Shown one piece after another: positions 1-64,000 of a stretch of DNA of 64,000 nt. The notes under the pieces are model-generated. The model saw nothing but the letters and a program-made list of their open reading frames with translations. It ran no database searches and was not told the origin of the DNA. Every line of letters starts with the position of its first letter. Within the stretch, counting starts at the first letter, position 1. Location of the stretch: positions 733,640 through 797,639 of the forward strand of contig CP129476.1 in assembly GCA_030583805.1 (NCBI GenBank), in the 5' to 3' direction. This DNA is from Patescibacteria group bacterium. GTDB taxonomy: Bacteria > Patescibacteriota > Patescibacteriia > SG8-24 > DYFX01. A program made the translations under genes and the position numbers.

Positions 1-333
1 CTCGAAGCCGCTTTCGCCAAGCGCGACGCGCAAAAGAAAGAAGCTGACGAAATCCGCGAGGAGTTGTTCGGCTCTGGGTCTCGCGCCTTTCGCGCCACCG
101 AAGACGCCGCGCTCGAACTGATCCGTCTCGTCGGAGCCGGGTTTACCAAACCTGAGCTTGAACGCATCGCGGGTTCTTTGGCGGACACGATCGCGAAGAC
201 GCACGCGAGCGACGAAGGTTTTACCTCGCGAGACGCGACACTCTCCTATCTCAAACGTCGCTACGAGCCCTACTATAAGGAGACGCCGGACGAGCCGGAC
301 GAGGATACGGATCCGACCAAAAACAACGAGTAG
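1..333 (+). CDS. hypothetical protein, 5'-truncated at the window edge
   Basis: Frame 1 is open from nt 1 (LEAAFAKRDAQKKEADEIREELFGSGS...) and runs into the listed ORF ending at 333. No recognisable domain. Confidence 0.35.
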   Translation, partial: LEAAFAKRDAQKKEADEIREELFGSGSRAFRATEDAALELIRLVGAGFTKPELERIAGSLADTIAKTHASDEGFTSRDATLSYLKRRYEPYYKETPDEPDEDTDPTKNNE

Positions 334-398
334 TATGAAATACTGCGGCACGACCGCAGTATTTTTTGTCGTAGCACGTTTGACTTTAAGGCCAAAAA

Positions 399-1040
399 AT
401 GGTATTCTGTACGAAGTATATGAGCATTTGGGACAAGATCGGTTTGGGAAAACAGAAGAACGAATCCCAGAACCCCGCTCCTGCAAAGCAGGATCAAAAG
501 GAGCGTATTCCTGATGCTTTTCGCGTTCTCGTACCGGGCAAAGGCTCTCTCAAATCGGAAACCGCTTCAGAAAAGGAAGGCCGCATCTCCAAGCACGTCG
601 AAAGGTACTTGAAAGACGTCGTGCCTGACGCGAAAGCGGGTCAGGAAAAAATCTCCAACGCGCTCCGCGACTTCTCAACGCCCGCCGCGCAAGAAGACTA
701 CCTGCGCCGCTATACCAACATGGCGATCGTCCCGGGGTATCAGAAACCGTCGTTTCAAGAATGGGTGGCGAATGAGCGGGAAAACTTGATCAAGGGATTA
801 AGCAACGCTGAAGACTACCGCGTCGTGACCCAGCACATGGACGAAGCCTTCCGCGAAGCCGGCAAGAACCCTGAACAGGCCATCGCGCTTCTTGAACAAA
901 AAGCCGCAATCATCAATACTGAGGTTGCCGGACTCGAACGGCAAGGCGGGAGCGCGGACCGCGTCAACCAACTCCGGTTGAAAGCGAAGCGACTCTACGC
1001 CGCAGTCAACAAACTGGACGAACTTATCCAAAATAAATAA
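399..1040 (+). CDS. hypothetical protein (213 aa; the start may be the downstream ATG at 420)
   Basis: Long ORF with protein-like composition, co-oriented with its neighbours. No family recognised. Confidence 0.4.
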   Translation: MVFCTKYMSIWDKIGLGKQKNESQNPAPAKQDQKERIPDAFRVLVPGKGSLKSETASEKEGRISKHVERYLKDVVPDAKAGQEKISNALRDFSTPAAQEDYLRRYTNMAIVPGYQKPSFQEWVANERENLIKGLSNAEDYRVVTQHMDEAFREAGKNPEQAIALLEQKAAIINTEVAGLERQGGSADRVNQLRLKAKRLYAAVNKLDELIQNK

Positions 1041-1068
1041 CAGCGCCTTCCAGAAAGGTGTCCACGCT

Positions 1069-1404
1069 ATGAGCGAAATGTTGTCTCAATCCTCCGACGA
1101 TTTGCAGCGCCACGAAGCTGGTAATCCGCTCGCGCAGGAGCTGGAGACGGCAATCGCGCAGGCGCAGGAACGCCTCATGGACAAGGCCGGCGGTTCGAAG
1201 AAGCACGCGGCGGAAGAGCTCGTGCGCCTCCGCCTTGTCGCGAAAGCGCTCCAAGAATCCGAGAACGACCCGACGGCCGCCTTCGTCTGGCTGAACGAGC
1301 AGGCGAACGGCGACGAACTGGACGACGTCGACGACGGCAAGCGCCCGAATATCGACGCGCACAAGGCCGCTGCCAAGTGGCTCCAAGAACGCCTCGGCAA
1401 CTGA
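1069..1404 (+). CDS. hypothetical acidic protein (111 aa)
   Basis: ORF with protein-like composition directly upstream of trmD. No family recognised. Confidence 0.4.
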   Translation: MSEMLSQSSDDLQRHEAGNPLAQELETAIAQAQERLMDKAGGSKKHAAEELVRLRLVAKALQESENDPTAAFVWLNEQANGDELDDVDDGKRPNIDAHKAAAKWLQERLGN

Positions 1405-1451
1405 CCGGTTCCCCGCGCCGCACTGCGCGGGGTTTTCATTTCGGGCGTGCT

Positions 1452-2162
1452 ATGATAGAACACAGCGTTATGAAATCGCCGCTTCGTTTCGACATCCTGA
1501 CGATCTTCCCCGGCATGCTCTCCTCGTACCTCGACGAAAGCATGATTAAGCGCGCCAAAGCGCAGAAACTCTTGGATATCCGCGTCCACGACCTGCGCGC
1601 CTGGGCGAAGGACAAGCATCGTAAAGTCGACGACCGCCCGTTCGGCGGCGGCGCCGGCATGCTGATGAAAGTCGGCCCGATCTACGCGGCATTGAAGGAA
1701 TTGAAGGCGCTCAAGTCGTCCAAGAAGAACCGCCCTTACGTCATCCTGCTCTCCCCCCGCGGCACTCGTTTCACCCAACGCGTGGCCGAGCGCCTCGTGA
1801 AGCACAAGCAGATTGTCTTCATCTGCGGCCGCTATGAAGGGATCGATCAGCGCGTGACCGACCACCTCGTCGATGAGGAAATGTCCGTCGGCGACTACGT
1901 CCTGACCGGCGGCGAACTTCCGGCCATGACGATCCTCGACGCCGTCGCCCGCCTCGTTCCCGGCGTCGTCGGCAAGGAAGCTTCCATCGTCGAAGAGTCG
2001 CATTCCGCGGACGGCTTCATCGAGCACCCGCACTACACACGCCCCGAAGTTTTCTCCCCCAAGAAAGGCGTGAAGTGGGAGGTCCCCTCCGTACTTCTTT
2101 CCGGAGACCACAAGAAAATCGCCGAGTGGCGGGCCAAGCACGCCAAGCGCGCGAAGAAATGA
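1452..2162 (+). CDS. trmD: tRNA (guanine37-N1)-methyltransferase TrmD
   Basis: Signature segments FDILTIFPGM, RPFGGGAGMLMK and ICGRYEGIDQRV. The start was trimmed to the ATG at 1452 (MIEHSVMKSPLRFD), in frame with the listed ORF. Confidence 0.9.
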   Translation: MIEHSVMKSPLRFDILTIFPGMLSSYLDESMIKRAKAQKLLDIRVHDLRAWAKDKHRKVDDRPFGGGAGMLMKVGPIYAALKELKALKSSKKNRPYVILLSPRGTRFTQRVAERLVKHKQIVFICGRYEGIDQRVTDHLVDEEMSVGDYVLTGGELPAMTILDAVARLVPGVVGKEASIVEESHSADGFIEHPHYTRPEVFSPKKGVKWEVPSVLLSGDHKKIAEWRAKHAKRAKK

Positions 2163-2190
2163 AAAACCCCTAGTTGATCAGGGGTTTTTT
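2163..2190. terminator. bidirectional rho-independent terminator shared by trmD (+) and the convergent minus gene
   Basis: Hairpin aaaccccta-gttgatca-ggggttt flanked by an A-run and a T-run. Confidence 0.7.
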
Positions 2191-2199
2191 CAATCTTCC

Positions 2200-2844
2200 T
2201 TACTTCTTGCAAGCCTTCATTTCGACTTCGTACGCCTTGCGGGCAGCCTTCGTGTCTTCATGATACGCGTTCGAGATCGTCCTCTTTGCTTCCTTAAAGG
2301 TCTGCTGCGCCTTTTTCACGGCTTCCTGATACGTCTTGCGCGCCGCCAGTTTGAGTTCGAGGCTGGTCGATGCGGAACCGGTCGTGCCGGAGCTGGAAGC
2401 GGAGGCGGTCATGCTGACGCGGAACGCGTCGCGCGCCGCTTTGAGCGAAGTGAGGTAGGCCGTTTGCGCCTTCTTGTATTCGGTGTCGCGCTCCATGCGG
2501 GCCGCTTTGAGGTCCGTCTGGTATTCAGCCTGCGCATCCTTCTTGCAGCGCTTGCGGTCGGAAACTTCCGTGGACACCGTCGCGCTCGACGTCGACTTGA
2601 TCTTCGCCGATTGCTTGAGCTCCTTCCTTACTTCCTTCAATTCGTTCCGAATCTCCTTCTCGAGCTCGCGCGTTTCCTCGGAGAGTCCGATCTTGGCGCC
2701 GAGGCCGAGGCTGAGACCGAGGCGCTTGCCGCGCGATTCGAGCTCGTCGGAAGCCAGGGCCGGAAGAGAGGACACGAGCATGACAGCCGTCATGGCACCG
2801 ACCGCCAGCTGCTTCTTGATCGCAAACCGTTTCTTGAGTTGCAT
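2200..2844 (-). CDS. secreted hypothetical protein (signal peptide; charged Lys/Glu-rich repeats)
   Basis: N-terminal signal peptide MQLKKRFAIKKQLAVGAMTAVMLVSSLPALASD. Low-complexity K/E/A-rich body. Its own terminator lies downstream. Confidence 0.55.
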   Translation of the reverse strand: MQLKKRFAIKKQLAVGAMTAVMLVSSLPALASDELESRGKRLGLSLGLGAKIGLSEETRELEKEIRNELKEVRKELKQSAKIKSTSSATVSTEVSDRKRCKKDAQAEYQTDLKAARMERDTEYKKAQTAYLTSLKAARDAFRVSMTASASSSGTTGSASTSLELKLAARKTYQEAVKKAQQTFKEAKRTISNAYHEDTKAARKAYEVEMKACKK

Positions 2845-2933
2845 AGCCAGTTTATGGGGTTATGCCATCTTAGACGCCGAAAAAGGCCTTTTCTTACAGG
2901 CTGCCCTATGGTACGACATGCCCAGGAGGCCCC

Positions 2934-3284
2934 ATGCCGAAAATCAGGTCTGATAAGCTCCAGGTCCGCGACGTCATCAAGTGCGCCTACTTCCAGAACG
3001 CCTACTGGCCCTCGAAGAGCAGCAACGTCGCCATGGTCGGCGACCCGAGCAAGGGTATCGCCGCGGGCAACCCCGAGCGCGCCAAGCAGTGGTTCATCGT
3101 CGACAACATCGAGCAGAATGGCGATGGCTTCGACATCATGGTGCAAGCCCTGGCGCCAAGCGGCGCCCGCGACCCGAAGGGCGAGCGACTGCTGCTGCAT
3201 GTCCTCGGCGGCACCGTCTGGACCTTCAAGTACTGGGGCCGGATGTCGAACGACGGACGGACGATCACCTACGAGATCCGCTAG
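2934..3284 (+). CDS. hypothetical protein (116 aa)
   Basis: SD ccaggagg sits 5 nt before the ATG, and a terminator hairpin follows at 3302-3330. Confidence 0.55.
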   Translation: MPKIRSDKLQVRDVIKCAYFQNAYWPSKSSNVAMVGDPSKGIAAGNPERAKQWFIVDNIEQNGDGFDIMVQALAPSGARDPKGERLLLHVLGGTVWTFKYWGRMSNDGRTITYEIR

Positions 3285-3301
3285 CTCTCCGCGACCGATC
3301 C

Positions 3302-3330
3302 GCCGAAAACCTCGTGTTTTCGGCCTTTTT
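3302..3330 (+). terminator. rho-independent terminator
   Basis: Hairpin ccgaaaac-ctcgt-gttttcgg followed by a T-run. Confidence 0.6.
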
Positions 3331-3370
3331 ATTTATTTTCACCATCTAGGCGTGCGCCCTTGACAAGCTC

Positions 3371-3399
3371 TTGACACCCTTTTTTTCCTCCTGTATAGT
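3371..3399 (+). promoter_or_regulatory. rRNA promoter P1 (sigma-70 consensus)
   Basis: TTGACA (3371-3376), a 17-nt spacer, then TATAGT (3394-3399). A second TTGACA sits 10 nt upstream. Confidence 0.6.
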
Positions 3400-3450
3400 A
3401 CGCCCATCGTCACAAGGAATCGGGCCTGCAAATCCCCGCAAAACGGGGAT

Positions 3451-3479
3451 TTGACAACAAAAAAGTCCTTCCCTATGAT
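3451..3479 (+). promoter_or_regulatory. rRNA promoter P2 (sigma-70 consensus)
   Basis: TTGACA (3451-3456), a 17-nt spacer, then TATGAT (3474-3479). This forms a tandem arrangement upstream of the 16S gene. Confidence 0.6.
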
Positions 3480-3602
3480 GTGCCCGTCTTTGACAATCTG
3501 ATCGTGAGAATGATCCACATCTGCCGGAGCCCTTCCCTGGGTTGCCGGCAGGTAGAGCTACGTCAATTCCAATGACAGAGGCCTAGGCTACGGTCTAGGT
3601 AC

Positions 3603-5115
<1,513 letters not shown>

Positions 5116-5280
5116 CTAGGGAGTATTGCCATGATGAAATATTCTGGCCAATCCCAAGTCGGCCCGATCGTAAAGATCGGGTGGTCCGCACCGCAAGGTC
5201 GGACAAACTTCCAGCGAATGTTGGAAGCAAAGCACTCCGGGGTTGACGTAGGTCAGGGTCACTTCTCACGATCAGATTGC

Positions 5281-5315
5281 AAAAGACGCCAAGAAGCGCC
5301 GAAAGGCGCTTCTTG
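5281..5315 (-). terminator. terminator-like hairpin for the minus-strand membrane-protein gene
   Basis: Hairpin caagaagcgcc-gaaa-ggcgcttcttg. On the minus strand it is followed by a short T-run. It also lies in the 16S trailer. Confidence 0.4.
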
Positions 5316-5336
5316 CGTTGCAAAAAAACCATGGCT

Positions 5337-5825
5337 TTAGGCCATGGCTGCGGCGTGATCGGGTCCGAGGCGAGTCCCTCGAATTTCGAAACGTGTATCG
5401 AGATGCACCTTCCTCCACGCGGGATAGAGCAGGAAGAGGACGTTGCCGACGAGCGCCGGGTACATGCCGGTCACGACGAAGGTCGTGAACCAGGCAATCT
5501 CTTTCAGCACCCAGTAGTGGTCGGACATGCGGTAGCACGGTACCGTCACGCGCTCCGTTACGGCCTGCGCCTCCATCATCCGCGAGGCGACCTTGGCATG
5601 GCCGAACGAGAAGAAGACACCAAAGGCGGCGGCCCAGGCTCCCACGATCCCCCGCCAGGCCGACCAGTCGGTCGTGAACAGGGCGACCGGAAGAAGCAGG
5701 GCGGCCACGAAAAGAAACTCGTATTTCCAGGTGTGCCACTTCCGCCGATCGGACAGAAGCCAGCGCGAGACGGGCCGCATGAACGGCCGGAGCAGCCTTG
5801 AAAGGGCATCGGTCAGACGGTCCAT
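5337..5825 (-). CDS. hypothetical integral membrane protein (about 3 TM segments), encoded antisense between the 16S gene and tRNA-Ile
   Basis: The ORF was trimmed to the ATG at 5825 (MDRLTDALSR...), with an SD ggaggtga 8 nt upstream. Hydrophobic segments FLFVAALLLPVALF, IVGAWAAAFGVFF and FTTFVVTGMYPALVGNVLFLL. Confidence 0.5.
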   Translation of the reverse strand: MDRLTDALSRLLRPFMRPVSRWLLSDRRKWHTWKYEFLFVAALLLPVALFTTDWSAWRGIVGAWAAAFGVFFSFGHAKVASRMMEAQAVTERVTVPCYRMSDHYWVLKEIAWFTTFVVTGMYPALVGNVLFLLYPAWRKVHLDTRFEIRGTRLGPDHAAAMA

Positions 5826-5896
5826 GCGCGTCACCTCCGGCCGGAGTACACCATAAAAAGACCGAAAGAGCAATGGTTTGGGAGGCTCCGAGCCTC

Positions 5897-5925
5897 TTGT
5901 CAAAGATGAGGCTATTTGCTACATT
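5897..5925 (+). promoter_or_regulatory. candidate promoter for tRNA-Ile
   Basis: TTGTCA, a 17-nt spacer, then TACATT, ending about 20 nt upstream of the tRNA. Confidence 0.35.
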
Positions 5926-5944
5926 TTCCCTGTTCCCTCAACGG

Positions 5945-6021
5945 GGACGCGTAGCTCAGTTGGTTAGAGCGTCACACTGATAATGTGAAGGTCGATGGTT
6001 CGACTCCATCCGCGTCCACCA
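5945..6021 (+). tRNA. tRNA-Ile (anticodon GAT)
   Basis: Cloverleaf ggacgcg/tagctcagttggttagagc/tcaca-ctGATaa-tgtga/T-arm ggttcgactcc/cgcgtcc-a-CCA. Confidence 0.9.
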
Positions 6022-6040
6022 CAGCGATAACGATCATCCC

Positions 6041-6556
6041 ATGCTTTTGACAGGGGCTATCACGCAGATCACCGAGAATGACGTCATCGTCCGTCTCGTT
6101 TTGGCAACGGTCCTTTCCGCGCTGGTCGGCGTTGAACGCGAGTTCCACCACAAGCCCGCGGGACTCCGCACCAACGTGATGGTCGGCATGGGTTCCTGTT
6201 TGTTCACTCTTGTCTCGATCCGCGTGCTCGACCTGTTCCCCAATACCGTCGTCGATCCGACGCGTATCGCCGCGCAAATCGTGACAGGTATCGGTTTCTT
6301 GGGCGCAGGCACGATCCTGTTCGAAAAAGACCGCTCGTCCGTCATCGGCCTCACGACCGCCGCGACCCTCTGGGTCGTCGCCGCCGTCGGTACGGCTGTC
6401 GGCATGGGCTTGTACGTCGAAGCGATCGCCGGCACACTACTCGTCTTCTTCACCTTCATGGTGTTGAGCAAAGTCGTGAACGAAGTCCGCAAGCGTTCCT
6501 CGGGACACGAGCCGCACGTGGACACCGCCCGCGAAGAAGGCCGAAAGCTCCTGTAA
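6041..6556 (+). CDS. mgtC: MgtC/SapB family membrane protein
   Basis: Conserved segments VGVEREFHHKPAGLRT and LTTAATLWVVAAVGTAVGMG. Confidence 0.8.
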   Translation: MLLTGAITQITENDVIVRLVLATVLSALVGVEREFHHKPAGLRTNVMVGMGSCLFTLVSIRVLDLFPNTVVDPTRIAAQIVTGIGFLGAGTILFEKDRSSVIGLTTAATLWVVAAVGTAVGMGLYVEAIAGTLLVFFTFMVLSKVVNEVRKRSSGHEPHVDTAREEGRKLL

Positions 6557-6584
6557 TCCGCAAAAGTAATCAGCAAGGCAACGA

Positions 6585-6659
6585 GCCGGGGTAGCTCATC
6601 GGTAGAGCGAAGGCCTGAAGAGCCTTGCGTGGTGAGTTCGACTCTCACTCCCGGCACCA
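6585..6659 (+). tRNA. tRNA-Phe (anticodon GAA)
   Basis: Acceptor gccgggg/tcccggc-a-CCA, anticodon stem aaggc/gcctt with loop ctGAAga, T-arm gtgag-ttcgact-ctcac. Confidence 0.8.
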
Positions 6660-6660
6660 G

Positions 6661-6690
6661 AAAAATCCCATCGCACGATGGGATTTTTCT
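6661..6690. terminator. bidirectional rho-independent terminator
   Basis: aaaatcccatcg-cac-gatgggatttt with flanking A/T runs. It sits between tRNA-Phe and the convergent minus gene. Confidence 0.7.
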
Positions 6691-6723
6691 TATGAAAGAA
6701 AAGCCGACCCGGTTATGGGTCGG

Positions 6724-6963
6724 TCAACGATTGAGGCTGAAGGACTTGCAGCCGCGCTGAGCCGCATCGCGTCCACGGTAGAAATCCTCGATGGTGCAAG
6801 CGTCCGGCCACTCGGCCTCGACGCGATCCAGATCCATGATCTCGCCTCGGGCAGGGTCACCCCCGAAGAGCTCGCCGTCCTTGCGCATCGCATCGGCATC
6901 AGTGCCGATCCAGTACGTGTACGTGCCGTCGGGCCTCGGAAACCGAATGCAGATGATCCGCAT
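6724..6963 (-). CDS. small hypothetical protein (79 aa)
   Basis: The ORF was trimmed to the ATG at 6963, with an SD ggagg 7 nt upstream. No family recognised. Confidence 0.4.
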   Translation of the reverse strand: MRIICIRFPRPDGTYTYWIGTDADAMRKDGELFGGDPARGEIMDLDRVEAEWPDACTIEDFYRGRDAAQRGCKSFSLNR

Positions 6964-7077
6964 GACGAACCTCCAGGTATGCGGTTGGAACTGGAAAAAC
7001 CTTACCGAAGGCTTTCGAAACATGCAACCCTTGATTTTTCCGTGATTTTCGGCTAAGATGTCCGGGAAGTCATTCTT

Positions 7078-7545
7078 ATGAAACCATTGGAACAGATCCA
7101 ACCGGACGGCGAGGAGCAGCACTGGGAGGCCGGAGAGCAGGCGAAGGGCAACCGCCTTGAAGACCGCTCAGGCGTGATCGAAGATCCGTCGGCAAAGGCC
7201 GAGGCCGCGAAGGAAGCGTCCGAGTTGCGCGCGCAGTTGGAGGAGATCAATCCGAAGATTGAACAGCTGAATCGCAAGATGGACGCTGTCATGAAATCGC
7301 CGCTCACGGACGCCGAGAGCGCTGAACGCGACGCGTACGTCCAAAAGATGAAGGCGGATGCCGAGCGCGATGGATCGCATCCGGAAATCACGCAACGCAT
7401 CGGCGAAGTCGCGCGCGAGCAATTCGAGAAAAACGTCCGAGCGCGCCATATCACGGAGTCGCCGCAGGGCCAGGAACTTGAGCGCCTCAAGAACCGAAAA
7501 TTCGACATGGAAGAGCGCTTGCGACAGATCGAGTCTGGAGAATAA
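7078..7545 (+). CDS. hypothetical acidic coiled-coil protein (155 aa)
   Basis: ORF with coherent E/K/R-rich composition. No family recognised. Confidence 0.45.
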   Translation: MKPLEQIQPDGEEQHWEAGEQAKGNRLEDRSGVIEDPSAKAEAAKEASELRAQLEEINPKIEQLNRKMDAVMKSPLTDAESAERDAYVQKMKADAERDGSHPEITQRIGEVAREQFEKNVRARHITESPQGQELERLKNRKFDMEERLRQIESGE

Positions 7546-7564
7546 CCATTTGCCGGCCGCTGAG

Positions 7565-7640
7565 CGGGGTGTGGCCTAGTGGCTAAGGCGTCTGCTTTGG
7601 GAGCAGAAGACCGTGAGTTCAAATCTCACCACCCCGACCA
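7565..7640 (+). tRNA. tRNA-Pro (anticodon TGG)
   Basis: Acceptor cggggtg/caccccg-a-CCA, anticodon stem tctgc/gcaga with loop ttTGGga, T-arm gtgag-ttcaaat-ctcac. It is flanked by an 11-nt inverted repeat (7548-7558 and 7643-7653). Confidence 0.9.
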
Positions 7641-7704
7641 CAGGCCGGCAAATGAAAACGATCTTCCTTGGCGGGAAGGTCGTTTTTATATTCCTAGAGT
7701 GAGC

Positions 7705-7816
7705 GGCACCCGCGCCGCTTGCGCAGCGAGGACTGTCTGAGGCAGGGCGAGCCGCGATTGGCGAGCCCGGTGCCGCAGGCAGCCGAGTTCCGCAGCAAGC
7801 AAGCGGCGCGGGTGCC
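7705..7816. repeat. 18-bp perfect inverted repeat forming a ~112-nt hairpin element (candidate MITE, attenuator or sRNA)
   Basis: ggcacccgcgccgcttgc (7705-7722) is exactly complementary to gcaagcggcgcgggtgcc (7799-7816), enclosing a 76-nt loop. Confidence 0.6.
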
Positions 7817-7893
7817 AGCGAACGGCGCACCTTGACGGGCGGGCCGTTTTTCCATAAGGTCGGGGCGTCCGTATCACACGGAAGGAGTCCGTC

Positions 7894-9486
7894 ATGGGAG
7901 CCCTCGCACGCAAGAAGTACGACGCTATCGTCATCGGTGGCGGCCACAACGGCCTGGTGTTCGCGACGTATCTCGGCCAGGCCGGGAAGAAGGTCTTGCT
8001 CCTCGAGCAGCGGCACATTCTCGGCGGGGCCTGCGTCTCCGAGCCGTTCTCGGGATTTCCCGAAGCGCTCCAGACGACGGCGTCCTACGTGCTCAGCATC
8101 TTCCCCCGGAAGATCATGTACGATCTTGGACTGGAGGAGCGCGGCCTCACGCTTCTCGATCGCGATCCCAACGCGTTCACTCCGCTTCGCGATGGTCGCT
8201 ACCTCATGCGGTACGACGATCCAGCGAGAACGACCGCGCAGATCGCGAAGTTCTCGGAGCGCGACGCGCTGAACTATGCGGCCTTCGAGAGATCGATCGC
8301 GCGGGTCGCCCGCTTCGCGGCCGAGATGATGTTCATGACGCCGCCGGATCCGTTCCGGAAGCGCGACTGGTTCAAGCTTCTCAGTCTCGGACGCAAGGTG
8401 CTTGGCCTCGGACAGGAAGACTTCAGCACGCTGGTCGAGCTCTTCAGCGTCAGCGCCTACGACTACGTCCGGCGCTACGTACGAAGCGAGCCGCTCGTCG
8501 GCACGATCTGCTCGGACGGCATCATCGGCACCTGCGGCGGCCCGCGCGCGCCCGGCACGGCCTACGTCCTCTTGCACCACGACATCGGCGACCTCGCCGA
8601 CGAACCGGGCAAGTGGTTCTACGTGCAGGGCGGCATGGGCGGCGTGGCCGACAGTCTCGCCAATGCCGCGCGCGCGGCCGGCGTCGAGATCGTCGTAAAC
8701 GCCGACGTGCAGCAGATCCTCGTCAACAAGAACGGCGTCGAAGGCGTCGCGGCGACGATCGAGGGAACCCCCGTCAACATCGCCTCCAAGGCCGTGGTTT
8801 CCTCGGCCGACGCCTATCAGACGTTCGTGCGCATGCTGCCGCCCGGGTACTTGCCGATCGGCTTCCTGGGCGACGTGAAGCGCATCGACTACTCCTCGCC
8901 GACCTGGAAGGTCAACATGGTCGTCGAAGACAACGCCGACCGGCATCTCAAGTGGTTCTGCAATTACAAGGGCCCGACGCCGCCCGGCACGATCCACCTG
9001 ATCGGCGAGGGGGCAGACGACATCGAGCGTGCCTACGACGACATGAAGTACGGCAAGCTCTCGAAGCATCCCGTGCTCGAGATCTGCGTACCGACGACCA
9101 GGGACATGACGCTCGCGCCCCGCGGCTACCACGTCCTTTCGATCCTCGGCCAGTACGCGCCCTTCGACACGCCGCGCGAGCTGTTGCTCGAACGGACGCT
9201 CGCCACGATGGAGCAGTACTGCAACATCCGCGACGTGCTCGTCACGGCCGACGTGCTCTCGCCGAAGGACATGGAGGAGCGTTTCCGTCTCACGGGCGGC
9301 AACATCTTCCAGGGCGCCATGCCGCTCAAGCAACTCTTCAGCATGCGGCCGCTCCCCGGCTGGGCGCGCTACCGCAGCCCGGTCAAGAACCTCTGGATGT
9401 GCGGTTCCGCCTGCCACCCCGGCGGCGGCGTGACCGGCATCCCGGGCCACAACGCGGCCCGCGAGTTCCTCAAGAAGGGTTGGTAA
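7894..9486 (+). CDS. FAD/NAD(P)-dependent oxidoreductase of the phytoene desaturase (CrtI-like) family
   Basis: N-terminal Rossmann dinucleotide motif YDAIVIGGGHNGLVFATYL...LLLEQRHILGGA. The 530-aa length and C-terminal GSACHPGGGVTGIPG fit CrtI-like amine-oxidase-fold enzymes. The SD is ggaaggag. Confidence 0.75.
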   Translation: MGALARKKYDAIVIGGGHNGLVFATYLGQAGKKVLLLEQRHILGGACVSEPFSGFPEALQTTASYVLSIFPRKIMYDLGLEERGLTLLDRDPNAFTPLRDGRYLMRYDDPARTTAQIAKFSERDALNYAAFERSIARVARFAAEMMFMTPPDPFRKRDWFKLLSLGRKVLGLGQEDFSTLVELFSVSAYDYVRRYVRSEPLVGTICSDGIIGTCGGPRAPGTAYVLLHHDIGDLADEPGKWFYVQGGMGGVADSLANAARAAGVEIVVNADVQQILVNKNGVEGVAATIEGTPVNIASKAVVSSADAYQTFVRMLPPGYLPIGFLGDVKRIDYSSPTWKVNMVVEDNADRHLKWFCNYKGPTPPGTIHLIGEGADDIERAYDDMKYGKLSKHPVLEICVPTTRDMTLAPRGYHVLSILGQYAPFDTPRELLLERTLATMEQYCNIRDVLVTADVLSPKDMEERFRLTGGNIFQGAMPLKQLFSMRPLPGWARYRSPVKNLWMCGSACHPGGGVTGIPGHNAAREFLKKGW

Positions 9487-9552
9487 CCGTCCGCTTCGGA
9501 CGGTTTTTTCTTTGTTGCAAAAAGGCCGGTCCCCTGCCACAATGTGCGCACT

Positions 9553-9816
9553 ATGGAACTCCACAACTCCGAGATCGCGCCGGCGATGCGCGCCTCTCGC
9601 CCCGAAAAAAATCATGATTTTCTCGCCCAAGCCATGCTGATGGGGCGCGACCCCGCCGGCGAAATGGATTGGGTCGAACGATACGCCGGAAGGTTTAGGG
9701 AACTGTACAAAACGGAGGACGACTTCCGCGACCTGGTTAATTCAGAACTGACGGAAGAAACATTGACCCGCATCCAGCAATACTTGGATCGTCATTCCCA
9801 AGACAAAGCGGCATAA
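9553..9816 (+). CDS. small hypothetical acidic protein (about 87 aa)
   Basis: ORF followed directly by a strong bidirectional terminator. The start is uncertain (GTG at 9544 or ATG at 9553). Confidence 0.35.
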   Translation: MELHNSEIAPAMRASRPEKNHDFLAQAMLMGRDPAGEMDWVERYAGRFRELYKTEDDFRDLVNSELTEETLTRIQQYLDRHSQDKAA

Positions 9817-9820
9817 GAAA

Positions 9821-9848
9821 AAACCCGGCTCGTGGCCGGGTTTTTTCA
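9821..9848. terminator. bidirectional rho-independent terminator
   Basis: aaaaaacccggc-tcgt-ggccgggttttttc. It serves the + ORF and the 3' end of the minus-strand tRNA-Gly. Confidence 0.75.
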
Positions 9849-9922
9849 TGGAGCGGGCGAACGGAATCGAACCGTCGTGGCCAGTTTGGAAAACTGGAGC
9901 TCTACCATTGAGCTACGCCCGC
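9849..9922 (-). tRNA. tRNA-Gly (anticodon TCC)
   Basis: The reverse complement gives gcgggcg-tagctcaatggtagagc-tccag-ttTCCaa-actgg-...ggttcgattcc...cgcccgc-t-CCA. The discriminator U73 is typical of Gly. Confidence 0.9.
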
Positions 9923-9939
9923 AAACCGACATCTTTGTA

Positions 9940-10428
9940 TCAAACGCGGCGCTTCGCGTCAACCATCGAGACCGCGGCGCAATACGCGATCGCGAGCGCG
10001 TCTGCGGCATCGTCCGGCTTCGGAATCTCCTTGAGCGACAGGAGGCGCTTCACCATCTCCTGCACCTGCCGCTTGTCGGCGCCGCCGTAGCCCGTCACGG
10101 CAACCTTGATTTGCATCGGCGTAAACTCGGATATCGCCATGCCGCTCCCCTGCATGGCGAGCAATACGACGCCGCGCGCTTCGCTGACCGTCATGGCCGT
10201 CTTCACGTTCTTCTGGAAGAACAATTTTTCGACGCCGACATGTACCGGCTGATGCTCGCTGATCAGCGCGTTCAAAGCGTCGTGCAAATACGACAAGCGT
10301 TCCGGCTGCGGCATCCCTTTCGGCGTTTCCAAACAGCCGTGCGTCAAATGCGTCAGCTTGGTTCCGTCTTTGCGGAGAACGCCGTAGCCGAGACGCGCCG
10401 TGCCCGGATCGATGCCGAGCACGATCAT
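9940..10428 (-). CDS. ruvC: crossover junction endodeoxyribonuclease RuvC
   Basis: MIVLGIDPGTARLGYGVL...HVGVEKLFFQKN...ADALAIA, the canonical RuvC layout. Its ATG overlaps the yebC stop (ATGA). Confidence 0.9.
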   Translation of the reverse strand: MIVLGIDPGTARLGYGVLRKDGTKLTHLTHGCLETPKGMPQPERLSYLHDALNALISEHQPVHVGVEKLFFQKNVKTAMTVSEARGVVLLAMQGSGMAISEFTPMQIKVAVTGYGGADKRQVQEMVKRLLSLKEIPKPDDAADALAIAYCAAVSMVDAKRRV

Positions 10429-11147
10429 AGCTCGACGTTGGTATGTACGGCTTTGACGTCTTCGTCCGCTTCAAGCGCGTCGAGGAGATCCGAGAGCGCC
10501 TGTTTCTGTTCTTCCGGCGCGGTGAGCGTTTCTTTGGCGACGTATTCGGCTTCGGCGGAAGCAATTTTAAAACCGGCCTTCTCGATTTTGGCGCGCACGT
10601 CGACGAGATCGGCGAACGACGTCACGACCGTCCAGCCCTGTTCGGCGCGCTTGATGTCCTCCGCGCCGGCTTCGATCAGTTGCATCTCGACGTCGTCCGG
10701 ATCTTTTCCTTCAAGTTCCTCGGCAGGAATCGCAATGACGCCCTTGCGCTCGAACATCCAGGCGACGGAACCGGTCGCGCCGAGGTTGCCGCCGTTCTTG
10801 CTCAAGTAGTTTTTAACGTTGGAAACGGTGCGCGTGCGGTTATCCGTGACAGTTTCAATCAGGAGCGCCGCGCCGCCCGGGCCATAGCCCTCGTAGTTGA
10901 GTTCCTCGAGCGCTTCCGATTCCAGCTCCCCCGTCCCTTTCTTGATGGCGCGCTCGATGTTGTCCTTCGGCATGAAAGCCTCCTTCGCCTTCTCGATCGC
11001 CGTGTACAACTTGGCGTTCATGGCCGGGTCTCCCCCTTTTTCTTTCGCCGCCATCGTGATGGCGCGTCCGAGCTGCGTGAATTTGGCGGCGCGCTGCGCG
11101 TCCGCCTTGCCTTTGCCGAGCTTGATGTTTTGCCAGTGGCGTCCCAT
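10425..11147 (-). CDS. yebC: YebC/PmpR family DNA-binding transcriptional regulator
   Basis: Trimmed to MGRHWQNIKLGKGKADAQRAAKF, the canonical YebC N-terminus. Body motifs ENTYEGYGPGG and LETVTDNRTRT are present. Confidence 0.85.
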   Translation of the reverse strand: MGRHWQNIKLGKGKADAQRAAKFTQLGRAITMAAKEKGGDPAMNAKLYTAIEKAKEAFMPKDNIERAIKKGTGELESEALEELNYEGYGPGGAALLIETVTDNRTRTVSNVKNYLSKNGGNLGATGSVAWMFERKGVIAIPAEELEGKDPDDVEMQLIEAGAEDIKRAEQGWTVVTSFADLVDVRAKIEKAGFKIASAEAEYVAKETLTAPEEQKQALSDLLDALEADEDVKAVHTNVEL

Positions 11148-11222
11148 AGGTGTGTTTGTGGCCAAAGTATCCCAAAATAAGGCCAAATCGTCAATAAAAA
11201 AGACCTCACGAGGGTTCGTGGG

Positions 11223-11603
11223 TCAGAGACGCGCGGAAAGATGGTCGAGGCCGAGCTCGTGCAGCAGGGCGTGCCGGCGATCGTCGTAGGCCGACGCGGT
11301 CAGGCGCGTGGCCTTGCGGCGCGCGAAGGCGCGGAAGTCGTAGACGTTCGGGAAGCCGGTCAACGACCCCTCCCCCTCGAAGGCGCAGACGGTACACATC
11401 CGCCGCGGCGGGATCGTCTCGGCGTCGCTCGGGGGCGAACCGATCGTGTCGATCTCGCGCTCGAGGATCTCGCCTTCGTGCGGGCAGTCCTCCTGCATCA
11501 GGTCGGTCAGGCGCTTGCGCTCCCGCTCGGCCATGCTGATCGTGCCGTTCTGGGTGCGGATGTTCCTGACGTACAGCTCGCGATCGAAACGGGTTGTCGA
11601 CAT
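11223..11603 (-). CDS. hypothetical protein (126 aa) with CxxC...CxxC pairs
   Basis: Trimmed to the ATG at 11603 with SD gaggag. Cys pairs CPHEG...CTVC suggest a zinc ribbon. No family recognised. Confidence 0.45.
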   Translation of the reverse strand: MSTTRFDRELYVRNIRTQNGTISMAERERKRLTDLMQEDCPHEGEILEREIDTIGSPPSDAETIPPRRMCTVCAFEGEGSLTGFPNVYDFRAFARRKATRLTASAYDDRRHALLHELGLDHLSARL

Positions 11604-11685
11604 GCCAGCTCCTCTTCGGTCTTTTCGTATCTCAGCGAAAATCAGGCATTTTGTCAATAAAAAACCCCTCCTGAAAGGAGGGTGT

Positions 11686-12312
11686 TTACGGTTTGCGCTC
11701 GCAGCGCACGCGGATCGGTCCGCGGCCCATGCCGTAGAGGCTATGCGGAAACGAGAGGGTCGCGAATTGGCCGAGCGCGGACAGATCGGTCGAGACGTGG
11801 CACAGATCGCTTGTACGCATTTCGAGTCCAAGAGCGGAGAGCGAGGTCTGCGCCAGATGCTCGATGATCCGTACAATCTCGGGTGACGGAATCTCGAAAA
11901 GATTCAAACCGCGTTCCCTGCCGCGAATCATGATGCGCGGCGTCGGATCGAGCTCGGAGATCGGATCACCCGAAGGCGTCAGCAGGACGTCCCGCGCGGC
12001 ATGGTACTCGCACGTCGCCGTACCAAGCGGAAAAACCCTCAGGCACATCGCCTCGAAAACGACGACCATCGGTTCATAGACGGCGTCATAGACTTTTCCG
12101 GCTCTGATCCACGTGTCGCGGAAACCGGCCCTGCCCGTTTCGTCCCACGGGACGCGGGCGCCGTACTCCTCGTGAATCGTGCGAATGATCGGCGTTCCGA
12201 AGACCTCGGCGCAGTCGTCGATCGTCTTCGACATGGCATCCAAAACTTTGGCGAGGTCGAACCGAAGCCCGTCCTCGACCAAGACGGCCTGGCCGTCGGT
12301 AAAGGTGGGCAT
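11686..12312 (-). CDS. hypothetical protein (208 aa)
   Basis: Trimmed to the ATG at 12312 with SD ggagg. It lies between rpoC and yebC. No family recognised. Confidence 0.45.
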   Translation of the reverse strand: MPTFTDGQAVLVEDGLRFDLAKVLDAMSKTIDDCAEVFGTPIIRTIHEEYGARVPWDETGRAGFRDTWIRAGKVYDAVYEPMVVVFEAMCLRVFPLGTATCEYHAARDVLLTPSGDPISELDPTPRIMIRGRERGLNLFEIPSPEIVRIIEHLAQTSLSALGLEMRTSDLCHVSTDLSALGQFATLSFPHSLYGMGRGPIRVRCERKP

Positions 12313-12377
12313 GCTTTCCTCCTGCCTCCAGCATAGAGGAAGCTCAGAACCGCGCAAGTCCCTCGCGCACGCACGAA

Positions 12378-12400
12378 AAAACGCCCTTTCGGGCGTTTCT
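12378..12400. terminator. rho-independent terminator after rpoC
   Basis: aaaaacgccc-tttc-gggcgtttctt, with the hairpin followed by a T-run on the minus strand. Confidence 0.65.
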
Positions 12401-12409
12401 TCTCTCCAT

Positions 12410-15400
12410 TTAGGAGCGGGGGTCGAGGCTGGGAGAGATGATCTGATCGACCGTAATCGCCGCTTCGCCGGGCTTGTGGAAGCCCGTACCTGCGGGGATG
12501 AGGCGGCCGATGATGACGTTCTCCTTGAGGCCTTCGAGCTTGTCGAGCTTGCCGGAGACGGCAGCGTTGATCAGCACCTTGGCGGTTTCCTGGAAGGAAG
12601 CGGCCGAGAGGAAGCTTTCCGTCGAGAGCGACACCTTGGTGATACCGAGGAAGAGCTCGTCGGCTTCCGCCGGTGTCTTCTTCAAGGTCTTCACGCGGGC
12701 GTTCTCTTCTTCGAAGACGGCGCGTTCGACGGTCTCGCCCGGAAGGAGTTCGGTGTCGCCGGCTTCCTTCACGTACACGCGCGAGAACATCTGCTTGATG
12801 ATCACTTCGATGTGCTTGTCGTTGAGCTTTTGGCCCTGCGACGAGTAAATCTTCTGCGTCTCGTGGGTCAAGTACGTCTGAACCGCTTCGCGGCCCTTGT
12901 ACTTGTAGAGCTCTTGGAGATCGAGGTCGCCTTCCGTGAGCTGGTCGCCCGGCTCGACGGCCTGGCCGTCCTTCACGTAGAGGACGTAGCCCGGAGGAAT
13001 GACGTACTCGGTGTCCTTGTTCGCTTCGCCGACCAGCGTGATCGAGGTCTTGGCGACCTTGACGACGCCGCCGAAGGGCGCCCATTCCTTGGTGCCGTCC
13101 TGGCGGTTGATGAGCGACTGGCCCTGCGCGACCTTCTCGCCGTCTTTGACGGCGATCTCGTCGCCCTTGAGCGCCTTGAACTTCACTTCGGCTTCTTCGG
13201 TGTGGCTGATGCGGATCACCTTGGAGCCGGAGAGGCTGTCGACGATGCGCTCGCCGGTGGCCGTCTCAATGATGCGGCGTTCGACTTCCTGGATCTTGGC
13301 GATGCCGGCGACGTCGGCCATGAAAGCCTTGCGCTTCGGCGGGCGCGCTTCGAAGAGTTCTTCGACGCGCGGGAGACCCTGGGTGATGTCGGAGCCGGCG
13401 ACGCCGCCGGTGTGGAACGTACGCATGGTGAGCTGGGTGCCCGGTTCGCCGATGGACTGCGCGGCGATGATGCCGACGGCGGTGCCCATGCGGACGAGCT
13501 TGTTGTAGCCCAGGTCGTAGCCGTAGCACTTCTGGCAGACGCCTTTGCGCTCCTTGCAGGTGAGCACCGAGCGGACTTTGACCGAAGGGATTTCGAGCTT
13601 CACCATCTCGCGAGCGTTGGCTTCCGTGACGATGTCGCCAGCTTTGACGATGGCCTTGCCCGTTTCGGGATGTTTGACGGTTTCGAGCGCCGTGCGGCCG
13701 ACCGTGCGGGCGGCGACGGTCTCGCCCATTTCCTTCGATTCAACCGCGGTGATTTCCATGCCTTCCTCGGTACCGCAGTCTTCGCTATGGATGACCACGT
13801 CCTGGGCGACGTCGACGAGACGGCGCGTGAGGTAACCGGCGTTGGCGGTACGAAGCGCGGTGTCGGTAAGACCCTTACGCGCGCCGTGCGTCGAGATGAA
13901 GAATTCGAGCACGTCGAAGCCTTCTTTGAAGCCCTTCTTGATCGGCAGCTCGATAATGTCGCCGCGCGGGTTGACCACGAGACCCTTCACGCCGACCATC
14001 TGGGTCAGCTGGGACCAGGAACCGCGAGCGCCGGATTCGATCATGGAGGCGACCGAACCTTCGCGCGGGAGCTGTTCCTTGGCGAGCTTCGTGATGCGGT
14101 CCTTGATCTCCGTCCAGACCTTGATGATCTGGAGGTAGCGTTCGTGCTGCGTCAGCAAGCCTTCGCCGTACTGTTCTTCGACTTCTTCGACGCGCTTCTC
14201 GCCTTCCGCGAGGAGATCGGGCTTGCCTTTGATCGTCGGCAAGTCGTCCATGCCCCAGGAGAAGCCTGACTTCGAAGCGTAGTGGAAACCGAGCTCCTTG
14301 AAGTCGTCGAGGAGCGCGGCTGCGCGCTCGGCGCCGTGGAACTCGAGGCAGAGACGGATGAGGTCAGCCGACTTCTTGGTGTCGAGCGCTTCGGAGATGC
14401 GCGGCAAGCCTTCCGGCAGGACGCTGTTCAGGAGAATGCGGCCCTGCGACGTCTCGACCGGCTTTTCGCCCTTGTCGACGCGGCAGATAACCTTCTCGTT
14501 CAGCTTGATGTTGCCGGTCTGGTAGGCCAAGCGGACTTCCGACGGGGACGCGAACGTTTTGACGGTACCGTCGGCGCGGTCGGTGAAGCGCGAGAGGTAG
14601 TGGATGCCCCAAACGATGTCCTTGTTCAACATCGCCGGCGGCGCGCCCGTGGCGGGCTTGAGCAGGTTCTTGGAGGAAAGCATGAGCTCGCCCGCTTCGC
14701 GCTTGGCCTCTTCGGTCAGCGGAACGTGGACGGCCATTTGGTCGCCGTCGAAGTCGGCGTTGAACGCCGGGCAGACCATCGGGTGCAGCTGGATCGCCTT
14801 GCCTTCGATGAGCGTCGGCTGGAAAGCCTGGATCGAAAGGCGGTGGAGCGTCGGAGCGCGGTTCAGCATCACGTAGCTCTTCTTGGTGATCTGTTCGAGG
14901 ATGTCCCAAATTTCCGAGCGGCCGGATTCGATGAAGCGGTTGGCCGAGCGGATGTTGTGGCAGAGCTCGAGCTTGATCAGCTCGGCGATGACGAACGGCT
15001 TGAAGAGCTCGAGCGCCATGCGCTTCGGAAGACCGCACTGGGAGAGCTTGAGGCGCGGACCGACGACGATGACCGAGCGGCCGGAGTAGTCGATGCGCTT
15101 ACCGAGCAAGTTCTGGCGGAAACGGCCCTGCTTGCCCTTCAGCTGGTCGGCGAGCGACTTCAGCTGGCGCTTGCGGCCGGTCGTGGCGATGACGGTCTTC
15201 GACTGGCGGGCGCTGTTGTCGATGAGCGCGTCGACCGCTTCCTGGAGCATGCGCTTTTCGTTGCGCGAAATGACTTCAGGAGCGTTGAGTTCCTGGAGGC
15301 GCTTCAGGCGGTTGTTGCGGTTGATGACGCGGCGATAGAGGTCGTTCAGGTCGGAGGTCGCGAAGCGGCCGCCGTCGAGCGAGACCATCGGGCGGAGATC

Positions 15401-16321
15401 CGGCGGGATGATCGGAATGGCGGTCATGATCATCCACTCGGGGCGGATGTTGTTGCGATCGAGGTTGCGGAGCAGCTTGACGCGGCGAACGAGCTTGTCT
15501 TTCTTCGCGCCAAACGCGTCGACCAGCTCGGCTTCGAGCTGCTTGATCGTCTTCTTGAGATCGACGGCCTTGAGGAGGTCGTAGACCGCCTCGGCGCCGA
15601 TGCCGGCCTCGAAGAGGTGGCCGAACTTGAGCGACCACGTCTGGTAGACGTGCTCGGAAATGATGCGCATCGGTTCGAGCTCCTTGAGCTCGCGCATCGT
15701 GTCGTTGTAGTCCTCTTCGAGCGAGGCCATCTTGGACTCGTTGACCTCGAGCGCCTTCTTCAGCTCCTTTTCAGAAGCGTCCTTGGCGCGGAGCTGTTCC
15801 ATCTGGCGCTCGGCTTCGTTCTCGAGCATCTTGCGCTTGCCCTTGTACTCCTGCTTGAGCGCTTCGATCGTCTGGAGTTTGCCCTCCATGTCGACCTTCG
15901 TGATGATGAAGTTCGCGAAGTAGATGACCTTTTCGAGGTTCATCACCGACATATCGAGCACGAGACCGATCTTGCCCGGGATCGAGCGGAGGAACCAGAT
16001 GTGGGACACCGGGCTCGAGAGATCGATGTGGCCCATGCGCTCGCGGCGCACCAGCGAGTGCGTGACTTCCACGCCGCACTTTTCGCAGACGATGCCCTTG
16101 TAGCGCACTTTTTTGTACTTGCCGCAGTAGCACTCCCAGTCCTTGGAAGGACCGAAGATTTCCTCGGCGAAGAGACCGCCCTTTTCAGGCTTCTGGGTGC
16201 GGTAGTTGATGGTTTCCGGTTTCGTCACCTCGCCGTACGACCACTCGTGGATCACTTCCGGAGAAGCGATCTTGAGGCGGATCGCGTCGAAGTCGATGAC
16301 CTTGGCTTCTTGTCGCATCAT
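12410..16321 (-). CDS. rpoC: DNA-directed RNA polymerase subunit beta'
   Basis: 1303 aa. [22 protein letters not shown], zinc-binding [23 protein letters not shown], the catalytic NADFDGDQM motif and the trigger-loop region. Confidence 0.97.
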
Positions 16322-16345
16322 ATTGGTGTGGCTTTGCGTGATGCG

Positions 16346-19300
16346 TTAGAGGCTGCGGTCGCCGCGGAACGGCGACGGCGGAGCGGCCGGGTCTTCGGAG
16401 TCGAGATCGACTTTCTCGTACTGCCCGTCTTCGCGCTCCTTGAGGAGTTCGACGTCGAGGGCGAGACCCTTAAGTTCGCGGACGAGGACGTTGAAGGATT
16501 CAGGGATGTTGAGCTTCTTGATCTGTTCTCCCTTGATGATCGCTTCGTAGGCGCGGCTGCGGCCCGGGACGTCGTCCGATTTGATGGTGAGGATTTCCTG
16601 GAGCGAGTGCGCGGCGCCGTAGGCTTCGAGCGCCCAGACTTCCATTTCGCCGAAGCGCTGGCCGCCGAACTGAGCTTTACCTCCGAGCGGCTGCTGCGTG
16701 ATCAAGGAGTACGGACCGATCGAGCGCTGGTGGATCTTGTCTTCCACCATGTGGTTCAGCTTCAGCATGTACTTGTAGCCGACCGTGACCTTGTGGTCGT
16801 AGGCGGCGCCGGTGCGGCCATCGTACAAATGCATCTGTCCGTCTTCGGTGAAGCCGGCTTTCTTGAGTTCGCCCTTGATCTGCTCTTCGGTCACGCCGCT
16901 GAAGACCGGGGTCACGACGCGGTAATTCAACGCGTTCGCGGCGAGGCCGAGATGCGTCTCGAGGATTTGACCGAGGTTCATACGCGAAGCGACGCCCAGC
17001 GGAGACAGGAGAATGTCGACCGGGGTGCCGTCTTCCATGAACGGCATGTCTTCGATCGGGACGATGCGCGAGATGACGCCCTTGTTGCCGTGGCGGCCGG
17101 CCATCTTGTCGCCGACTTGGATTTTGCGGAGGTCGGCGATCGAAATCTGAATGGCCTGAATGACGCCCGGGGACAATTTGTCGCCGGCTTCGCGGGAGAA
17201 GACCTTGATGTCGATCACCTTGCCGCGCTCGCCGTGCTCGAGGTAGAGCGAGGAGTCGCGCACGTCGCGGGCCTTTTCGCCGAAGATGGCGCGGAGAAGT
17301 TTTTCTTCCGCGGAAAGTTCGGTTTCGCCCTTCGGCGTGATCTTGCCGACCAGGATGTCGCCCGAAGCGACTTCGGCGCCGATGCGGATGACGCCGTTCT
17401 CGTCGAGGTTGCGGAGTTTTTCTTCCGACACGTTCGGGATGTCGGCGGTGACCATTTCAGGGCCGAGCTTCGTTTCGCGCACTTCGACCGTGTAGTTCTC
17501 GATATGGATCGAGGTATAGCGGTCGTTGTGCACCATGCGCTCGGAAAGGATGATGGCGTCTTCGTAGTTGTAGCCTTCCCACGAGAGGAACGCGACCAAG
17601 ACGTTCTGGCCGAGCGCGAGCTCGCCGCCGTCGGTGGCCGGGCCGTCCGCGAGCGCGTCGCCCTTCTTGACCTTCTGGCCCGGGAGGACGATCGGGCGCT
17701 GGTTGATGCAGGTGGAGTGGTTGGAGCGGACGAACTTGTTCAGGGCGTAGGTCTTGCGGGTACCATCGTCGCCCGTGAGTTCGATCGTGTCGCTTTGGAT
17801 CTTGGTGATTTCGCCGTCAAAGTCGGCCAGGACGACGTGGCCGGAGTCGCGCGCGGAGCGCATTTCCATGCCCGTGCCGACGATCGGCGCGTCCGGCTTG
17901 ATGGTCGGGATCGCTTGGCGCTGCATGTTCGTACCCATGAGGGCGCGAACGGCGTCGTCATGTTCCAAGAACGGGATGCAGGCGGTCGCGACGGAAATAA
18001 TCTGGCGCGAGTTCACGTCCATGTATTCGATGGCGTCGCTCGGCACCGTGGCCGGTTCGCCATGGCGGCGGCCCGGGACTTTTTCCTGGATGAAGTAGCC
18101 CTTCTCGTCGATCGGCGTCGTGGCCGCGGTCGTGACGACTTTTTCTTCCTGGAAGGCGTTCAAATAGACGACTTCGTCGGTGACGCGCGTGCGGCCGTCC
18201 TTCTCTTTCACGACTTTGCGGTACGGGGTTTCGATGAAGCCGTATTCGTTGATACGGGCGTACGTCGAAAGATGGCCGACCATGCCGATGTTCGGTCCTT
18301 CCGGAGTGGCGATCGGGCAAATGCGGCCGTAGTGCGTGCGGTGCACGTCGCGGACGTCGAAACCGGCGCGCTCGCGGGAGAGACCGCCGGGACCCATCGC
18401 GGAGAGGCGGCGCTTGTGCTCGAGTTCGGCCAGCGGGTTCGTCTGGTCCATGAACTGCGAAAGCTGCGAGCTCATGAAGAATTCGCGGATGACGCCGATG
18501 ACCGGGCGCGCGTTGATCAGCTTGGACGGCGTGAGCTGCGTGATGTCCATCGTGGACATGCGGTCCTTGATGATGCGCTCCATGCGGGCGAGACCGACGC
18601 GAAGGCGGTTCTGCACGAGTTCACCGACCGCGCGGACGCGGCGGTTACCGAGGTGGTCGACGTCGTCGGAGTCTTCCTGCGAGTTGTTGAGGCGGATAAT
18701 CTCGCGGACGATCATCACGATGTCCTCCTTCTTCAGGATGCGGTGTTCCGGCTTCTCGATCTCGTCCTTGGTGGACTGAAGGCCAAAACGCTGCGAGAAC
18801 TTGTAGCGGCCGACGCGATGCAGGTCGTAGCGGTCGAAGTTGAAGAACATCGAGTGGATCAGCGAGCGGGCGTTGTCCGTCGTGGCCATGTCGCCCGGGC
18901 GGATGCGCTTGTAGACCTCGCGGAGGCCGTCTTCTTCGTTCTTGGCTTCGTCCTTGCCCAACGTCGCCTTGATGTAGGTGTGGTTCGGGTGCGTGTCGAT
19001 ATCGGCAAAAAGGGCCGAGATCTCCTCGTCCGTGGCGTAGCCGAAGGCGCGCATGAGAGCCGTGACGGCCACGCGGCGCTTGCGGTCGATTTTCACCCAG
19101 ATGACGTCGTTGGCGTCCGTTTCCATTTCGAGCCAGGCGCCGCGGTTCGGGATGATCTTCGCGCCGAAGTATTTGCGGCCGCGGTTCATCTCATGCGTGA
19201 AGAACACGCCGGCGGAGCGGACGAGCTGCGAGACGACGACGCGCTCGATGCCGTTGATGATGTACGTGCCGCGGTCGGTCATGACCGGGAAGTCGCCGAG

Positions 19301-19636
19301 GAAGATTTCCTGCTCGCGCACGTCGCCCGTGCGCTTGTTGACGAGTTTCGTCTTCACGCGCAGCGACGCTTCATACGTCAGGTTCTTGGCCATCGACGTC
19401 TTCTCGTCGAACTTCGGCTCGTCGAGGTAGTAGTCCTGGAAATAAAGTTCGAGGTCGCGGCCGATGAAATCCTTGACCGGCGTCACTTCGTCGAACAGTT
19501 CGCGAAGGCCCTCCTTGAAGAGCCAGGCGTACGAATCTTTCTGAACCTCGATCAGGTCGGGAAGCTGGAAGACTTCCTTCAGTTTGGAAAACGATGTGCG
19601 TTCCATCGTCTTCGGCACGGTACGCGTGATCTGCAT
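16346..19636 (-). CDS. rpoB: DNA-directed RNA polymerase subunit beta
   Basis: [19 protein letters not shown]-terminus plus conserved blocks ([10 protein letters not shown], rif-region [38 protein letters not shown]). Start trimmed to MQITRTVPK (19636), matching the usual N-terminal length. The listed ORF extends to 19756. Confidence 0.95.
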
Positions 19637-20007
19637 ACGCAGTCGGGTGGAGTGAAGGTTTTTCTGCAACGACAGAAAAACCAGGGGTGAGTAAATACCC
19701 CACTCCGGGCCTCTATCAGACAGTTCAGCCAGAGGTCGGACAGTGGCGATCGCCACCGCGGTTTTTCGCGTTTTACCCTAAAAAACAACAACTCGCCCTT
19801 CCGCAGGGAGAGTGCGTTTTAGCTGTGGTAAACGGAGCGGAAAACCACGGTATTGAATTCTGCACAAGACTATCATGGCACTTATCCCCTGTCAAGGAAA
19901 AACTGGCGAACGTGTCAAGGGGATAGATAATACCCGCTTTTGACAGCATATAATGACAGGAATTGAGCCTAATTTTAGAAATAATACGCTTTATCTGCCA
20001 GAAGGTA

Positions 20008-20036
20008 TTGACAAAATCCGTGTTCCGTGCTAGAGT
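20008..20036 (+). promoter_or_regulatory. sigma-70-like promoter driving the structured leader and hypothetical gene
   Basis: TTGACA (20008-20013), a 17-nt spacer, then TAGAGT (20031-20036). Confidence 0.5.
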
Positions 20037-20042
20037 ATCCGG

Positions 20043-20573
20043 TCAGAAAGATCCTTCCCCCGAGAGACATGGTGGGTTCGTCCCGATGTCGGCTTCGGCC
20101 GTTATACGGGGCACAGACGTCTCCTTGCGTGTTTTTCCGGCTTCGGCTGGAAAAGCTCACGAGGCACGGCTGCGGAACGCGACGCTTCGGCGTACTGCGG
20201 ACCATAACCCTCCAGTTCTGTCGGAGGAAGGATCGCCCCGTGCACGGGGCCGCCTCATTTCCATGGTTGACTTGGAGGAGTGCTATCCCGAAAGGCCCTC
20301 AAAAAGCCGGAAGGGACGAGTTCACCTTCGCAGGAAGATTCCGGCTCCGGCTGGAACCCTCCTCCGAGCGAGCTCGCAAGGCGCGTCGCTTCGGCGAATG
20401 CGCCAACCAACGCCTCCAAATCAACCGTGGAAACACAGGCCGGCTCAATAGTGAGCCGGCCTGTTGCGTCTACGGGACACCCTGTTCTAGGGTGCGTTAC
20501 ATGTCACGTTCGATGGACGTGGGGTAACACCCACACAACTGCCGACTACCAGCGTCGGCGTAAGGAGGGAGTC
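20043..20573 (+). ncRNA. candidate structured RNA or very long 5' leader (~530 nt, GC-rich, four cUUCGg tetraloop hairpins)
   Basis: Four GCTTCGGC hairpins at about 20090, 20147, 20181 and 20385. Further hairpins: ccccgtgcacgggg and the 10-bp stem ggccggctca-atag-tgagccggcc. There is no convincing coding potential before the strong SD at 20563-20571. Confidence 0.35.
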
Positions 20574-21884
20574 ATGACGACTCCAGGCAAGATCGCTCGT
20601 TTCATCGGTCCCAACGTCGAGCTCGGTCTGTACTCGGACCGCGGCTACCCCACCCTCAAGGTGACCTTCACCGACGCAGAGGTGCGGATGCTCCGACAGG
20701 TCGGCGTCAACTGGCACTACTTCGAGCTTCCCATCGGGAAGACGCGGGAGTTCCTCGAGACGCCCGACGGCGTCACCAACTGGACCGAGGTCCTCAAGTG
20801 GCGGTACAAGATCCGCGAGGAGAGGACCGGTCAGGACAAGTACTGCACTGCGGAGACGAAGGTTCTCGTGGTCTTGATCACGGAAGCCAGCGGGGAGTTC
20901 GTCTTCTACCTGAAGGCGGAGGTCCTGCGTCTCCGCCGCGATGACGGCAGCAAGTTCGTCGTCGAGATCAAGCGGCGCTGCCCCTCCATCAAGGAGGCGT
21001 GCAGCGAGCCGGCGAAGCAGGACGTCGCCATCGACGCCTACAACCTCGCCAGCAAGGCCATGCAGCACGACTATCCCATGGTCGTGGACGGCATGAAGCA
21101 GGTGCTCGAGATGTTCAACAACCTGCTCGAGGTCGAGACCGTCGTCTACAAGGAGGACGAGAAGACCGAGGAGCGGAAGACGAGCGTCGTGCGCCTGCCC
21201 CGGGACCCCGAGGAGATGAAGATGCTCACCGCGATCTGCGGCGAGATGTTCACTGCCCTGCAGAAGATCGACGTGATCGATGGACGCGTTGCGCGCATCG
21301 AGTACATGAAGGGCATCCAGGGCGGCGTCGCGGAGTTCCGCAAGGAGCTCGAGGCCAAGGACGACGAGGCCAAGAAGCGCGAGTCGCAGGCTGCGAAGTA
21401 CGCGCGGGCCGAAGCGCAGCGCGAGCGTGCTCGTGCGGCGCGTGCCAACAACCTGTCGGACAACGGGGCGCAAGCCTCCGAGCCCGCGCAGGTCGCTGCC
21501 ACGCAGGACACCGCCCAGGTCGTGAACAACGACAGCCAGGCGGCGCCCACCGCGACCGAGGCGCCGAAGCAGGCGCAGATCAGGACGGCGGCTCCCAAGC
21601 CTCCCGTCACGACTGCGACCCTCGCGACGGCTCCCAAGGCGAAGTCCTTCAAGGATCTCGCCAAGAAGAAGGGCGGCAACAACGGTGTTGCTCGCCCGCA
21701 GCAGACGCTCGCCGAGCAGCTCGCTGCCAAGGGTCTCGTGCCCGCTCCCACCCCCCAGCCGGCCGCTCCCCCGGCCGAAACCCCCGAGGCCGCTCCCGCG
21801 GCCGCCGAGACGAAGCTCCCCGAGGAGCCCGTCACCGAGACGACCCCGCCCCCGGCCGACCCCACGGTCGCCACCGAGAGCTGA
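20574..21884 (+). CDS. hypothetical protein (436 aa) with a C-terminal Ala/Pro/Gln-rich low-complexity tail
   Basis: Strong SD aaggaggga 5 nt before the ATG. Globular N-terminal ~330 aa, then a tail such as PAPTPQPAAPPAETPEAAPAAAETKLPEEP. The listed ORF extends upstream in frame only through GC-rich sequence. Confidence 0.6.
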   Translation: MTTPGKIARFIGPNVELGLYSDRGYPTLKVTFTDAEVRMLRQVGVNWHYFELPIGKTREFLETPDGVTNWTEVLKWRYKIREERTGQDKYCTAETKVLVVLITEASGEFVFYLKAEVLRLRRDDGSKFVVEIKRRCPSIKEACSEPAKQDVAIDAYNLASKAMQHDYPMVVDGMKQVLEMFNNLLEVETVVYKEDEKTEERKTSVVRLPRDPEEMKMLTAICGEMFTALQKIDVIDGRVARIEYMKGIQGGVAEFRKELEAKDDEAKKRESQAAKYARAEAQRERARAARANNLSDNGAQASEPAQVAATQDTAQVVNNDSQAAPTATEAPKQAQIRTAAPKPPVTTATLATAPKAKSFKDLAKKKGGNNGVARPQQTLAEQLAAKGLVPAPTPQPAAPPAETPEAAPAAAETKLPEEPVTETTPPPADPTVATES

Positions 21885-22003
21885 TCGCCTCGCTCAGTCA
21901 GACCAAAGCGCCGTCCACTTCTCTGTGGGCGGCGTTTGTACATTCGGCGGGTTTTTTTGTTTTCAGCCACCTGGTACAATAGGCCTGTAAAAATACAGGC
22001 TGC

Positions 22004-24208
22004 ATGTCACAGAAATCACGGAAGAACGGCAACGGAAAGAAAGAGAAATCCCAAGAAAAGGGGCCCCGCCCGGACGCGCTGGAATTGAGCGACGACACGA
22101 AACGCGGACTCTTCACGATCCTGCTCTTGATCGTCGCGCTCCTTTTTACGCTGTCGGCCTTCGGTCTCGCCGGCGTCATCGGCGAATATTTGAACGGATT
22201 CAATCACAAGCTGCTCGGCAAGTTGTACGTGCTCTTGCCGGTCTTTTTGCTCTTTGTCGCGACCGGCCGCATGCGTAGCACCTGGAAAACATTCGATGCG
22301 GCCGGCAAGCTCGGCATGGGACTCTTCATTCTCACGCTTGGCGCCTTCATCCACCTCATGATGGCGCGCCCGGAGAGCGTCGTCTTCGGAAAAGGCCTCG
22401 AGGAGGGCGGAGGCTACCTCGGCATGTTGATCAGCTACCTCTTGGAACAGGGCCTCGGCTTCTGGGGCGCAGCAATCGTCTTGTCGGGCGGTCTTTTGGC
22501 GGCGCTCCTTCTGCTGTTCAAGACCTCGCTTGAACGCCTGGTCTTCCCGCATCAAGCGCTCTTGTCGTTCTTGAAGAAGAAGCCGGATGAAAGCGGCGGC
22601 ACGATCGGCGCGAGCCCTTCCATGCCGCAGGAAGCCAAACCGTCGTTCGAGGCCAAGGAAATGAAGGACGACGAGGACGATGACGCGATGCCGACCCCGG
22701 TCATCGCGGACGGCCATATCGAAGGCGGTTTGAAGAAGAAGGTTTGGCGCAAAGTGACGCTGCCGCTCGATCTGCTCAACAACAAATCGATGAAGCCGAC
22801 CTCCGGCGACATCGGACGCAACCAGCACATCATCCAAAAGACGCTCGAGAACTTCGGCGTGCCGTCGGAGATGGGCGAGGTTTCGATCGGTCCGACGGTC
22901 ACGCAGTTCACGCTCAAACCCCACGACGGCATCAAGCTGAACCGCATCACGGCGCTGAACAACGACCTGGCGCTCGCGCTTGCGGCGCATCCGATCCGCA
23001 TCGAAGCGCCGATCCCTGGAAAATCGCTGGTCGGCATCGAAGTGCCGAACCAGGCCGTTGCCATCGTGAACTTGCGGGAAATCCTGGAGTCGCAGGAATT
23101 CCGTTCTTCACGCGCCGCCTTGCGCGTCGCGCTCGGCAAGGACGTCGCCGGCAAGCCGTGGCTCGCCGACCTCGCCAAGATGCCGCACATGCTCGTGGCC
23201 GGTTCGACCGGTTCCGGCAAAACCGTTTGCTTGAACTCGATCATCGTTTCGCTTCTCTACAGCCACGGTCCGGACGAGCTCCGCTTCATCATGGTCGATC
23301 CGAAGCGCGTCGAGCTCACGGCCTACAACAACATCCCGCACCTGCTCGTCCCGGCCATCACCGACGTCGCGAAAACGCTGAACGCCCTCAAGTGGACGAT
23401 CGGCGAAATGGACCGCCGCTTCACGCAACTCGCCCGCTACGGCAAGCGCGATATCGCTTCCTATAACGAAGCGGCTGACGAAAAGATGCCGTATCTCGTC
23501 GTCGTGATCGACGAGCTCGCCGACCTCATGGTCTCGAGCGCCGGCAAGGACGTCGAAACGTGCATCATCCGCTTGGCGCAAATGGCGCGCGCCGTCGGCA
23601 TCCACCTGATTCTCGCGACGCAGCGCCCGTCCGTCGACGTCATCACCGGCCTCATCAAAGCGAACTTCAACGCGCGCATCGCCTTTGCCGTCGCTTCCGG
23701 CACGGACTCGCGCACGATCCTCGACTCGCTCGGCGCGGAGAAACTCGTCGGCCGCGGCGACATGCTCTTCACCTCCGCCGAACTTTCGAAACCGAAGCGC
23801 TTGCAAGGCACCTACATTTCCGATCTTGAGATCAAGAAAGTCACGGACTTCATCAAGAGCAACTTCGACGCGCCGGAATACCAGCACGAGATCGTCGACC
23901 GGCTCGGCAACACCTCGAACGGCGTGGCCTTCAACGACGACGGCGGCAACGACGAACCCCTTCTCCAGGAAGCGCAGGACATCGTCGTGCGCGCCGGCAA
24001 GGCATCGGCTTCATTCCTCCAGCGCCGCATGAAGATCGGCTACGCGCGCGCGGCCCGCATTCTCGATTTGCTTGAAGAAAAAGGCGTGATCGGTCCCGGC
24101 GACGGCGCAAAACCGCGCGATATTCTGATGGCGCGCCCGGCCGGCGTCGAAGAAGAACCTGACGAAGAATCCATCGATGGCGAGATGCCGGAGGATCGTG
24201 TAGTCTAG
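22004..24208 (+). CDS. ftsK: DNA translocase FtsK/SpoIIIE
   Basis: N-terminal TM segments, Walker A MLVAGSTGSGKTVCLNSII, Walker B LVVVIDELADLM, and a C-terminal gamma-like winged-helix segment. Confidence 0.92.
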   Translation: MSQKSRKNGNGKKEKSQEKGPRPDALELSDDTKRGLFTILLLIVALLFTLSAFGLAGVIGEYLNGFNHKLLGKLYVLLPVFLLFVATGRMRSTWKTFDAAGKLGMGLFILTLGAFIHLMMARPESVVFGKGLEEGGGYLGMLISYLLEQGLGFWGAAIVLSGGLLAALLLLFKTSLERLVFPHQALLSFLKKKPDESGGTIGASPSMPQEAKPSFEAKEMKDDEDDDAMPTPVIADGHIEGGLKKKVWRKVTLPLDLLNNKSMKPTSGDIGRNQHIIQKTLENFGVPSEMGEVSIGPTVTQFTLKPHDGIKLNRITALNNDLALALAAHPIRIEAPIPGKSLVGIEVPNQAVAIVNLREILESQEFRSSRAALRVALGKDVAGKPWLADLAKMPHMLVAGSTGSGKTVCLNSIIVSLLYSHGPDELRFIMVDPKRVELTAYNNIPHLLVPAITDVAKTLNALKWTIGEMDRRFTQLARYGKRDIASYNEAADEKMPYLVVVIDELADLMVSSAGKDVETCIIRLAQMARAVGIHLILATQRPSVDVITGLIKANFNARIAFAVASGTDSRTILDSLGAEKLVGRGDMLFTSAELSKPKRLQGTYISDLEIKKVTDFIKSNFDAPEYQHEIVDRLGNTSNGVAFNDDGGNDEPLLQEAQDIVVRAGKASASFLQRRMKIGYARAARILDLLEEKGVIGPGDGAKPRDILMARPAGVEEEPDEESIDGEMPEDRVV

Positions 24209-24214
24209 TCCGGT

Positions 24215-24922
24215 ATGGTCGCATTTCAAGAAAAAAGTCTCGACGATCGCACGATCGGCGAAGCCCTTCGCGCCGCGCGCGAAGAACGCGGCGAAACGCT
24301 CGAAGACGTCGAGCGCGTCACGCATGTCAGCAAAAAATACATCGCGGCGGTCGAGAATAACGACCTGAAGAAGCTGCCGGAAGCCGTCTACACGAAAAAA
24401 TTCGTGAGGGCGCTCGCTTCGCATTACGGACTCGATCCCGAAGCCGCAGCCGAAAGCCTCCTCAAAGAGGTTTCAGCCGGTGCGGGCGCCTTGGCCGTGC
24501 AGCGCCCCGTGAACTACGTCGAAGGCCGCTCCCTGGTCGCTTCTCCCATCCTGCTCAAATCCGTCCTGATCGCCGTCGCCTTCGTCGGGATCCTCGGATA
24601 CTTCGCCTTTTCCGTGCGCAGCATCCTGAAACCGCCGAGCGTCACGCTCTACTCGCCGCACGACGACCAAGTTTTCTCGACGGGCCGCGTCGTCCTTGAA
24701 GGGCAGACGGAGCGCGAGGTCGATCTCGCGGTGAACGGCGAGCCCGTCTCGATCGAAGCGGACGGATCGTTCAAGGACGTCCTGAATCTCCCACCCGGTG
24801 TCTCGACCTTGCGCCTCATCGCCAAGAAAAAGCACTCGCGCGAACAGGAAATTTTCATCAAAGTCGTGATCGACGAGCCAAAAGAACTAGGGAGCGCGAG
24901 CGGAACGGAAGCCGAGCCATAA
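24215..24922 (+). CDS. RodZ-like cytoskeleton-associated protein (HTH + TM + C-terminal domain)
   Basis: XRE-type HTH LGEALRAAREERGETLEDVERVTHVSKKYIAAVENND, a KFVRALASHYGLD segment and a single TM ILLKSVLIAVAFVGILGYFAF. Confidence 0.7.
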   Translation: MVAFQEKSLDDRTIGEALRAAREERGETLEDVERVTHVSKKYIAAVENNDLKKLPEAVYTKKFVRALASHYGLDPEAAAESLLKEVSAGAGALAVQRPVNYVEGRSLVASPILLKSVLIAVAFVGILGYFAFSVRSILKPPSVTLYSPHDDQVFSTGRVVLEGQTEREVDLAVNGEPVSIEADGSFKDVLNLPPGVSTLRLIAKKKHSREQEIFIKVVIDEPKELGSASGTEAEP

Positions 24923-25046
24923 GATATCCCCAGGCGAGCACTTGTCGTGTTCGCCTTTTGTTCATCTACAATGTTGACATCGCGTTTCTGGTTATGAAAG
25001 GACGCAACGCGTAAGATGTCTAAGCATTCATTTCTAACGTGCACGT

Positions 25047-26111
25047 ATGGCGAAGGCAGTAGTGGACGAACGGTTCAAAGCAACAGAAGAAGCGATCGAT
25101 CAGATTCGCAGCAAGTTCGGCGAGGGCTCGATCATGCGGCTTGGCGACGCGAAGAAGATGCAGGTCGCCTCGATCCCGACAGGCTGTCTGTCTCTGGATT
25201 TGGCGCTCGGTATCGGCGGCGTCCCGCGCGGACGCGTCGTCGAGATTTACGGACCGGAGTCTTCGGGTAAAACGACGCTCGCCCAGCACATCATCGCCGA
25301 AGTCCAGAAGATCGGCGGTCTCGCCGCCTTCGTCGACGCCGAGCACGCGCTCGATCCGGCGTATGCCGAAAAAATCGGCGTGAAGATCAACGACATGCTG
25401 ATCTCGCAGCCGGACACCGGCGAGCAAGCGCTCGACATCGTTGAAACCCTCGTCCGTTCCGGCGCCGTCGACGTCATCGTCGTCGACTCGGTCGCCGCGC
25501 TCGTACCGAAGGCCGAAATCGACGGCGAGATGGGCGATTCGCACATGGGCCTCCAGGCGCGCCTCATGTCGCAAGCGCTCCGCAAGCTGACCGGTATCGT
25601 CTCCAAGACGAAAACCTGCGTCATCTTCATCAACCAGATCCGCATGAAGATCGGCGTCGTCTTCGGCAATCCGGAAACGACGACCGGCGGCACGGCCCTC
25701 AAGTTTTACGCCTCTCAGCGCATCGAAGTGCGCCGCTCCGCCCAGCTGAAGAAGGAAGACAAAGTCATCGGCAACCAGGTCAACGTAAAGATCGTAAAGA
25801 ACAAGGTCGCTCCCCCGTTCCGCACCACCTCGTTCGAGATCATGTACAACGAGGGCATCTCGCTCTCCGGCGATACGCTCGACACCGGCGTGCTCCACGG
25901 CATCATTCAAAAGAGCGGGAACTCCTACACGTTCAACGGCGAGAAACTCGGCGTCGGACGCGAAACGGCTAAGGCTTTCTTGAAAGAGAATCCGAAACTC
26001 ATGAAAGCCGTACGCGAGCTCGTCATGAAAACGGTCAACGCCGGCAACGAGGCGGAGGCCGTCGAGGAAGCAGAGTATCGCGCGAAAGTCGAAGAGGCTG
26101 CGGCAGCCTGA
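25047..26111 (+). CDS. recA: recombinase RecA
   Basis: [27 protein letters not shown] (Walker A), IVVDSVAAL and the [23 protein letters not shown]2 loop. Confidence 0.97.
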
Positions 26112-26112
26112 A

Positions 26113-26148
26113 CAAAAAAGCCCTCGACCTGCGTCGGGGGCTTTTTTG
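26113..26148. terminator. bidirectional terminator between recA and the convergent SET-domain gene
   Basis: aaaaaagccctcgac-ctgc-gtcgggggctttttt. Confidence 0.65.
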
Positions 26149-26583
26149 TTACGTCTTCTTTTTTGGTTGATGGCGGTGCTTCTTCGCTCCGCACCTGCAG
26201 CCATAGGGGGCAATCCAGTGATCGAAGTAATCCTTGCCGTAATCAACGGTCAGTTCCTCCCCCGCCTTGATGTTTTTCAGGGCGTAATAGAATACCCGCC
26301 CGCTTTTCCTGATGCTGTAATCGCAATTCGGCTTGCAGGAATGGTTCACGTAGCGCGCGAGGTTCTTGCGCGTGGAACCATCGATATTTACGTTTTTCTT
26401 CACCTCAAAAATATATCGATTGTTCAGCGTATCCGCTTTTGCGTCGCTGACGCGCTTGCCCGTGTATTCGACGATCGTTTGGCCCTTCTTGATTTTTTCA
26501 ACGCAAATAAGACCGAGGCCGCTCAGGCCCCGTCTTTTCTTGAGCAATTCGACTGGCAGGGGTTCGTAACGCATCAGGCCCAA
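26149..26583 (-). CDS. SET-domain protein (putative protein-lysine N-methyltransferase)
   Basis: Hallmark SET motifs RYVNHSCKPNC and ELTVDYG, plus a C-terminal Cys cluster CRCGAKKH (post-SET-like). Confidence 0.8.
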   Translation of the reverse strand: MGLMRYEPLPVELLKKRRGLSGLGLICVEKIKKGQTIVEYTGKRVSDAKADTLNNRYIFEVKKNVNIDGSTRKNLARYVNHSCKPNCDYSIRKSGRVFYYALKNIKAGEELTVDYGKDYFDHWIAPYGCRCGAKKHRHQPKKKT

Positions 26584-26996
26584 ACGGCGAGAATTCCGCC
26601 CATAAGCATGAGACCGGCCAGCTGATACGCCGCGTTGATGACGGCGACCTCTTTCTTCTTGCCTTCAAACAGCACGCTTTGAATGACCATGGTGAGCTGG
26701 AAACCGAGCCAGATCCAGAATCCCGCCTGCATGCCCTCCGACCAGGTAACGGAAACGGTGTAGTCGACGAAGTGCGCGAGGACATAGGCCGTGAGCAGCG
26801 AGAGCGGCACCATCCACATCATCGCTTTCATGCCCTCTTTCTTTTTCTTGTCGTCCATCGGCATGTTCGGATCCATGCCCATGCCTTTCATCCAAGCCTT
26901 GCCGAACAACGGGCCGTACCACAACGAGCCGAGCGCCATGTTAGCGGCGGCGGCAACGACGACTGCGTACAGGTTGATCGTAACGTCAGAAATCAT
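26574..26996 (-). CDS. DUF1761-like small membrane protein
   Basis: GSLWYGPLFGKAWMKGMG segment and four hydrophobic helices. Confidence 0.55.
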   Translation of the reverse strand: MISDVTINLYAVVVAAAANMALGSLWYGPLFGKAWMKGMGMDPNMPMDDKKKKEGMKAMMWMVPLSLLTAYVLAHFVDYTVSVTWSEGMQAGFWIWLGFQLTMVIQSVLFEGKKKEVAVINAAYQLAGLMLMGGILAVWA

Positions 26997-27052
26997 GGTG
27001 CTTCGTTATAGAAGAAAATCTGCCTATAGCGTAGCAGATTTTCTTGGGCTGT

Positions 27053-27616
27053 CTATTGGTTGGCGCGCTCGACGTATTCGCCCGTGTCCGTGTTGATCGA
27101 GAGGAGATCGCCTTCCTTGATGAAGATCGGGACTTTGATCTTGTAGCCGGTTTCAAGCGTGACTTCCTTGGTGATGTTGCCGGACGAGTCGCCTTTCACG
27201 GCGTCGAACGCTTCCGTCACCTTCAGCACCATCTTCTTCGGCAAGACGACGTTCAGGCACTCGCCTTCGTAGAAGAAGCCCTGGATTTCTTGGCCTTCCT
27301 TCAGGTAGTTCGCCTTTTCGGCGAGGACTTCCTTCGGAATGAAGATCTCCTCGAAGCTCGCCTGGTCCATGAAGAACCAGTTCTTGCCGTCGTTGTACGT
27401 GTACTGGAGGTTGCGGCGCTCGAGATCAACGAATTCGACCGACTCCGCCGCCTTGTAGGTGTTTTCAAAGACTTTGCCGGTGCGCGCGTTCTTGAGGCGC
27501 GTGCGGACGAACGAGCCGCCCTTGCCGGGGTTCACATGCTGAAACTCGACGACGATATGGGGCTCGTCCTTGTACATCACGACAGACTCTTTGTTGATTT
27601 CGTTGACGGAGGGCAT
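27053..27616 (-). CDS. efp: elongation factor P
   Basis: 187 aa. The HVNPGKGGSFVRTRLKN loop carries the conserved modifiable Lys. Three-domain EF-P layout. Confidence 0.93.
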   Translation of the reverse strand: MPSVNEINKESVVMYKDEPHIVVEFQHVNPGKGGSFVRTRLKNARTGKVFENTYKAAESVEFVDLERRNLQYTYNDGKNWFFMDQASFEEIFIPKEVLAEKANYLKEGQEIQGFFYEGECLNVVLPKKMVLKVTEAFDAVKGDSSGNITKEVTLETGYKIKVPIFIKEGDLLSINTDTGEYVERANQ

Positions 27617-27732
27617 AGCGGTTGTTTACTTCCCGGCAAGTGTAGCCGCCGGGTTGAATCTTGACAAGACAGAGCGCATTTCAGGTGAGAGAAGGTGCTG
27701 TTCTGCGCGATTCCGTGACATTCTTCCTTGTT

Positions 27733-28785
27733 TCAAGCCTTTTTATCTTGAAACATGACGCCCGCCGGAAACGCGAGCACGCGGCGGATATCCTCCTCCC
27801 CCGCCAGCAGCATGACGAGCCGATCAATGCCGAGCGCGATGCCGCCGGATGCGGGCATGCCCGCTTCCAGGGCGGCGAGAAAATCCTCGTCGGGCGCATA
27901 GTCGATGCGGCCGAGCTGTTGGCGCAGCGCGCGTTCCTCCTCCAACCGCTTGCGCTGCTCTTTCGCATCCGTCAGCTCGGTGAACGCATTGGCCAGTTCC
28001 AGTCCGCCGATATAGAGCTCGAAACGTTCGGCATAGCGAGGGTCGCGTGCTGAAGGTTTCGAAAGCGCGGCCATCGAGACAGGATAGTCGTACAGGAATG
28101 TCGGAACCTTTTTACCAAGCTGCGGTTCGACGGCGTTCAGGAAGACGCTGAAAAACGCGTCGTCCCATGCGGTTTCGGCAGGCAGCGCGTGGCCAAGACG
28201 GGCCGCGACATCAAGCAAGATTTTTTTGTCGGAAAGCGCCGCATCAAGATCCACGTCGGCGTGGCGTCGCATCGCTTCCGCGACTGTCAGACGCTCCCAC
28301 GGCTGTCCAAGATCGAGCGTTTCGCCGCGCCACGACAACACCTTTGTGCCGAGAACGCGCTCCGCCGTTTCTTTCACCAACGCTTCCGTTTCATCCATGA
28401 TGCCGCGGTAGTCGGTTTCCGTCCGGTACCACTCAAGCATCGTGAACTCGGGGTTATGGCGGCCTTCGAAGGCCTCGCCGTTCCGGAAGCACTTGGCGAG
28501 CTGATAGATTTTCGGAAAGCCGGCGACGAGCAATTTCTTCATCGCGTACTCGGGCGACGTGATGAGAAAAGCCTCGGAAGCATTGCCGAAGGGATCGCGG
28601 ACCGTCGTCTGGAACGGCTCGAGGTGCGGTTCCATGCCGGGCTTGGCGACGACGAGCGGCGTCTCGACTTCAAGATAGCCGCGCGCGTCGAAAAAAGCGC
28701 GGACGGCCGCGATCGTCTTGGCGCGCAGTTCGAGATTCTTCCGAAGCTGCGCATCGTTCTTCAACTGTTTCCAGCGTGGTTCCAT
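27733..28785 (-). CDS. epmA: EF-P lysine aminoacylase EpmA (GenX/PoxA; class II LysRS catalytic-domain paralogue)
   Basis: Class II aaRS motifs (FRNGEAFEGRHNPEFTMLEWY; GGIALGIDRLVMLL) without an anticodon-binding domain. It lies adjacent to efp. Confidence 0.8.
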   Translation of the reverse strand: MEPRWKQLKNDAQLRKNLELRAKTIAAVRAFFDARGYLEVETPLVVAKPGMEPHLEPFQTTVRDPFGNASEAFLITSPEYAMKKLLVAGFPKIYQLAKCFRNGEAFEGRHNPEFTMLEWYRTETDYRGIMDETEALVKETAERVLGTKVLSWRGETLDLGQPWERLTVAEAMRRHADVDLDAALSDKKILLDVAARLGHALPAETAWDDAFFSVFLNAVEPQLGKKVPTFLYDYPVSMAALSKPSARDPRYAERFELYIGGLELANAFTELTDAKEQRKRLEEERALRQQLGRIDYAPDEDFLAALEAGMPASGGIALGIDRLVMLLAGEEDIRRVLAFPAGVMFQDKKA

Positions 28786-28828
28786 AGATACGGAAATCCC
28801 GACGTTTGGCGTCGGGATTTCGCACGTC

Positions 28829-29062
28829 TTACTTGATGACGAACGGCATCAAGGCAAGGACGCGGGCTTTCTTGATGGCGTTGGCCAGCTTGCGCTGGTG
28901 CCAGCCGCAGACGCCGGATCGGCGGCGCGGAACGATTTTGGCGTAGGAGGAGGTGAAGCGGCGAAGCATCTGCGTGTCCTTGTAATCGATGACGTCGATT
29001 TGGTTCACGCAGAAGAAGCAGTGCCGTTCCTGTCCCAATGGGGTTTTCTTCTGGGGAGGCAT
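28829..29062 (-). CDS. rpsR: 30S ribosomal protein S18
   Basis: Trimmed to MPPQKKTPLGQERHCFFC..IDYKD...RSGVCGWHQRKLANAIKKARVLALMP, which is canonical bS18. Confidence 0.9.
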   Translation of the reverse strand: MPPQKKTPLGQERHCFFCVNQIDVIDYKDTQMLRRFTSSYAKIVPRRRSGVCGWHQRKLANAIKKARVLALMPFVIK

Positions 29063-29063
29063 A

Positions 29064-29498
29064 TTAGAAAGGGATGTCTTCGACTTTGATTTCTTCCTCA
29101 ACGGGCGGGGCGGCCGGAGCAGGAGTCGTTGCGGGCATCTCGCTCACCATGCGCGGTGCGGAGCCTTGCGGCGCCTTGTCGAGCATGATCATGTTTTCAG
29201 CGACGATTTCCGTGCGGCTCTTCTTCGTACCATCGTTGCCCTGCCATTCGCGCGTCTGCAAGCGTCCTTCCACGAAGACCTTGCGGCCTTTGCCGAGGAA
29301 TTGCTGGCAGATTTCGGCCAGCTTGCCCCAGGCGACGATATTGTGGAATTCGACGCGTTCCTGCTTCTGGCCCGAGGCGTCCTTCCATTGGCTGGAGGTC
29401 GCGACTCCGAAAGAGGAAACGGTCTGGCCGTTCGGCGTGGTCCGGGTTTCCGGGTCACGCGTAAGGTTGCCGATCAGTTGCGCGCGGTTGAGGTTCAT
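29064..29498 (-). CDS. ssb: single-stranded DNA-binding protein
   Basis: MNLNRAQLIGNLTRDPETRTTPNGQTVSSFGVATS...FHNIVAWGKLAE OB-fold and an acidic C-terminal tip EDIPF. Confidence 0.93.
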   Translation of the reverse strand: MNLNRAQLIGNLTRDPETRTTPNGQTVSSFGVATSSQWKDASGQKQERVEFHNIVAWGKLAEICQQFLGKGRKVFVEGRLQTREWQGNDGTKKSRTEIVAENMIMLDKAPQGSAPRMVSEMPATTPAPAAPPVEEEIKVEDIPF

Positions 29499-29504
29499 AG
29501 TCGT

Positions 29505-29987
29505 TTAGACGATTTTACCTTCGAGAATCTTGTCGATGTTCTTCTCGACTTCGTCCATGTTGACTTCGACTTTCTTTTCAGCCGCCTTCGGAGCGGCAGC
29601 GCCCTGGCGCTCGCGGGTGGCGCGCTCGGCGGAATCGCTGCGGCGCGGAGCCTCGCGGTCGATCTCTTCCATGGCGTTCAGCTTGAAGACCGGCTTGGCC
29701 TTCGGGTCCTTGAGCATCAGGCTGTGGCGCAGCACGTCGGTGTGCAGGCGCATGAGCTCGTTGAGCGCCGCGACTTTCGGCGCCTCGAGGTCCATGTCGA
29801 CCAGGACGTAGTAGCCGTAGCGGACGTGGTCGACCGGGTAGGTCAACTTGATCTTACCGACCATCTCGTTGCGGGAGATGGTGACGCCCAGACCGGTCAG
29901 CGCCTTCGTAATGGCGTCGATCACCGGCTGGAGCTCCGTCTCGGCGTAGGTCGCCGGGATGATGTAGAGGAGTTCGTAGCGGGACAT
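29505..29987 (-). CDS. rpsF: 30S ribosomal protein S6
   Basis: MSRYELLYIIPATYAETE...YGYYVLVDMD is the bS6 fold, extended by a C-terminal tail. It sits at the head of the rpsF-ssb-rpsR operon. Confidence 0.9.
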   Translation of the reverse strand: MSRYELLYIIPATYAETELQPVIDAITKALTGLGVTISRNEMVGKIKLTYPVDHVRYGYYVLVDMDLEAPKVAALNELMRLHTDVLRHSLMLKDPKAKPVFKLNAMEEIDREAPRRSDSAERATRERQGAAAPKAAEKKVEVNMDEVEKNIDKILEGKIV

Positions 29988-30044
29988 GTACCTTAGATTA
30001 ATAGAATTTCCCGGAACATGGGCTGGTTCCGATGGAAAGGCTTG

Positions 30045-30076
30045 TATTATCAGGGCTTTCGCCCAGTTGTAAGCAA
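30045..30076 (-). promoter_or_regulatory. candidate promoter of the rpsF-ssb-rpsR operon
   Basis: On the minus strand: TTGCTT, an 18-nt spacer, then TGATAAT (extended -10-like), about 50 nt upstream of the rpsF ATG. Confidence 0.35.
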
Positions 30077-30120
30077 CCGGACGATATCATAGACCCAAAA
30101 ATCGCGCAAGACCCGGGAGA

Positions 30121-30150
30121 AGAAAAGACGACCCCCGGGAGAGGGTCGTC
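30121..30150 (-). terminator. rho-independent terminator of the 298-aa hypothetical gene
   Basis: gacgaccc-ccgggaga-gggtcgtc, followed on the minus strand by TTTTCT. Confidence 0.6.
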
Positions 30151-31045
30151 AGAGCATCGTGAGGCCGCGATCGTCGAATTGGCAGACCGGGCTCCAAGCA
30201 TAGACGAACGTCAGGTCGGTCGCTTCGGCGCTTGCGACCGCATGACAGGTCGCAAGGAGGAGCTCTTCATCCGAGTAGGGCTGGTACGGCAAGCCGTTGT
30301 TATCGTTCTTGCCGCGCGCGACGGCTTCCATACGAACTCGCTCGAGTTCCGCCATCTGCACGAGGAAACGCGGCGGTCGCGTTGACGCGTCGAGCAGCAG
30401 CTCGGGAACCCGTAGCACAACATGGTTCTTCTTGAGCTCGGTCAGGTGCAAAGCAAAAGCCTGCTCGTCCGGATTCCTCTGTCTGCGCGTGCGTTTCTCG
30501 TTGGCGGGTTTCGCCTGCGAGCGCTTGCCGGTTCCGTGTTCGTGCGGCAGATCGAGCTCGGCCATCTTGGCCACGAACTCGGGCTTGAGCGTCTTGAAAC
30601 GCTTTTCGATGCTGAGCCAGAGCCGGCCGTCGTCGTGCGCGCCGTGCGCGACGCGAAAGTTCGCGTTGGCCTCGATCGGGTGGTTGGACCCGTAGCCCTG
30701 ATGCGCGTGATCGGCCGGCCCGGCAAACGACGTACAGATGTCGTTGGCGTACAGGTACTGGCAAGACGCCGCGCCGAGCATCCGCGCATAGAACGGCATC
30801 GGCGGCCGCTCCGCATCGTAGGCTTCGAGCCAGGCGATGAAGCTGCCGATCTCCAACACCGGCGGCGGCGCGTGGCAGGCGAAGCAGAACAGCGTGCGAA
30901 TCGCCGTCATTTGATCGCCCAGCGCTTCCCACAAGCCGTCTCCCCATCCGAGCAACAAGCGCAGGCGCGGGAAGAAGGCCCATGCGGCAACCGCGCCATC
31001 TGGGCGGAATTCCTCAGGCTGAAGGATCGCATCAAGTTCGGCCAT
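30149..31045 (-). CDS. hypothetical protein (298 aa)
   Basis: Trimmed to the ATG at 31045 with a near-perfect SD aggagg. It has its own terminator. No family recognised. Confidence 0.55.
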   Translation of the reverse strand: MAELDAILQPEEFRPDGAVAAWAFFPRLRLLLGWGDGLWEALGDQMTAIRTLFCFACHAPPPVLEIGSFIAWLEAYDAERPPMPFYARMLGAASCQYLYANDICTSFAGPADHAHQGYGSNHPIEANANFRVAHGAHDDGRLWLSIEKRFKTLKPEFVAKMAELDLPHEHGTGKRSQAKPANEKRTRRQRNPDEQAFALHLTELKKNHVVLRVPELLLDASTRPPRFLVQMAELERVRMEAVARGKNDNNGLPYQPYSDEELLLATCHAVASAEATDLTFVYAWSPVCQFDDRGLTML

Positions 31046-31113
31046 GTCTCTCCTCCTGAATGGCTGTCGTTGACCGGGGAAAGTACCAGAAAAAAGCACG
31101 CACGTCAACCCTG

Positions 31114-31148
31114 GAAAAAGAAAAGGCCGACCTGTTCGGTCGGTTTTA
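31114..31148. terminator. bidirectional terminator between the two hypothetical minus-strand genes
   Basis: aaaaagaaaagg-ccgacc-tgttc-ggtcgg-tttt. Confidence 0.55.
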
Positions 31149-32237
31149 ACGAAGTGCGGCCTCTGCAGCGGATTCCTTGCTCTTGGCCTCCTCCTCGACA
31201 CGACTTTGCGCGTCGATCCTCGACGCGGAAGCGGCGATCAGGAAGCGGAGGTGTTCGAGCAGTTCAGGATCGGATGGGCCGTAGAGCTCGAGCCAGCGCC
31301 TGGCGAGCTCGAGATCGGCGCTCGATCGGATGGCGTAGCGAGCGTCCGCTGAGCCCTCCAGAACCACGCGCCGGATGACGGCGTGGCAGACGCTGCCGGG
31401 ACCTCCCCGCTCGCGAAGATGCAGGAAGATACGGTCGAGAGGCATCCGCACGGCAGAAAGGACGTTCGGGCTCCAACGCCTCCACGAAGCGATGAAGCGG
31501 AGCTGGTCTTCGAAGAGATCCAGCGGGCGTACGAGATTCCCGTGCATGCACTGAAGGACGCTGCGGGCGTACCAGCTGTCGGCCGCCTCGTGCTCTGCAC
31601 GCGGCTTCGACCGGCCAGTCAGCTCCGCCTCGACATGTCCACGCATGCGCATATCGATGCGCCGCTGCCAACCTTCGGAAAGCCCCTTCGTGTAAAGGGA
31701 TTGATCGAAGGTGTTGAAACCGGAGGCTTCTTCCGTGCCCAGGTATGGCGCGCAGCCATCGAGCAGACGGAACCGTTCGAACAACCCCTCGCTAAGGGCC
31801 TCGTCCGTGACGATGGCAAGAAGATGGGGAACACAGCTGTTGTACTGATCTCGCGCGTACTCCGGCGCCGTTGCGCCCGCATCAATGGCTTCCAGACAGA
31901 AGCGCACGATGACCGCAGCCGGATCAGGCACCTTCGACATGATTCCAGAGTCGACACGGCTCCCGTAGAGTGACGAATCGCGGAACTCCGTGCGCCCACG
32001 GCCCCCGAAAGGGTCGAGCTCGGCGTCCCAACAGAGCATGGCCGTCAGCACTCGGACCTTGATCGACTGCCTTGCATCGCTCGTCATCAACTCCTTGAAC
32101 TCGTGCCAGATGCGCTCCTTGCCGTGCGCCTTGGCCGTCAGCCACGATTCCCAGTCCTGCTGATCCTTCTCCGTACCGGAGAACGCAGCGAGTCGGCGGC
32201 CGAGCTCGCTCTTTTCCAACTTTTTGCTTCCGAACAT
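31146..32237 (-). CDS. hypothetical protein (363 aa)
   Basis: Long ORF with coherent composition. It is divergent from the 120-aa + gene and has its own terminator. No family recognised. Confidence 0.5.
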   Translation of the reverse strand: MFGSKKLEKSELGRRLAAFSGTEKDQQDWESWLTAKAHGKERIWHEFKELMTSDARQSIKVRVLTAMLCWDAELDPFGGRGRTEFRDSSLYGSRVDSGIMSKVPDPAAVIVRFCLEAIDAGATAPEYARDQYNSCVPHLLAIVTDEALSEGLFERFRLLDGCAPYLGTEEASGFNTFDQSLYTKGLSEGWQRRIDMRMRGHVEAELTGRSKPRAEHEAADSWYARSVLQCMHGNLVRPLDLFEDQLRFIASWRRWSPNVLSAVRMPLDRIFLHLRERGGPGSVCHAVIRRVVLEGSADARYAIRSSADLELARRWLELYGPSDPELLEHLRFLIAASASRIDAQSRVEEEAKSKESAAEAALR

Positions 32238-32290
32238 CGATTCCTCCTGTGCGGAAGATGTGCTATTTCGGGCTGATTGTCAAGATACGG

Positions 32291-32319
32291 TTGACATGTT
32301 GCCTTTTTTTCCTTATAAC
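32291..32319 (+). promoter_or_regulatory. candidate promoter for the 120-aa gene in the divergent intergenic region
   Basis: TTGACA (32291-32296), a 17-nt spacer, then TATAAC. Confidence 0.4.
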
Positions 32320-32348
32320 AACCCCATCAACGACGCGGAGGACTGTCG

Positions 32349-32711
32349 ATGCAGATGATCAGAGCGTACCTTCTCGAGCTGCCGCGCGAGGCGGCGATTG
32401 CCACATTGGTCAACTTGTTCTTCGCTCCCGGAGCCTGGTTTGCGGACGGGTCGACGCACGCCCTCGCGAAGCGGCTGCCGCCCGAGGCACTGGCCCCGAC
32501 GGCCGAGCGCATCGGCATGCCGCGCCAGAGCAATCCGGCGGACATGCTCTCCGGCTACACGCTGGAGTCCGACGGCCTCGTCTTCGAGGTCCTCATCCGC
32601 GATCTCGATCGGGGCGGCTGGCACCTCTACTTCGGCGTGCGGCAGGGGGACGACGTGTTCCTCAAGCTCGACAGCTTCTACAAGTACGGTCGCGCCAACC
32701 CCAACTCGTGA
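32349..32711 (+). CDS. hypothetical protein (120 aa)
   Basis: ORF followed by a clean terminator at 32712-32733. No family recognised. Confidence 0.45.
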   Translation: MQMIRAYLLELPREAAIATLVNLFFAPGAWFADGSTHALAKRLPPEALAPTAERIGMPRQSNPADMLSGYTLESDGLVFEVLIRDLDRGGWHLYFGVRQGDDVFLKLDSFYKYGRANPNS

Positions 32712-32733
32712 CCCCGCATGCGCGGGGTTTTTC
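32712..32733 (+). terminator. rho-independent terminator
   Basis: ccccgcatgcgcgggg followed by a T-run. Confidence 0.7.
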
Positions 32734-32748
32734 TTTTGCCCTGCCCGA

Positions 32749-32777
32749 TTGACGCGGAGCCTGTTATCATCTATAGT
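32749..32777 (+). promoter_or_regulatory. candidate promoter giving a near-leaderless methyltransferase mRNA
   Basis: TTGACG (32749-32754), a 17-nt spacer, then TATAGT (32772-32777). The ATG at 32788 lies only 10 nt past the -10 element, with no SD. Confidence 0.4.
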
Positions 32778-32787
32778 AAGACGTCAT

Positions 32788-34011
32788 ATGAAGTACGCTT
32801 TCGTCCTCGGACGCGAACCTGGGCTTTCGACCGCAGAACTCATCGCCGCGCTCAAAGCGGCCGATGTCGGTTTCGATCCGAAAAACGCGGTCTACTCCCC
32901 CGCCATTCTGGTCGCCGAGACGGAAAAGCCGCTCGATGCGGCGTTTTTCCATACGCTCGGCGGCTCGATCAAAATGGCGGAAGTGCTTGGCGCGAGCGAA
33001 AGGAGCCTTGAGGACGACCTGTTCAACGTCCTGAACGGCATGGGCAGCGAAACATCGCTCGATTTCGGCCTGAGCCTCTATTCGACCGAAGCCATCCCGA
33101 GCAAAAACTACAAATCGCTCGAATACGGCCTCAAGCCGCTCTCGCTCACGCTGAAAAAGCGCCTCAAAGAAAACGGTCGCTCGATCCGCGTCGTTCTGAA
33201 CGACCAGCCAGCGCTCACGTCCGTGCAAGTCGACAAGAACCGCCTGCTCGCCAAGGGCGGCGAACTGATGCTGTTGATCGGCCAGGGCGCGGCGCGCATC
33301 GCCCGCACGATCGCCGTCCAGGCGTTCGAGGATTTTTCCGAGCGCGATTTCGGCCGCCCGGCCGCCGACGCCAAGAGCGGCATGCTTCCGCCGAAGCTGG
33401 CGCGCATGATGGTCAATCTCGCGAGCGCTTCGAAAGACGAACCGCTTCATGACGCCTTTTGCGGTTCCGGCACGATCCTGACCGAAGCCGCGACGCTCGG
33501 CTACAAGAAACTGAGCGGCTCCGACATCAGCGAGCGCGCCGTCGCCGACACGATCAAGAACCTCGAATGGATCCTGTCACAGCGCAAACTGCGCGCCGAG
33601 ACGAACGTCTTCTTGTCGGACGTGAAACATCTTCCTGAAAAGCTTCCGAAGGCCTCGATCGGCGCCATCGTTTCCGAACCGTATCTCGGCCCCCCGCTCC
33701 GCGGCGGCGAGTCCGATCAAAAAATCCATTTCGAGTATCTCGAACTCATGGGCTTGTACCGCCGCGCCTTCGACGCTTTTTCGAAAGTATTGAAACCGGG
33801 CGCGAAGGTCGTCTTTGTCTTCCCTGTTTTCGGCAACAAGCACGTAAACATCCTGCGCGAGCTCGAAGATTACGGCTTCCGCGCGGAGGGCCTCCTGCCG
33901 TCCGCCGCCGTCATGGCGTTGAACCTCAAAAGCACCACGGGCCTGCTGTACAAGCGCCCGGACCAAAAAGTGGGACGCGATATTTTCCGCTTCCGCTTCA
34001 ACCCCTCCTAA
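32788..34011 (+). CDS. class I SAM-dependent RNA (probably rRNA/tRNA guanine-N2) methyltransferase
   Basis: Trimmed to MKYAFVLG. SAM motif I DAFCGSGTILTEAA and a motif IV-like SEPYLGPP. The N-terminal ~200 aa looks like a THUMP/ferredoxin-like substrate domain. Confidence 0.6.
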   Translation: MKYAFVLGREPGLSTAELIAALKAADVGFDPKNAVYSPAILVAETEKPLDAAFFHTLGGSIKMAEVLGASERSLEDDLFNVLNGMGSETSLDFGLSLYSTEAIPSKNYKSLEYGLKPLSLTLKKRLKENGRSIRVVLNDQPALTSVQVDKNRLLAKGGELMLLIGQGAARIARTIAVQAFEDFSERDFGRPAADAKSGMLPPKLARMMVNLASASKDEPLHDAFCGSGTILTEAATLGYKKLSGSDISERAVADTIKNLEWILSQRKLRAETNVFLSDVKHLPEKLPKASIGAIVSEPYLGPPLRGGESDQKIHFEYLELMGLYRRAFDAFSKVLKPGAKVVFVFPVFGNKHVNILRELEDYGFRAEGLLPSAAVMALNLKSTTGLLYKRPDQKVGRDIFRFRFNPS

Positions 34012-34155
34012 ACGGATAAAAGGCTTGACAAAAAGCCTTTTTTCGTATAAGGTCACGAATCGTCGGCCTTGGGCCGGCGCACTGTTCCTGTCACATCCCA
34101 CCCTCTTGGCTCGCGGGCCTTCGCCTACGAGCCTGGTTCAACCAAGGAGCCATCC

Positions 34156-34815
34156 ATGAGCGGATCCTACAGCGACATCGACTCGACGTACCTCGATCTC
34201 CCGACCGCATCCACGGACGCCACGAGTGGGCGGAAGACGTACGCGGCGGGAGCCGCAATCATCACGCCCGGCCAGAAGGTGCAGAAGCTCTACGTGCTCG
34301 TCGACGGCCAGATCGACGTCGTCCGCCACCTCGGCGAGTCGCGCGAAGATCGCACGTCGTACGCGCGTCAGGGCGGCACCGGCTGGTACCCAACGCTCGG
34401 CGGACGCTACCTGTTCACCGGCAAGCCGAGCAGCCTCCACTACCTGGCGCTGCGCGACTGCACGGTCAACGAGATCGACGAGACGCTCATCAAGCGCATG
34501 TACGAGGACGGCACGATCGTGAACCTCGTGCGCGAGCTGATCCGCTGCTCGGACATGTCCCTCGAGGACGCCTGCATGGACCTCACCGAGCGCTACACGC
34601 TCTACGGCTTCCCCGGCTTCGACCACGCGAACCTCGAGTACCTGCTGCGGCACGATCCGAGCAGGATGCGGGTCGAGAACAAGGACGATCTCAAGGCCGT
34701 CGAGCGGGAGTTCATCCACTTCGCGCGGCACATGATGCGGCGCTGGATGGGCGACTGGTTCGCCTCCGACCCGCAGATCTCGAACCTCAAGCTCGCTCCG
34801 CAGCCGCGTCCCTAA
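34156..34815 (+). CDS. hypothetical protein (219 aa); the N-terminus is weakly cNMP-binding or cupin-like
   Basis: Trimmed to MSGSYSD with SD aaggag. Convergent antisense ORFs (34138..34863 minus) were rejected. Confidence 0.45.
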   Translation: MSGSYSDIDSTYLDLPTASTDATSGRKTYAAGAAIITPGQKVQKLYVLVDGQIDVVRHLGESREDRTSYARQGGTGWYPTLGGRYLFTGKPSSLHYLALRDCTVNEIDETLIKRMYEDGTIVNLVRELIRCSDMSLEDACMDLTERYTLYGFPGFDHANLEYLLRHDPSRMRVENKDDLKAVEREFIHFARHMMRRWMGDWFASDPQISNLKLAPQPRP

Positions 34816-34869
34816 AACCCGGCCGTCCCAACACGGGAACGACCGGGTTATTATTTTTCTCAAACATTC

Positions 34870-35943
34870 CTACTGTCCGATCCGGAAGTGCACCACGTCG
34901 CCGTCCTGCATGACGTAGTCTTTGCCTTCGGTGCGGAGCTTTCCCTTTTCACGCGCGCCCGCTTCGCCGAGTTCAACGAAGTCTTTCCAGTTCAGAATTT
35001 CGGCGCGGATGAAGTTCTTTTCGAAGTCCGTGTGGATCACGCCCGCGGCTTGCGGAGCTTTCGTTCCTTTTTGGATCGTCCAGGCGCGCGTTTCGACCTC
35101 GCCGGAGGTGAGGAACGTCTGAAGACCGAGAAGGTTGAAGGCGGCTTTGATCAGGCGGTCGAGGCCGGATTCCGTCATGCCGTAGGTCGACATGAACTCC
35201 TTGGCTTCTTCCGGGGAAAGCGTGGCGATCTCCGATTCGATTTTGACCGAAATCGGCAGTTGCTCGTCCGGCTTCAAGAAATCAAGCTTGAAGTTGGCGG
35301 CGAGCTGCGTTTCGTCGACGTTCAGGACGTAGAGCATCGGCTTCATCGTCATGAGCTGCGACTCCTTCATTGCCAGCGCCTCGTCTTCGGTGAATTCGGT
35401 TTCCTTGGCGAGCTTGCCCAATGAAAGCGTCGCGAAGGCTTTTTCCAGCGCCGTGAGGAGAATCTCGTTCTCGCGATCCTTGCCGCCTTTTTGCGCGCGG
35501 CGGACGCCTTCGATGCGCTTTTCGACGGTCGAAAGGTCGGCGTAGATGAGCTCGAGGTTGATGACTTCAATGTCGGCTTTGGGATCGACTTTGTCGTGCA
35601 CGTGCGTCACGTCCTTGTTTTCGAAGCAGCGCGCGACATGCGCGATCGCGTCGACTTCGCGGATGTTGCTCAGGAACTTGTTACCAAGCCCTTCGCCCTT
35701 CGAAGCGCCTTTAACCAGGCCGGCGATGTCGACGAACTCGATGATGGCCGGGATGATTTTGGCGGAGCCGGAAGCCTTGGAGAGCGCTTCCAGGCGCTCG
35801 TCGGGAACGGCAACGACGCCCACGTTCGGCTCGATGGTGCAGAACGGGTAGTTGGCGCAGTCGACCTGCTTTTTGGTGATGGCGGAGAACAGCGTGGACT
35901 TACCGACGTTTGGCAGTCCGACGATGCCGATTTTGAGCGACAT
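34870..35943 (-). CDS. ychF: redox-regulated ATPase YchF (Obg-family GTPase)
   Basis: Trimmed to [19 protein letters not shown] (G1). NxxD motifs and a C-terminal TGS domain ...[14 protein letters not shown]. Confidence 0.93.
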
Positions 35944-36787
35944 GCTGGATGAAGAGTTTAGCAACGTTCGCGCCCGTCACCTTTTCGAATTCGGCGAAGG
36001 CGGGCGTGCGATTAACCTCAAGAAGATACGGCTTTTTGCCCACGATGGCAAGATCGACCCCCGAGAGGCCGTAGCCGAGCGTTTTTACGGCTTTCTCGGC
36101 GATGCGGTTCCAGGCGGCGGGCACCACGGCCTTTTCGCCCGATGCGCCGACCGCGACGTTATGGCGGAAGTCCCCTTCCGGCGAAAACTTCCGCATCGCG
36201 CCGACGGCTTTGCCGCCGATCACGACGATACGGTACTCGGCTTCGATCTCCAGGTATTCCTGAAAGGTGAAAAAACCGACGAGCGCGTCCGAAAGATACT
36301 TCTTGGCCTCCTTCGGCTTCTCCAGGAGGTAGACGTACTTGCCGCGGCTGCCGTGGATGCCTTTGGCCACGATCGGCCAGGAAAAACTTTTCAGATACTT
36401 GGCGGATCGATCCAGCTTCAGGGTTTGGATGCTCTTCGGGATCGGCAGACCGGCGTCGAGCAGCTTCCAGTAGTCATAAATTTTACTGCGAACGAAGCTG
36501 CCGTCGGCCATCGACGGTTCGAAGACGTAGATGCCGCGCGTTTTGGCCCAGGCGGCCAGGAGCAACGCTTCCGGAATGAGGGATGGCGGGAAGTGCCGAA
36601 AATAAATCGCATCATACTGCGCGTCGAGCGGCCTGCCGCCGATCAATACCCTCGTGCGATCGCCGCGCAAATCAAAATCAATCTCGCGAAAACGCCGCAC
36701 GGAAACGGAGTGCCCGAGCTTGCGGCCTTCGAGGCGCATCCGGCGGTTTTCGTAGACGTTCGGATTGGCGATGACGAGCAGTTTCAT
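35900..36787 (-). CDS. RimK-like ATP-grasp ligase
   Basis: 295 aa with an ATP-grasp layout (WPIVAKGIHGSRGKYVYLL...; FQEYLE...EYRIVV...; LEVNRTPAF). Its 3' end overlaps the ychF start by about 44 nt. Confidence 0.65.
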   Translation of the reverse strand: MKLLVIANPNVYENRRMRLEGRKLGHSVSVRRFREIDFDLRGDRTRVLIGGRPLDAQYDAIYFRHFPPSLIPEALLLAAWAKTRGIYVFEPSMADGSFVRSKIYDYWKLLDAGLPIPKSIQTLKLDRSAKYLKSFSWPIVAKGIHGSRGKYVYLLEKPKEAKKYLSDALVGFFTFQEYLEIEAEYRIVVIGGKAVGAMRKFSPEGDFRHNVAVGASGEKAVVPAAWNRIAEKAVKTLGYGLSGVDLAIVGKKPYLLEVNRTPAFAEFEKVTGANVAKLFIQHVAQNRHRRTAKRR

Positions 36788-36837
36788 GCCACGCAGGCTA
36801 ACAAAAAGGCCCCAGCGCGTAAAGCGTCAGGGCACGG

Positions 36838-37332
36838 TCAGGCGCGGACGAGGAGCGACTTGGAGAAGACGAGGTCTTCCCCGGCGCCAAGCCCGTAGAG
36901 ATCGAGCGCGCCAGCAACGACATAGCGGTGCTGCAGGAGGAACAAGCGGATCTCGCGGTTCTCTCGTTTGGCGTCGCAGAGAATGCGCGTCACGCCGGGG
37001 AAATCGCGCAGGCCTTCGATCTCGAGATTGCGTACCAGGAAGCTCGCGACGTAGCGGCCGCGCATGTCGGGACGCACCGTCACGTTCCGGATCTCGAGCA
37101 CGTCGGACTGCTGCTTGTGGCGCTGGTAGACGACCGCGCCGACGACGTTGCCGCCGTCGAGCGCGACGATCGCGCGTTTCTGCTGCTTGCCGAGTTCGGC
37201 ATGCACGCGCCCCAGCCAATCGTCGTAGTCCGGATAGTGCCGCTTGGGCATCCCAAGCCTCGGGCCGCGCAGGTAGTCGACCAACTCGTCGTGGCGCGAC
37301 GGATGCAACTCGTTGGTGAATCTAATATCCAT
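36838..37332 (-). CDS. GNAT family N-acetyltransferase
   Basis: GNAT motif A VRPDMRGRYVASFLV and the expected beta-strand layout. Confidence 0.6.
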   Translation of the reverse strand: MDIRFTNELHPSRHDELVDYLRGPRLGMPKRHYPDYDDWLGRVHAELGKQQKRAIVALDGGNVVGAVVYQRHKQQSDVLEIRNVTVRPDMRGRYVASFLVRNLEIEGLRDFPGVTRILCDAKRENREIRLFLLQHRYVVAGALDLYGLGAGEDLVFSKSLLVRA

Positions 37333-37446
37333 CAGCGTTCTCCCGGTTCTGAGATTGCAGAAGCAGGCAACGTTCGCGGGGCATGATACTCCTCACTTTC
37401 CGTACCGCTACGGTGTCGCAATATGAAGGAGGCGTCAACCCAACGC

Positions 37447-37476
37447 AAAAGCCGCCCGATGAGGCGGCTTTTCGCG
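37447..37476 (-). terminator. terminator after tRNA-Ala(GGC)
   Basis: gccgcccgatgaggcggc with a T-run on the minus strand. Confidence 0.55.
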
Positions 37477-37477
37477 A

Positions 37478-37553
37478 TGGTGGACCGTAAGAGATTCGAA
37501 CTCTTGACCTCTTCCATGCCATGGAAGCGCTCTACCAACTGAGCTAACGGCCC
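37478..37553 (-). tRNA. tRNA-Ala (anticodon GGC)
   Basis: The reverse complement gives gggccgt-tagctcagttggtagagc-gcttcc-atGGCat-ggaag-...ggttcgaatc...acggtcc-a-CCA. G3:U70 is the Ala identity pair. Confidence 0.9.
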
Positions 37554-37651
37554 GGAACAGGGGGAAACATACCATTTCCCCTAAAATCGATCAAGACCCC
37601 CGTTGACGCTCGCGCTTCCGGTGCCTACACTCGCTTCAGGAGGAATGTTTG

Positions 37652-38095
37652 ATGCCCGAAAAAACGTACGGCCGGAAGCCGGGTGAGCGGTGCGGTGCCT
37701 GCGGCGGATGCGGACGACTTGCCGCTCGGTTCCAGGGTCAGCACAACTGCAATCCGCGCATTGGCGGAGGACCAGCGCCAGCCCCGTCGCTCCACCATCT
37801 CGTCTGCTCCACCTGTGGACTGTGGTACGAGTCGGCCATCAGCGGCAGTCTCGACGCACTGCTTCGCAAGCAAGTGGAGCGGTTTTCCGCCCCGGAAACG
37901 CAACCAACGCATTGTCCGCAGTGCTCGGAAGAGGTATCCGAGTTCACGTTCTCCGACGGGCACTCCGTGCGCCGCTATCCGGGCGACGAAGACCCGCATG
38001 AGCGGAAAGTGCTTTGCTGCCGCAATTGCGTGCTCCTGCTCTGGTCCTTCCCGACGCACCTGGAGGAAGTTTTCAAGAAACTCCGGCGCGAATGA
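37652..38095 (+). CDS. hypothetical Cys-rich zinc-ribbon protein (147 aa)
   Basis: SD ggagga. Cys pairs CGACGGC, CSTC, CPQC and CCRNC. The stop overlaps the downstream start (ATGA). Confidence 0.5.
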   Translation: MPEKTYGRKPGERCGACGGCGRLAARFQGQHNCNPRIGGGPAPAPSLHHLVCSTCGLWYESAISGSLDALLRKQVERFSAPETQPTHCPQCSEEVSEFTFSDGHSVRRYPGDEDPHERKVLCCRNCVLLLWSFPTHLEEVFKKLRRE

Positions 38096-38568
38096 GCAGC
38101 CCCGCAGCCGAGACGGTCGACGCCATCCTACTCGCGCTCTGGCGGACCCTCGATGCCGGCGGCGTTTCCGAAGGGCGTTCTCGTCACGCAGCGATTCTTG
38201 AAGCCATCACGCGCGGGAAATTACTGCCCCGATGCATCCCTGATGAGGGGCGTGCTCCGCTCGAAACGGCGACACAGATTTCTCCCGACACGTCGTACTT
38301 CGCCGCATGCGCATTCAAGCGGCCGCCGAGCAAGTTGCGTAAAAAGGAGCTTCTGGCGGTGCTGCTTGCATGGCTGCGCGAGCACTATCAGCAAGAGAGG
38401 GAGCGCCATCCGGCATGGCGCCCGGTCGGAGAACACGTCTATCTCAAAACGGCGCTGCGGATCTTGCCGCTTCCCGAAACTGTCCCGCTCCTTCCATTCG
38501 AGATCCTGATGCGCGAGCATCAACGACGCCGCCTGCGGAAATACCGAAAACGGCTCGGCGCGCTCTGA
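38092..38568 (+). CDS. hypothetical protein (158 aa, basic C-terminus), translationally coupled to the zinc-ribbon gene
   Basis: The ATG at 38092 overlaps the upstream stop. No family recognised. Confidence 0.45.
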   Translation: MSSPAAETVDAILLALWRTLDAGGVSEGRSRHAAILEAITRGKLLPRCIPDEGRAPLETATQISPDTSYFAACAFKRPPSKLRKKELLAVLLAWLREHYQQERERHPAWRPVGEHVYLKTALRILPLPETVPLLPFEILMREHQRRRLRKYRKRLGAL

Positions 38569-38614
38569 ACGATCAAAACACCCCCGCACCATCGGTGCCG
38601 GGGTGTCTTTTCTT

Positions 38615-41047
38615 TTACGGCGCTTGCGGCGGCTCAACCGGATCCGGGAGCCCCTCCTCTTCGGGTGCGGTCGCTCCGGACTTTTTCGCCTTGAGACCAG
38701 CGAGTCTCTGCTGAACGTCGGCGTTATTCGGATTCGCCTTCAGCACTTCCTCGATCTGGACGATGGCGCCATCGATGTCGCCCTTTTCCTCAAGCATGGC
38801 GGCCAAGTACCAGCGGGCATTCGAGTACTGAGCCTCAAGTGCGATGACGCGCTTGAGTTCAGCGATCGCCTTGTCCACCTGCTTGTTCTGGTAGTACAGG
38901 ATGGCGAGCTGGAAGCCGACACCGAGGTCATTCGGACTGGCGTTGCGCACCGACTCCAGTCTCGAAGCCGCTTCATCCGCCTTGCCCTCGGACTGGAGGA
39001 GAATCGCCATCCAGTAATTCGCGGCTGCGTAGTCCTGCTTGAGAGAAAGCGCTTTCTCAAGAGCTTCGCGAGCCTTCTGCTGCGCTTCCTTGATCGTCTT
39101 TTCGTACGCGGCCTTCTGCTCGGGCTGCATATCCTTGCCGGTGCCAAGCTTCTGGCGCGCGTCTTCCGCGACCGTCAATTCGATCTTCGCGAGTTCCGTC
39201 AGGTAGATCGGATTATTCGGCTCAAGCTCGTTCGCTCTCATGTACGCGTCGCGAGCCGCTTCGATGGCGCCATCGACGGCGGGTCCGAGGTCGCGATACA
39301 TGCCGGCGAGAGAAGACCACGTCTGAACGTTCGACGGGTTCAGGTCCGTCGCACGGCGGCCGGCGTTTACGGCGTTGGCTGCAAGGATCGTCACCTGGCG
39401 CGCCTGGTCATCCGTGGGATTCGCACCAGCTTCGGCGGCAATGCGGTTGGCCTGTACCGCGAGCGCCTGAGACAGCGCACGGAAGTACAGGTCGTTGCGG
39501 CCGTTCAGTTGCGTGGCGCGCAAGAGCTGCTGCGCCGCGGCATCAGCACCTTCTTTGGTCGTTACATCCGTCGTGATGCCGCGCTGGTAGTAGGATGCGG
39601 CGACAAGGCGCTGGCCCTGGAGATAGACGCCCGCGATCGAGAAGATCACGGCGACGATGAACATGAACGAAAGGCCGAGAGCCGCGCGCGGCGATTGGTC
39701 GAAACGCGCTTCGAAACGGCCGTGCCACTGCTGGGAAACAAGCATAGCAGTCAGCATCCAGAACGCGAACTCAAGCGTCATGTTCGAAGAGTAGAACACT
39801 TTGCCGAAGAGAAGCGTGACCCACGCCGAGAAGACCGCGAGCGTCACCAGCCATTCATCGTGGCCTCGCCAAAGCTTCAGCTTGGTATACGCCATCAGGA
39901 ACCCGGCCATGACCAGGAAGGATGCCAGGCCGAGGATGCCGAGCGTAGCGAGCATCGTCAGGATGCGGGAGGTCGAGCGATCGAACTGAACGCTCCAGAA
40001 ATCAGTGGCGTTCAGATCCTTCGAGCGGAACTGCGTGTAGTCGTAGAGGAACGTGCCCGGGCCTGAGCCGAAGAGCGGCTGACTTGCGAGCGCTTCTCTG
40101 GAAATGTTCCAACTGGCGCTCAAGGACGGCATCACTTCCGCCGGAAGACCCAGACTGAACGGGAAGCGGATGAAGATGAACAGGGCGCCGATGACCATCG
40201 CGGCCATCGGGATAGCCAGCATGGTGATGCGAAGATCGCGATCGGTCTTGAGCATGCCGTAGGCCACAAGCACGGCACAGCCGATGATCAGCATGAGCCA
40301 GAGCGCCCAGAATTGCAGGGCGGCAATGTAGACGGCTCCCATCGCCAAGATGGCGCACATCAAGACCTTGCGGACGATGGAGAGGCTTTCCTTCTTGGAG
40401 GGCATGAGCATGCGGCCCATGACAAGCGCCATCGCCATGGCGGCGTAGACACCGACCGCATTGGTCGTGCCGACCGTATTGAAGGCGGCATTGCCTCCGG
40501 AGGCGCCTGGCAGGAGCTTCAGACCAAAGGCTTGGGCAAGTGCTTGAACGAGGATAAGAAGCGCGCCGAGCATCACCCAATCAAGCGCTTTTTTGACGTC
40601 TTTCGCGTCTCGCAACACGTTGTTCGCGACAAAATACAGGAGCGCGAAGCAAAAAACGGTTACAAGACCCGATTTTTCCTGTCCAAAGTCGCCGACGATG
40701 CTGATATAGCGGCTCTTTGAGAACCAGACGGCGCCGACGTACATGAGCACGTACACGCCGACCAACAGGTTCATGATCGACCCGCGCACCTCGAGGCGGC
40801 GCGTCACCAGCATCTTGCCGAGCCAAGCGAGGACAGCAACGACCGTCACCAAAATCAAAGCAGTCTGTTTCGGCAATTCGAGCACGTCGCCGAGCCCCGG
40901 GAAGTAAAACAGCGGGATCAAAGCGAGCGAAACGTAGATCGTCCAACGCGCGACAGCATCAGCGAACGCCGCGAGCTTCCGCCCTTCGGCGGGAGTCACC
41001 AGCGTGTCGTCCGCGCCTCCTCCAAAGACGGGCGAGTGCTCTGACAT
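38615..41047 (-). CDS. O-antigen ligase/Wzy-like polytopic membrane protein fused to C-terminal TPR repeats
   Basis: About 12 TM helices with a large loop (the Wzy_C/O-antigen ligase architecture). The C-terminal ~300 aa hold multiple TPR repeats (AANYWMAILLQSEGKADEA..., ARWYLAAMLEEKGDIDGA...). Confidence 0.7.
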   Translation of the reverse strand: MSEHSPVFGGGADDTLVTPAEGRKLAAFADAVARWTIYVSLALIPLFYFPGLGDVLELPKQTALILVTVVAVLAWLGKMLVTRRLEVRGSIMNLLVGVYVLMYVGAVWFSKSRYISIVGDFGQEKSGLVTVFCFALLYFVANNVLRDAKDVKKALDWVMLGALLILVQALAQAFGLKLLPGASGGNAAFNTVGTTNAVGVYAAMAMALVMGRMLMPSKKESLSIVRKVLMCAILAMGAVYIAALQFWALWLMLIIGCAVLVAYGMLKTDRDLRITMLAIPMAAMVIGALFIFIRFPFSLGLPAEVMPSLSASWNISREALASQPLFGSGPGTFLYDYTQFRSKDLNATDFWSVQFDRSTSRILTMLATLGILGLASFLVMAGFLMAYTKLKLWRGHDEWLVTLAVFSAWVTLLFGKVFYSSNMTLEFAFWMLTAMLVSQQWHGRFEARFDQSPRAALGLSFMFIVAVIFSIAGVYLQGQRLVAASYYQRGITTDVTTKEGADAAAQQLLRATQLNGRNDLYFRALSQALAVQANRIAAEAGANPTDDQARQVTILAANAVNAGRRATDLNPSNVQTWSSLAGMYRDLGPAVDGAIEAARDAYMRANELEPNNPIYLTELAKIELTVAEDARQKLGTGKDMQPEQKAAYEKTIKEAQQKAREALEKALSLKQDYAAANYWMAILLQSEGKADEAASRLESVRNASPNDLGVGFQLAILYYQNKQVDKAIAELKRVIALEAQYSNARWYLAAMLEEKGDIDGAIVQIEEVLKANPNNADVQQRLAGLKAKKSGATAPEEEGLPDPVEPPQAP

Positions 41048-41231
41048 AGCCTAAATACGAAAAAATTAAGGTCGATGTGTTCGCCTTACAATATAGCACA
41101 AAACGCGAGTTGCTGTTCGGAGATATGCACAACAAAACTCCGAGCAGAAGAACGAAGGGGTGGGGCCCTCCGGAATTTTCGTTCAGGAGGGCCCCCTGAG
41201 TTGCCCGCGGCCGCAATGCGGCTAGCGGGGA

Positions 41232-41426
41232 TTAGAAGCCGTATCCCATGTCCTGCCAGAACACGATTTCGCACATCATCCCCTGCTGACGCAGTTGGAG
41301 AAGCTTCTGCATCTCTTCGGCAAAGACGTTGCCAAAGTCGACGAAGTAGCAGCCCTCCTGCTCAACGGGAGCGGGTGCCTCGTGCCTCTGTTGAGGGCGC
41401 GGGGTCGGCGAACCAGAAAAGAACAT
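41232..41426 (-). CDS. possible small protein (64 aa) in the 560-nt intergenic region
   Basis: ORF with non-GC-biased composition (GCYFVDFGNVFAEEMQKLLQLRQQGMMCEIVFW), but no SD. It could be non-coding. Confidence 0.2.
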   Translation of the reverse strand: MFFSGSPTPRPQQRHEAPAPVEQEGCYFVDFGNVFAEEMQKLLQLRQQGMMCEIVFWQDMGYGF

Positions 41427-41608
41427 ACAATGAACGGGTAACTACGGGGTGATTTATTTTTGTTTACATCAAACCGCCCCCGTTCTTGGCGACGGGATGT
41501 CTTCCCAGGATCTTCCCCCGATCGTGTGGCCACACGATCTTTCAGGGTCGTTCCCGGATTCGGCGCCTCCTCCTTATAAGGAGAAGGGGCCTGATCCGAT
41601 GACGACGT

Positions 41609-42583
41609 TCAAGTGCCTTTTTCGTGCCGGCGTATGACGCGGTCCGCGTACCACCTGAGCAGGGAGCGCAGCCCCCAGAACAAGGCGGAAACGCCTCCGA
41701 GGAGGATGAGCAGCGTGAGCCAAGGGATGACCCAGAAGCTGGTGGACGCGATCATGAGGCGCTCGTCTTGGCCGTAGCGCAGCTTCATCTCGGCCGTATA
41801 CCGTCCAAAGGCGAAGTTTTGCCATTGGCGAGCAAGAAGCGAAGCGTCATCCCCGACATTCTTCCGCTGCCATGTGGTGGCGTAGCGGCGTGCCATGCCC
41901 GGTAGAACGCTTTTATATTCGAGGCGGTTCATCGCGAGGGTCGCGACTTCGCGTCCAAGGGCATTCTTTACGGTCACCTCGCCATACGGCCTCAGGTGGA
42001 CCGTGCCCCCGTTCATGACGCTCGCTTCGAACCGCACGGGAAGGCTCGAAGACAGGAGCGGCGCGGAGAAACTGTTGAGGCGCAGGTTTTCGATGACGTC
42101 GCCCTCAACCCTGAGAAGCACGAGCGCGGCGGCGCTTCCGGTCACGCCGACGTTTTCTGCCGTCTCGCCCGCCGCGGTGGCAAGCACGACCGCGCCGAAG
42201 TAACTTCCGGGCCCGGCGTTTTTCGGAACGGCGACTGTGAACGCGAGTTCGGCGCGTTCGCCCGCCAAGAGCGTCAGCTCGCGTTTCGGGAATGAAATCC
42301 ACGGAGCGAGTCCTCGACCATCACGCACTTCTTCCGCGGGGTAGAAGTCGGGAATGCCGAGCGCATCGTCGTCGGCCTTTCCGGCAAAGTTCGCCGTGCT
42401 GGCCGTGAGCGTAACGGGCGTCGGAGATTCGTTGCGCAGGTGAAGCGTTTCTTGCACGACCTGCCCGGGTTTCGCCACGAGGTCGAACGTCGGCGGCGAG
42501 TACGTCAACGCCGAAGCCGTGCCGGGCAGGAGAAGCGCGGCGCTGGCGGAGAGGGCGATAATGGCGGAGCGGAGACGTTTCAT
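41609..42583 (-). CDS. bitopic cell-surface protein, DUF916/DUF3324-like (signal peptide, about 270-aa ectodomain, C-terminal TM anchor and basic tail)
   Basis: Trimmed to MKRLRSAIIALSASAALLLPGTASA. N-terminal SPPTFDLVAKPGQVVQETLHLRNESPTPVTL and mid-protein GPGSYFGAVVLATAAGE fit the DUF916 pattern. C-terminal TM WLTLLILLGGVSALFWGL plus RSLLRWYADRVIRRHEKGT. Confidence 0.6.
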   Translation of the reverse strand: MKRLRSAIIALSASAALLLPGTASALTYSPPTFDLVAKPGQVVQETLHLRNESPTPVTLTASTANFAGKADDDALGIPDFYPAEEVRDGRGLAPWISFPKRELTLLAGERAELAFTVAVPKNAGPGSYFGAVVLATAAGETAENVGVTGSAAALVLLRVEGDVIENLRLNSFSAPLLSSSLPVRFEASVMNGGTVHLRPYGEVTVKNALGREVATLAMNRLEYKSVLPGMARRYATTWQRKNVGDDASLLARQWQNFAFGRYTAEMKLRYGQDERLMIASTSFWVIPWLTLLILLGGVSALFWGLRSLLRWYADRVIRRHEKGT

Positions 42584-42587
42584 AGCG

Positions 42588-43601
42588 TTAGGATGTTCCC
42601 TGACGTTTTCGAGATTCATAGCGGCTGATGACGCGGCGTTCGTACCGATTCAGCAGGAGGCGCAAGAGGAGCGCGAGTACGATCAGTCCGACAAGGATGC
42701 TCGCAATCACCATCCACGGAACAACCCAGAAGGTCGTGGTGGCTGAGAGCAGCTTCTGCTCGCCAGAATCTCCGTAGTTCATGACCAGCGCGGCGGAGTA
42801 GCGGCCGAAGGCGAAGTTTTGCCACTGCTGAACGTATTCGGGCACGGACTTTGGAAGATTCTTTTTTACCCAGGTTTTTTCGAATCGACGGGTGGCTCCC
42901 GGAAGGACGCGGCGCTTGTCGTCGCCGTTCACTTCAAGCGACGCGACTTGGCGGCCGAACGCGTCGGTAATGAAGATGTTGCCGACCGGGATCAGGTGCG
43001 TCGTACCGCCGTTGGAGACGCGGATCGTGAAGTCTGCAGGAAGCCGCGCGTAGTACCGGCTGCTCGAGAAGAAGCTTTCGATCGCGAGGTCGTCGCGCGT
43101 TTCTCCGTTGACGCGGACGAAGATGAGCGCGGACGTTGCCGCCAGGACGCCAACCTTGGCGCCTTCGAGCTGCTGTTCCTCTTGCAGCGTCCCGACGTGA
43201 ATCGCTCCGAAGTGCCCGCCCGGCTGGGCGTCGAGCGGGATCGCCAGCGTAAACGGAATGTTCACGCGCTCGCCGGGACTGATTGTGAATGGCGCATCGT
43301 CTTTGAGCGTGATCCACTCGGCGAGCTCGTGCCCGTTGCGCGATTCGCCGGCGGGATAGAACTCTGGCGAGCCTGTGGTCTCATCACCCGGCCTGAACGT
43401 GAAGTTGAGCAAGCTCGGCTTCAGCGTGATGGCGTAGGGATCCTCGTTATAGACGTGAAGCACGTCTTCGATCACGTCACCGGGACTCGCTGTCAGGTTG
43501 AAGTCCGGGGGCGAGATCGTCATGGCGCGCGCGGAACGAGCGGCGACGCCGAAGACGGCGATCGTCGCGAACAGCGCGGTGAGGAGCGTTTTTTTCAGCA
43601 T
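42588..43601 (-). CDS. bitopic cell-surface protein, paralogue of the preceding gene (DUF916/DUF3324-like)
   Basis: Signal peptide MLKKTLLTALFATIAVFGVAARSARA, ISPPDFNLTASPGDVIEDVLHVYNEDPYAITL, GGHFGAIHV, C-terminal TM plus RLLLNRYERRVISRYESRKRQGTS. It aligns along its whole length with the 41609..42583 product. Confidence 0.6.
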   Translation of the reverse strand: MLKKTLLTALFATIAVFGVAARSARAMTISPPDFNLTASPGDVIEDVLHVYNEDPYAITLKPSLLNFTFRPGDETTGSPEFYPAGESRNGHELAEWITLKDDAPFTISPGERVNIPFTLAIPLDAQPGGHFGAIHVGTLQEEQQLEGAKVGVLAATSALIFVRVNGETRDDLAIESFFSSSRYYARLPADFTIRVSNGGTTHLIPVGNIFITDAFGRQVASLEVNGDDKRRVLPGATRRFEKTWVKKNLPKSVPEYVQQWQNFAFGRYSAALVMNYGDSGEQKLLSATTTFWVVPWMVIASILVGLIVLALLLRLLLNRYERRVISRYESRKRQGTS

Positions 43602-43716
43602 AGGTAGTAGTTATTCCCCTTTCGGGACTTCGCAGCATGCCGGCGCATGCGGCGGAGCCCCGCGCCCTCCGGAAGAGACCGGAGAGCTGGGGCACGCACG
43701 CGATGGTTTCGCGCGC

Positions 43717-44907
43717 TTAGAACGTGCCGGTCGCGATGAACGTGAGCACGTCGACGTAGTCGTTCGCGGCCGAGGTGATGGCGGAGATCGCCGCTTTCAC
43801 CAAGATGTCGGCCGTGTTGTTCGCCGTGCCGTCGAGTGCTGCCGCGTTCGTCGTAACGATGAACTGGGCGGCTGCGGAGTCGACGCCTCCGACGCGGTTG
43901 CCGCCGTTCGAGGTGCAATCGCCGTTATACGGCGCGACCGCGGTGGCGGAACCGGTGACGACGTTCGTCGCGGTGACGCACAGTCCGTACCCTTCCGTGC
44001 CGGCCACGAGATCGGTCACGCCGCCCGCACCTGCGGTGTAGGTCGTGCCGATCGTATCGCCGCTGGCCGAGGATTCGAGCGCATCGGCCGACCCACTGCC
44101 CTGCACGGTCACCAGCGCGCCGCCGGAGGCGTTGGTGTCGAGATCAAGGCAGATGTGGTTGGTCGCGGTCGAAACGGCTGCGGACGTGAGCGTGCCGAGC
44201 GAGACGGCGTACGGCGTGTTCGATTCCGATCCGCACGAGGATTGGATATCGATGTCGAAGGTGAGCGTCGGGCTGACCGTCGCGGTTACCGTGACCTGAT
44301 CATCGTCCATGATCGAAACCGCGACGCTGGTCGAGTGCGCCGATACGACGCCCATGTCGGTCATGGTGACGTCGACCGTTTGTGAACCGGCAGTGCCGGG
44401 ATTCGTCAGCGTGCCGTCAGCAGCCGTGCCAAGGATCTGGAAATCGATGACAGACGTCGCGGTCGATGACGTATACGAAGCGCTGCATGCCTTCACACGG
44501 AAGATATTGGCCGACGTGTCGACAGCTACGCCGACATCGTTGACGCCCGTCCCACAAGAAACGTCCGAGACTCCGGCGCCTTGCGCAACCGTCGTGACGG
44601 TTCGACCCGTGCCGTCGATGAACACGAAGTCGCTTGTGGCCCAGGTTCCCGAAGCCGAGCTGGTGAAGCCTGCCGGGAAATCGACGGCGATTACATCACT
44701 CGTCGTTGCCGAGCCGCTAAACGTATAGCTCAACGGGAGCGTCAGGCGGATCGTGTGGTTAGACGTGGTCGAGATCTTGAGCCGCGACATCGTATCGCTG
44801 GTCGAAGTAAAGCCGTCTGCGCGCACGGGAGCGAGAGGAAGCACCAATGATGCGACCGTCGCGAGTGCGGCCAGAAAGGCTGTTACTCTATTCAGGATCT
44901 TTTTCAT
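43717..44907 (-). CDS. secreted Ser/Thr/Gly-rich beta-strand protein (396 aa) with C-terminal motif NDYVDVLTFIATGTF
   Basis: Signal peptide MKKILNRVTAFLAALATVASLVLPLAPVRADG. The C-terminal ~200 aa are paralogous to the 258-aa protein (TPYAVSLGTLTSAAVSTATNHICL...; GYGLCV). Confidence 0.6.
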   Translation of the reverse strand: MKKILNRVTAFLAALATVASLVLPLAPVRADGFTSTSDTMSRLKISTTSNHTIRLTLPLSYTFSGSATTSDVIAVDFPAGFTSSASGTWATSDFVFIDGTGRTVTTVAQGAGVSDVSCGTGVNDVGVAVDTSANIFRVKACSASYTSSTATSVIDFQILGTAADGTLTNPGTAGSQTVDVTMTDMGVVSAHSTSVAVSIMDDDQVTVTATVSPTLTFDIDIQSSCGSESNTPYAVSLGTLTSAAVSTATNHICLDLDTNASGGALVTVQGSGSADALESSASGDTIGTTYTAGAGGVTDLVAGTEGYGLCVTATNVVTGSATAVAPYNGDCTSNGGNRVGGVDSAAAQFIVTTNAAALDGTANNTADILVKAAISAITSAANDYVDVLTFIATGTF

Positions 44908-45176
44908 ACGTACGTAATGAATGTTCTCTCAAGTACAATTCGAAGCCGCAATGGCTGCGGAGTCCGCACCTTCCCCTCGATGAACCGAGGAGCGGTGAGT
45001 CCGGCGCTTTCCCCGGCACGTGCAGGGGAAAGAGCGATTCCGCAGAAACGGTAATGCGCGCGGTCACGCGTTACCGTCGACCTTTTAGTTCCGGCCTTAG
45101 TGGCCGGGAGGAGCCTCGAAGCGTTCGGGGCTCTTCCCGGCCCTCCTGCACCGGACGATGCAGGAGAGCGTTCCGT

Positions 45177-45953
45177 TCAATACGTTGCGGTGACCGTGAT
45201 GGTCAGCGTGTCTTGGTAATCGTTATGCGCGGGGGTCACGGACGAGACCGCGGCTTTCGTCAGAAGTTCTCCGAAGGCGTTGGTGACGAAGCCGCTCGAG
45301 AACCAGACCGTCTGGTTGGCCGTCGTGAGGGCGCCGACCGCGTGATTCGTCGTGGTATCGCAGCTGCCGTTGAACGGCGTCGTGGCCGTGAAGCCGTTTT
45401 GGGCGTTCGAGCTGCAGACGCCGTATCCGGCCGTGCCCGCGACGAGCGTCGCCGTGTTCGAAGCGATGACGTCAGCCGGCGTTCCATTCGAGGCAAGACC
45501 CGCGTTCGCATCCCTGATTTGCACCACTTGCCCGCCCGGGGAGTTCGCGCTGACGCGGACGCAGATGCGATTCGAGGCGGTCGTGACGGCGCTGGTCGTT
45601 AGCGTGCCGAGCGGCACCGTATAGGGAGGGCTCGACGAGCTCGTCGCGTCGCAGGCTCCGGACTGCACGGCATAGTTCACGGTCAGCGTGATGTCTTCCC
45701 GCAAGCACTGATAGCCGACGCAAGCGAGATAACTGGCGCTTGAGAGGTCTTCCCCCGTGGGCGAGGACACCTCGGCGATCGTATCTTCGGCGATATAGCT
45801 CGCGGACGTACTGCGTTCTCCGCCGCCAGAGAAGGCGTCGAATGGGATGCGGTAATTTTGAGACGTCATGACCTGTGCGAACGCCAGTGCCGGCCAGAGT
45901 GCCTGGCACGCAATGACGGCGATCGTCGCAAATTGTCGTGTTAAGCGTTTCAT
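45177..45953 (-). CDS. secreted beta-strand protein (258 aa), paralogue of the 396-aa protein C-terminus; ends NDYQDTLTITVTATY
   Basis: Signal peptide MKRLTRQFATIAVIACQALWPALAFAQ. Shared blocks PPYTVPLGTLTTSAVTTASNRICV and GYGVCS. The terminal alternating beta-strand is like pilin/SCPU/TasA-type donor strands. Confidence 0.6.
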   Translation of the reverse strand: MKRLTRQFATIAVIACQALWPALAFAQVMTSQNYRIPFDAFSGGGERSTSASYIAEDTIAEVSSPTGEDLSSASYLACVGYQCLREDITLTVNYAVQSGACDATSSSSPPYTVPLGTLTTSAVTTASNRICVRVSANSPGGQVVQIRDANAGLASNGTPADVIASNTATLVAGTAGYGVCSSNAQNGFTATTPFNGSCDTTTNHAVGALTTANQTVWFSSGFVTNAFGELLTKAAVSSVTPAHNDYQDTLTITVTATY

Positions 45954-45962
45954 ATATCGGCG

Positions 45963-48900
45963 TTATGGCGTTTGTTCAGTCGTCGTTCCTGATTCCGTCT
46001 CCGGCGGAGGCTCCGGCGCTGCAGGCGGCTCTTCGACAACGGGTTCCGGCGGCGGGGGCTCTTCTTCTGGAGGCGTTTCCGGCGTACCGCTGCCCGATTC
46101 CGTCACTCCTCCCGTCGGAGGCGTGCCCGTGCCGGATTCCGTCGGTTCATCTTGCGGCGCTTCCTCTTCAACCGCCGCCTGCTCAAGCAGGCCGTCGATC
46201 GGCAAGATCCAGTACGTGAACGGCGTCTCATCGATTGCTCCCTGGGCAAGCTTCAGGATGAACGAACCCTGATGCTTCTCGGACACCCACCAGTTGGAGC
46301 CCGGATTGCCTTCGAAGGTGATCACGATGACCGATTCCTCCGTCACGTGCGGGTTTTCCACCATGATCGCGTCGTACCCTGCGCGGAGCCGCGCCTTGCC
46401 GACAACGCGGTCAGCCGCCGCATCAGCTCGCAACGTCAGTTTTCTCGTGTTCACTTCCTTCGCCTCGATGTGTTCGGCGACGAGATAGCCGTCCGAGGAC
46501 ACGCTCCAGAGGCCGCTGGTCGAGACGATGGCGGAGACGTTGGAGAGCGTCGAGTTCTTGAAGTCGAGGAGGGATTCGCCCGTGATCGACAGCGCACCGC
46601 CTGCGGTCGCTCCCGCGAGCGCGGCCGGGCCGTTCCACCACGAGGGGTTCACGAAGACGGTGATGCGTCCGGTGCCGCTGCCGTTCCAGCCTTCAAGCGC
46701 GATACCGATGACGCGTCCGGCTTCCGCCGCCTTCATACCGACGCCAGGCGTCGAGGACGAGGTGATCGGGTCGCCCGGCTTGATCTCGCCGGATTCGGTA
46801 TTCACCTTGACCGGTACGCGGCCGGCGAGAGCCACGGGCTGGGTACCCGCCGTGCTCTTGCCCGTCAGGAAGCCGGGCTTGGTCGAGATGACGCCGAGGA
46901 GGGTGTTTTCGTAGGCGGCGTCGGACTTCTTCACGCCGTAGCCGTTGGTATTCGCCGCGTCGACCATGACGATGTCGCCGGCGTCGAGGTCCGGTGCCGC
47001 CGGGAACGTTTCGGCGTAGTCGAGGCCGCCGTTCACGGTGAGGGAACCCGCCAAGGCGAGGTCGCCAGCCTGGTTCAGCGAGGCGAGCGTCTGGCCGTTG
47101 TCATTCTTGAAGGTGAGTTGGTAGGCGCTGTCGCTCGTGACGTCGTTGCGGATCGTGATGTTGCGGGTGACGGCGGTGTTCGAAGCGCTGCTCCAAGCGG
47201 AACCGCCGAATTTCAGTGCATACGAGGAGAAGGCGGTGCCCGTCGCCGAGGCGATGTCGAGCGGCTTGAAGGCGAAGTCGTCGGCGAAGATCGAGGACGC
47301 GCCGTCGTTCGTGATCGAGAGGCCGAGGTGGAAGCCAGGGTTCACGAAGATTTCAATCTTGCCTTCTCCGGGACCTTCCCAGTGATCAAGCGCGAAACCG
47401 ACGATCATGCCAGGCTTCGTCGCTTTCATGGCGACGCCTGAAATGGACGACGTCGTGAGCGGGTCGCCCGGACGAATCACGCCATTCGCGGCGGTAACGC
47501 GGGTCGGGACGCGTCCGATCAGGGCCACGGGAGCGGTGGTCGATGAAGAGGCCGTTACACCCTTACCGAAGGATTGGTACGGGTTGGTGGAGATGACACC
47601 GATGATCTTTGCCTCGTACGGAGCGGTCGATTCCGTAAGGATCGACGACGTGTTCGTGGCGTATGTTTCGAGACGCACGCCCGTCAGCGGGTTGAAGAGC
47701 TCGTCCTGGTACGAGATGACCGCGTCGGTGGCGATGAGCAGGGTTCCGGTCGGATACGCTTCTTCCAAGGCGTACCACTCGGCAACGTCGGACGGCGTCG
47801 AGCTGCACTCCCGGAACTCAACGTCGCCAAAACTGTCGGCCGTGTCTTTACAGACGCCAATCGTCGTGTCGCCCGTAGGGTTAATGTCGAACTCGATGTT
47901 GCCTTCGACGTCGAGTGTCGCTCCCGGAGCGGTGCCGCCGATATGTACTTGACCACCCGCGTCGATTGAGAACGGCGTGGAGTCGCTGCCATAGTTGCCG
48001 CCGTCGTCTTCAACACGAAGTGCAAGGCCAGTACCGGCGTAATCGATCTGCAGACCAGCGCCGCTCGCTGCCGTGTTGTTCTGCTCCACGCGCAACACGT
48101 CAGCCGTATGCGTACAGGTGCCGAGCGTGGTGATACAGCCGTCGGAGAATTCACCGACCGCAGCACTCAGCGTCAACACCTGGGCACTGCCGTTGATGGT
48201 GGGCTGACGTACCGCGCGGAAGGTCGAGCCGCCGCTCGTGGTGGTCGTGGTATACGTCGGCTGCTGGTTCAACAAGATCATCGAGCCAGTGCTCATAGCC
48301 GCGGCCGTCGAGATATTTTCGATCAAGAGACCGGCACCGGACGAGATATCATCGAGACTCACGGAAATTGCGTTACCCGTCGTGATGGTCTGGGCCTGGA
48401 GCTGGAGCGAGTTACTGTTTGTGCGCGTGGTCAGGATGTCGAGGTCGGCATTCGGGGTGCTGTCACCGATACCGATTTCTCCGGAAGAATCAATCGTCAG
48501 ACGGGCTGTGTCGGCGGTACCAAGGTGCAGAGAGTTGCTGCCGTGAATCTGGAGCGAGTTGGAAAGGACGCCGGACAAGATATCACCTTCATCACCAATA
48601 CCGATGGATGCGATGAGGCTGCCCGCTTCCGTGTACTCAATCTGGGCGAGCGTGGCGCCGCTGTTAGTGTTGGCGATCCTGAGGGTCGTTCCGGTCGTAT
48701 CGGAAATGTGCAGTTTGCCTGAAGGAGAAGCAGTACCGATACCGACGCTTCCGGAGCTCGCAATGTAAATGCCGGAAGTTTCCGCATGCTGCGGGCCAAT
48801 CTGAATCGCCTGGCCGGAGGAGTAGATCTGCGCACGGCGGCCGTTCGTGTCGCGCCAGCCGAGCTGCAGGATCGACGTGCCGCTCGTGTCGTAGGCGATC

Positions 48901-51900
48901 TTGGCCGAGCCGCCCGAGAGCCACAAATCCTTCCAGCGGCGGTTATAGTCGCCGAGGGAGTAGGTGTTGTCGGCTGACGGCGTGAGGTTGCCGGTGATAC
49001 GAGCGCCGGTCGTGGTGATCACGTGCGTCGTGGAAGCGGAGCCGACGGTCAGGCTGTTGCGAATCGTCGTCGTGCCCGTGGTCGCACCCATCGTGAGGTC
49101 GGTCGCCGCAAAGGCGAATTCAAGCGTTGGCGGGGTCGCAGCGAGCTGGCCGAAGGATGCGCCGATGTCGATTGTGCCGCCGTTCACGGTGAACTCAGTA
49201 GAGCCGAACAAGGTGAAGTTGTCGTCGAGAATTGCCTTCGTCTGTCCCGCCGTGATGAAGTCGATGCGGTTGTCGCCGCCGTTCGCGAAACCGGTGTCCG
49301 GATCATCGATGAAAGCGATCGAGGCGTCGTTGCCGCCGCCGCTGGCGAAGAAGGCGTCGGTGGCGATCCGCGTCGCGGTCGAGCTCACGGTGAACATGCG
49401 GATGCTGTAGTCGCCGGCGGCGTTGGTACGGTTCTGCACCTCGAAGATGTTGCCGGTACCGCCGATGGTATCGCCGATCGTGAGGGCGCCAACGGATGGC
49501 GTGATCGAGATTTCCGGAGAACCCGTGGCGGCGAGATACGCGGAGTTGAGCGGTGCCGATGGCGCGCTGACCCACGTCAGCGTGCCGGAGCCGTTGTTCT
49601 GCAGGAAGGTCGAGGCGCCGCCCTGTGAAGACGGCCAGGAGTACGGCACGTTATTAATCTTCACGAGGTTACCGGACTGGTTGACTTCGAATGTACTTGT
49701 AGCGGTACCAACGGTGAGTTTGTTTGCAGGCGCGCTGTTACCGATACCGACCAGGCCGGTAGGACCAACCATGAACATCGGGGTGCCGCCGACCGTGGCC
49801 TGGATCAGGTTTTGAGCGAAGCCGGCTACCGGCGCGATAGAGAGGGCTGGGAACGGCCAGAATTCGTCGGCATCTTGCGCGATTGTGGCAGAACGCGAAA
49901 GTTCAAAGGCGCGACCGGCAACGATATTGCCTTGGTGATCGATGGTGAAAATGTCGGTGCCGCCAAACGTCGTAACCCGAACCGCGGTCCCATCGTTATC
50001 CACCGTATGTCGGACATGCAGCGTTGCAGTCGGAGCGTTTGAGGAGATAGCGACCGATGTCGCACTGACCGTCAGGTAGCGCTGGCTGTAATCCCCTGCC
50101 GCGGTCGTACGGTTCTGCACTTCGAAGACGTTGCCGGTACCCGAAAGCGTATCGGCAATTGTGAGAGCGCCGACGGACGGCGTAATCGAGATTTCCGGAG
50201 AGCCGGTGGCGGCAAGATACGCCTGGTTCAGATTGCCGCCGCTGGAAACAACAGACCACGAGAGGTTGCCGCTGCCGTCATTCTGCAGCACCGTCGAGCC
50301 GCCGCCCTGCGAGGCCGGCCAGGAGTACGGAACGTTGTTGACCTTGATCAGGTTACCGGCCGCGTTGACTTCGAACGTGCTGGTGGCAGTACCAACCGTC
50401 AGTTTGTTGGCCGGCGAAGTGTTGCCGAGTCCGAGGCGTCCTCCGGTGAGGATGAGCGCGCTGCTACCCGATGAGTCGCCAATGCGGAGCGCGCCGGTTT
50501 CCGCGTGCAGGTAAAGGTCTGTATTTCCCGTGTCCGCATCACCAATGTAACCGCGACGCGTGGAGTTGTTTTGATCGAAGAACGTTATGTAACCAAGGCC
50601 GCTGTTGCCGGTTCCGTTCGATGCCTGAATACGGAACGTCTCTGAAGCGCCTGTGATATGCAAGGGTGCCGACGGCGTGGCCGTGTTAATACCGAGGCGG
50701 TACGCCGTAATGTTGTTGCCAGGGTTGATCAAGACGGCCGTCGAGCTGACGGTGAAGTAGCGTCCATCGAAGTCGCCCGCCGTGGTCGTACGACTCTGAA
50801 CCTCGAAAAGGTTGCCGATGCCGGTTCCCTTATTGATACCGCCCGTAAGCTGGTCGGCGATGGTCAATCCGCCCTGCGTGCCGTTCGCAAACAGTTCTGC
50901 CGTGGAAGTTGAGCTGTTAAACGTTTGAAGCATCGTTGAACTGCCGCCACAGCCCGTACACGTGCCGGTCACCGTCAAATTCGTGATGGTCGTACCGGTC
51001 GAGCTCACGTAGAAGTACCGATGCGTGTAGCCTCCGACTCCGGACGTGTTCTGAATCTCGAAGATGTTTGACGTCGGGGAAACTGCGTCGTCGGCGACGG
51101 TCAAACGTGCGCTCGGCGCATTCGTGCCGATGGCGAGGTTGCCGGCGTTGTTGAGACGCATGCGCTCAACGCTCGTACTCGATCCATTGGCGGTCGTCAT
51201 GAACGTGATGCGTCCAGGCATGTCGTTATTGCCCGGCGTATCATCGACCGACACCTTAATGAAAGCGGCTGGAATGTATTCATCGCCGTCATAGCCCCAC
51301 GACGACCAGTTCAAGATGTCGTCGCCATTCTCAACGACGAGCTCGCTGCCGGATGAGCCGCGCGCCTTCTGCACGACAATCTGGTTGCCGTTGTTGTCCG
51401 TCGAGAACCTTGTCAGGTACACCGAGGTTGACGTGCTTTGAATATCAAGCTTGCCGATTGGATTCGTCGTGCCGATACCGACAAGACCAGAAGGACTGAT
51501 CGATATACCTTGGCTATCACCCAAACTCGGCGTGATTTGAATCTGCTGGCCCGAAGAGTGAATGAGGGCGCGGCGGCCGTTCGTATCACTCCAGCCAAGC
51601 CTCAAGATCGACGTGCCGCTCGTGTCATATGCGATGTTGGCGCTGCCGCCCGAGAGCCACAAATCCTTCCAGCGAAGCGCCGGGTCACCAAGCGTATACG
51701 TATTGTCGGCAGACGGCGTGAGGTTGCCTGTCACGCGCGCGCCGGTCGTTGTCAGCGCGTAGGTGGTCGAAGCACTGCCGATAATCGTCGCGGTCGAGCT
51801 GATCGTGAAGTAGGGGCTCGTGTTAAGGCTGTTTGAGACTTCGAAGAGGTTGTGCGTCGGTGTCGCGACAGAGTCGCGCACGGTCAACGTTGCGGTCGGG

Positions 51901-54900
51901 GTGTAGGAGGATCCGCCGATCAGCACCTTACCGTTCGTCATTACCGCGAACTTCATCGCATTACCGGCAACGTTGTTGGAGTGGACAGAGAAGGCGTGAA
52001 TGTCCGCCGAAGACGTGTTCGCGATGACGGCCAGCGCTTGTCCGCGAGGCGAAGCACCGGCGCCGCTCGTTGTCGTTGCAATCACGCTGTTAGACGCGAC
52101 GACCTGGAATGTGCCGGTGCCGATCGGCAGCGGCGTGACGTAAACCGACGTCGAGCTCACCGTAAAGTAGCGGGACGAATAGTCTCCTGCCGCCGTCGTG
52201 CGATTCTGAACCTCGAAAATATTGCCCGTGCCCGAGAGCGTGTCGGCGATCGTGAGAGCTCCCTGCGTGGAGTTGGTATAGATTTCCGTCGTACCAGTCG
52301 CCGCAAGGTAGGTCGCATTCATCGTCGGCGTGCTGCCCGTCGAGAGCTCCGTGAAGCCCGCTCCGTTGTAGACGTACAGCGCATCTCCCGTGCTATTCCA
52401 CACGATGTCGCCCTCTGCCGTTCCCGTCACCGCCGTCGGGACGCCGGCGAAGGTCGGGATCTGGAGACCCTGGTTCACGGCATGCGCCGGGGCGATGAGG
52501 CGGTTGATGTAGCGCGTCGAGGTCGAAGAAACCGAGAAGAGGCGGTTCGTGAAAGAATCCTGGACTTCGAAGATGTTGTTGGACTGGGCGGCAAAGCCGC
52601 GGAGCTGGAACTGGCTCGTCGTCGAAGCGGAGACGGCAAGCATGCTGCCCGTGACGTCGATGTCGCCTTCGGCATCGAGCTTGAAGCGCAAGGAGCCGTT
52701 GTTGGCGATCGAGAAGAGCGTCTCGTTGCCGGTCGGGGCCGAGGGGTTCACGTAGACCGTGCCGTTCGAGAGGCCGGTACCCTGCGGATCGCCGTTCACG
52801 ACCAGGCTGTTGCGGATCCGGGTCGTGCCGGGGCCGTTCGCGCCCATGATGAGCGTCGTGGCCGCGCCGCCGACTTCCAAGATTGTCGGCGTCGCAGCCA
52901 GGAAGCCGGAAGAGGCGCCGAAGTCGATGACGCCGCCGTTCACGATGAGTTCGGTCGAGCCGAACAGGGTGAAGTTGTCTTCCAGAATGATCTTCGTCTG
53001 TCCGGCCGTGATGAAGTCGATACGGTTGGTGCCGCCGTTCGCGAAACCGGTGTCCGGATCATCGATGAAGGCGACCGAGGCGTCGTTGCCGCCGCCGCTG
53101 GCGAAGAAGACGTCGGAAGCGATCCGCGTACCGGTCGCGCTCACGCTGAACATGCGGATGCTGTAGTCGCCGGCGGCGTTGGTGCGGTCCTGCACCTCGA
53201 AGATGTTGCCGGTGCCGCCGAAGGTGTCGCCGATCGTGAGAGCGCCGACGGACGGCGTGATCGAGAGTTCCGGAGAACCCGTGGCGGCGAGATATGCCTG
53301 GTTGAGGTTGGTGGAACCTCCGGCTGCGGCCCAGGAGAGGTTGCCGTTGCCGTCGTTTTGCAACACTGTCGAGGCGCCGCCCTGAGAGGAAGGCCAGGAG
53401 TACGGGACGTTGTTGATTTTCACGAGGTTTCCTGACTGGTTCACCTCGAACGTGCTGGTCGCGGAACCGACGGTCAGGCGGTTGGCGGGATTCAAGTTAC
53501 CGATTGAAAACTTGTGATCCAGAGCGTTGTTCGTCGCATTGACCAGCGTCGCCGTCGCGCTGACGGAGAAGTACTTCTGCGAAAGATCGCTGTTACCAAT
53601 CTCAAAGATATTGTTGGTCGTGCCTACAAGTGCCGCAGCCGTAAATGTCGCGTTCAAGCTTGTCGGTGTAAGATTGCCGACGCCGAAACGACCATTCTCC
53701 GAGCCCGCAAAGATGGTGCTGAATGCGCCATTTACTATCACGAATTCCGCATTGGAGCCATCGTTGTCACTGTCGAGCTGGAGGATCATGCCACCTTCCC
53801 CATAAATGCCAAAGTTGCCGTCACCCGTGACTTGGATGGTGTTGTCGCTCTCAGCCGTCGCAAGCACGAGCGCGGGGCCGGCGGTGTACGTCGTTCGAAT
53901 CTGGTTTGCAATGGTCGTAGCCGTAGCACTCACGGTGAGATAGCGAGTACTCCAATCACCCGCAGCGGTCGTCCTGTTTTGGATCTCGAAAATGTTACCG
54001 GTACCCGATAGCGTATCGGCGATTGTGAGGGCACCGATTGAGGGCGTGAGCGAAATTTCCGGAGAGCCGGTGGCGGCGAGATATGCCTGGTTGAGGTTGG
54101 TGGAACCTCCGGCTGCGGCCCAGGAGAGGTTGCCGTTGCCGTCATTCTGCAGCACGGTCGAGCTGCCGCCCTGCGAAGCCGGCCAGGAGTACGGGACGTT
54201 GTTGACCTTGATCAGGTTACCGGCCGCGTTGACTTCGAACGTACTGGTAGCAGAGCCGACCGTGAGGCGATTGGCGGGCGCGCTATTGCCGATGCCGACC
54301 AGGCCGGTAGGACCAACCATGAACATCGGGGTGCCGCCGACCGTGGCCTGGATCAGGTTTTGAGCGAAGCCGGCTACCGGCGCGATAGAGAGGGCTGGGA
54401 ACGGCCAGAATTCGTCGGCATCCTGCGCGATCGTGGCAGAACGCGAAAGTTCAAAGGCGCGACCGGCAACGATATTGCCCTGGTGATCGATGGTGAAAAG
54501 GTCCGTGCCGCCAAACGTCGTAACCCGAACCGCGGTCCCATCGTTATCCACCGTATGTCGGACATGCAGCGTTGCAGTCGGAGCGTTTGAGGAGATAGCG
54601 ACCGATGTCGCACTGACCGTCAGGTAGCGCTGGCTGTAATCCCCTGCCGCGGTCGTACGGTTCTGCACTTCGAAGACGTTGCCGGTACCCGAAAGCGTAT
54701 CGGCAATTGTGAGAGCGCCGATCGAAGGGGTAATGGAGATTTCCGGCGAACCGGTGGCGGCGAGATACGCCTGGTTCAGGTTCACGAGACCGTTGGCTGC
54801 AACCCAGCTCAGCGTGCCTGCTCCGTTGTTCTGCAGCACCGTCGAGGCCGCGCCCTGTGAGGACGGCCAGCTGTAGATAACATTGTTAATTTTGCGAATA

Positions 54901-57900
54901 TCACCGCTGAAGTCGACTTCGAACGTGCTGGTGGTGGAGCCGACGGTGAGGCGGTTGGCAGGTGCGCCATTGCCGATACCGACGTTATAGTGCCCCAGGT
55001 TATTGAACGGGTTGATGAGCGTTGACGTCGAACTCACGGTGAAATACCGATAACTGTAATCACCGCCCGTATTCGTACGGTTCTGGATTTCGAAGACGTT
55101 AAATGTCGGAGACGCGACCGTGGATGCAACGCTCAGGAACGCTGAAGGCGTCAGCGTGTTCAAACCGGTCACGCTCGTCGTGTAGAAGTTCAGTCGATTA
55201 GAGCCGCCTGCCTGGATGAAGAGGTTGCCGCCGGAACCGTTCGTACCAATCGTGCCGCTCGTGGCGTCTTGGTTGATGATGAAGCGCAATGTGCCTCCTG
55301 TTGCCAAGTTTACGCGCGATTCCGTGCCGTGGTTGATGACCATGGCCGGAAGACTGCCGGCAATATGGAGAGAGTATTGCGGGTTTTGCGTGCCGATACC
55401 GACGTTTCCAGCCGCATCAATCGTAATACCTTGATTCTGATTGCCGGCACGCAACGTGAGCGGAACCTCTGCCGGCGTCTTGATCAAGCCGCGCAAACCA
55501 TTCGTCGTGTTGAATCCAAGCTGCATGATCGTCGTACCCGACGTGTCGTACGCGATGTTGGCGCTGCCGCCCGAGAGCCACAAATCCTTCCAGCGAAGCG
55601 CCGGATCGCCAAGCGAGTACGTGTTGTCCACGGAAGGCGTAAGATTGCCGGTCACGCGCGCGTTCGCCGTGTTCAGAGCAGACGTGCTGGAAGATGAGCC
55701 GAGCGCCAGGATTCCGCTTTCATCAAGCGTCATGACCGTACCGCCTGCGCCGTTCAGCCAGCTATACGCCTCGCTAGAATCGCCATTTGCATCAACACGG
55801 AAGAAGATCGAATCGTCACTGTAAAGATTGAAACCGTTCTCGCCGATGCCGTAGATCTCGACACCGCCGGCACTGCTCGTAATTGCCACAACCGTTCCAC
55901 CAGCAGGATTCGAGATCGCTAGTGCGCTGCTGATCGAAGCCGACGCCGTGTTAATCAAGGTGTTCGTTGAGCTCACGGTCAAGTATTTCGTGCTCCAATC
56001 CCCCGCCGCATTCGTGCGGTTCTGAATCTCGAAAATGTTGCCAGTGCCTGAGAAGGTGTCGGCAATGGTAAGCGCGCCGATCGACGGCGTGAGGGAGATC
56101 TCGGCGGTGGAAGTCGAGGCGAGATAGGCCTGATTCAGGTTCACGAGACCGTTGGCTGCAACCCAGCTCAGCGTGCCGGCTCCGTTGTTCTGGAGCACCG
56201 TCGAGGCTGCGCCCTGCGAAGAAGGCCAGCTGTAGACGACATTGTTGATCTTCAAGATATTCCCGCTCTCGTCGACTTCGAACGTGCTCGTGCCGGAACC
56301 GACGGTGAGCCGGCTAGCCGGTTTCAGGTTGCCGATGCCGACATTGCCGTTATCCTGAATCACCAACTTTGTACCGGTGGTGCCGCTCGCTTTGTAGAAT
56401 CCGAGAGAATCGGCTGTGCCGTTCAACGAAGACCGGTTCGTCAGCATCATCCATGAGGCGTTGGTGGCTCCGCCCGTCAACCAGAACGCCGCGTCATTAC
56501 CGTCACCGCCGCTCGCACTGAGCTTAATACGTGCCTCGGAACTCGTGACGTACAGGCGGTCGGAAGCGGTCGGCGGAGTCGCGCCCATGCCGACAGTACC
56601 GTTGCCACGGACCGTAAAGGCAGTGTTTGCACCCGCTGTCGTCGTGACGTTCAGTGCCGCATCGCCTGAACTGCTTGTTTGCGTTTGGATGAAAACACCA
56701 TTGCTGTTGGTCACGTTACTGTTGATGAAACGCATTCCGGCGCCGTTTGCCGAAGTATCAAGCACATCGATCTTGTATTGCGAACTTGGAGCCGTCCCCA
56801 CCCCGACATTGCCGGCGAGGTACGTGCTGGTGGAGCTCACCGTGAAGTAGCGGGACGAGTAGTCGCCCGCGGCGTTGGTGCGGTCCTGGATCTCGAAGAT
56901 GTTGCCGGTGCCCGAGAAGGTGTCGGCGATCGTGAGAGCACCGATCGAAGGCGTGAGAGAGATCTCGGCGGTGGAGGTCGAAGCGAGGTAGGCCTGGTTC
57001 AGGTTGACGAGGCCGGACGCGTCGACCCAGGTGAAGTTGCCGGAGCCGTCGTTTCGCAGCACCGAACCGAGCGCGCCCTGGGAGGACGGGAAGCGCGCGG
57101 GGAGACCGTTGATCGTTTCGAAGTTTCCGGAAGAGTTGACGACAAGCGTATTCGTGGTACCCACGATGAAGCGGGCCCCGGCGCCGACCGAGGTCGCGGT
57201 CGCGGAGACCGAGAACAGGCGGTCGGTGATCGTACTCTGCACTTCAAAGATGTTGTTGCTCTGCGAGGCCGCGCCCCGGAACACGAACTGCGCCGTCGAG
57301 GAGGCGGCGGTGGCGAGGAGAGAGCCCGTGTGCGTGATGTCGCCTTCCTTGTCGATCTGGAAGCGGACGCCTCCGTTGTCGGCGATGCCGAAGAGGGTTT
57401 CCGAAGCGGAAGCGTTCGCGGGGTTGATGTAGAGAGAGCCGTTGCCGACGCCCGTACCCTGCGGATCGCCCGTAATGACGAGGTTGCCGTTGGCCGTGGT
57501 ACTCGGGATGTAGGCGGTCGTGGAACCGGAAGAGGTGACGTCGAGATCATCGAGGCGGTCGGCGTTCAGGGCATAGGCGGCGGCGGTGAGACGCTTCCGA
57601 GGGGTCATTTCGGCGTCCGCGCCGATCGTAATGCCGAGAGTCACGACGTTGTTGTCGAAGAGACCGTCCGGAATCTCGTTGTCGCCCGCTTCGCCGAGCT
57701 GGGTCGAGAAGACGCCGTTCGTCACCGTGACGGATTTGGCCGTCGGGGTGCCGCAGGAGCCGCGAGCCGAATACAGACAGGTGCCGTCGCCGTCGTACAG
57801 GCGGAAAATGACGGACAGAGCCCCGTTCGGGACGGGTACGCCGCCCGAATCGGTGACCCGGGCTTGATAGTTCAGGACCTTGGGGACGGAGTTGGCGGCG

Positions 57901-58019
57901 TAGGCTGGCGTCGGGAATGAACCCGACAGCAACGACAAGACCAGGGCGGCCAAAACGGCCGTCCTCGCCGCGCGTTTCAACGCGCGGAGAAGCGTAGCGA
58001 TGTACGCGGTCTCTCTCAT
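45963..58019 (-). CDS. giant secreted repeat protein (about 4,018 aa) built from >8 copies of a ~130-aa module, with an acidic Pro/Glu/Thr-rich C-terminal tail
   Basis: Signal peptide from M16 (MRETAYIATLLRALKRAARTAVLAALVLSLLSGSFPTPAYA). Recurring module ...ANRLTVGSATSTFEVN..GNLIKVNNVPYSWPSSQGGASTVLQNDGNGNLSW...NLNQAYLAATGSPEISITPSVGALTIADTLSGTGNIFEVQNRTTAAGDYS.RYLTVSAT.... Near-identical DNA copies occur inside the gene. Confidence 0.75.
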   Translation of the reverse strand: MRETAYIATLLRALKRAARTAVLAALVLSLLSGSFPTPAYAANSVPKVLNYQARVTDSGGVPVPNGALSVIFRLYDGDGTCLYSARGSCGTPTAKSVTVTNGVFSTQLGEAGDNEIPDGLFDNNVVTLGITIGADAEMTPRKRLTAAAYALNADRLDDLDVTSSGSTTAYIPSTTANGNLVITGDPQGTGVGNGSLYINPANASASETLFGIADNGGVRFQIDKEGDITHTGSLLATAASSTAQFVFRGAASQSNNIFEVQSTITDRLFSVSATATSVGAGARFIVGTTNTLVVNSSGNFETINGLPARFPSSQGALGSVLRNDGSGNFTWVDASGLVNLNQAYLASTSTAEISLTPSIGALTIADTFSGTGNIFEIQDRTNAAGDYSSRYFTVSSTSTYLAGNVGVGTAPSSQYKIDVLDTSANGAGMRFINSNVTNSNGVFIQTQTSSSGDAALNVTTTAGANTAFTVRGNGTVGMGATPPTASDRLYVTSSEARIKLSASGGDGNDAAFWLTGGATNASWMMLTNRSSLNGTADSLGFYKASGTTGTKLVIQDNGNVGIGNLKPASRLTVGSGTSTFEVDESGNILKINNVVYSWPSSQGAASTVLQNNGAGTLSWVAANGLVNLNQAYLASTSTAEISLTPSIGALTIADTFSGTGNIFEIQNRTNAAGDWSTKYLTVSSTNTLINTASASISSALAISNPAGGTVVAITSSAGGVEIYGIGENGFNLYSDDSIFFRVDANGDSSEAYSWLNGAGGTVMTLDESGILALGSSSSTSALNTANARVTGNLTPSVDNTYSLGDPALRWKDLWLSGGSANIAYDTSGTTIMQLGFNTTNGLRGLIKTPAEVPLTLRAGNQNQGITIDAAGNVGIGTQNPQYSLHIAGSLPAMVINHGTESRVNLATGGTLRFIINQDATSGTIGTNGSGGNLFIQAGGSNRLNFYTTSVTGLNTLTPSAFLSVASTVASPTFNVFEIQNRTNTGGDYSYRYFTVSSTSTLINPFNNLGHYNVGIGNGAPANRLTVGSTTSTFEVDFSGDIRKINNVIYSWPSSQGAASTVLQNNGAGTLSWVAANGLVNLNQAYLAATGSPEISITPSIGALTIADTLSGTGNVFEVQNRTTAAGDYSQRYLTVSATSVAISSNAPTATLHVRHTVDNDGTAVRVTTFGGTDLFTIDHQGNIVAGRAFELSRSATIAQDADEFWPFPALSIAPVAGFAQNLIQATVGGTPMFMVGPTGLVGIGNSAPANRLTVGSATSTFEVNAAGNLIKVNNVPYSWPASQGGSSTVLQNDGNGNLSWAAAGGSTNLNQAYLAATGSPEISLTPSIGALTIADTLSGTGNIFEIQNRTTAAGDWSTRYLTVSATATTIANQIRTTYTAGPALVLATAESDNTIQVTGDGNFGIYGEGGMILQLDSDNDGSNAEFVIVNGAFSTIFAGSENGRFGVGNLTPTSLNATFTAAALVGTTNNIFEIGNSDLSQKYFSVSATATLVNATNNALDHKFSIGNLNPANRLTVGSATSTFEVNQSGNLVKINNVPYSWPSSQGGASTVLQNDGNGNLSWAAAGGSTNLNQAYLAATGSPELSITPSVGALTIGDTFGGTGNIFEVQDRTNAAGDYSIRMFSVSATGTRIASDVFFASGGGNDASVAFIDDPDTGFANGGTNRIDFITAGQTKIILEDNFTLFGSTELIVNGGVIDFGASSGFLAATPTILEVGGAATTLIMGANGPGTTRIRNSLVVNGDPQGTGLSNGTVYVNPSAPTGNETLFSIANNGSLRFKLDAEGDIDVTGSMLAVSASTTSQFQLRGFAAQSNNIFEVQDSFTNRLFSVSSTSTRYINRLIAPAHAVNQGLQIPTFAGVPTAVTGTAEGDIVWNSTGDALYVYNGAGFTELSTGSTPTMNATYLAATGTTEIYTNSTQGALTIADTLSGTGNIFEVQNRTTAAGDYSSRYFTVSSTSVYVTPLPIGTGTFQVVASNSVIATTTSGAGASPRGQALAVIANTSSADIHAFSVHSNNVAGNAMKFAVMTNGKVLIGGSSYTPTATLTVRDSVATPTHNLFEVSNSLNTSPYFTISSTATIIGSASTTYALTTTGARVTGNLTPSADNTYTLGDPALRWKDLWLSGGSANIAYDTSGTSILRLGWSDTNGRRALIHSSGQQIQITPSLGDSQGISISPSGLVGIGTTNPIGKLDIQSTSTSVYLTRFSTDNNGNQIVVQKARGSSGSELVVENGDDILNWSSWGYDGDEYIPAAFIKVSVDDTPGNNDMPGRITFMTTANGSSTSVERMRLNNAGNLAIGTNAPSARLTVADDAVSPTSNIFEIQNTSGVGGYTHRYFYVSSTGTTITNLTVTGTCTGCGGSSTMLQTFNSSTSTAELFANGTQGGLTIADQLTGGINKGTGIGNLFEVQSRTTTAGDFDGRYFTVSSTAVLINPGNNITAYRLGINTATPSAPLHITGASETFRIQASNGTGNSGLGYITFFDQNNSTRRGYIGDADTGNTDLYLHAETGALRIGDSSGSSALILTGGRLGLGNTSPANKLTVGTATSTFEVNAAGNLIKVNNVPYSWPASQGGGSTVLQNDGSGNLSWSVVSSGGNLNQAYLAATGSPEISITPSVGALTIADTLSGTGNVFEVQNRTTAAGDYSQRYLTVSATSVAISSNAPTATLHVRHTVDNDGTAVRVTTFGGTDIFTIDHQGNIVAGRAFELSRSATIAQDADEFWPFPALSIAPVAGFAQNLIQATVGGTPMFMVGPTGLVGIGNSAPANKLTVGTATSTFEVNQSGNLVKINNVPYSWPSSQGGASTFLQNNGSGTLTWVSAPSAPLNSAYLAATGSPEISITPSVGALTIGDTIGGTGNIFEVQNRTNAAGDYSIRMFTVSSTATRIATDAFFASGGGNDASIAFIDDPDTGFANGGDNRIDFITAGQTKAILDDNFTLFGSTEFTVNGGTIDIGASFGQLAATPPTLEFAFAATDLTMGATTGTTTIRNSLTVGSASTTHVITTTGARITGNLTPSADNTYSLGDYNRRWKDLWLSGGSAKIAYDTSGTSILQLGWRDTNGRRAQIYSSGQAIQIGPQHAETSGIYIASSGSVGIGTASPSGKLHISDTTGTTLRIANTNSGATLAQIEYTEAGSLIASIGIGDEGDILSGVLSNSLQIHGSNSLHLGTADTARLTIDSSGEIGIGDSTPNADLDILTTRTNSNSLQLQAQTITTGNAISVSLDDISSGAGLLIENISTAAAMSTGSMILLNQQPTYTTTTTSGGSTFRAVRQPTINGSAQVLTLSAAVGEFSDGCITTLGTCTHTADVLRVEQNNTAASGAGLQIDYAGTGLALRVEDDGGNYGSDSTPFSIDAGGQVHIGGTAPGATLDVEGNIEFDINPTGDTTIGVCKDTADSFGDVEFRECSSTPSDVAEWYALEEAYPTGTLLIATDAVISYQDELFNPLTGVRLETYATNTSSILTESTAPYEAKIIGVISTNPYQSFGKGVTASSSTTAPVALIGRVPTRVTAANGVIRPGDPLTTSSISGVAMKATKPGMIVGFALDHWEGPGEGKIEIFVNPGFHLGLSITNDGASSIFADDFAFKPLDIASATGTAFSSYALKFGGSAWSSASNTAVTRNITIRNDVTSDSAYQLTFKNDNGQTLASLNQAGDLALAGSLTVNGGLDYAETFPAAPDLDAGDIVMVDAANTNGYGVKKSDAAYENTLLGVISTKPGFLTGKSTAGTQPVALAGRVPVKVNTESGEIKPGDPITSSSTPGVGMKAAEAGRVIGIALEGWNGSGTGRITVFVNPSWWNGPAALAGATAGGALSITGESLLDFKNSTLSNVSAIVSTSGLWSVSSDGYLVAEHIEAKEVNTRKLTLRADAAADRVVGKARLRAGYDAIMVENPHVTEESVIVITFEGNPGSNWWVSEKHQGSFILKLAQGAIDETPFTYWILPIDGLLEQAAVEEEAPQDEPTESGTGTPPTGGVTESGSGTPETPPEEEPPPPEPVVEEPPAAPEPPPETESGTTTEQTP
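49560..50230. repeat. intragenic near-identical direct repeat, copy A (~670 bp, ≥95% identical to copy B)
   Basis: Directly aligned by eye with 54110-54780. For example ...ggatcaggttttgagcgaagccggctaccggcgcgatagagagggctgggaacggccagaattcgtcggcatc... matches over hundreds of bp. The listed ORFs 49812..50042 and 54360..54590 translate almost identically. Confidence 0.8.
54110..54780. repeat. intragenic near-identical direct repeat, copy B
   Basis: See copy A. The offset is about 4.55 kb. Further diverged copies lie near 48.9, 51.6, 53.2 and 55.5 kb. Confidence 0.8.
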
Positions 58020-58106
58020 GTCGTTTTCGGGTGTTTTCACCCGGTTCGGTTCCCTGCCAGGCAAGGCGCCGAACCGGATGCCGGAGCGTTGGCTCCGGAC
58101 TCCGGC

Positions 58107-61100
58107 TTATTCGGGACGTTTCTCGCGCATGGGAATGTCTCGACTGACCACGCCGGCCTCGCCGCCCTTCTTCGTCAGATCAAGCTCATTCGTCTTCGTG
58201 GGCTCGTACCCGGGCTTTTCCACCGTGATGAAGTACTTGCTGCTTCCAACCAGGAAGTTGTAGCGGCCCTTGCTGTCAGCGATACGCGATTCAAGCGTTT
58301 TGTTGTATTGCGTTTCGATGATGCGTGCCACCGCGAACGGAATCGGTCTCTTCGTATGCTCGTCGTAGATGATTCCCCAGTTTTTTGGCCTGGGCGTACG
58401 CGCCAACCGGCGGAAGAGCAGGTAGAGAACGAGCTGCGCGACGACGAGTATATATAGGTATAGGTGTCCGTAGAGCAGCGCGGCGATAAGAGTCATGACG
58501 ACGCTCGAGAATGCCAGCACGTTTTGGACGCGGCGGCCGAGTTCTTCCAGGAACAGCCGGCGCGTGGTTTTGATCATTTCGATCGGATCAAGCGGGACGT
58601 TGGCGGTAATGATTCCGCCCTCGCTGCTCACGACGATCGATTCTCCGTGATACAGATCGAGGAATTGCGCGTCTTCCTTGCGTCCTGTCAGGTATTTTGT
58701 CGGGAAGACATACCCGGGCTTGGTGACTTCAAGGCGGTACTCGCCCGGTTCCACGATGAACGCGTAGCGTCCCTGCTTGTCCGTCACGGCCGTGCGCACG
58801 AGGCGGTTGGTCGTCGTGCGGTAGAGGCGGATAGAGGCCAGGTCGACCGGGAGTTTCGTAAGCGCGTTGTAGACCGTGCCGTATCCCTTGCGCTTCCTGC
58901 GGCCGATCAGCAGGAGCGGCTGCGTCAGGAGGAAGTAGAGGTAGCTCACGATGCTTGTCGCCTGAACGGCCGTGGCGACGACAGCTGTCGTTACGGCGGC
59001 GGCGGCCGGCACGAGGAACTGCGTCGTGGTCGTTTCGACGCGAGGGTCTCTGATGACCTCGTTCGTGAGGATCCTCGTGATGTACTCGCCTTGCGCACCG
59101 AGCGCCTTGGCGATGTTCGCGATGTTTTCCGTGACGGGCGCGCCCGGCACATAGACCTCGGTCACGGACGGCGGCACCGCAATCATCTCGAAGGACGCGT
59201 TCACGACTTCCGTCGCGAGATTGATCGATGCGCTCTCGTACGTGCGATAACCGTCGCGCGTCGCCTGAATGCGGTATTCGCCCGGAGGCGCCATGAAGGC
59301 GTACGTGCCGGCTCCGTTCGTCACGAACGGATTGGCCTGCTGGTACGGCAGCGCATCCCAGTCGATCCAGCTGCCAACGCGTTTTTGCAACTTGACGCTG
59401 ACGCCGGAGAGCGGGACTTGCTGGTCTTCTTGCGCATGCGTGATCACGCCGAGTGGCTCGACGCGGACCCTGATCGCGGCCGTCGCCGTTGCGCCGTCAT
59501 CAAAGATGGCGGTGATCGTTCCCGTGACGGGACCGATCGCAGACGGCGATGTAATGTCGGCGACGTAGCCTTCTTCCGGCACTGACAAAGCCGTGCGTTC
59601 AAGCAGGTACGAGCCGGAAGCGAGGTTGAGGGTGAGCGTCGTGACGTTCCCTGTTACCGCGGCGATCGGAACAAGAACGGTCATCGAGCGGTTCGGCAGA
59701 ATGCGATATTCCCCGCTCGCGTTCTTGTGGAGCTCAAGCGTGCGGCTGAGCGCGAATGCCCGGACGAGGTTCGCGTTGAGCGCATGCGTCGGCGTCGGCG
59801 CGGCGCAGTCGACGGAGCAGCTGAGATAATCCTCGTTTGCATCGCAGATCGCGTTTCCGCAAGAAGGCGGAGGTGCCGCGCAGTCGGCGGGGCAGCTGAG
59901 ATAGTTTTCACCGGCGTCGCAAATTGCGTTTCCGCAGACGGGCGCGGGCGCCGTGCAGTCGGCAGGGCAGCTGAGGTAGTTTTCTCCCGCGTCGCAAATT
60001 GCGTTTCCGCAAGAAGGCGGCGGACCGGACGGAGTACCGGATGCCTGAGCGGGGCCCGAGAAGTTTCCGGAAGTATCCCTGGCGAAGATCGAGTAGTAGT
60101 ACGTCGTTCCGTTGACCAGGCCCGTGTCGTTATAGTTCTGGCCGCTGCCCGTGTAGATCGCCGTCCCCTGTCCTGACGTGGCCGGATATCCCGTAACGGA
60201 GCGTTGAATCTGAACGTTGGAGAAATCCACGTCGCCCGGATTCGTCCAGCTGAGCGCGTTAACGGAATCGCCGGCCATCACCGTGAAGTTGGAAACGGGG
60301 CCTGGCGGCACGGTATCGAACGGCGTGCCGCTGCCGATGGCACCCGACGAGAAGTTGCCGGAATTGTCGTATGCGAACGCCGTGTAGTAGTACGTCGTGC
60401 CGTTCACGAGTCCGGTATCGGTCATCGACGTGCCGATTCCGTCATAGACGTTCGTGCCGGCTGTCGGGCTTGCCGGATGAGCCGTCGTTGAACGCTGGAT
60501 CCTGACGCCGGCGAAGTCCGCGTCACCCGGATTCGTCCAGCTGAGCGCGTTCTGCGCATTACCCGGAGTCACGTTCAAGCTGCTGACGTTCGAAGGCGGC
60601 GTGCTGTCGGCAAGCGTCGTAAACGTCTGGTCGGTCGACGTCGCGCCGTTAAACATCGCGTCGGCCGAGCTCACGCTGAAGTGGTACAGCGTTCCCGCTG
60701 CCAATCCGTTCAACGTGATTTGGTGATTGGCGACCAAGCTTCCGCTCGAAACAACCGCGCCGTAGGAATCGGTGAGGCCATAACGCACTCTCGAGTCTGC
60801 AAGTTCATCCGTCGCCCAGTTAACGCGCGCGGACGTCTGCGTGATCGCGTCCGTGAAAATATTTGAAATCGTCGGAGGAACCGTATCCGCCGTCGTGAAG
60901 GTGAAGTCCCCTGATGATGCAGTGTTGTTGGAAGCGTCCTTCGACGTCGCGCGGAAGTGGTATGTCGTGCTGGGGCTCAAGCCGGAAAGATTCACGGTGT
61001 GCGCATTCGTCATCGTGGCATTCGACGCGTTGCTTCCATACGAAGCCGTGAGACCGTAATCAACGAGCGCGTCGGCGTCCTCGTTCGTGTCCCACGTAAT

Positions 61101-62087
61101 GCGCGCGGTCGTTCCCGTGATCAAAACGGCCTGCACGTTGCTAATCGACGGCGCCGTCGAATCCGGCGTCGTAAACGTGAAGTCGCCCGAAACGGTCTCA
61201 GTCGTACCGACGCCTTGCGAGCGTACGCGGTAGTGGTATGTCGTGCCCGGCGTCAGCCCGGAAAGATGCACGGAATGGTTGAAGGTGTTGCCGGGGGTTG
61301 AGGCATTGCTGCCGTAAGCAGCCGTTAAGCCGTAGTCCACCACGCTCGTTGAAGACACGTCAGTCTCCCACAGAACGTCCACGTCGGTTTCCGTAAGGTT
61401 CAACGTGCGGACGTTCATGATGACCGGCGGGTTCGGCGTGCCGCCTCCGCCGCCGCCTCCGCCGCCGCCGGCAACCTCGGCCGACACCGTCACCTGATCG
61501 TTGTCATTGTTCATCGTGTAGGCGAGGCCGGTATCGCTGAAACCGCCCGCAATGCCCACCGCATGAGCGAAAGCGCCTGAAGGATTGACGATTTGGTTGG
61601 CTCCGGCCCCTCCGGTGGTGGCGTTCAAGCCAATGCGGATACGCACGCAGGTATCGGTCGGGATCTCCCCTGCTGCGGCATCCGTCGGCGGCGTGAAGGT
61701 CACAACCTGCCCAGAAATACCGACGCCCCACGTCGGGCTCGTGCTGGGCGATGAAGCCAGCGTCTTGTCGGTAAACGATCCCGTGCAGTCGTTGGTCGGC
61801 GCGGACGTATCCAGCGCCAGGTCGATGTCACCGACCCCAATCGACGAGAGGTTATAGTCAGACTCGTACGTCACCGTAATGGTGTCGCCTGAACTTTGAA
61901 CACCGGTCGGTGTCACGAATTTGATTTCGTGATCCGCCGACGCATTTACGGCCAACCTGGTCACCAGGACGGAATAGCCGGTAATTGTTGCCGCTCGTGC
62001 AGCAAACGACAACAAAAACACGGCCATGGCCCCGATGAGGACAGGCAGGAACTTGGTTAGATTGTGGGCGCGGCGCTGGGACGACAT
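58107..62087 (-). CDS. large cell-surface protein (about 1,326 aa): signal peptide, FN3-like repeats, three Cys-rich CGNAICDAGENYLSCPADC repeats, three CarboxypepD_reg-like beta-sandwich domains and TM segments
   Basis: Trimmed to the ATG at 62087 (MSSQRRAHNLTKFLPVLIGAMAVFLLSFAARA). FN3-like blocks with TTYHYRV/TTYHFRA/GTLYHFSV and NGTTYYY. Triplicated CGNAICDA(G/N)E(N/D)YLSC. GxYxF...PGEYR...GY motifs three times. Confidence 0.7.
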   Translation of the reverse strand: MSSQRRAHNLTKFLPVLIGAMAVFLLSFAARAATITGYSVLVTRLAVNASADHEIKFVTPTGVQSSGDTITVTYESDYNLSSIGVGDIDLALDTSAPTNDCTGSFTDKTLASSPSTSPTWGVGISGQVVTFTPPTDAAAGEIPTDTCVRIRIGLNATTGGAGANQIVNPSGAFAHAVGIAGGFSDTGLAYTMNNDNDQVTVSAEVAGGGGGGGGGGTPNPPVIMNVRTLNLTETDVDVLWETDVSSTSVVDYGLTAAYGSNASTPGNTFNHSVHLSGLTPGTTYHYRVRSQGVGTTETVSGDFTFTTPDSTAPSISNVQAVLITGTTARITWDTNEDADALVDYGLTASYGSNASNATMTNAHTVNLSGLSPSTTYHFRATSKDASNNTASSGDFTFTTADTVPPTISNIFTDAITQTSARVNWATDELADSRVRYGLTDSYGAVVSSGSLVANHQITLNGLAAGTLYHFSVSSADAMFNGATSTDQTFTTLADSTPPSNVSSLNVTPGNAQNALSWTNPGDADFAGVRIQRSTTAHPASPTAGTNVYDGIGTSMTDTGLVNGTTYYYTAFAYDNSGNFSSGAIGSGTPFDTVPPGPVSNFTVMAGDSVNALSWTNPGDVDFSNVQIQRSVTGYPATSGQGTAIYTGSGQNYNDTGLVNGTTYYYSIFARDTSGNFSGPAQASGTPSGPPPSCGNAICDAGENYLSCPADCTAPAPVCGNAICDAGENYLSCPADCAAPPPSCGNAICDANEDYLSCSVDCAAPTPTHALNANLVRAFALSRTLELHKNASGEYRILPNRSMTVLVPIAAVTGNVTTLTLNLASGSYLLERTALSVPEEGYVADITSPSAIGPVTGTITAIFDDGATATAAIRVRVEPLGVITHAQEDQQVPLSGVSVKLQKRVGSWIDWDALPYQQANPFVTNGAGTYAFMAPPGEYRIQATRDGYRTYESASINLATEVVNASFEMIAVPPSVTEVYVPGAPVTENIANIAKALGAQGEYITRILTNEVIRDPRVETTTTQFLVPAAAAVTTAVVATAVQATSIVSYLYFLLTQPLLLIGRRKRKGYGTVYNALTKLPVDLASIRLYRTTTNRLVRTAVTDKQGRYAFIVEPGEYRLEVTKPGYVFPTKYLTGRKEDAQFLDLYHGESIVVSSEGGIITANVPLDPIEMIKTTRRLFLEELGRRVQNVLAFSSVVMTLIAALLYGHLYLYILVVAQLVLYLLFRRLARTPRPKNWGIIYDEHTKRPIPFAVARIIETQYNKTLESRIADSKGRYNFLVGSSKYFITVEKPGYEPTKTNELDLTKKGGEAGVVSRDIPMREKRPE

Positions 62088-62641
62088 GCGTCGATTTCCA
62101 CAAAGCGCGCAGCATTCGGGCACGACGAAAAACTCCGACAAGGGTCGTGATTGGACAACTCGAAAGGAGCCTCACGCGTTATGGGCGCAAGCCTATTTCC
62201 TTCACGCAGATACGCCTCCCCTTTCCCCGCTGACCACGGGAATTAGGTACTACAAAAACAATTCTGCGAGTAGGAGGCGGGACTCGCGGCCCCGTTCATT
62301 CAGGTCGTCTTTACCTGAACGATTCGCATAGCCACCTTGGTAATCACCCCGTAGTGGATGCGAGAAGAATGCTGCACGATATATTCTCCTCGCACTATGC
62401 AAGGGCATAATACCATAAAATAGGGGAAAAGTCAATCCAAATCTGGGCTAACCTTAGCCTATATATTTCTTTTCCACAGGTCATTTATTTGATATTTCAC
62501 AACTTGTACACAGAAACTCACACTCTATCCACAGAGTTGTGCACAGTTGTGTGTGAGTTGTCTTACTTGTCAAGTATATATTAGACAAGCACCTCTTTTC
62601 TCTAATGTTACCACCCAGGTTTTTTAACGTGGTTTACTTAT

Positions 62642-62655
62642 GTTTCATGTGAAAC
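62642..62655. repeat. palindrome GTTTCA-TG-TGAAAC, copy 1 (arms extend to 8 bp: atgtttca..tgaaacat)
   Basis: Read directly from the sequence. Confidence 0.85.
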
Positions 62656-62736
62656 ATCCACTTTTCTTTATGTGACATGAGGCAATTTTACCTGAGTCTG
62701 AACTTCATTCACTACCGTAGAATGGCCTTAGTGATT

Positions 62737-62750
62737 GTTTCATGTGAAAC
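62737..62750. repeat. palindrome GTTTCA-TG-TGAAAC, copy 2
   Basis: Read directly from the sequence. It lies 95 bp from copy 1. Confidence 0.85.
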
Positions 62751-62840
62751 ACACATACCTAGTATTTCGCGCGACCGTACAAGTTAATTGCTTCCCCAAC
62801 TTCTACAACGTCACATTTGCACGCCAGGGAAGTCAGCACT

Positions 62841-62854
62841 GTTTCACATGAAAC
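62841..62854. repeat. palindrome GTTTCA-CA-TGAAAC, copy 3 (same arms, inverted centre)
   Basis: Read directly from the sequence. It lies 104 bp from copy 2 and 33 bp from the tRNA-Ala 3' end. Confidence 0.85.
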
Positions 62855-62886
62855 AAAACACCCCCGAAAGAATCGGAGGTGCTTTG

Positions 62887-62962
62887 TGGTGGACCAATGG
62901 AGATTCGAACTCCAGACCTCTGCAATGCGAATGCAGCGCTCTACCAACTGAGCTATTGGCCC
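62887..62962 (-). tRNA. tRNA-Ala (anticodon CGC)
   Basis: The reverse complement gives gggccaa-tagctcagttggtagagc-gctgca-ttCGCat-tgcag-...ggttcgaatctcc-attggtcc-a-CCA. G3:U70 is present. Confidence 0.9.
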
Positions 62963-63114
62963 ATGGTTTTACTCACAGTTGAGGACAACATGTGGATGAA
63001 ATGCATCATACACCATGTGTCGCACAATACTTTTTGTCAAAGATAACATGGACAAACATCACTCTAGCAACCACCGAGTGCCCGCAGCCTCCAGGCACAC
63101 GAGGAGGCGGAGGG

Positions 63115-63189
63115 TGGTGCCCCCGGCGTGAGTCGAACACACATCCACCCCTTAGGACGGGGTTGTTCTATCCATTGAACTACAGGGGC
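63115..63189 (-). tRNA. tRNA-Arg (anticodon CCT)
   Basis: The reverse complement gives gcccctg-tagttcaatggatagaac-aacccc-gtCCTaa-ggggt-...gttcgactcacgc-cgggggc-a-CCA. Confidence 0.85.
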
Positions 63190-63280
63190 ATGCTGCCACA
63201 CCGGTGCGGTCGACGCGGCTGGCTGTCGCCTCGTTGCTCGCGCTATAGTATAGGCACGATTTTTTATCTGGTCAATTCCC

Positions 63281-64000
63281 ATGACGACGTTCCTCCTCAT
63301 TGTCGGCCTTGTTCTCCTTCTCGCACTGGCATTCGTGTATTTTGCGCTCTCGAAAAAACTGGATGGACTCGGCGAGCAATCGGCAGCTCGACTGATCAAC
63401 GACAACATCCAGAAGATGAACGATCGTTTGAACGACCGGCTCACGGAAGCAGCCAGGTACATCGGCTCGCTTGGCCAGGAGCTGAAGTCGATGCAGACGA
63501 TCGGCAAGAACATCGAGGACCTTCGCGCCGTCTTCATGAACTCCAAACTGCGCGGCAACTTCGGCGAGCAGGTGTTAAACGACATGCTGACGAACAATTT
63601 CCCGAAGGAGCAGTTCGAGCTCCAGCATAAGTTCCGGGACGGCCAGATTGTTGATGCCTTGATCAAAACGAAGGACGGCGCGATTCCCGTCGACTCGAAA
63701 TTCCCGATCGACAATTTTAGGAAAATGCTGGCTGCGACGACGGAGGAGTCACGCGAGTCCGAGCGGCACGAGTTCAGAAAGGCCGTTAAAAAACATATCG
63801 GCGACGTTGCCAAAAAATACATCTTGCCGGGCGAGGGGACGGCGAATTTTGCCGTTATGTACGTGCCATCCGAGGCGACGTTTTACGAAATCATTTCGGG
63901 CAGCGAGGAGCTGGGGGATTACGCCAAACAGAGCCGGGTCATGATGGTCTCGCCAAACACCATGTCCTACTTCCTCCATATCCTGCGCCTGGGCCACGAG
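63281..64000 (+). CDS. rmuC: DNA recombination protein RmuC, 3'-truncated at the window edge
   Basis: ATG at 63281. N-terminal TM LLIVGLVLLLALAFVYFAL, then a coiled coil and the RmuC core (FNGR...VDALIKT..IPVDSKFP...FAVMYVPSEA...MVSPNT). There is no stop before nt 64000, so it is absent from the ORF track. Confidence 0.8.
   Translation, partial: MTTFLLIVGLVLLLALAFVYFALSKKLDGLGEQSAARLINDNIQKMNDRLNDRLTEAARYIGSLGQELKSMQTIGKNIEDLRAVFMNSKLRGNFGEQVLNDMLTNNFPKEQFELQHKFRDGQIVDALIKTKDGAIPVDSKFPIDNFRKMLAATTEESRESERHEFRKAVKKHIGDVAKKYILPGEGTANFAVMYVPSEATFYEIISGSEELGDYAKQSRVMMVSPNTMSYFLHILRLGHE

What the first reader, a model, noticed from the sequence alone, without database searches (positions are those of the whole stretch)
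20008..20573. A ~530-nt GC-rich leader or ncRNA has four cUUCGg tetraloop hairpins behind a consensus promoter
A near-consensus promoter (TTGACA, 17 nt, TAGAGT) lies about 540 nt upstream of the first credible start codon (strong SD aaggaggga at 20563). The interval holds four GCTTCGGC hairpins, a GUGCA-capped cccc/gggg stem and a perfect 10-bp stem-loop ggccggctca-atag-tgagccggcc. These features are hallmarks of a stable structured RNA rather than coding sequence. I could not match it to RNase P, tmRNA, SRP/4.5S or the common riboswitch cores I can recall. It may be an independent ncRNA or a large cis-regulatory leader for the downstream 436-aa protein and ftsK.
Basis: seen in the sequence. 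Interest (0 to 1): 0.7.

Follow-up and report, generated by a model that had tools for sequence, protein, structure and literature searches.

The report
New two-domain structured RNA before ftsK
A roughly 400-base non-coding RNA made of two copies of one folded unit sits behind a strong promoter, just upstream of an orphan gene and the cell-division gene ftsK, in a small group of ultra-small (Patescibacteria) bacteria; it matches no catalogued RNA family and its function is unknown.

Summary
It is a real, conserved, structured non-coding RNA, not coding sequence and not chance.

- **Stability:** the window RNA (about 20041-20470, + strand) folds far better than shuffles (z = -11.9).
- **Relatives:** I found 18 distinct homologues (54-87% nt identity), plus one single-domain variant. 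All lie between rpoB and an orphan ORF followed by ftsK, in relatives of Candidatus Paceibacter.
- **Covariation:** the consensus fold has 110 pairs. 54 carry compensatory changes and 95% of cells are paired, against 36-54% in slid controls.
- **Coding test:** no reading frame is conserved.
- **Architecture:** two homologous ~180-nt domains. Each has a closing helix and three hairpins, including an invariant UUCCGGCUYCGGCUGGAA tip. A model built from domain II finds domain I at E 1e-13 to 1e-21.
- **Known families:** Rfam 15 gives nothing, even at E <= 10.
- **Conservation gradient:** the RNA is far better conserved than the ORF behind it (RNA 87% nt, FtsK 91% aa, ORF 32% aa in the closest relative).

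Each locus scanned shows one strong promoter, just upstream of the RNA. A canonical terminator follows the RNA in only one lineage. I therefore favour a co-transcribed cis-acting leader of the ORF-ftsK unit (about 0.5) over a processed stand-alone RNA or ribonucleoprotein (about 0.35). The mechanism is inferred, not shown.

The parts
20008..20036 (+). Sigma-70-type promoter: TTGACA, 17 nt, TG-c-TAGAGT (extended -10). The inferred transcription start is about 20041-20045.
   Evidence: 10/12 match, TG present. The same TTGACA-17-TGnTAnnnT is present in all aligned homologues.
20041..20054 (+). Conserved 5' segment (CCGGUCAG...). It may form a small 5'-terminal hairpin; this is inferred.
   Evidence: Nearly invariant columns at the start of alignment A2. 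The ribosum-scored alifold run pairs columns 5-8 with 17-20.
20055..20229 (+). Domain I. Closing helix P1 (20055-20076 with 20209-20229); hairpin a (20080-20112, cUUCGg tip); long hairpin b (20114-20172, invariant tip UUCCGGCUUCGGCUGGAA at 20135-20152 with a G.U pair); hairpin c (20174-20203, tip CGCUUCGGCG).
   Evidence: RNAalifold and pair counts; coordinates; the single-sequence MFE gives the same fold.
20235..20250 (+). Linker hairpin GCCCCGUGCACGGGGC between the domains. It is lineage-variable and not part of the conserved core.
   Evidence: Present in the window, L003/L023 and L015. Replaced or absent in L018, L014 and clade 2.
20257..20434 (+). Domain II. Closing helix P1' (20257-20281 with 20410-20434; the inner part UUGGAGGAGU/ACGCCUCCAA does not vary in 17 of 18 sequences); hairpin a' (20286-20316); hairpin b' (20317-20376, invariant tip UUCCGGCUCCGGCUGGAA at 20339-20356); hairpin c' (20380-20404, tip CGCUUCGGCG).
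   Evidence: The covariance model R1 built from this domain also matches domain I of the RNAs searched over its full length.
20436..20471 (+). Post-core hairpin (12-bp GC-rich stem, AUAG loop) with a weak tail UUGCGUCU. It could be a partial terminator, an attenuator or a 3'-end protecting structure.
   Evidence: The stem covaries among close relatives (GGCC to GGUC/GACC with the matching change). A canonical U-tail occurs only in L003/L023. The strict terminator scan of the window does not flag it.
20472..20540 (+). Variable spacer ending in a C/A-rich, G-poor tract (about 20523-20540).
   Evidence: The distance from the core end to the ORF start codon is 125-315 nt, and the spacer is not alignable across clades.
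20541..20559 (+). Small hairpin GCCGAC-UACCAGC-GUCGGC just upstream of the ribosome-binding site.
   Evidence: A UGCCGRC-loop-GYCGGC hairpin recurs 3-12 nt before the SD in nearly all loci, with changes that keep pairing, for example L001 GCUGGC/GCCGGC (read by eye).
20562..20576 (+). Shine-Dalgarno AAGGAGG (20562-20568) and start codon ATG (20574-20576) of the downstream ORF.
   Evidence: The 16S rRNA 3' end of this genome is the canonical ...CACCUCCUUU.
20574..21884 (+). Orphan ORF of 436 aa (QY323_04020): a fast-evolving N-terminal domain and a low-complexity Ala/Pro/Thr/Gln-rich C-terminal tail (low confidence in the structure model). It is always the gene directly after the RNA.
   Evidence: No Pfam, PHROG, NCBIfam or PADLOC family. 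Only 3 homologues by sequence and 8 by profile. AlphaFold2 pLDDT 49.6 and no Foldseek match below E 1e-3. 32% aa identity where FtsK is 91%.
22004..24208 (+). ftsK (DNA translocase), the next gene on the same strand. It is probably in the same transcription unit; this is inferred.
   Evidence: No promoter-like or terminator-like site on the + strand between 21884 and 22004.

Best explanation
**What it is (shown).** This is a previously uncatalogued structured non-coding RNA. It is confined to a narrow clade of Patescibacteria (relatives of Candidatus Paceibacter).
- It is transcribed on the + strand from a strong, conserved promoter at 20008-20036.
- It consists of two homologous ~180-nt domains that arose by tandem duplication.
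- Each domain is a multi-branch junction closed by a long helix, with three hairpins.
- Hairpin b ends in an invariant UUCCGGCUYCGGCUGGAA tip that carries a G.U pair. Hairpin c ends in CGCUUCGGCG.
- One relative (L040) has a single domain.

**How it most likely works (inferred).** The RNA is the 5' part of the transcript that also carries the orphan ORF and ftsK, and it acts in cis on their expression.
- The invariant hairpin tips and junctions would bind a conserved cellular factor or ligand.
- Binding would alter read-through of the hairpin that follows the core, or alter access to the ribosome-binding site.
- In domain II, the anti-SD-like CCUCC is held by an SD-like GGAGG in the never-varying inner part of the closing helix. 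This is the arrangement expected of an SD-sequestering switch.

**Layered confidence.** Real, conserved, structured ncRNA on the + strand: about 0.97. Internal duplication: about 0.95. Co-transcribed with the ORF: about 0.65. Cis-regulatory function: about 0.5.
For: **Structure.**
- z = -11.9 for 20041-20470.
- 110 consensus pairs, 54 with compensatory changes.
- 95% of cells paired, against 36-54% in slid controls. 54 covarying pairs, against 10-19 slid. 0 of 500 shuffles reach any observed measure.

**Non-coding.**
- Several homologues have stops in all six frames.
- Substitutions show no 3-periodicity.
- 102 of 121 indels are not multiples of three.

**Strand.**
- The + strand scores 157-194 bits, the - strand 43-65.
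- The invariant G.U pairs would be A.C mismatches on the other strand.

**Duplication.**
- The domain II model hits domain I over its full length at 49-77 bits.
- The two domains align end to end.
- The spacing from hairpin b to hairpin c is 46 nt in both domains of most RNAs.

**Leader reading.**
- In each of the five loci scanned (window, L003, L004, L012, L040), the strongest promoter-like site sits just before the RNA. In the window, L003, L004 and L040 no other + strand site lies between the RNA and the ORF. L012 has one weaker site there, 9/12.
- A canonical hairpin plus U-tract follows the core only in L003/L023. The same genomes do use canonical U-tract terminators in the rpoB leader.
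- The RNA lies upstream of, and on the same strand as, an ORF in all 17 loci examined for it. In the long loci ftsK follows that ORF. The ORF family has the same narrow distribution as the RNA.
- The inner closing helix (GGAGG/CCUCC) does not vary in 17 of 18 sequences, while the outer part covaries freely.
Against: - There are no expression data. Co-transcription is inferred only from the absence of consensus signals.
- The start codon lies 125-315 nt beyond the core end, and the spacer is unalignable. That is unusually far for an expression platform.
- I found no mutually exclusive alternative pairing conserved across clades.
- A strong, covarying GC-rich hairpin follows the core in clade 1. 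In L003 it has a U-rich tail. This would also suit a discrete RNA 3' end.
- Invariant helix tips are untypical of riboswitch aptamers. They point to a macromolecular partner.
- Large ornate RNAs such as OLE are also embedded in operons without being cis-regulators (my own knowledge).
Confidence: 0.5

Rival explanations
1. It is a stable stand-alone or processed ncRNA that works in trans or as a ribonucleoprotein, in the manner of OLE RNA with OapA. On this reading the ~430-nt RNA is released by termination or cleavage at the post-core hairpin. It then functions on its own, or bound to a protein, possibly the product of the ORF just downstream.
For: - The promoter is strong and near-consensus.
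- A covarying 12-14-bp hairpin sits directly at the end of the conserved core, and in L003/L023 it has a U-rich tail.
- The spacer to the ORF is long and unconserved.
- A small hairpin just before the SD could mark a processed mRNA 5' end.
- The RNA is far more conserved than the ORF.
- The hairpin tips are invariant in both domains, which suggests a two-fold binding partner.
Against: - Most lineages have no canonical terminator, although these genomes use such terminators elsewhere.
- In four of the five loci scanned there is no second promoter-like site for the ORF.
- The ORF product is hypervariable (13-33% identity across clades), while the RNA elements that would bind it are invariant. 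This argues against that protein as the specific partner.
Confidence: 0.35
2. It is a highly divergent version of a housekeeping RNA (RNase P RNA, 6S, SRP or tmRNA) that Rfam models fail to recognise in this phylum.
For: It is present as a single copy per locus, sits behind a strong promoter, and keeps a conserved position next to core genes.
Against: - Rfam finds nothing even at E <= 10 with permissive filters.
- The tandem two-domain or single-domain multi-branch architecture does not resemble any of these RNAs (comparison from my own knowledge).
- It is absent from the next outgroup, L039.
- It was found in only 9 of 185,579 species genomes by the pattern scan. A housekeeping RNA should be far more widespread.
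Confidence: 0.03
3. It is a type III toxin-antitoxin-like module. Tandem RNA repeats under one promoter would be followed by a leaky terminator and a toxin gene, as in ToxI/ToxN.
For: The layout is formally similar: promoter, tandem RNA repeats, hairpin, ORF.
Against: - The repeat unit is about 180 nt, not about 36 nt (the latter figure from my own knowledge).
- The ORF matches no ToxN/AbiQ family or any PADLOC defence family.
- The locus keeps fixed chromosomal synteny between rpoB and ftsK in all long contigs. It is not on mobile DNA.
- A single-domain variant exists.
Confidence: 0.03
4. It is not a functional RNA. The region would be either coding sequence or a chance cluster of stable GC-rich hairpins in an intergenic spacer.
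For: In the window alone, two long stop-free frames cross the region (ORFs 19963-20451 and 20027-20527).
Against: - These frames are broken in the homologues.
- Indels are mostly not multiples of 3, and substitutions show no codon periodicity.
- These ORFs have no Pfam hits.
- Covariation far exceeds the controls.
Confidence: 0.01

Closest known systems
OLE RNA with its partner gene oapA (large ornate RNA of extremophilic Firmicutes)
   Same: Both are large (hundreds of nt), multi-domain and strongly covarying RNAs. Both are embedded in a transcription unit and always sit immediately upstream of one particular lineage-restricted protein gene. Both have a narrow phylogenetic range. The OLE side of this comparison is from my own knowledge.
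   Different: There is no sequence or structure match to the Rfam OLE model. The phylum differs. The downstream ORF has no family match of any kind, OapA included, and it is hypervariable. This RNA is built from two homologous domains.
Tandem versus singlet glycine riboswitches (and other tandem aptamers)
   Same: The same folded unit occurs once (L040) or twice in tandem behind one promoter, upstream of a gene on the same strand. In each unit the closing helix is the most plausible switching element.
   Different: There is no Rfam match. The units are about 180 nt with invariant helix tips rather than conserved ligand-pocket junctions. The downstream genes are not metabolic. The start codon lies 125-315 nt beyond the core end, and no conserved alternative pairing was found.
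Other orphan large bacterial RNAs (ROOL, GOLLD, raiA, HEARO)
   Same: It shares their size class, complex multi-stem fold supported by covariation, and unknown function.
   Different: None of their Rfam models matches. This RNA has a fixed chromosomal position in all loci examined. A viral-contig scan with the hairpin-b 18-mer returned only isolated hairpins and no full RNA.
ssrS (6S RNA)-ygfA type arrangement, in which an ncRNA is processed from the 5' end of a dicistronic transcript
   Same: A strong promoter, a structured RNA at the 5' end, and a protein gene behind it without an evident promoter of its own. The ssrS side is from my own knowledge.
   Different: The fold is a pair of multi-branch junctions, not a rod with a central bubble. 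The Rfam 6S models do not match.

Membership tests
Any Rfam 15 family (4227 covariance models) | A covariance-model score at or above the family's gathering threshold | tested here: not met
   Across the whole window at gathering thresholds, only 16S rRNA and tRNAs appear. For 19700-22100 at E <= 10, the best matches are 16-18 bits against thresholds of 42-80. The single-domain variant L040 gives only sub-threshold miRNA and CRISPR noise.
Conserved structured non-coding RNA (generic) | Homologues exist, base pairs are kept through compensatory changes, and no reading frame is conserved | tested here: met
   There are 18 distinct homologues. 54 of 110 pairs have compensatory changes, 95% of cells are paired against 36-54% when slid, and 0 of 500 shuffles reach the observed values. 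The coding tests are negative.
OLE RNA / OapA system | A match to the OLE model, and a downstream oapA-type membrane protein gene | tested here: not met
   There is no OLE hit. The downstream ORF has no Pfam or NCBIfam family.
Riboswitch (cis-acting metabolite sensor) | An aptamer directly coupled to an expression platform with mutually exclusive pairings, plus downstream genes that point to a ligand | tested here: inconclusive
   The position upstream and on the same strand is met in all loci. A hairpin follows the core, but no alternative pairing conserved across clades was found. The downstream genes (an orphan ORF and ftsK) suggest no ligand.
Independently terminated small or large ncRNA gene | Its own promoter and an intrinsic terminator (a GC-rich hairpin followed by a U-tract) at the 3' end | tested here: inconclusive
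   The promoter criterion is met. The terminator criterion is met only in L003/L023. The window tail is UUGCGUCU, and no site is flagged in the window, L004, L012 or L040.
Type III toxin-antitoxin (ToxIN-like) | Short (~36-nt) tandem RNA repeats followed by a ToxN/AbiQ-family endoribonuclease gene | tested here: not met
   The repeat unit is about 180 nt. The ORF matches no Pfam or PADLOC family.
Retron, DRT, IscB/TnpB or bridge-RNA type guide or template RNAs | An adjacent reverse transcriptase, nuclease or recombinase gene | tested here: not met
   The flanking genes are rpoB, an orphan ORF without any Pfam domain, and ftsK.

The most novel reading that the evidence does not exclude
This is a new class of large, tandem-domain structured RNA specific to a lineage of ultra-small symbiotic bacteria. 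On this reading it forms a defined particle with a conserved cellular partner through its two invariant G.U-containing hairpins, and it couples that partner's state to expression of ftsK and a hypervariable orphan protein. That would be an RNA-based control point for cell division or host interaction in Patescibacteria.
Probability: 0.25. Interest if true: 0.75.

Novelty: new member of a known kind. Interest (0 to 1): 0.6.

Why it matters
- Large, ornate bacterial RNAs with strong covariation and no known function are rare. Each one found so far has led to new biochemistry.
- This one comes from Patescibacteria, a huge uncultivated radiation in which very few non-coding RNAs have been described.
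- Its clean singlet-to-tandem duplication gives a natural handle for structure and function studies.
- It sits at the head of the transcription unit that contains ftsK and a protein that diverges extremely fast between close relatives. It may therefore bear on how these reduced-genome symbionts control division or surface and host-interaction functions.
- The limitation is its narrow distribution: about 19 sequences, and 9 of 185,579 species genomes by the pattern used.

Tried and rejected
1. **Rfam.** Gathering and permissive scans of the window and of the single-domain variant found nothing.
2. **Coding hypothesis.** The long ORFs 19963-20451, 20027-20527 and the GTG-20280 extension are not conserved.
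3. **Pattern scan noise.** The scan GGAGGAGTGC-N(50-66)-CCGGCNNCGGCTGGA also returned 12 loci that are unrelated GC-rich coding DNA (L016, L020, L021, L025-27, L029, L031, L033, L036-38). I discarded them after inspection and an nhmmer search.
4. **Viral scan.** The hairpin-b 18-mer gave 34 contigs, but only the isolated hairpin matches the model. There is no phage link.
5. **Identity of the ORF.**
   - Pfam, PHROGs, NCBIfam and PADLOC gave nothing.
   - Sequence and profile searches gave 3 and 8 unnamed proteins.
   - AlphaFold2 gave low confidence (pLDDT 49.6), with only residues ~30-140 at 65-84.
   - Foldseek against the PDB gave no hit below E 1e-3.
   - The AFDB library was unavailable.
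6. **Second promoter in clade 2.** A conserved CATTGACAA after the RNA looked like one, but no -10 box follows at 16-18 nt, and the scan of L004 finds none.
7. **Long-range pairing.** The single-sequence fold pairs the RNA 5' end (GGUCAG) with the start-codon region. Only 4-5 bp are possible and they are not kept in all loci, so I dropped it.
8. **16S mimicry.** The organism's 16S hairpin with GCUUCGGC (4023) has different flanks.
9. **Literature.** Three full-text searches found no description of this RNA.
10. **Alignment A6.** The model-based alignment mixed in antisense hits, so I did not use it for pair counts.

Full report
**Setting.**
- The window comes from a Patescibacteria-group MAG. 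The ORF after the finding is NCBI QY323_04020, on a 1.17-Mb contig.
- The finding lies in a 937-nt gap between two genes. rpoB is on the minus strand, with its real start at ATG 19636, judged from the gene call in L001. The other gene is a 436-aa ORF at 20574-21884, followed by ftsK at 22004-24208.
- The region is 0.59-0.62 GC, the same as the surrounding genes. It is not GC-rich for this genome.

**Check of the observation.**
  - the promoter TTGACA-17-TAGAGT with a TG extended -10, 10/12;
  - four GCTTCGGC on the + strand within 305 nt, plus a fifth hairpin with a UCCG loop;
  - the GUGCA-capped stem at 20235-20250;
  - the perfect stem-loop at 20438-20461;
  - the SD AAGGAGG. The start codon is ATG 20574.
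- The + strand folds at z = -9.6 over 20040-20580 and z = -11.9 over 20041-20470. The antisense strand gives -7.9.

**Relatives.**
- The ORF has only two homologues by sequence. I therefore used FtsK homologues of graded identity and fetched their contigs.
- All contigs with FtsK at 63% identity or more, and with enough upstream sequence, keep the order rpoB (minus), a 0.74-1.5-kb gap, an unnamed ORF of 305-472 aa, then ftsK.
- nhmmer showed that window 19940-20435 is conserved in all of them. The last ~100 nt before the ORF are conserved only in the closest relatives.
- I then scanned for a pattern taken from two invariant motifs. It gave 9 true loci among 185,579 species genomes and 6 among the metagenome contigs. 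It also gave 12 chance hits in unrelated GC-rich coding DNA, which I discarded.
- After removing duplicates there are 18 distinct RNAs, 54-87% identical to the window.
- One locus is labelled Candidatus Paceibacter sp. Others are labelled Patescibacteria group bacterium (taxonomy).

**It is a structured RNA, not a gene and not chance.**
- RNAalifold on the MAFFT alignment A2 predicts 110 pairs, 54 of them with compensatory changes.
- Counting that structure gives 95.0% of cells paired, against 36-54% when the 3' partners are slid by 1-3 columns.
- It gives 54 pairs with double changes, against 10-19 slid. There are 197 such cells, against 12-33 slid. No shuffle out of 500 reaches any observed measure.
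- The structure was derived from the same alignment, which favours it somewhat. The margin is nonetheless very large, and the single-sequence MFE of the window gives the same helices.
- Several homologues have stop codons in all six frames.
- Column variability shows no codon periodicity (0.215, 0.195, 0.224).
- 102 of 121 pairwise indels are not multiples of three.
- The + strand is the functional one. The covariance model scores 157-194 bits on + and 43-65 on the minus strand. The invariant G.U pairs would be A.C mismatches on the other strand.

**Anatomy (window coordinates).**
- A conserved promoter is present in all aligned homologues.
- A short conserved 5' segment follows.
- Domain I spans 20055-20229. 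It has closing helix P1, hairpin a, long hairpin b (20114-20172) and hairpin c (20174-20203).
- A variable linker hairpin follows.
- Domain II spans 20257-20434 and has the same four elements.
- The tip of hairpin b, UUCCGGCUYCGGCUGGAA, is invariant or nearly so in both domains, including a G.U at the third pair. In L012 domain I one pair changes C-G to U-A while the G.U is kept. The loop itself varies (UUCG, UCCG, CUCG).
- The tip of hairpin c is CGCUUCGGCG.
- The outer part of each closing helix covaries freely. The inner part does not vary on either strand in 17 of 18 sequences (domain II: UUGGAGGAGU with ACGCCUCCAA).

**Internal duplication.**
- A covariance model built from domain II alone (R1) matches domain I of the RNAs searched over its full length, at 49-77 bits (E 1e-13 to 1e-21).
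- The spacing from hairpin b to hairpin c is 46 nt in both domains of most RNAs.
- The 34 units align end to end.
- L040 (FtsK 65% identical) carries one unit only, behind the same kind of promoter.
- L012 has a divergent second unit (17 bits).
- L039 (FtsK 56%, different gene order) has none.
- The family therefore exists as a singlet and as a tandem.

**Comparison with known families.**
- Rfam 15 returns nothing for the window region or for the singlet, even at E <= 10.
- Three full-text literature searches found no description.
- A viral-contig scan with the hairpin-b 18-mer gave 34 contigs, but only the isolated hairpin matches the model.

**The neighbours.**
- The ORF has no Pfam, PHROG, NCBIfam or PADLOC family.
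- A profile of 18 N-terminal domains finds only 8 unnamed proteins.
- AlphaFold2 gives pLDDT 49.6, with a beta-rich N-terminal domain at 65-84. Foldseek against the PDB gives nothing below E 1e-3.
- The ORF diverges extremely fast:

| Locus | FtsK aa identity | RNA nt identity | ORF N-domain aa identity |
|---|---|---|---|
| L018 | 91% | 87% | 32% |
| L003 | 90% | 79% | not detectable by tblastn |

- The conservation gradient is therefore FtsK, then the RNA, and far behind them the ORF.

**Leader or separate RNA?**
- Five loci were scanned (window, L003, L004, L012, L040). In each, the strongest promoter-like site (10-11/12, with TG) is the one before the RNA.
- In the window, L003, L004 and L040 there is no other + strand site between the RNA and the ORF. 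L012 has one weaker site there (9/12).
- A hairpin follows the core in every lineage, but its form differs:
  - 12-14 bp and GC-rich in the window's clade, where it covaries;
  - weak in clade 2;
  - about 90 nt long in L010, L035 and L040.
- Only L003/L023 has a canonical U-rich tail. The window has UUGCGUCU.
- The same genomes do use a canonical hairpin plus U-run in the rpoB leader on the other strand, with compensatory changes between clades. The weak tails after the RNA are therefore probably meaningful.
- This favours read-through into the ORF and probably ftsK. No promoter-like or terminator-like site lies on the + strand between 21884 and 22004.
- Against a classical expression platform:
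  - the start codon lies 125-315 nt beyond the core end, and the spacer is unalignable;
  - I found no alternative pairing conserved across clades.
- A small hairpin (UGCCGRC-loop-GYCGGC), preceded by a C/A-rich tract, lies just before the SD in nearly all loci. It could be a translational element or the protected 5' end of a processed mRNA.

**Mechanism: what I commit to.**
- Shown: this is a conserved, tandem-duplicated, structured RNA transcribed on the + strand, in fixed association with the orphan ORF and ftsK.
- Inferred: it is the 5' portion of the ORF-ftsK transcript and acts in cis (about 0.5).
- The inner closing helix of domain II pairs an SD-like GGAGG with an anti-SD-like CCUCC. 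The organism's 16S 3' end is the canonical CACCUCCUUU.
- The invariance of both strands is what a three-way constraint would produce: CCUCC would have to pair either with this GGAGG or with the ORF's SD. This is a hypothesis, not a result.
- The invariant hairpin tips in both domains point to a conserved macromolecular partner. The hypervariable ORF product is an unlikely candidate.
- The main rival (about 0.35) is a processed or terminated stable RNA working in trans or as a particle, organised like OLE RNA with oapA.
- The minor rivals are addressed by the tests above. The type III TA-like reading fails the ToxN and repeat-length tests. The coding or chance reading is refuted. The divergent-housekeeping-RNA reading is made unlikely, but I could not close it without the whole genome.

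**Novelty and interest.**
- This is a new family within the known category of large orphan structured bacterial RNAs or leaders. It is not in Rfam 15 and not in the literature I could search.
- Points of interest are the quality of the covariation, the singlet and tandem architecture, the phylum, and the link to ftsK and a hypervariable protein.
- The limits are the narrow distribution and the lack of any functional evidence.

Noticed in passing
window 19637-19930, minus strand: rpoB has a conserved ~230-nt 5' leader. A promoter-like TTGACA (19895->19890), 17 nt, TG-a-TAGTCT (19872->19867) is invariant in 16 of 16 loci. The leader contains a hairpin plus U-run (19812->19780: CUCUCCCUGCGGAAGGGCGAG UUGUUGUUUUUU). 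Clade 2 has CGCCCCGGGGAAAGGGGCG plus a U-run at the same place, which keeps the pairing. It is probably a transcription attenuator before rpoB, comparable to the E. coli rplL-rpoB attenuator. Rfam has no match at gathering thresholds.
   Followed up: partly
window 19880-20013: The divergent promoter region between rpoB and the RNA holds a series of TGNCA boxes (TGTCAAGG, GTGTCAAGGGG, TTTGACAGC, ATGACAGG, CTGCCAG, TTGACAA). A second TTGACA (19928->19923) is invariant in all loci. These may be sites for a shared regulator of the two divergent transcription units.
   Followed up: no
window 20574-21884 and the equivalent ORFs in L001-L040: The orphan ORF after the RNA diverges extremely fast. Its N-domain is 32% identical, or undetectable, between genomes whose FtsK is 90-91% identical. 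Its C-terminal tail is low-complexity (Ala/Pro/Thr/Gln-rich) and low-confidence in the structure model. The family is restricted to the same clade as the RNA. The cause is unknown; it could be diversifying selection or relaxed constraint.
   Followed up: partly
window 20523-20559: A C/A-rich, G-poor tract is followed by a small hairpin (GCCGAC...GUCGGC) 3-12 nt upstream of the ORF's Shine-Dalgarno. The arrangement recurs in nearly all loci, with changes that keep the pairing.
   Followed up: partly
L006 4243-4290 and L017 2390-2430: Two relatives carry an extra ~20-nt cUUCGg/cUCCGc hairpin inserted between the 5' segment and domain I (alignment A2, columns 21-42).
   Followed up: no
L041-L074 (IMG/VR contigs): The exact 18-mer TTCCGGCTYCGGCTGGAA occurs in 34 viral contigs, several times more than my rough chance estimate of a few. 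Only the hairpin itself matches the RNA model, and several contigs look related to one another.
   Followed up: partly
window 3603-7637: The 16S rRNA gene (3603-5115) has no 23S rRNA anywhere in the 64-kb window. It is followed by separate tRNA genes at 5945, 6585 and 7565, so the rRNA operon is unlinked.
   Followed up: no
window 45963-62141, minus strand: Two very large adjacent ORFs of 4033 aa (45963-58064) and 1344 aa (58107-62141). I did not examine them.
   Followed up: no

Follow-up and report, generated by a model that had tools for sequence, protein, structure and literature searches.

A candidate Pam-type pilus locus with a giant fibre gene in a patescibacterial genome

A block of six co-oriented genes in an ultrasmall patescibacterial (CPR) genome, described in a first-pass annotation as a candidate lineage-specific adhesion or surface-fibre system, raises the question of what its products would build at the cell surface. 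The locus was analysed in a window of 64,000 nt (contig CP129476.1 of assembly GCA_030583805.1). The block most likely encodes a thin surface pilus of Ig-like subunits, with membrane-anchored chaperones assisting. More specifically, sequence, structure models and analogy point, with a probability of roughly 0.65, to an usher-less, chaperone-assisted donor-strand-exchange pilus of the Pam type accompanied by a giant host-binding fibre.

Gene order and upstream region

All six minus-strand ORFs were confirmed (Table 1) and an N-terminal signal-like hydrophobic segment is present in 6/6 of the block proteins; the reading as a co-oriented cell-surface system is supported. In 5′ to 3′ order the junctions measure ∼42–87 bp, 9 bp (giant gene stop to small pilin gene), 269 bp and 115 bp, and the chaperone 2/chaperone 1 junction is a 4-bp gap or a 32-nt overlap depending on the start chosen; the 269- and 115-bp spacers thus contradict the earlier picture of short or overlapping junctions throughout. 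Both spacers fold strongly and show 80–90% nucleotide identity in relatives. For the 269-nt spacer, nucleotide identity is 77–85% in most close relatives (L001, L002, L006–L009, L011) and 69–76% over shorter stretches in L012–L014, with an RNA folding energy of −133.9 kcal/mol (z = −6.4).

The order giant, small pilin, two-domain pilin, chaperone, chaperone, TPR is kept in 10/10 relatives and reaches down to about 50–60% protein identity. The expected co-occurrence of all six genes holds for 5/6, plus the downstream TPR gene, in strict order, whereas the FN3 gene is not constant: L014 has a homologue immediately 5′ of the giant gene, L001 has none at this position. In every relative the small pilin is directly preceded by the C-terminal part of the giant protein, and wherever a relative's locus reaches beyond the chaperones, the TPR gene stands 3′ of them (59–84% identity and synteny in L001, L002, L005, L006, L008, L009 and L011–L014). 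This downstream gene had been called Wzy-TPR; the TPR part holds, whereas Wzy finds no support, since for the polytopic N-terminal 491 aa Pfam yielded no family and the PDB no sequence at E ≤ 1.

The AT-rich region said to precede the block was confirmed (62142–62886, GC 0.44 versus about 0.61 elsewhere). It carries three copies of a palindrome for which 0.01 would be expected from shuffles and of which the rest of the window holds 0; these copies look like putative operator sites. Promoter and terminator scans gave matches at chance level, and the sigma-70-like candidate about 270–320 nt 5′ of the FN3 gene is one consensus match, no more than chance for the scanned region, of which the position only is suggestive.

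Table 1. Features of the locus, with coordinates in the window
Feature	Position	Strand	Description
TPR membrane protein	38615..41047	-	810 aa; polytopic, about ten TM segments, C-terminal TPR repeats
64-aa ORF	41232..41426	-	in 561-bp spacer; conserved, without signal peptide; called as gene in L001
Six-gene block	41609-62141	-	co-oriented ORFs, all six present
Membrane-anchored chaperone-like protein 1	41609..42583	-	324 aa (NCBI call, start at 42583; ORF 41609-42619, 336 aa); WxLIP/PapD-like Ig pair, then TM helix
Membrane-anchored chaperone-like protein 2	42588..43601	-	337 aa; signal peptide, two Ig-like domains, C-terminal TM helix
Two-domain pilin	43717..44907	-	396 aa; HMM parse: N-domain residues 33-200, C-domain residues 212-396
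Linker strand DDDQVTVTATV	44275-44307	-	residues 201-211 of two-domain pilin; conserved, inter-domain
Structured spacer	44908..45176	-	269 nt, small pilin/two-domain pilin; conserved, strongly folding
Small pilin	45177..45953	-	258 aa; signal peptide, N-terminal extension, pilin C-domain
Small pilin C-domain	45180-45686	-	residues 90-258; pilin-type
Small pilin N-terminal extension	45687-45875	-	residues 27-89; repeated S-x-N/S-Y motifs, C78-C83 pair
Giant fibre protein	45963..58019	-	4018 aa, ATG at 58019 (ORF 45963-58064, 4033 aa at full extent); secreted, repeat modules
FN3 stalk protein	58107..62087	-	1326 aa, ATG at 62087 (ORF 58107-62141, 1344 aa if TTG start used)
Pilin-type N-domain of FN3 protein	61473..61988	-	HMM match, residues 52-223
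Linker-like strand DNDQVTVSAEV	61473-61505	-	end of FN3 protein N-domain; G10 follows directly
Sigma-70-like promoter candidate	62407..62435	-	TTGACT, 17-nt spacer, TG, TATTAT
Palindrome GTTTCAYRTGAAAC, three copies	62642-62655, 62737-62750, 62841-62854		spaced 95 and 104 bp, AT-rich upstream region

Chaperone-like and pilin-like proteins

The two bitopic paralogues (40% identity; chaperone HMM E = 1.6e-105 for chaperone 2) both end in a TM helix, which spans residues 298–316 in chaperone 2. The AF2 model of chaperone 1 (pLDDT 91.9) consists of two beta-sandwich domains and the TM helix, and its best PDB matches are the WxLIP structures 9i25_C (E. faecium; Foldseek E = 9e-13) and 9i1y (E about 1e-12), with RbmA next; behind it come four chaperones of chaperone-usher systems, CfaA, CsuC, FimC and Caf1M, with E between 1e-9 and 1e-7 and a target-based TM-score near 0.55. 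HHalign of the chaperone family against six Firmicute WxLIP gave 97.6% (E = 3.7e-12) over 217 columns spanning both domains, and PF06030 is matched by 25/44 family members. The bitopic paralogues are genuinely, if remotely, related to Firmicute WxLIP (DUF916/DUF3324); the DUF916/DUF3324-like label given to them earlier is convincing at the family and profile level, with the window proteins themselves below the Pfam threshold (DUF916 at 19.3 bits versus a cut-off of 27.3 for one, no match for the other).

The 258- and 396-aa proteins have a C-terminal Ig-like domain in common, the model of which best matches the donor-strand-exchange pilins TLP-1b, CsuA/B, CfaB and CupE. The Pfam SCPU, PapD and Fimbrial families gave no matches. 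The proposal of a donor-strand fibre is supported, and in fold both small secreted proteins belong with the pilins completed by a donor strand (SCPU/Csu, CFA/I, TasA-like). Their C-termini, NDYQDTLTITVTATY and NDYVDVLTFIATGTF, had been quoted correctly, yet the donor role assigned to them is disfavoured: this conserved strand sits within the confidently folded C-domain (pLDDT 93–96) and, judged from the Pam and chaperone-usher pilins, is more likely to line the groove as acceptor strand. The open groove itself was not seen in the monomer model, where the C-domain is complete and confident. The donor strand is likely the inter-domain linker DDDQVTVTATV; linker and C-domain are also better conserved than the N-domain (0.66 versus 0.48). 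The 396-aa protein is a candidate shaft subunit with a role like PamA/PamB, and the 258-aa protein, which has the C-domain and no DDDQVTVTATV-type linker, a candidate tip pilin with a role like PamT. With 1170 representative clusters, the C-domain family is too widespread for a lineage-specific system.

The kinship of the bitopic proteins to WxLIP in sequence and fold could also indicate a non-polymerising WxL-type surface complex, in which WxLIP-like proteins dock C-domain proteins non-covalently and no filament forms. A set of at least one WxLIP-like protein with a small and a larger C-domain protein mirrors the published WxL cluster definition, and the C-domain also ends 700–2300-aa proteins with adhesin-like passenger domains (NHL propeller, DUF11), like large WxL proteins. 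We consider this unlikely, as the C-domain has no detectable WxL similarity (HHalign only 0.2–0.6%; PF13731 matched by 0/36 family members), which also bears out the reported lack of a WxL motif in the block. Moreover, both the two-domain pilin and the FN3 protein have a conserved linker strand, and homologous architectures in Saccharimonadia form filaments, according to a preprint (bioRxiv 10.64898/2026.03.03.709456).

This preprint (Troman et al.) first described Pam pili, in 2026, in Candidatus Mycosynbacter amalyticus (Saccharimonadia), and places them mainly in Saccharimonadia and Microgenomatia. HMMER/jackhmmer searches from the window pilins did not reach Saccharimonadia-type loci, which were bridged only by profile–profile comparison: HHalign of the two-domain pilin family with ten pilins of these loci gave 98.6% (E = 5.7e-16, 306 columns) and of the small pilins 97.6%, versus 0.2% for a chaperone–pilin control. 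The ten comparison pilins flank chaperone homologues; the L003 genome is Saccharimonadales in NCBI, and ATP synthase genes also lie next to L004, L021 and L023. With two-domain pilins, a C-domain-only pilin and PapD-like chaperones with a TM helix, the distant loci fit the pam operon, and their neighbours are ATP synthase, MazE and tail-fibre-like genes. Pam membership of the window locus rests on these loci, judged Pam-like by architecture and context rather than by the PamA–D sequences (WP_2607632xx; PamA/PamB structures, PDB 25PZ/25QA). As both pilin types are tied to them, the partner set is not new, contrary to what had been proposed.

Anchor, giant fibre and proposed assembly

The FN3 protein runs from a signal peptide through a pilin-type N-domain, a linker strand, a G10 linker and five FN3 domains to three Cys repeats of the CGNAICDAGENYLSCPADC type and then three CarboxypepD_reg domains interleaved with three TM segments; Pfam and the Cys repeats confirm the composition first noted. 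An N-domain HMM built from two-domain pilins matches it with E = 3.8e-17 (9.4e-16 for the L014 homologue). As it has the N-domain and linker strand, followed by G10 with no pilin C-domain and hence no acceptor domain, we infer that this protein anchors the pilus in the membrane and terminates it.

The giant protein is built of modules that recur 5–13 times (motif recurrences) and is reminiscent of tail fibres or of the Bdellovibrio MAT fibres: its N-terminal domain weakly matches NCBIfam Bdello_MAT_N (E = 1.7e-5, below the family cut-off) and an internal segment matches PDB 8on4 (Bdellovibrio MAT fibre, E = 2.3e-4). It has no Pfam or PHROG match, so that Peptidase_S74, suggested earlier, finds no support.

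Homology, models and gene order suggest the following course of assembly for a locus known from its genes. All products would leave via Sec, the signal peptides being evident in the sequences. Each membrane-anchored Ig-pair protein would then cap the open groove of a pilin C-domain with its own beta-strand, as fold and family, the analogy with the WxLIP–WxL complex 9i25 and AlphaFold models of PamC/PamD lead us to infer. The 396-aa pilin would polymerise as DDDQVTVTATV takes the place of the chaperone strand in the C-domain of the subunit added before it, with the 258-aa protein probably at the distal tip, presenting its conserved S-x-N-Y extension. In genomes carrying the gene, the FN3 protein would donate the last strand, so that growth ends and the pilus is tied to the membrane. 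The giant fibre may be a separate adhesin or may be carried by the pilus.

Rather than marking the tip, the 258-aa protein could be a self-polymerising subunit using its N-terminal extension as donor strand, in the manner of TLP-1, TasA or chaperone-usher pilins. The extension is highly conserved though modelled at low confidence, and it recurs in the small pilins of the distant loci, with HHalign at 80% and an nte HMM match at E = 4e-7. However, in place of one long alternating strand it holds a Cys-x4-Cys hairpin and three short repeats of the S-x-N/S-Y type, and gene position and architecture are those of a C-domain-only pilin beside two-domain pilins, making this option more doubtful still. 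Least probable is that the genes are mere neighbours without a common machine, the giant fibre, FN3 and TPR genes being unconnected with the genes for pilins and chaperones: the FN3 gene missing upstream in L001, the giant and TPR proteins sharing no domain with the pilins and the chance-level promoter and terminator scans are outweighed by the identical giant-to-TPR order in the relatives, the 9 bp between giant and small pilin genes, the conserved spacers and the pilin N-domain and linker in the FN3 protein.

Comparison with known systems

With Bdellovibrio MAT and phage tail fibres, the giant protein shares, besides the above matches, its length and modular repeats, and a host bacterium living on other cells; it differs in that the matches stay below curated cut-offs. 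The TLP-1a/b environmental fibrils (CryoSeek, PMC11494351; PDB 9ikk) have a sequence identity of only 8%; they take the donor strand from the N-terminus of subunit n+4, have no known chaperone context and the closest predicted TLP-1 homologue is in a Flavobacteriales MAG (PMC11494351). Chaperone-usher pili, above all the archaic/alternative Csu, CupE (SCPU) and CFA/I, have the two-domain chaperone fold, a conserved C-terminal strand ending in an aromatic residue and donor-strand complementation and exchange as assembly logic in common with the window system, which, however, has neither outer membrane nor usher, tethers its chaperones to the membrane, would use an inter-domain linker in place of an N-terminal extension as donor and has an extra N-domain in its pilins.

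Firmicute WxL clusters (WxLIP, PF06030/PF11797; PDB 9i25, 9i1y) are alike in their WxLIP, to which the bitopic proteins are homologous over the whole Ig pair and the C-terminal TM helix of which they share, in the combination of a membrane-anchored Ig pair with a small and a larger protein with a common C-terminal domain, and in an Ig-pair beta-strand proposed to complete the partner domain. In contrast to these clusters, the window proteins leave PF11797 unmatched and have the NQIDKxxxYFDLK motif shrunk to PP.FDL, whereas the partners have a pilin-like rather than a WxL domain and a linker strand permitting polymerisation.

Pam pili share with the window locus CPR hosts, an extra C-domain-only pilin, two PapD/FimC-like chaperones that end in a TM helix, the lack of an usher, paired cysteines in the pilins, a linker and C-domain more conserved than the N-domain (reported for Pam pilins in bioRxiv 10.64898/2026.03.03.709456) and a tail-fibre-like gene in the neighbourhood. 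The window locus is unlike them in its host, a patescibacterial MAG with RpoB closest to Uhrbacteria/Parcubacteria, in pilins too divergent for HMMER and in the lack of adjacent ATP synthase or MazE genes. A homologue of the candidate PamR-like membrane protein of the distant loci was not found in the window, which lacks an RbmA-like PamR and has instead the 1326-aa FN3 stalk protein with pilin N-domain and linker; the ∼60-residue extension of the small pilin is not described for PamT, and the 4018-aa fibre gene and the TPR membrane protein are fixed in the block. The window locus is thus most likely a divergent form of the Pam type, set apart by its giant fibre gene and by a predicted membrane anchor of another kind.

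Layout and conservation of the six-gene block

The six minus-strand ORFs reported by the first-pass annotation are present as it gave them, and we read the block, with a probability of roughly 0.65, as encoding a donor-strand-exchange pilus that is assembled with chaperones and no usher, has a variant anchor and is associated with a giant fibre. Signal-like N-termini are found in 6/6 of the products, and the junctions between the genes measure 42-87 bp, 9 bp, 269 bp and 115 bp, followed by a junction where the genes either overlap by 32 nt or lie 4 bp apart. NCBI proteins QY323_04140 and QY323_04155 match the bitopic and small secreted proteins at 100% identity. Immediately upstream of the block lie tRNA genes and immediately downstream a TPR membrane protein and then a tRNA; the 'Wzy' label previously given to the TPR gene finds no support in Pfam or PDB. 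The window lies on a 1.17-Mb contig of a Patescibacteria (CPR) MAG. Its RpoB is nearest to proteins that bear the names Candidatus Uhrbacteria or Parcubacteria (73-76% identity), which would place the organism in GTDB class ABY1. Promoter and terminator scans performed no better than chance.

The order giant fibre, small pilin, two-domain pilin, chaperone, chaperone, TPR membrane protein is identical in all ten relatives recovered (close ones, obtained by locus search with a narrower alignment) wherever sequence is available, and the shared order persists to about 50-60% protein identity. The co-occurrence previously expected of all six families is thus seen for five genes, together with the TPR gene, but not throughout for the FN3 gene, which precedes the giant gene in the window and in the relative's locus L014 and is absent from that position in L001. 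A phage origin of the block was rejected because there are zero PHROG matches and the chromosomal synteny is stable.

Several further elements were recorded in the window (table). The non-coding spacers within the block retain 73-90% nucleotide identity in most close relatives, which makes them at least as conserved as coding sequence; in three loci (L012-L014) they show lower identity or were undetected. Such spacers could act in RNA processing, stability or attenuation and so adjust the stoichiometry of the pilins. The palindrome GTTTCAYRTGAAAC has no further copies in the window (0.01 expected), and the three copies look like putative sites for a dimeric regulator. The 64-aa ORF (MFFSGSPTPRPQQRHEAP...WQDMGYGF) has no signal peptide. 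As 23S and 5S rRNA were not found within the 64-kb window that holds the 16S gene, the rRNA operon appears to be unlinked.

Positions of additional features in the window
Feature	Position	Strand	Remarks
14-bp palindrome GTTTCAYRTGAAAC, 3 copies	62642-62655, 62737-62750, 62841-62854		between tRNA-Ala and FN3 gene, about 100 bp spacing
Giant gene	45963-58064	-	long near-identical internal duplications
Non-coding spacer, 269 nt	44908-45176		fold z=-6.4
Non-coding spacer	43602-43716		
Non-coding spacer	41048-41608		
Conserved 64-aa ORF	41232-41426	-	between chaperone genes and TPR gene; gene call in relative L001
Terminator-like hairpin	41153-41172		after 64-aa ORF
16S rRNA gene, then tRNA-Ile, tRNA-Phe, tRNA-Pro	3603-5115, 5945-7640		

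Bitopic proteins and the Firmicute WxLIP family

The two chaperone-like paralogues (324 and 337 aa, 40% mutual identity) both carry a C-terminal TM helix. PF06030 (WxLIP_PGBD, formerly DUF916) scores the protein at 41609-42619 with 19.3 bits, below the cut-off of 27.3 (E=1.2e-3), and does not match the 337-aa paralogue; it matches 25 of 44 chaperone homologues (best E=1.6e-7), and one homologue (P0080) clears the cut-off with 30.8 bits. PF11797 (WxLIP_HBD, DUF3324) gave zero matches among the window proteins and the 44 homologues, with a Firmicute WxLIP matching at 5e-38 as the positive control. HHalign of the chaperone family with six Firmicute WxLIP sequences taken from plasmid records returned 97.6% (E=3.7e-12) with both domains covered, the alignment running into the second domain (query 50-273, WxLIP 53-281), and a PDB search with the family profile found EfmWxLIP1 (E. 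faecium WxLIP1) at E=9e-4. The AF2 model of the chaperone (pLDDT 91.9) consists of two beta-sandwiches and a TM helix; its top PDB matches in Foldseek are WxLIP structures (9i25_C and 9i1y, E about 1e-12), followed by RbmA and then many chaperone-usher chaperones (CfaA, CsuC, FimC, Caf1M and SafB, E 1e-9 to 1e-7). The window chaperones also share the WxLIP architecture of signal peptide, two Ig-like domains and C-terminal TM helix. On the homologue counts, profile, model and HHalign, therefore, the DUF916/DUF3324 likeness initially assigned to these proteins holds at superfamily level, but not at Pfam thresholds, where PF06030 is sub-threshold and PF11797 silent.

A WxL cluster is defined as a WxLIP grouped with at least two WxL-domain proteins (PMC10599100), and such partner proteins, unlike in those clusters, were not found beside the window chaperones. 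Their absence, already remarked in the first-pass annotation, is borne out by PF13731 (WxL), with no match at E<=1 in 36 members of the family of the C-domain (the Ig-like C-terminal domain common to the 258-aa and 396-aa secreted proteins), and by HHalign against genuine WxL/WxLIP clusters on plasmids of Enterococcus, Listeria, Lactococcus and Lactiplantibacillus. The C-domain aligned with ten WxL domains from the plasmid loci at 0.2%, a value obtained with a small, poorly aligned WxL profile that makes very remote homology possible, and the pilins of distant (Saccharimonadia-type) loci aligned with WxL domains at 0.2-0.6%. WxL homology of the small secreted proteins was rejected, as the profile comparison with real WxL clusters gave no signal. 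The main rival to the pilus reading is a WxL-like docking complex that does not polymerise; we consider it quite improbable.

In the Firmicute plasmid loci themselves, some of the proteins that occupy the WxL position of WxLIP clusters have neither tryptophan (L016 5180-5788 and L020 5225-5812); these end in ...GTISYQLYNT and ...GTIDYNISTN and are annotated merely as hypothetical or cell-surface. Among plasmids, E. faecium WxLIP1 is matched best by CP069367.1 102106-102474 (52% identity), where no feature is annotated. The record is labelled Klebsiella pneumoniae, in which a Firmicute surface gene would be unusual; it may be mislabelled or mixed.

Pilin-like proteins, FN3 protein and giant fibre

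The pilus reading draws on the secreted proteins as well. The C-domain comprises about 170 residues; Cys, Gly and DY positions in it are invariant, the last residue is aromatic, and the modelled fold matches chaperone-usher-type pilins. In the 396-aa protein, an N-domain, known from the HMM domain parse, and the linker DDDQVTVTATV precede the C-domain, and linker and C-domain are conserved more strongly than the N-domain. The 258-aa protein has the C-domain, lacks the N-domain and DDDQV-type linker, and bears a conserved extension of 60 residues in which S-x-N/S-Y motifs recur. Neither protein matched Pfam, NCBIfam, PHROG or PDB sequences, and among the families put forward in the first-pass annotation SCPU (PF05229), TasA (TasA/camelysin) and Peptidase_S74 gave no match. 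The C-domain family extends to 1170 representative clusters of proteins of 116-2306 aa, always with the domain at the C-terminus, and some members bear NHL-propeller or DUF11 passenger domains. In chaperone-usher pilins the conserved C-terminal strand acts on the acceptor side and, by analogy, the conserved C-terminal strand of the window pilins is more likely an acceptor-side strand than the donor it was first taken for; the wider idea of a fibre joined by donor strands is supported.

The pilin N-domain HMM matches the FN3 protein over residues 52-223 (E=3.8e-17), as well as the L014 homologue, and the match ends with DNDQVTVSAEV, which corresponds to the pilin linker. Next come a G10 tract and an FN3 stalk, with no C-domain, and the C-terminal end has three TM segments alternating with CarboxypepD_reg domains. 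Since a strand-donating, non-accepting, membrane-anchored protein fits what a terminator-anchor of the pilus requires, the sequence suggests that the FN3 protein takes that role, and we propose it as a functional substitute for PamR, the RbmA-like membrane anchor of the Pam pili (bioRxiv 10.64898/2026.03.03.709456).

The giant protein is secreted, rich in Thr, Gly, Ala and Ser, and built of modules repeated 5-13 times by motif counts. It gave nothing above threshold in Pfam, NCBIfam or PHROGs, including no Peptidase_S74 C-terminal chaperone domain; a local similarity to PDB 8on4 was found (E=2.3e-4). The internal duplications of its gene (e.g. the segment SNAPTATLHVRHTVDNDGTAVRVTTFGGTD...GIGNSAPAN, present twice) and the range of homologue lengths, from about 2000 to 4033 aa, suggest rapid module gain and loss. 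As the giant gene is fixed beside the candidate tip pilin gene, the fibre becomes a candidate for host recognition if the pilus reading is true.

Relation to Pam and chaperone-usher pili

Patescibacteria, which live attached to other microbes, account for a substantial part of bacterial diversity; to our knowledge, little is known of how they attach. Pam pili have been reported in the Saccharimonadia member Ca. Mycosynbacter amalyticus (Pam proteins WP_260763277-289; PDB 25PZ/25QA). In their pilins a linker donor strand joins an N-domain to a truncated Ig-like C-domain, with linker and C-domain likewise conserved above the N-domain; the tip pilin PamT consists of the C-domain alone, the PapD/FimC-like chaperones PamC and PamD each have a TM helix at the C-terminus, no usher is present, and the neighbourhood holds ATP synthase, MazE and tail-fibre-like genes (bioRxiv 10.64898/2026.03.03.709456). 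The main text of the same preprint makes no mention of WxL or DUF916.

Distant homologues of the window chaperones sit in loci of Pam-like layout: L003 belongs to a genome named Saccharimonadales by NCBI, and L004, L021 and L023 adjoin ATP synthase genes, L004 also MazE. HMMER and jackhmmer gave no bridge from the window pilins to the Saccharimonadia-type pilins, and HHalign alone connects them. The two-domain pilins aligned with those of the distant loci at 98.6% (E=5.7e-16, 306 columns), the C-domain alone at 95.4%, the N-domain alone at 86.2% and the small pilins at 97.6%, with chaperone against pilin as negative control at 0.2%. By way of these Pam-like loci, rather than of the PamA-D sequences, we infer that the block probably belongs to the Pam kind of pilus. 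The initial view that the partner set is new and lineage-specific is not supported, given this tie and the 1170 clusters of the C-domain family.

Adjoining the chaperone in the distant loci is a membrane protein that has the motif HHKHSGKL..HTSY at its N-terminus, two Ig/PKD-like domains and, at the C-terminus, a TM helix (L021 11036-11989, L023 11027-11986, L024 11017-11961, L022 4526-5545, L003 3656-5056). This conserved protein may be the PamR equivalent of Saccharimonadia-type loci; the HMM of the candidate (L021-L024) matches L003 and nothing in the window or close relatives.

This kind of pilus was described recently; new and most useful here are the sequence tie of Pam-type chaperones to WxLIP, the anchor predicted in the FN3 protein and the broad distribution of the C-domain family. 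If the pilus reading is true, Pam-type donor-strand-exchange pili occur well beyond the lineages of the first report, Pam-type chaperones are related in sequence to Firmicute WxLIP, WxL clusters could be understood mechanistically, with a chaperone-like strand completing a partner domain, and a stalk protein with only the donor half of a pilin is a concrete anchor candidate. A broader reading, which we regard as doubtful, would place WxLIP-like proteins and Ig-like pilins in a single ancient monoderm system, with chaperones tethered to the membrane and subunits joined by donor-strand exchange, and would so unite the WxL surface complexes of Firmicutes, the Pam pili of CPR and the chaperone-usher pili of Gram-negatives. 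Here it would have become a composite organelle in which the terminal strand comes from the membrane-anchored FN3 stalk protein and the S-x-N-Y extension of the small pilin displays the 4018-aa MAT-like fibre at the pilus tip, giving a long-reach device to capture host cells.

Compared with known systems, the giant protein shows weak, sub-threshold similarity to Bdellovibrio MAT fibres (NF053851, 24.7 bits, cut-off 60). The usher and chaperone families of chaperone-usher pili (PF00577, PF00345/PF02753) are matched by none of the seven proteins searched, and the chaperones of those pili are soluble and periplasmic, whereas those of the window are membrane-anchored and alike at fold level only. 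Relative to Pam, ATP synthase and MazE genes are lacking among the immediate neighbours of the block, and the 60-residue extension of the 258-aa protein, a PamT-like candidate in having the C-domain without N-domain or DDDQV-type linker, is not described for PamT. The 396-aa protein has the two-domain pilin organization, by HMM parse and C-domain fold, and the two chaperone paralogues with their TM helices fit the description of PamC and PamD.

Follow-up and report, generated by a model that had tools for sequence, protein, structure and literature searches.

A chromosomal Patescibacteria gene that probably encodes a very long, secreted fibre with recombining modules

The window analysed here, a 64,000-nucleotide stretch of a Patescibacteria group bacterium genome (CP129476.1:733640-797639), contains a giant gene that is probably a chromosomal Patescibacteria (CPR) gene for a very long fibre that is secreted and belongs to the kind represented by phage tail fibres and Bdellovibrio MAT fibres, with modules that recombine. 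Its role is most likely attachment to, or recognition of, the host cell by an episymbiotic bacterium, as lifestyle and analogy suggest, and the fibre would then probably represent an attachment device of an ultra-small bacterium that is unlike in length and make-up between relatives. Scaled from Bd2133 (370 aa = 142 Å), the fibre would be roughly 120 nm long.

The giant gene and its chromosomal setting

The original prediction of a giant ORF of ~4,000 aa at 45963-58064 is borne out, the frame comprising 4,033 codons on the minus strand. The true start is probably the ATG at 58019, which would give a protein of 4,018 aa opening with a signal peptide. The gene, its main parts and its neighbours are as follows.

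45963..58064, minus strand: giant ORF, 4,033 codons counted from TTG; stop codon TAA at 45963-45965
57897..58019, minus strand: Sec-type signal peptide MRETAY...SFPTPAYA/AN, aa 16-56 (ORF numbering), read from the translation
57495..57896, minus strand: N-terminal beta-rich domain, PKVLNYQARVTD...EMTPRKRL..., distant kin of the Bdellovibrio MAT N-terminal domain
47814..57494, minus strand: fibre shaft (about 3,230 aa), rich in G/A/S/T/N and assembled as a mosaic from five or more kinds of repeated module
47325..47813, minus strand: G2-like chaperone domain 1, aa 3418-3580, with D-V-A-E at aa 3426-3429 (47778-47789)
46611..47039, minus strand: G2-like chaperone domain 2, aa 3676-3818, with D-Y-A-E at aa 3682-3685 (47010-47021)
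46110..46610, minus strand: conserved C-terminal extension, aa 3819-3985, kept in the related proteins L001 and P0150 and missing from phage versions
45966..46109, minus strand: low-complexity, Pro/Glu/Thr-rich tail at the C-terminal end of the giant protein
58107..62141, minus strand: upstream gene, 1,344 aa, with fn3 and CarboxypepD_reg domains; in three further genomes a homologue likewise adjoins a fibre gene
41609..45953, minus strand: four downstream secreted-protein genes (258, 396, 337 and 336 aa), the first beginning 9 nt past the stop codon of the giant gene

An alignment of 20 N-termini (the window protein, the L001 gene and 18 database homologues) places a hydrophobic N-terminus before the conserved domain in all aligned homologues. 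Bdello_MAT_N was the sole consistent NCBIfam match of this alignment (16 of the 20 sequences, best E=1.6e-9), and the window's own domain scores 24.7-30.6 bits against it, below the curated cutoff of 60. By analogy with MAT, this beta-rich domain of about 130 aa, following the Sec signal peptide, would hold the fibre on the cell surface.

The remaining gene content of the window includes rpoB/rpoC, ftsK, an aminoacyl-tRNA synthetase, ychF and 7 tRNAs, and the order of the four downstream genes recurs behind the related gene in L001. The C-terminal domain and the shaft motifs described below are of phage tail-fibre type, which would suit a tail-fibre gene of a phage or prophage instead of one for a cellular surface protein; such an origin is nevertheless extremely improbable given the N-terminal Sec signal peptide, the housekeeping genes elsewhere in the window where phage structural genes were not found near the fibre gene, and the synteny of secreted-protein genes kept in another genome. 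A search of IMG/VR likewise returned no close relative of the giant protein.

C-terminal G2-like domains

The duplicated region VALxGRVP...PGDP..SS..GV.MKA expected towards the C-terminus is present, with GRVP at aa 3517 and aa 3748, and its proposed kinship with the intramolecular chaperones of phage tail fibres holds, its profile matching phi29 gp12 and phage tail-fibre proteins. The suggested Peptidase_S74 identity has to be abandoned; there is neither an S74 Pfam match nor an SDxxxK sequence near the C-terminus, and the domains are instead of the phi29 gp12/Peptidase_G2 type. A C-terminal domain profile from 59 homologues matched gp12 (6QZ9, 1.8e-7; 3GQH, 1.8e-5), with an alignment that begins precisely at D692, where the released chaperone starts; the last residue of mature gp12* is 691 (PMC6542822). 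The D, A and E of a D-x-A-E motif are each at least 90% conserved among these homologues, and the catalytic-site mutant 3SUC has DFAQ at this position. The Pfam Peptidase_G2 model matches the window's own domains weakly (E=0.0097 for domain 2; 15.8 bits against a cutoff of 25) and over its N-terminal half only (profile positions 8-101 of 228), the cutoff being passed by homologue P0023 and phage L051. An AF2 model of the domain is all-beta (pLDDT 84) and in Foldseek retrieves 3SUC and trimeric phage decoration proteins, together with phage 'preneck appendage' and Mtd_N-bearing proteins at E as low as 1e-10. Of the two copies, the second domain shows the stronger conservation and is kept in L001 and P0150. 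In L001 copy 1 is degenerate, with DFGE and without GRVP.

Both copies, in which D-x-A-E aligns with the gp12 cleavage site, would most likely initiate folding of the trimer, after which they may remove themselves by cleavage. Cleavage and release are uncertain, because here, unlike in the phage versions, the domain is present twice and has about 215 more conserved residues behind it. At least 455 IMG/VR stretches encode the C-terminal domain, and it forms the end of the protein in 79 of the 80 IMG/VR proteins examined, which stop 48-60 residues after the GRVP motif and carry D.AE upstream in 78 of 80 cases; bacterial homologues continue for a median of 188 residues after it (n=120). It is accordingly quite possible, if not the reading preferred here, that the G2-like domains are not self-cleaving but remain as permanent structural parts, for example a trimerisation knot or a distal host-binding tip, retained with the C-terminal extension. 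The non-terminal position in bacterial proteins and the conserved 215-aa extension in this one point that way, as does the fact that in decoration and head-fibre proteins of phages (8PKH, 8HDT, 6QYY and 5WK1; Foldseek; PMC6542822) the same fold serves as a permanent trimeric base, and two tandem copies would make little sense if the first cut off everything downstream. The conservation of D-x-A-E, aligned with the phi29 cleavage site and catalytic Glu, argues for the self-cleaving chaperone, as does the strictly C-terminal position of the phage domain, which is that of a removable chaperone.

Shaft modules, recombination and assembly

The shaft contains 12 capping-loop-like motifs (VGIGxxxPxxxLxV; the motif and the definition of the MAT family are those of Caulton et al., 2024, PMC10769870) and is composed of the following modules and repeated tracts.

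54585..54998, minus strand: module A, reference copy (capping loop - TFEV - YSWPSSQG - LNQAYLA - GALTIAD - NVFEVQNRT - RYLTVS)
56820-57176, 55950-56357, 53901-54314, 53109-53525, 50037-50450 and 49353-49766, minus strand: module A, other full copies
52125-52382 and 50715-50987, minus strand: module A, partial copies
51033..51782, minus strand: module B, reference copy (TGNLTPSxDNTYxLGDxxxRWKDLWLSGG and two capping-loop units)
54975-55703 and 48315-49052, minus strand: module B, other copies
49035..49382, with a second copy at 52785-53132, minus strand: module C (DDPDTGF...IDFITAGQTK...TIRNSL), 82-83% identical in DNA and at most 87% in protein
52137..52808, minus strand: mid-gene shaft 'restart', aa 1753-1976, duplicating the segment after the N-terminal domain (aa 194-416, 56817-57485)
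54295..54721, minus strand: copy A of the near-identical tract, spanning the entire 'E' module and the last part of a module A (about aa 1116-1257)
49747..50173, minus strand: near-identical tract, copy B, about aa 2632-2773

The only PDB matches of the module B profile (A3) are crystal structures of Bdellovibrio MAT fibres, namely 8OND (Bd2133, 4.8e-13), 8OML (Bd1334, 1.4e-9), 8OJN (Bd3182, 1.3e-5) and 8ON4. Module A copies are 41-79% identical in amino acids to the reference copy (alignment A4), and the module A profile matched 1,319 cluster representatives in a library of 1.84 billion proteins; a sequence relative in the PDB was sought for this module and none was found. A monomer AF2 run on the shaft reached a pLDDT of 55 and gave no usable model, so the trimeric beta-helix is drawn solely from the homology of module B with MAT. 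By sequence, the shaft modules bear the capping-loop motif known from trimeric beta-helical fibres, and the shaft would itself be trimeric.

Internal DNA repeats far beyond chance are confirmed. Self-blastn of the gene gave 27 off-diagonal alignments, the top one 1,055 bp long at 83.5% identity (E=0), and the longest exact repeat is 217 bp. Tandem Repeats Finder gave no report on the gene, its period limit being smaller than the unit spacing of 681-1,359 nt. The original prediction described blocks of 400-700 bp at ≥95% identity, which is true of one pair (427 bp, 98.8%), all other copies being 65-83% identical; the repeat that it had aligned directly (49560-50230 with 54110-54780) is real, with 91% identity and 2 gap columns. 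The diverged copies that it listed as one set also exist but mix two module families, those at 48.9, 51.6 and 55.5 kb belonging to the RWKDLW module and those at 53.2 and 56.1 kb to the YSWPSSQG/LNQAYL module. Recurrence of the modules more than eight times holds if partial copies are counted (seven full and two partial copies of the main module), though not on full copies alone; by motif, YSWP[SA]SQG occurs 6 times, LN[QS]AYLA 7 times, the GALTIAD type 9 times and the NIFEVQN type 15 times.

The two copies of the 427-bp tract, offset by 4,548, differ by 5 mismatches and a single amino-acid change; their longest stretches free of mismatches measure 128 and 217 bp. Third codon positions differ at 4% within the tract and at 35-45% in the flanks, where the protein sequence is conserved. 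The tract therefore looks like the product of recent gene conversion or unequal recombination, and the suggestion that the layout is prone to recombination fares well, such a conversion-like tract lying inside diverged copies. The 'E' module has the sequence SVAISSNAPTATLHVRH...AQDADEFWPFPAL...MFMVGPTGLVGIGN. The proposed event would have copied the tract, with the entire 'E' module, between positions 4.5 kb apart, with endpoints in the flanking A modules. On this reading the modules recombine among themselves because of their 65-83% DNA identity, and over longer times the same recombination would change their number and kind, giving relatives with common termini but shafts of very unequal length.

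It is very unlikely that the repeats serve a programmed system (phase variation by site-specific inversion, a DGR, or cassette exchange between paralogous fibre genes), so that the proposed phase-variation-like behaviour finds no support, instead of ordinary homologous recombination. Copy B has A at 4 of the 5 tract mismatches, and two oppositely oriented fibre paralogues of a related genome split the window's flanks between them, both of which would suit such a system. Unlike in DGR targets, however, 5 of the 6 differing codon positions in the tract are third positions and one residue is changed. Moreover, no reverse transcriptase or recombinase was found among the ORFs scanned, no significant inverted repeats or invertible elements in 44-63 kb, no second fibre gene in the window and no strain-level variants.

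The expected variation in module count among orthologues, attributed here to homologous recombination, is evident in three complete relatives, L001 (2,082 aa), P0153 (2,189 aa) and P0150 (2,865 aa), which share both termini with the window protein (4,033 aa) and carry differing numbers of modules, P0150 and P0153 having shaft segments absent from the window. The closest loci lie in Patescibacteria and Minisyncoccota MAGs. Members of 2-6 kaa are common in the fibre family. Contig ends fall inside the gene at 7 of 8 related loci, bearing out the suspicion that such genes break assemblies, and in a 90%-identity cluster the shorter members are 5'-truncated fragments. Both module turnover and assembly fragility of the family are thus supported.

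The same fragility raises the question whether the 12-kb ORF, or the count or order of its modules, is partly mis-assembled, with repeats joined, expanded or reordered or two paralogues fused. This is considered unlikely, although several observations would fit it. In the related MAG JBAZZB01, the upstream neighbour up1320 and the downstream neighbours d256...TPR flank separate fibre genes (L003 and L001), whereas in the window a single gene, twice as large, lies between the two neighbour sets; the segment after the N-terminal domain is copied at aa 1753, where the shaft 'restarts'; and the exact repeats of 128 and 217 bp exceed usual short-read k-mers. The 'restart' is at most 71% identical to the original segment by self-blastp, and its DNA (52516-52809 against 57193-57486) is 70.5% identical by self-blastn. 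Against mis-assembly, the reading frame is uninterrupted over 12.1 kb, each tract copy has its own diverged flanks on both sides, so that there is no collapse there, and exact repeats beyond the tract are at most 74 bp, which leaves most junctions unique. The upstream gene also adjoins a fibre gene at L002, L003 and L005, and the window N-terminus is 73% identical to that of L001 and 60% to that of L003, fitting one L001-related gene rather than a join. Comparable sizes occur in the family, including a protein of 3,894 aa on a 1.1-Mb contig.

Comparison with known systems

Very long repetitive genes for surface proteins in host-dependent, ultra-small or predatory bacteria have been described, for example in Omnitrophota (bioRxiv 10.1101/2023.11.21.568195); the abstract of that preprint indicates that assembly fragmentation can hide the existence of such genes. 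Tail-fibre and receptor-binding proteins of uncultured phages (IMG/VR, BFVD) carry the same C-terminal domain, 30-46% identical, with D.AE and [VIL]ALxGRVP, some having Mtd_N or BppL_N at the N-terminus, but they are 241-1,222 aa long with the domain terminal, and neither a signal peptide nor a MAT_N-like domain was noted in eight phage proteins scanned. S74 chaperones (T5 pb1, K1F endosialidase and the S74 group of MATs) similarly have a trimerising chaperone at the C-terminal end, after a triple beta-helix, and the N-terminal half of module A is also present in P0145, a protein ending in Peptidase_S74, although the window C-terminus lacks both the S74 Pfam match and the SDxxxK catalytic motif.

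In the case of the phi29 pre-neck appendage protein gp12 (Peptidase_G2; 3GQH/3SUC/6QZ9), homology joins the first ~55 residues of the window's C-terminal domain, D-x-A-E included, with the beginning of the chaperone that gp12 releases, the body is all-beta (the phi29 chaperone body has been described as beta-stranded; PMC4690869) and the domain is placed behind a beta-helical fibre. In the window protein, however, the domain is duplicated and followed by about 215 aa, and cleavage there is putative.

MAT fibres of Bdellovibrio bacteriovorus (Bd2133, Bd1334 and Bd3182; PMC10769870) differ in several respects. The window protein has about four times their length (4,033 aa compared with about 1,000 aa), its N-terminal match lies below the family cutoff, it ends in two G2-type domains and an extension rather than in S74 or a single adhesive tip, and its modules A, C and E have no counterpart in solved MAT structures. 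Its host lineage, Patescibacteria, is monoderm-like, so the partner that anchors the fibre must also differ. In common with the MAT fibres, it has a signal peptide with a conserved beta-rich N-terminal domain immediately after it, a long shaft with recurring capping loops, in which module B alone has PDB relatives, all of them MAT fibres, and a chimeric modular architecture with conserved N-termini and exchangeable distal parts; in both cases the bacterium that owns the fibre lives on other cells.

Layout and shaft of the giant protein

The giant open reading frame (ORF; 45963..58064, minus strand) has a TTG start and 4,033 codons, and its first ATG, at 58019, starts a typical Sec signal peptide (MRETAY...LSGSFPTPAYA/AN). 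It most likely encodes, in this Patescibacteria bacterium, a giant secreted surface fibre of the type represented by the mosaic adhesive trimer (MAT) fibres of Bdellovibrio and by phage tail fibres. A Pfam scan of the whole protein gave no match; its layout, in ORF numbering with TTG as residue 1, is as follows.

Layout of the giant protein
aa 16-56, signal peptide
aa 57-190, conserved beta-rich domain, PKVLNYQARVTD...EMTPRKRL
aa 191-3417, shaft rich in G, A, S, T and N
aa 3418-3580, small all-beta domain, copy 1
aa 3676-3818, small all-beta domain, copy 2
aa 3819-3985, conserved extension
aa 3986-4033, Pro/Glu-rich tail

A signal peptide followed directly by a conserved beta-rich N-terminal domain of ~130 aa is a mark of the MAT superfamily (PMC10769870). 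The only consistent database match of aa 57-190 was NCBIfam Bdello_MAT_N, at 24.7-30.6 bits and below its cutoff of 60, the domain of the window itself aligning to profile positions 8-79 of 162 (30.6 bits, E=2.6e-7). An N-terminal alignment was built of 20 sequences, the window's own, that of its complete relative L001 and 18 homologues from databases, and 16 of them matched this same profile (best E 1.6e-9).

At least five kinds of module recur along the shaft in a recombining mosaic, their copies being counted here as assembled.

Repeated segments of the shaft
Module A, seven full and two partial copies: capping loop, TFEV, YSWPSSQG, LNQAYLA, GALTIAD, NIFEVQNRT
Module B, three copies: TGNLTPSxDNTYxLGDxxxRWKDLW, then two capping-loop units
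Module C, two copies: DDPDTGF module
Module E, two copies: AQDADEFWPFPAL module
Segment after the N-terminal domain, aa 194-416: second copy at aa 1753-1976

A profile of the three module B copies matched exactly four distinct sequences in the PDB, all of them Bdellovibrio MAT crystal structures (8OND/Bd2133, 4.8e-13; 8OML/Bd1334, 1.4e-9; 8OJN/Bd3182, 1.3e-5; 8ON4, 1.6e-3), and the part aligned corresponds to the capping-loop units, which are described as a hallmark of trimeric beta-helical MAT fibres (Caulton et al., PMC10769870). The MAT consensus for this loop is V-G-G/N-pi-x-x-P-x-x-x-L, and the giant protein has 12 motif-like sites. The module A profile found no relative by sequence in the PDB. 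When a 1.84-billion-protein library was searched, the N-terminal half of this module (capping loop to ...GxLSW) was found in 1,319 cluster representatives, many of them 2-6 kaa long, with up to 32 copies. It is also present in a protein that terminates in Peptidase_S74. A monomer AF2 model of adjoining A and E modules (aa 1011-1300, with the internal copies as alignment) reached a pLDDT of 55, too poor for a fold search. By these profile matches, the shaft is homologous, at least in part, to the beta-helices of MAT and tail fibres and would be trimeric in architecture; scaling from Bd2133 (370 aa = 142 A) would give a fibre of ~120 nm, as an estimate only.

DNA repeats and the near-identical tract

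Self-blastn of the 12.1 kb gene, a self-comparison proposed in the original prediction, recovered the repeat structure as 27 off-diagonal alignments, the top one covering 1,055 bp at 83.5% identity (E=0), and the predicted ~4,000-aa ORF with internal DNA repeats is present, the repeats being far beyond chance. Their description as near-identical was borne out for a single tract of 427 bp, and as a headline was overstated. The sole near-identical pair (49747-50173 and 54295-54721, offset 4,548 nt) differs at 5 of 427 positions (98.8% identity) and contains exact runs of 128, 47 and 217 bp, whereas the remaining alignments range from 65% to 83% identity and no exact repeat outside the tract exceeds 74 bp. 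Likewise, the segments 49560-50230 and 54110-54780, reported from direct alignment as at least 95% identical, are similar but only at 91%, and the diverged copies listed with them are indeed repeats, of two unrelated module families. Tandem Repeats Finder reported nothing because the repeat units lie 681-1,359 nt apart, and inverted repeats were at chance level only (71-78% complementarity).

Compared in register, the two copies of the tract (aa 1116-1257 and aa 2632-2773) show six differing codon positions and one changed residue. Third positions differ by 4% within the tract, against 35% over the adjoining 20 upstream codons, where 19 of 20 residues are identical between the copies, and 42-45% further out. 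The tract takes in the last part of one A module and all of the E module after it, and stops within the capping loop of the A module that follows; module E is single-copy in the homologous proteins P0150 and P0130. This pattern is the signature of gene conversion or unequal recombination that took place recently, with endpoints in A-module homology, and not the one that uniform selection or an old duplication would leave.

Four of the five mismatches are A in one copy, which raised the possibility of a DGR target. Such targets are recognized by a nearby reverse transcriptase and by template and variable repeats whose differences fall on adenines at the first two positions of codons. The changes in the tract are almost all synonymous and in third positions, the ORFs scanned included no reverse transcriptase, and the giant gene was accordingly rejected as a target.

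The duplicated C-terminal domain

A search with aa 3380-3900 returned 484 relatives joined to very different N-terminal parts, and those with a named taxon are all Patescibacteria except one protein labelled Heimdallarchaeota and one labelled Acetothermia. A profile of 59 C-terminal homologues matched the phi29 pre-neck appendage gp12 (6QZ9, 1.8e-7; 3GQH, 1.8e-5; 3SUC, 3.1e-4), in which the reference site comprises cleavage between S691 and D692 together with Glu695, residue 691 being the end of mature gp12* (PMC6542822). 3GQH is the chaperone after its release, and the profile aligns to it from its first residue, D692 of 'DFAEYFES'; the uncleaved mutant 3SUC has 'DFAQ' at the same site. In the D-x-A-E motif aligned to the cleavage site, D, A and E are each at least 90% conserved among the 59 homologues; the giant protein has DVAE at aa 3426-3429 (domain 1) and DYAE at aa 3682-3685 (domain 2), and both domains may be self-cleaving.

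Against the Pfam family Peptidase_G2 (PF11962), domain 2 of the window scored 15.8 bits (E=0.0097), short of the gathering cutoff of 25, while the homologous protein P0023 (36.5 bits) and a phage locus, L051 (26.6 bits), exceed it, so that membership of the family is by transitive homology only. An AF2 model of aa 3420-3900 is all-beta (pLDDT 84) and was aligned by Foldseek to 3SUC over 207 columns (E=3e-3, probability 1.0, rmsd 6.5 A). The top PDB matches were phage decoration proteins, which form trimers, and head-fibre base proteins were also matched; in BFVD the model matched phage 'preneck appendage' models (~1e-9) as well as Mtd_N-bearing and tail-fibre-like phage proteins (best E 1e-10).

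The C-terminus had been read beforehand as of intramolecular-chaperone type, and a search for Peptidase_S74 had been suggested. Pfam PF13884 (Peptidase_S74) did not match the C-terminal pieces even at E<=10, and SDxxxK is absent from the C-terminus, the sole SD...K of the giant protein lying within the shaft at aa 1492. With no S74 signature and with homology to gp12, that reading holds for the kind of domain, yet the family it belongs to is G2-like, not S74; the C-terminal region thus appears, from profile and fold matches, to hold two phi29-gp12-type chaperone domains.

At least 455 IMG/VR stretches code for the domain, in complete ORFs of 241-1,222 aa, some with an N-terminal Mtd_N or BppL_N. 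The domain forms the protein end in 79 of the 80 IMG/VR cases examined, which stop 48-60 residues past the GRVP motif, and the D.AE motif lies upstream in 78 of the 80. Unlike these phage versions, the giant protein carries the domain twice and continues for ~215 further conserved residues after domain 2, so that neither copy occupies the extreme C-terminal position of the G2 type; in bacterial homologues a median of 188 residues follows the domain (n=120). The duplication and the ~215-aa extension matter for the mechanism of these G2-like domains.

Genomic setting, relatives and comparison with known fibres

The window is chromosomal, with rpoC and rpoB (12.4-19.8 kb), ftsK, ychF, a class II aminoacyl-tRNA synthetase gene and seven tRNA genes. 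No phage structural genes were found in it and IMG/VR holds no close relative of the giant gene; on this context, with its housekeeping genes, a prophage origin was rejected.

Genes of the window
5945-9922, 37478-37553 and 62887-63189 (the last on the minus strand), seven tRNAs: Ile-GAT, Phe-GAA, Pro-TGG, Gly-TCC, Ala-GGC, Ala-CGC, Arg-CCT
12410-16321, minus strand, rpoC
16346-19756, minus strand, rpoB
41609-45953, minus strand, four secreted-protein genes (258, 396, 337 and 336 aa), starting 9 nt past the stop of the giant gene
58107-62141, minus strand, upstream gene (1,344 aa) with fn3, Pur_ac_phosph_N-like and CarboxypepD_reg domains

The four secreted proteins form two paralogous pairs (~38-41% identity); the 337- and 336-aa proteins have a C-terminal transmembrane helix, and the latter weakly matches a WxL-interacting-protein peptidoglycan-binding domain (E=0.0012). 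They may make up a surface complex of Csc/WxL-like type that is associated with the fibre. The giant gene and its neighbours could constitute an operon for surface structures, and a sigma-70-like site, in itself weak evidence, occurs only upstream of the 1,344-aa gene. A hairpin (CCGGAG...CTCCGG, ~58075-58105) lies between the upstream gene and the giant's start, and two of the seven tRNA genes lie just upstream of the fibre locus. The second-longest ORF in the window (14282-19690, plus strand, 1,802 aa; rich in Arg, Ala, Glu and Asp, without a Pfam match) was considered as a fibre paralogue and rejected as an antisense shadow of rpoC/rpoB, not a gene.

An exact look-up of the giant protein returned no database record. 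Seven related loci were found in 185,579 species genomes and one in JGI metagenome contigs. Only L001, in the Patescibacteria metagenome-assembled genome (MAG) JBAZZB01, is complete; it encodes 2,082 aa, with 73% identity to the window at the N-terminus and 61% at the C-terminus, and has three LNQAYL modules, one RWKDLW module and four capping loops. Its five downstream genes are those of the window (66-84% identity), with the order of the four secreted-protein genes kept. Piece-wise searches matched proteins of up to ~1.7 times the query length, and giant relatives came from the locus scans and from an exhaustive representative search, which yielded two further complete proteins, P0150 (2,865 aa) and P0153 (2,189 aa). 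These have window-like termini joined to different shafts, including segments not seen in the window; module number and kind thus vary widely between relatives, the variation for which the original prediction had suggested comparing orthologues. Strain-level variants of the giant gene were not found, the length variants in a 90%-identity cluster (3,490, 2,109 and 1,232 aa) being 5'-truncated fragments.

Among more distant members, the P0297/P0155 cluster combines repeats that resemble module A's N-terminal half with a single FDYAE...ALVGRVPVKV domain and a long C-terminal extension; ahead of the chaperone domain it also has a repetitive propeller-like insert, which suggests, by analogy, exchangeable 'tips' as in MAT fibres. 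Another homologue, P0152 (3,894 aa, 27 module stretches), lies on a 1.11-Mb Patescibacteria contig and is evidently mis-annotated at NCBI as 'MerR family DNA-binding transcriptional regulator, partial'. Four loci (L002, L004, L005 and L006) lie on contigs deposited as 'uncultured Gammaproteobacteria' MAGs, which carry Patescibacteria-type fibre genes and the window's neighbour genes and are probably mis-binned.

The expectation that such repeats cause assembly trouble was confirmed, in that seven of the eight related loci stop at a contig edge within the gene, and mis-assembly of the window's own giant gene is a live alternative, mainly because its two flanks belong to two fibre genes in JBAZZB01. 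There, homologues of the downstream neighbours adjoin L001 and the homologue of the upstream neighbour adjoins a second fibre gene, L003, which is cut by the contig end. The upstream gene nevertheless recurs beside a fibre gene in L002, L003 and L005 (68-73% identity), the window's N-terminus is closer to that of L001 than to that of L003, each tract copy sits within its own diverged flanks, and the tract is the only place with exact repeats longer than 74 bp, all of which argue against mis-assembly. The two JBAZZB01 paralogues, which share out the window's flanks, lie ~150 kb apart on opposite strands (JBAZZB010000002.1), an arrangement that shows paralogy and rearrangement in the family and suggests that, in one lineage or the other, a duplication or inversion took place between fibre genes. 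In metagenome assemblies, genes of the family are as a rule fragmented or cut short, and their annotation is poor; without long reads, their size and copy number in MAGs are not trustworthy.

Little is understood about how ultra-small episymbionts locate their hosts and stay attached to them. Cultivated Saccharibacteria need type IV pili and several adhesins for epibiotic growth (PMC10633639, PMC12206443). The giant gene suggests a second kind of attachment device, derived from phage tail fibres and related to the prey-recognition fibres of Bdellovibrio, which is widespread (~1,300 cluster representatives with the module), modular and prone to recombination; the fibre would be displayed on the surface and attach to the host. 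No published MAT-like or G2-capped fibre in Patescibacteria was found in the literature searched, which is not proof of absence. A tentative and on balance doubtful proposal is that Patescibacteria possess their own branch of the MAT/tail-fibre-derived 'chimeric fibre' system, used for prey recognition in Bdellovibrio, with phi29-type instead of S74-type caps and with a fibre reach (~50 to 120 nm or more) and module make-up that change through recombination, both between modules of one gene and between fibre paralogues; if so, these genes would be one of the chief factors deciding to which host an episymbiont can attach. The capping loops of the giant protein, at 12 sites and with module B matching the MAT structures, are those of the MAT superfamily, whereas MAT fibres end in an S74 chaperone/protease or a single adhesive tip and the giant protein ends in two G2-like domains and a 215-aa extension.

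Follow-up and report, generated by a model that had tools for sequence, protein, structure and literature searches.

A compact cluster of predicted parS sites beside conserved DnaA boxes in a tRNA-flanked spacer of Paceibacter-like Patescibacteria

In the 64-kb stretch of DNA analysed here (the window), three copies of a short palindrome lie in an AT-rich spacer that has a tRNA-Ala(CGC) gene on one side and the gene for a giant surface protein on the other. Comparison of these palindromes with known protein-binding sites and with the corresponding loci of relatives indicates that they are very probably chromosomal parS sites, that is, predicted loading sites for ParB at an origin-proximal centromere. 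The feature is real and conserved, yet of an ordinary and known kind; what is new is the place, an uncultured lineage of Paceibacter-like Patescibacteria in which parS shares an unusually compact module with DnaA boxes, the terminator of two tRNA genes and a promoter for a giant surface-protein operon.

A scan of the window placed the motif GTTTCA-NN-TGAAAC at exactly 62642-62655, 62737-62750 and 62841-62854, the starts given in an earlier sequence-only reading of this DNA, and no further copy was found in the 64 kb when one mismatch was allowed. The mean chance expectation for the motif is 0.11, none of 100 dinucleotide shuffles reached three copies, and 500-bp-block shuffles that keep local composition gave no site within two mismatches in 200 trials. 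These shuffle tests reject a chance origin of the palindromes and show the motif to be above expectation, a point on which the sequence-only reading had made its own proposal depend. The true repeat unit is the 16-mer TGTTTCAYRTGAAACA, whose copies start 95 and 104 bp apart: parS-1 (62641-62656) and parS-2 (62736-62751) both read TGTTTCATGTGAAACA, and parS-3 (62840-62855) reads TGTTTCACATGAAACA, their reverse complement, no strand being assigned to any of the three. The GC content over 62400-62800 is 0.365-0.39, against about 0.6 in the flanks and the genome, which bears out the AT-rich dip described earlier between the surface-protein gene and tRNA-Ala; the reported closeness of the third copy to the tRNA was likewise confirmed, 32 nt separating the end of parS-3 from the 3' end of tRNA-Ala.

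The consensus of parS, the nucleation site of ParB/Spo0J, is TGTTTCAC-GTGAAACA (that is, TGTTTCACGTGAAACA) as quoted from Jalal et al. Each of the three window sites is a 16-bp inverted repeat that agrees with TGTTNCACGTGAAACA at 15/16 positions, within the one to two mismatches allowed for membership. When the window and ten relatives (L001-L010) were scanned for sequences within two mismatches of the consensus, 24 sites were recovered, 3 in the window and 21 in relatives, and all of them were confined to the tRNA-Ala-proximal spacer of eight related genomes. No parS-like site was found outside this spacer in the approximately 140 kb scanned, and none in the three distant loci; the clustering of few copies in one region, which is typical of parS, thus holds for the approximately 140 kb covered. 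Four sites match the consensus at all 16 positions and keep the central CACGTG (L001 at 7355, L004 at 6381 and 6479, and L006 at 112), and the site at 6094 of L002, TGTTTCACGTGGAACA, is the reverse complement of TGTTCCACGTGAAACA, which we take to be the parS of Bacillus subtilis spo0J.

A position table of the 24 sites gives 1.0-2.0 bits of information within the 16 positions of parS, against approximately 0-0.6 bits directly outside them; the values inside the 16-mer are inflated by the choice of sites within two mismatches, and the steep drop at the flanks stays informative. Variation among the sites is mostly limited to the central CG (C/T and G/A). No compensatory change was found in the palindrome arms across the 24 sites, and this invariance without covariation points to a protein-binding site and not to an RNA or DNA helix. 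The centre of all three window copies (62648-62649, 62743-62744 and 62847-62848) is TpG/CpA in place of the consensus CpG; this loss is consistent with CpG decay or with relaxed selection at the dyad centre, and we assume that ParB tolerates a TG/CA centre.

A known site similar to parS is the Noc-binding site NBS, TATTTCCCGGGAAATA, a 16-bp palindrome of the same architecture that is bound by a ParB paralogue and differs from parS at G2, A7 and their symmetric partners. At these specificity positions the 24 sites carry G2 in 23, A7 in all 24, T10 in 23 and C15 in all 24, so that all but one half-site are of the parS type, and identity with NBS was rejected. NBS sites also differ in being dispersed and avoiding the terminus, whereas the sites described here are clustered.

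Relatives were found by a scan with an RmuC fragment, one genome being taken per GTDB species, which yielded seven close (L001-L007) and three distant ones. The RmuC sequences of the close relatives are 76-93% identical to that of the window, and these genomes are labelled Patescibacteria, Minisyncoccota, Candidatus Paceibacter and, in several cases, 'Gammaproteobacteria'. Three of the latter (L002, L004 and L005) are entered as 'uncultured Gammaproteobacteria bacterium'; their RmuC is 84-92% identical to that of the window, and they have its tRNAs and its parS spacer, while L010, deposited under the same name, is distant, with an RmuC of 39% identity and neither the tRNAs nor parS; the label is probably wrong in all four cases.

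The order tRNA-Arg, tRNA-Ala, AT-rich spacer is kept in all seven close relatives, and perfect copies of GTTTCA-YR-TGAAAC occur in the same spacer of each. The sequence-only reading had called for a search of relatives with attention to the genes that the motif precedes; beyond this recurrence, no second gene in the 64 kb has the motif in front of it. A seven-genome alignment resolves the region into conserved blocks divided by unalignable AT-rich DNA, and the sites are kept in syntenic position while their flanks have diverged. The number of parS-like sites per spacer ranges from one to four, with two to four in complete spacers and one in L006, whose spacer is cut by a contig end. Spacings between neighbouring copies in the relatives are 143, 88, 122, 84, 214, 86, 103, 56, 98, 71, 116, 47, 68 and 134 bp, and the fractional part of the corresponding helical turns is scattered from 0 to 0.9 across genomes. 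The earlier proposal that all copies lie on one face of the helix is therefore correct as arithmetic within the window (9.05 and 9.9 turns) and is lost in the relatives, where the phase is scattered. Since copy number (2-4) and spacing (47-214 bp) both vary, phased cooperative looping has not been maintained by selection, and the cooperative or looping control suggested on the basis of the window was not upheld.

Only the tRNA-proximal site has a fixed place, 28-32 nt from the 3' end of tRNA-Ala in seven of eight genomes, because it is fused to the tRNA terminator. In the window, tRNA-Ala(cgc) (62887-62962, minus strand) forms the right border of the spacer and is followed by tRNA-Arg(cct) (63115-63189, minus strand) and, beyond both, by the RmuC gene, which starts at 63281 on the plus strand. 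The transcript of the two tRNAs ends in an intrinsic terminator at 62856-62886 (minus strand; -24.7 kcal/mol, z = -4.3), whose U-tract UUUUGUUU runs into parS-3 and forms its first arm on the minus strand. The terminator stem is GC-rich and varies in sequence among genomes, its pairing being kept by compensatory changes.

The same spacer carries conserved DnaA boxes. A DnaA-box-like sequence, TTTTCCACA, at 62470-62478 (plus strand) is identical in L001-L003 and lies approximately 55 bp from a tandem pair, CTATCCACA-gag-TTGTGCACA, at 62525-62545 (plus strand), which was defined by alignment with relatives; there, the tandem site reads TTATCCACA-N3-TTATnCACA, with two perfect boxes in L003. Another box-like sequence, TCATCCACA, lies between the two tRNA genes at 62991-62999 (minus strand), with conserved counterparts at +104 (L001 and L002) and +122 (L003). 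Allowing one mismatch, seven 600-bp spacers contain 20 DnaA boxes against 1.3 in composition-matched shuffles (maximum 5), a 15-fold enrichment, and all five boxes of the 8.4 kb of L003 fall in the spacer. The stretch from the DnaA boxes to the first parS holds, at 62567-62589, a conserved element of the form TGTCAAG-N7-GTnGaCAa (no strand assigned), of which TGTCAAG is invariant in seven genomes and reads on the minus strand as a -35-like TTGACA. A 70%-identical copy of this element was observed at 63034-63056, between the two tRNA genes.

The position of parS copies directly beside conserved DnaA boxes makes it most likely that the spacer is a combined origin-proximal centromere. In the general literature on the ParB mechanism, parS is 'usually found near the oriC', and the palindrome also occurs within predicted oriCs of Bradyrhizobiaceae (PMC2275245). 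In that Ori-Finder paper of 2008, TGTTTCACG appears as a 'species-specific DnaA box' of Bradyrhizobiaceae, an assignment that looks like a historical misreading because the palindrome TGTTTCACGTGAAACA in those oriCs is parS. The DnaA-box cluster beside parS suggests either oriC or another kind of DnaA-box cluster. It resembles oriC, and equally datA of Escherichia coli and the DBCs of B. subtilis, in its several TTATCCACA-like boxes, its tandem pair and its location in AT-rich intergenic DNA (GC 0.37-0.39), and the boxes align between genomes. Unlike oriC, it has no adjacent dnaA or dnaN, no detectable GC-skew switch and no recognised unwinding element. In the window, L001, L005 and L006, GC skew follows gene strand without an origin-type switch, and leftward of the spacer the plus strand has a slight excess of G, the reverse of the usual origin polarity, a comparison that carries little weight with only 1.5-8 kb of sequence to the right of the spacer. 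Neither dnaA nor dnaN occurs in the 62 kb on the left or the 8 kb on the right, gidA is not adjacent either, and inspection by eye of the sequence after the tandem boxes revealed no convincing DnaA-trios or 13-mer unwinding element.

The orientations of the rRNA and rpoBC genes in the window are mutually inconsistent as guides to replication. A 16S rRNA gene precedes tRNA-Ile, tRNA-Phe and tRNA-Pro (3603-5115 and 5945-7640), and no 23S or 5S gene was found anywhere in the 64 kb, which indicates that the rRNA genes are unlinked. Clusters of DnaA boxes that are not origins occur in other bacteria. Given the skew without a switch, the absence of dnaA and dnaN nearby, the inconsistent gene orientations and these non-origin clusters, the chances that the spacer includes oriC itself appear evenly balanced.

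On its other side, the spacer contains the promoter of the surface-protein operon (62407-62435, minus strand), with a -35 TTGACT, a 17-nt spacer and an extended -10 TG-n-TATTAT. The promoter is conserved, its -35 being the invariant TTGACTTT (62435-62430) and its -10 aligning as an extended TGnTAnnnT, and in this respect the AT-rich spacer is indeed a control region, as the sequence-only reading had it. A different palindrome, GCTAA-NN-TTAGC at 62447-62458 (no strand assigned), abuts the -35; it is present as a single copy per locus in L001-L005 and L007, its arms being invariant while centre and flanks vary, and is a better operator candidate for the surface-protein operon than parS, or may be an element of oriC.

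Downstream of the promoter runs a non-coding leader of approximately 310 nt (62088-62400, minus strand), upstream of the ATG at 62087. The leader (6800-7117 in L001, 4283-4600 in L003, and others) shows a mean column identity of 73% even with the distant L005 and L007 included, and it is conserved far better than the rest of the spacer. It has no conserved open reading frame and no 3-base codon periodicity, and it contains hairpins with compensatory changes, for example GAGGAGAAU...AUUCUUCUC, with some covarying helices. A scan of 62000-63300 against Rfam matched only the tRNAs and assigned the leader to no family; one possibility is that giant surface-protein operons of Patescibacteria have here a structured 5' leader RNA not described before.

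The surface protein itself has 1326 aa with fn3/CarboxypepD_reg domains and is encoded on the minus strand, and an exact look-up of its sequence returned a single match, a 5-kb Logan contig from SRR24881069. The operon measures roughly 16 kb. Directly downstream of the fn3 protein, an open reading frame of approximately 4000 aa (45963-58064, minus strand) has no Pfam match, and the further downstream frames at 41609-45953 have no family match except a weak hit to a WxL-interacting protein. Elsewhere, the window, part of a reduced Patescibacteria genome, encodes a SET-domain protein at 26149-26583 (minus strand; E = 8e-24) and a cNMP-binding, CRP-like regulator at 34069-34815 (plus strand).

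The presence of this regulator is relevant to the proposal of the sequence-only reading that a dimeric transcription factor uses the palindromes as operators to control the surface-protein operon or the tRNAs, for which the CRP/FNR-like protein at 34069-34815 would be the candidate. CRP/FNR-family sites are palindromes of 14-16 bp of the TGT...ACA type. The palindromes share with such operators, and with the PrfA box (TTAACA-NN-TGTTAA), the 6-N2-6 geometry and a location upstream of an operon with a conserved promoter. However, their sequence is that of canonical parS, they lie 205-430 bp upstream of the -35 (the nearest at approximately 205 bp), neither their number nor their spacing is conserved as in an operator array, they stand before no other gene in 64 kb, and the operator-like place at the -35 is held by GCTAA-NN-TTAGC. 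We regard this explanation as decidedly improbable; what survives of the proposal is that the palindromes are selected sites for a dimeric helix-turn-helix protein, with the sequence of parS and not of a private operator.

It has very little probability that the palindrome is a lineage-specific, DnaA-type initiator element of oriC and not a ParB site. The palindromes do adjoin canonical DnaA boxes, and such a role was proposed for TGTTTCACG in Bradyrhizobiaceae by Ori-Finder (PMC2275245), but the 16-mer is an experimentally established ParB site in the literature, and the conservation of canonical TTATCCACA-type boxes in the same spacer makes a second DnaA specificity unnecessary. Extremely improbable, and already largely refuted, are readings of the palindromes as hairpins (terminators or REP/MITE-like repeats) or as relic att or arm-type recombination sites at tRNA-Ala, the last having been the alternative offered by the sequence-only reading. 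AT-rich DNA beside a tRNA 3' end would suit them, and the palindrome can fold into a weak 7-bp hairpin of -5.5 kcal/mol. Against a hairpin, the arms lack compensatory variation and the real terminator is the adjoining GC-rich stem, and against an att site, no direct repeat of the tRNA 3' end was found, no integrase was seen among the scanned open reading frames, and the spacer is syntenic in eight genomes; Rfam gave no match.

As parS, the palindromes can be set beside known chromosomal systems of parS with ParB (Spo0J), ParA and SMC, which are reportedly present in B. subtilis, Caulobacter, Thermus, Corynebacterium, Streptomyces and others. They share with these systems the 16-bp palindrome TGTTTCACGTGAAACA, at 15/16 positions in the window and 16/16 in relatives, a small number of copies grouped in a single region, the neighbourhood of DnaA boxes, and conservation across related species. 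They differ in that two to four copies are packed unusually tightly, within about 200-420 bp of one intergenic spacer of roughly 400 bp, that parAB, dnaA and gidAB do not adjoin them, that one copy is fused to a tRNA terminator, and that the central CpG is TpG/CpA in all three window copies.

According to the general mechanism described in the literature, dimers of the CTPase ParB (Spo0J) would nucleate on the two to four parS sites; the bound ParB would take up CTP, close into a clamp and slide onto the flanking DNA, and the resulting partition complex would be moved by ParA and load SMC, by which newly replicated origin regions would be segregated. We infer ParB binding, clamp spreading over the adjoining promoter and tRNA genes, and origin function at this locus. 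Pfam scans of approximately 46 open reading frames of the window and L001 revealed no ParBc (PF02195), ParA or DnaA domain, and tblastn searches of the window and every fetched locus, in which Spo0J, Soj and DnaA were the queries, found nothing; parB, parA and dnaA are absent from the 64-kb window and from the 8 kb rightward in relatives. A protein search with B. subtilis Spo0J gave only Bacillus ParBs among the best 120 matches listed, and one with a synthetic ParB consensus only Anaerolineae/Firmicutes-type ParBs among the best 120 matches listed. Many CPR genomes carry annotated ParB-domain proteins. In the literature searched, judged by titles and abstracts, we found no description of parS, ParB or oriC in Patescibacteria/CPR.

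Spreading of ParB from the parS sites would reach the surface-operon promoter and the two tRNA genes, and a secondary effect on transcription is therefore conceivable, purely by extrapolation from the layout. Because parS lies approximately 200 bp from the promoter of the giant operon and is fused to the tRNA terminator, ParB-CTP clamps could silence these genes or time their expression. We consider it unlikely that the parS cluster also silences or times the surface operon and tRNA genes with replication, as a combined origin, centromere and expression switch in these reduced genomes, or that the lineage does without a canonical ParB and another protein reads the conserved sites.

The parS spacer reveals no new mechanism. 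It would mark where the chromosome of an uncultured, Paceibacter-like lineage of Patescibacteria has its centromere and probably also its replication origin region, and could serve as a landmark to orient and curate metagenome-assembled genomes and for coverage-based estimates of growth rate. Our findings predict that the minimal-genome epibionts of this lineage retain a canonical ParABS system.
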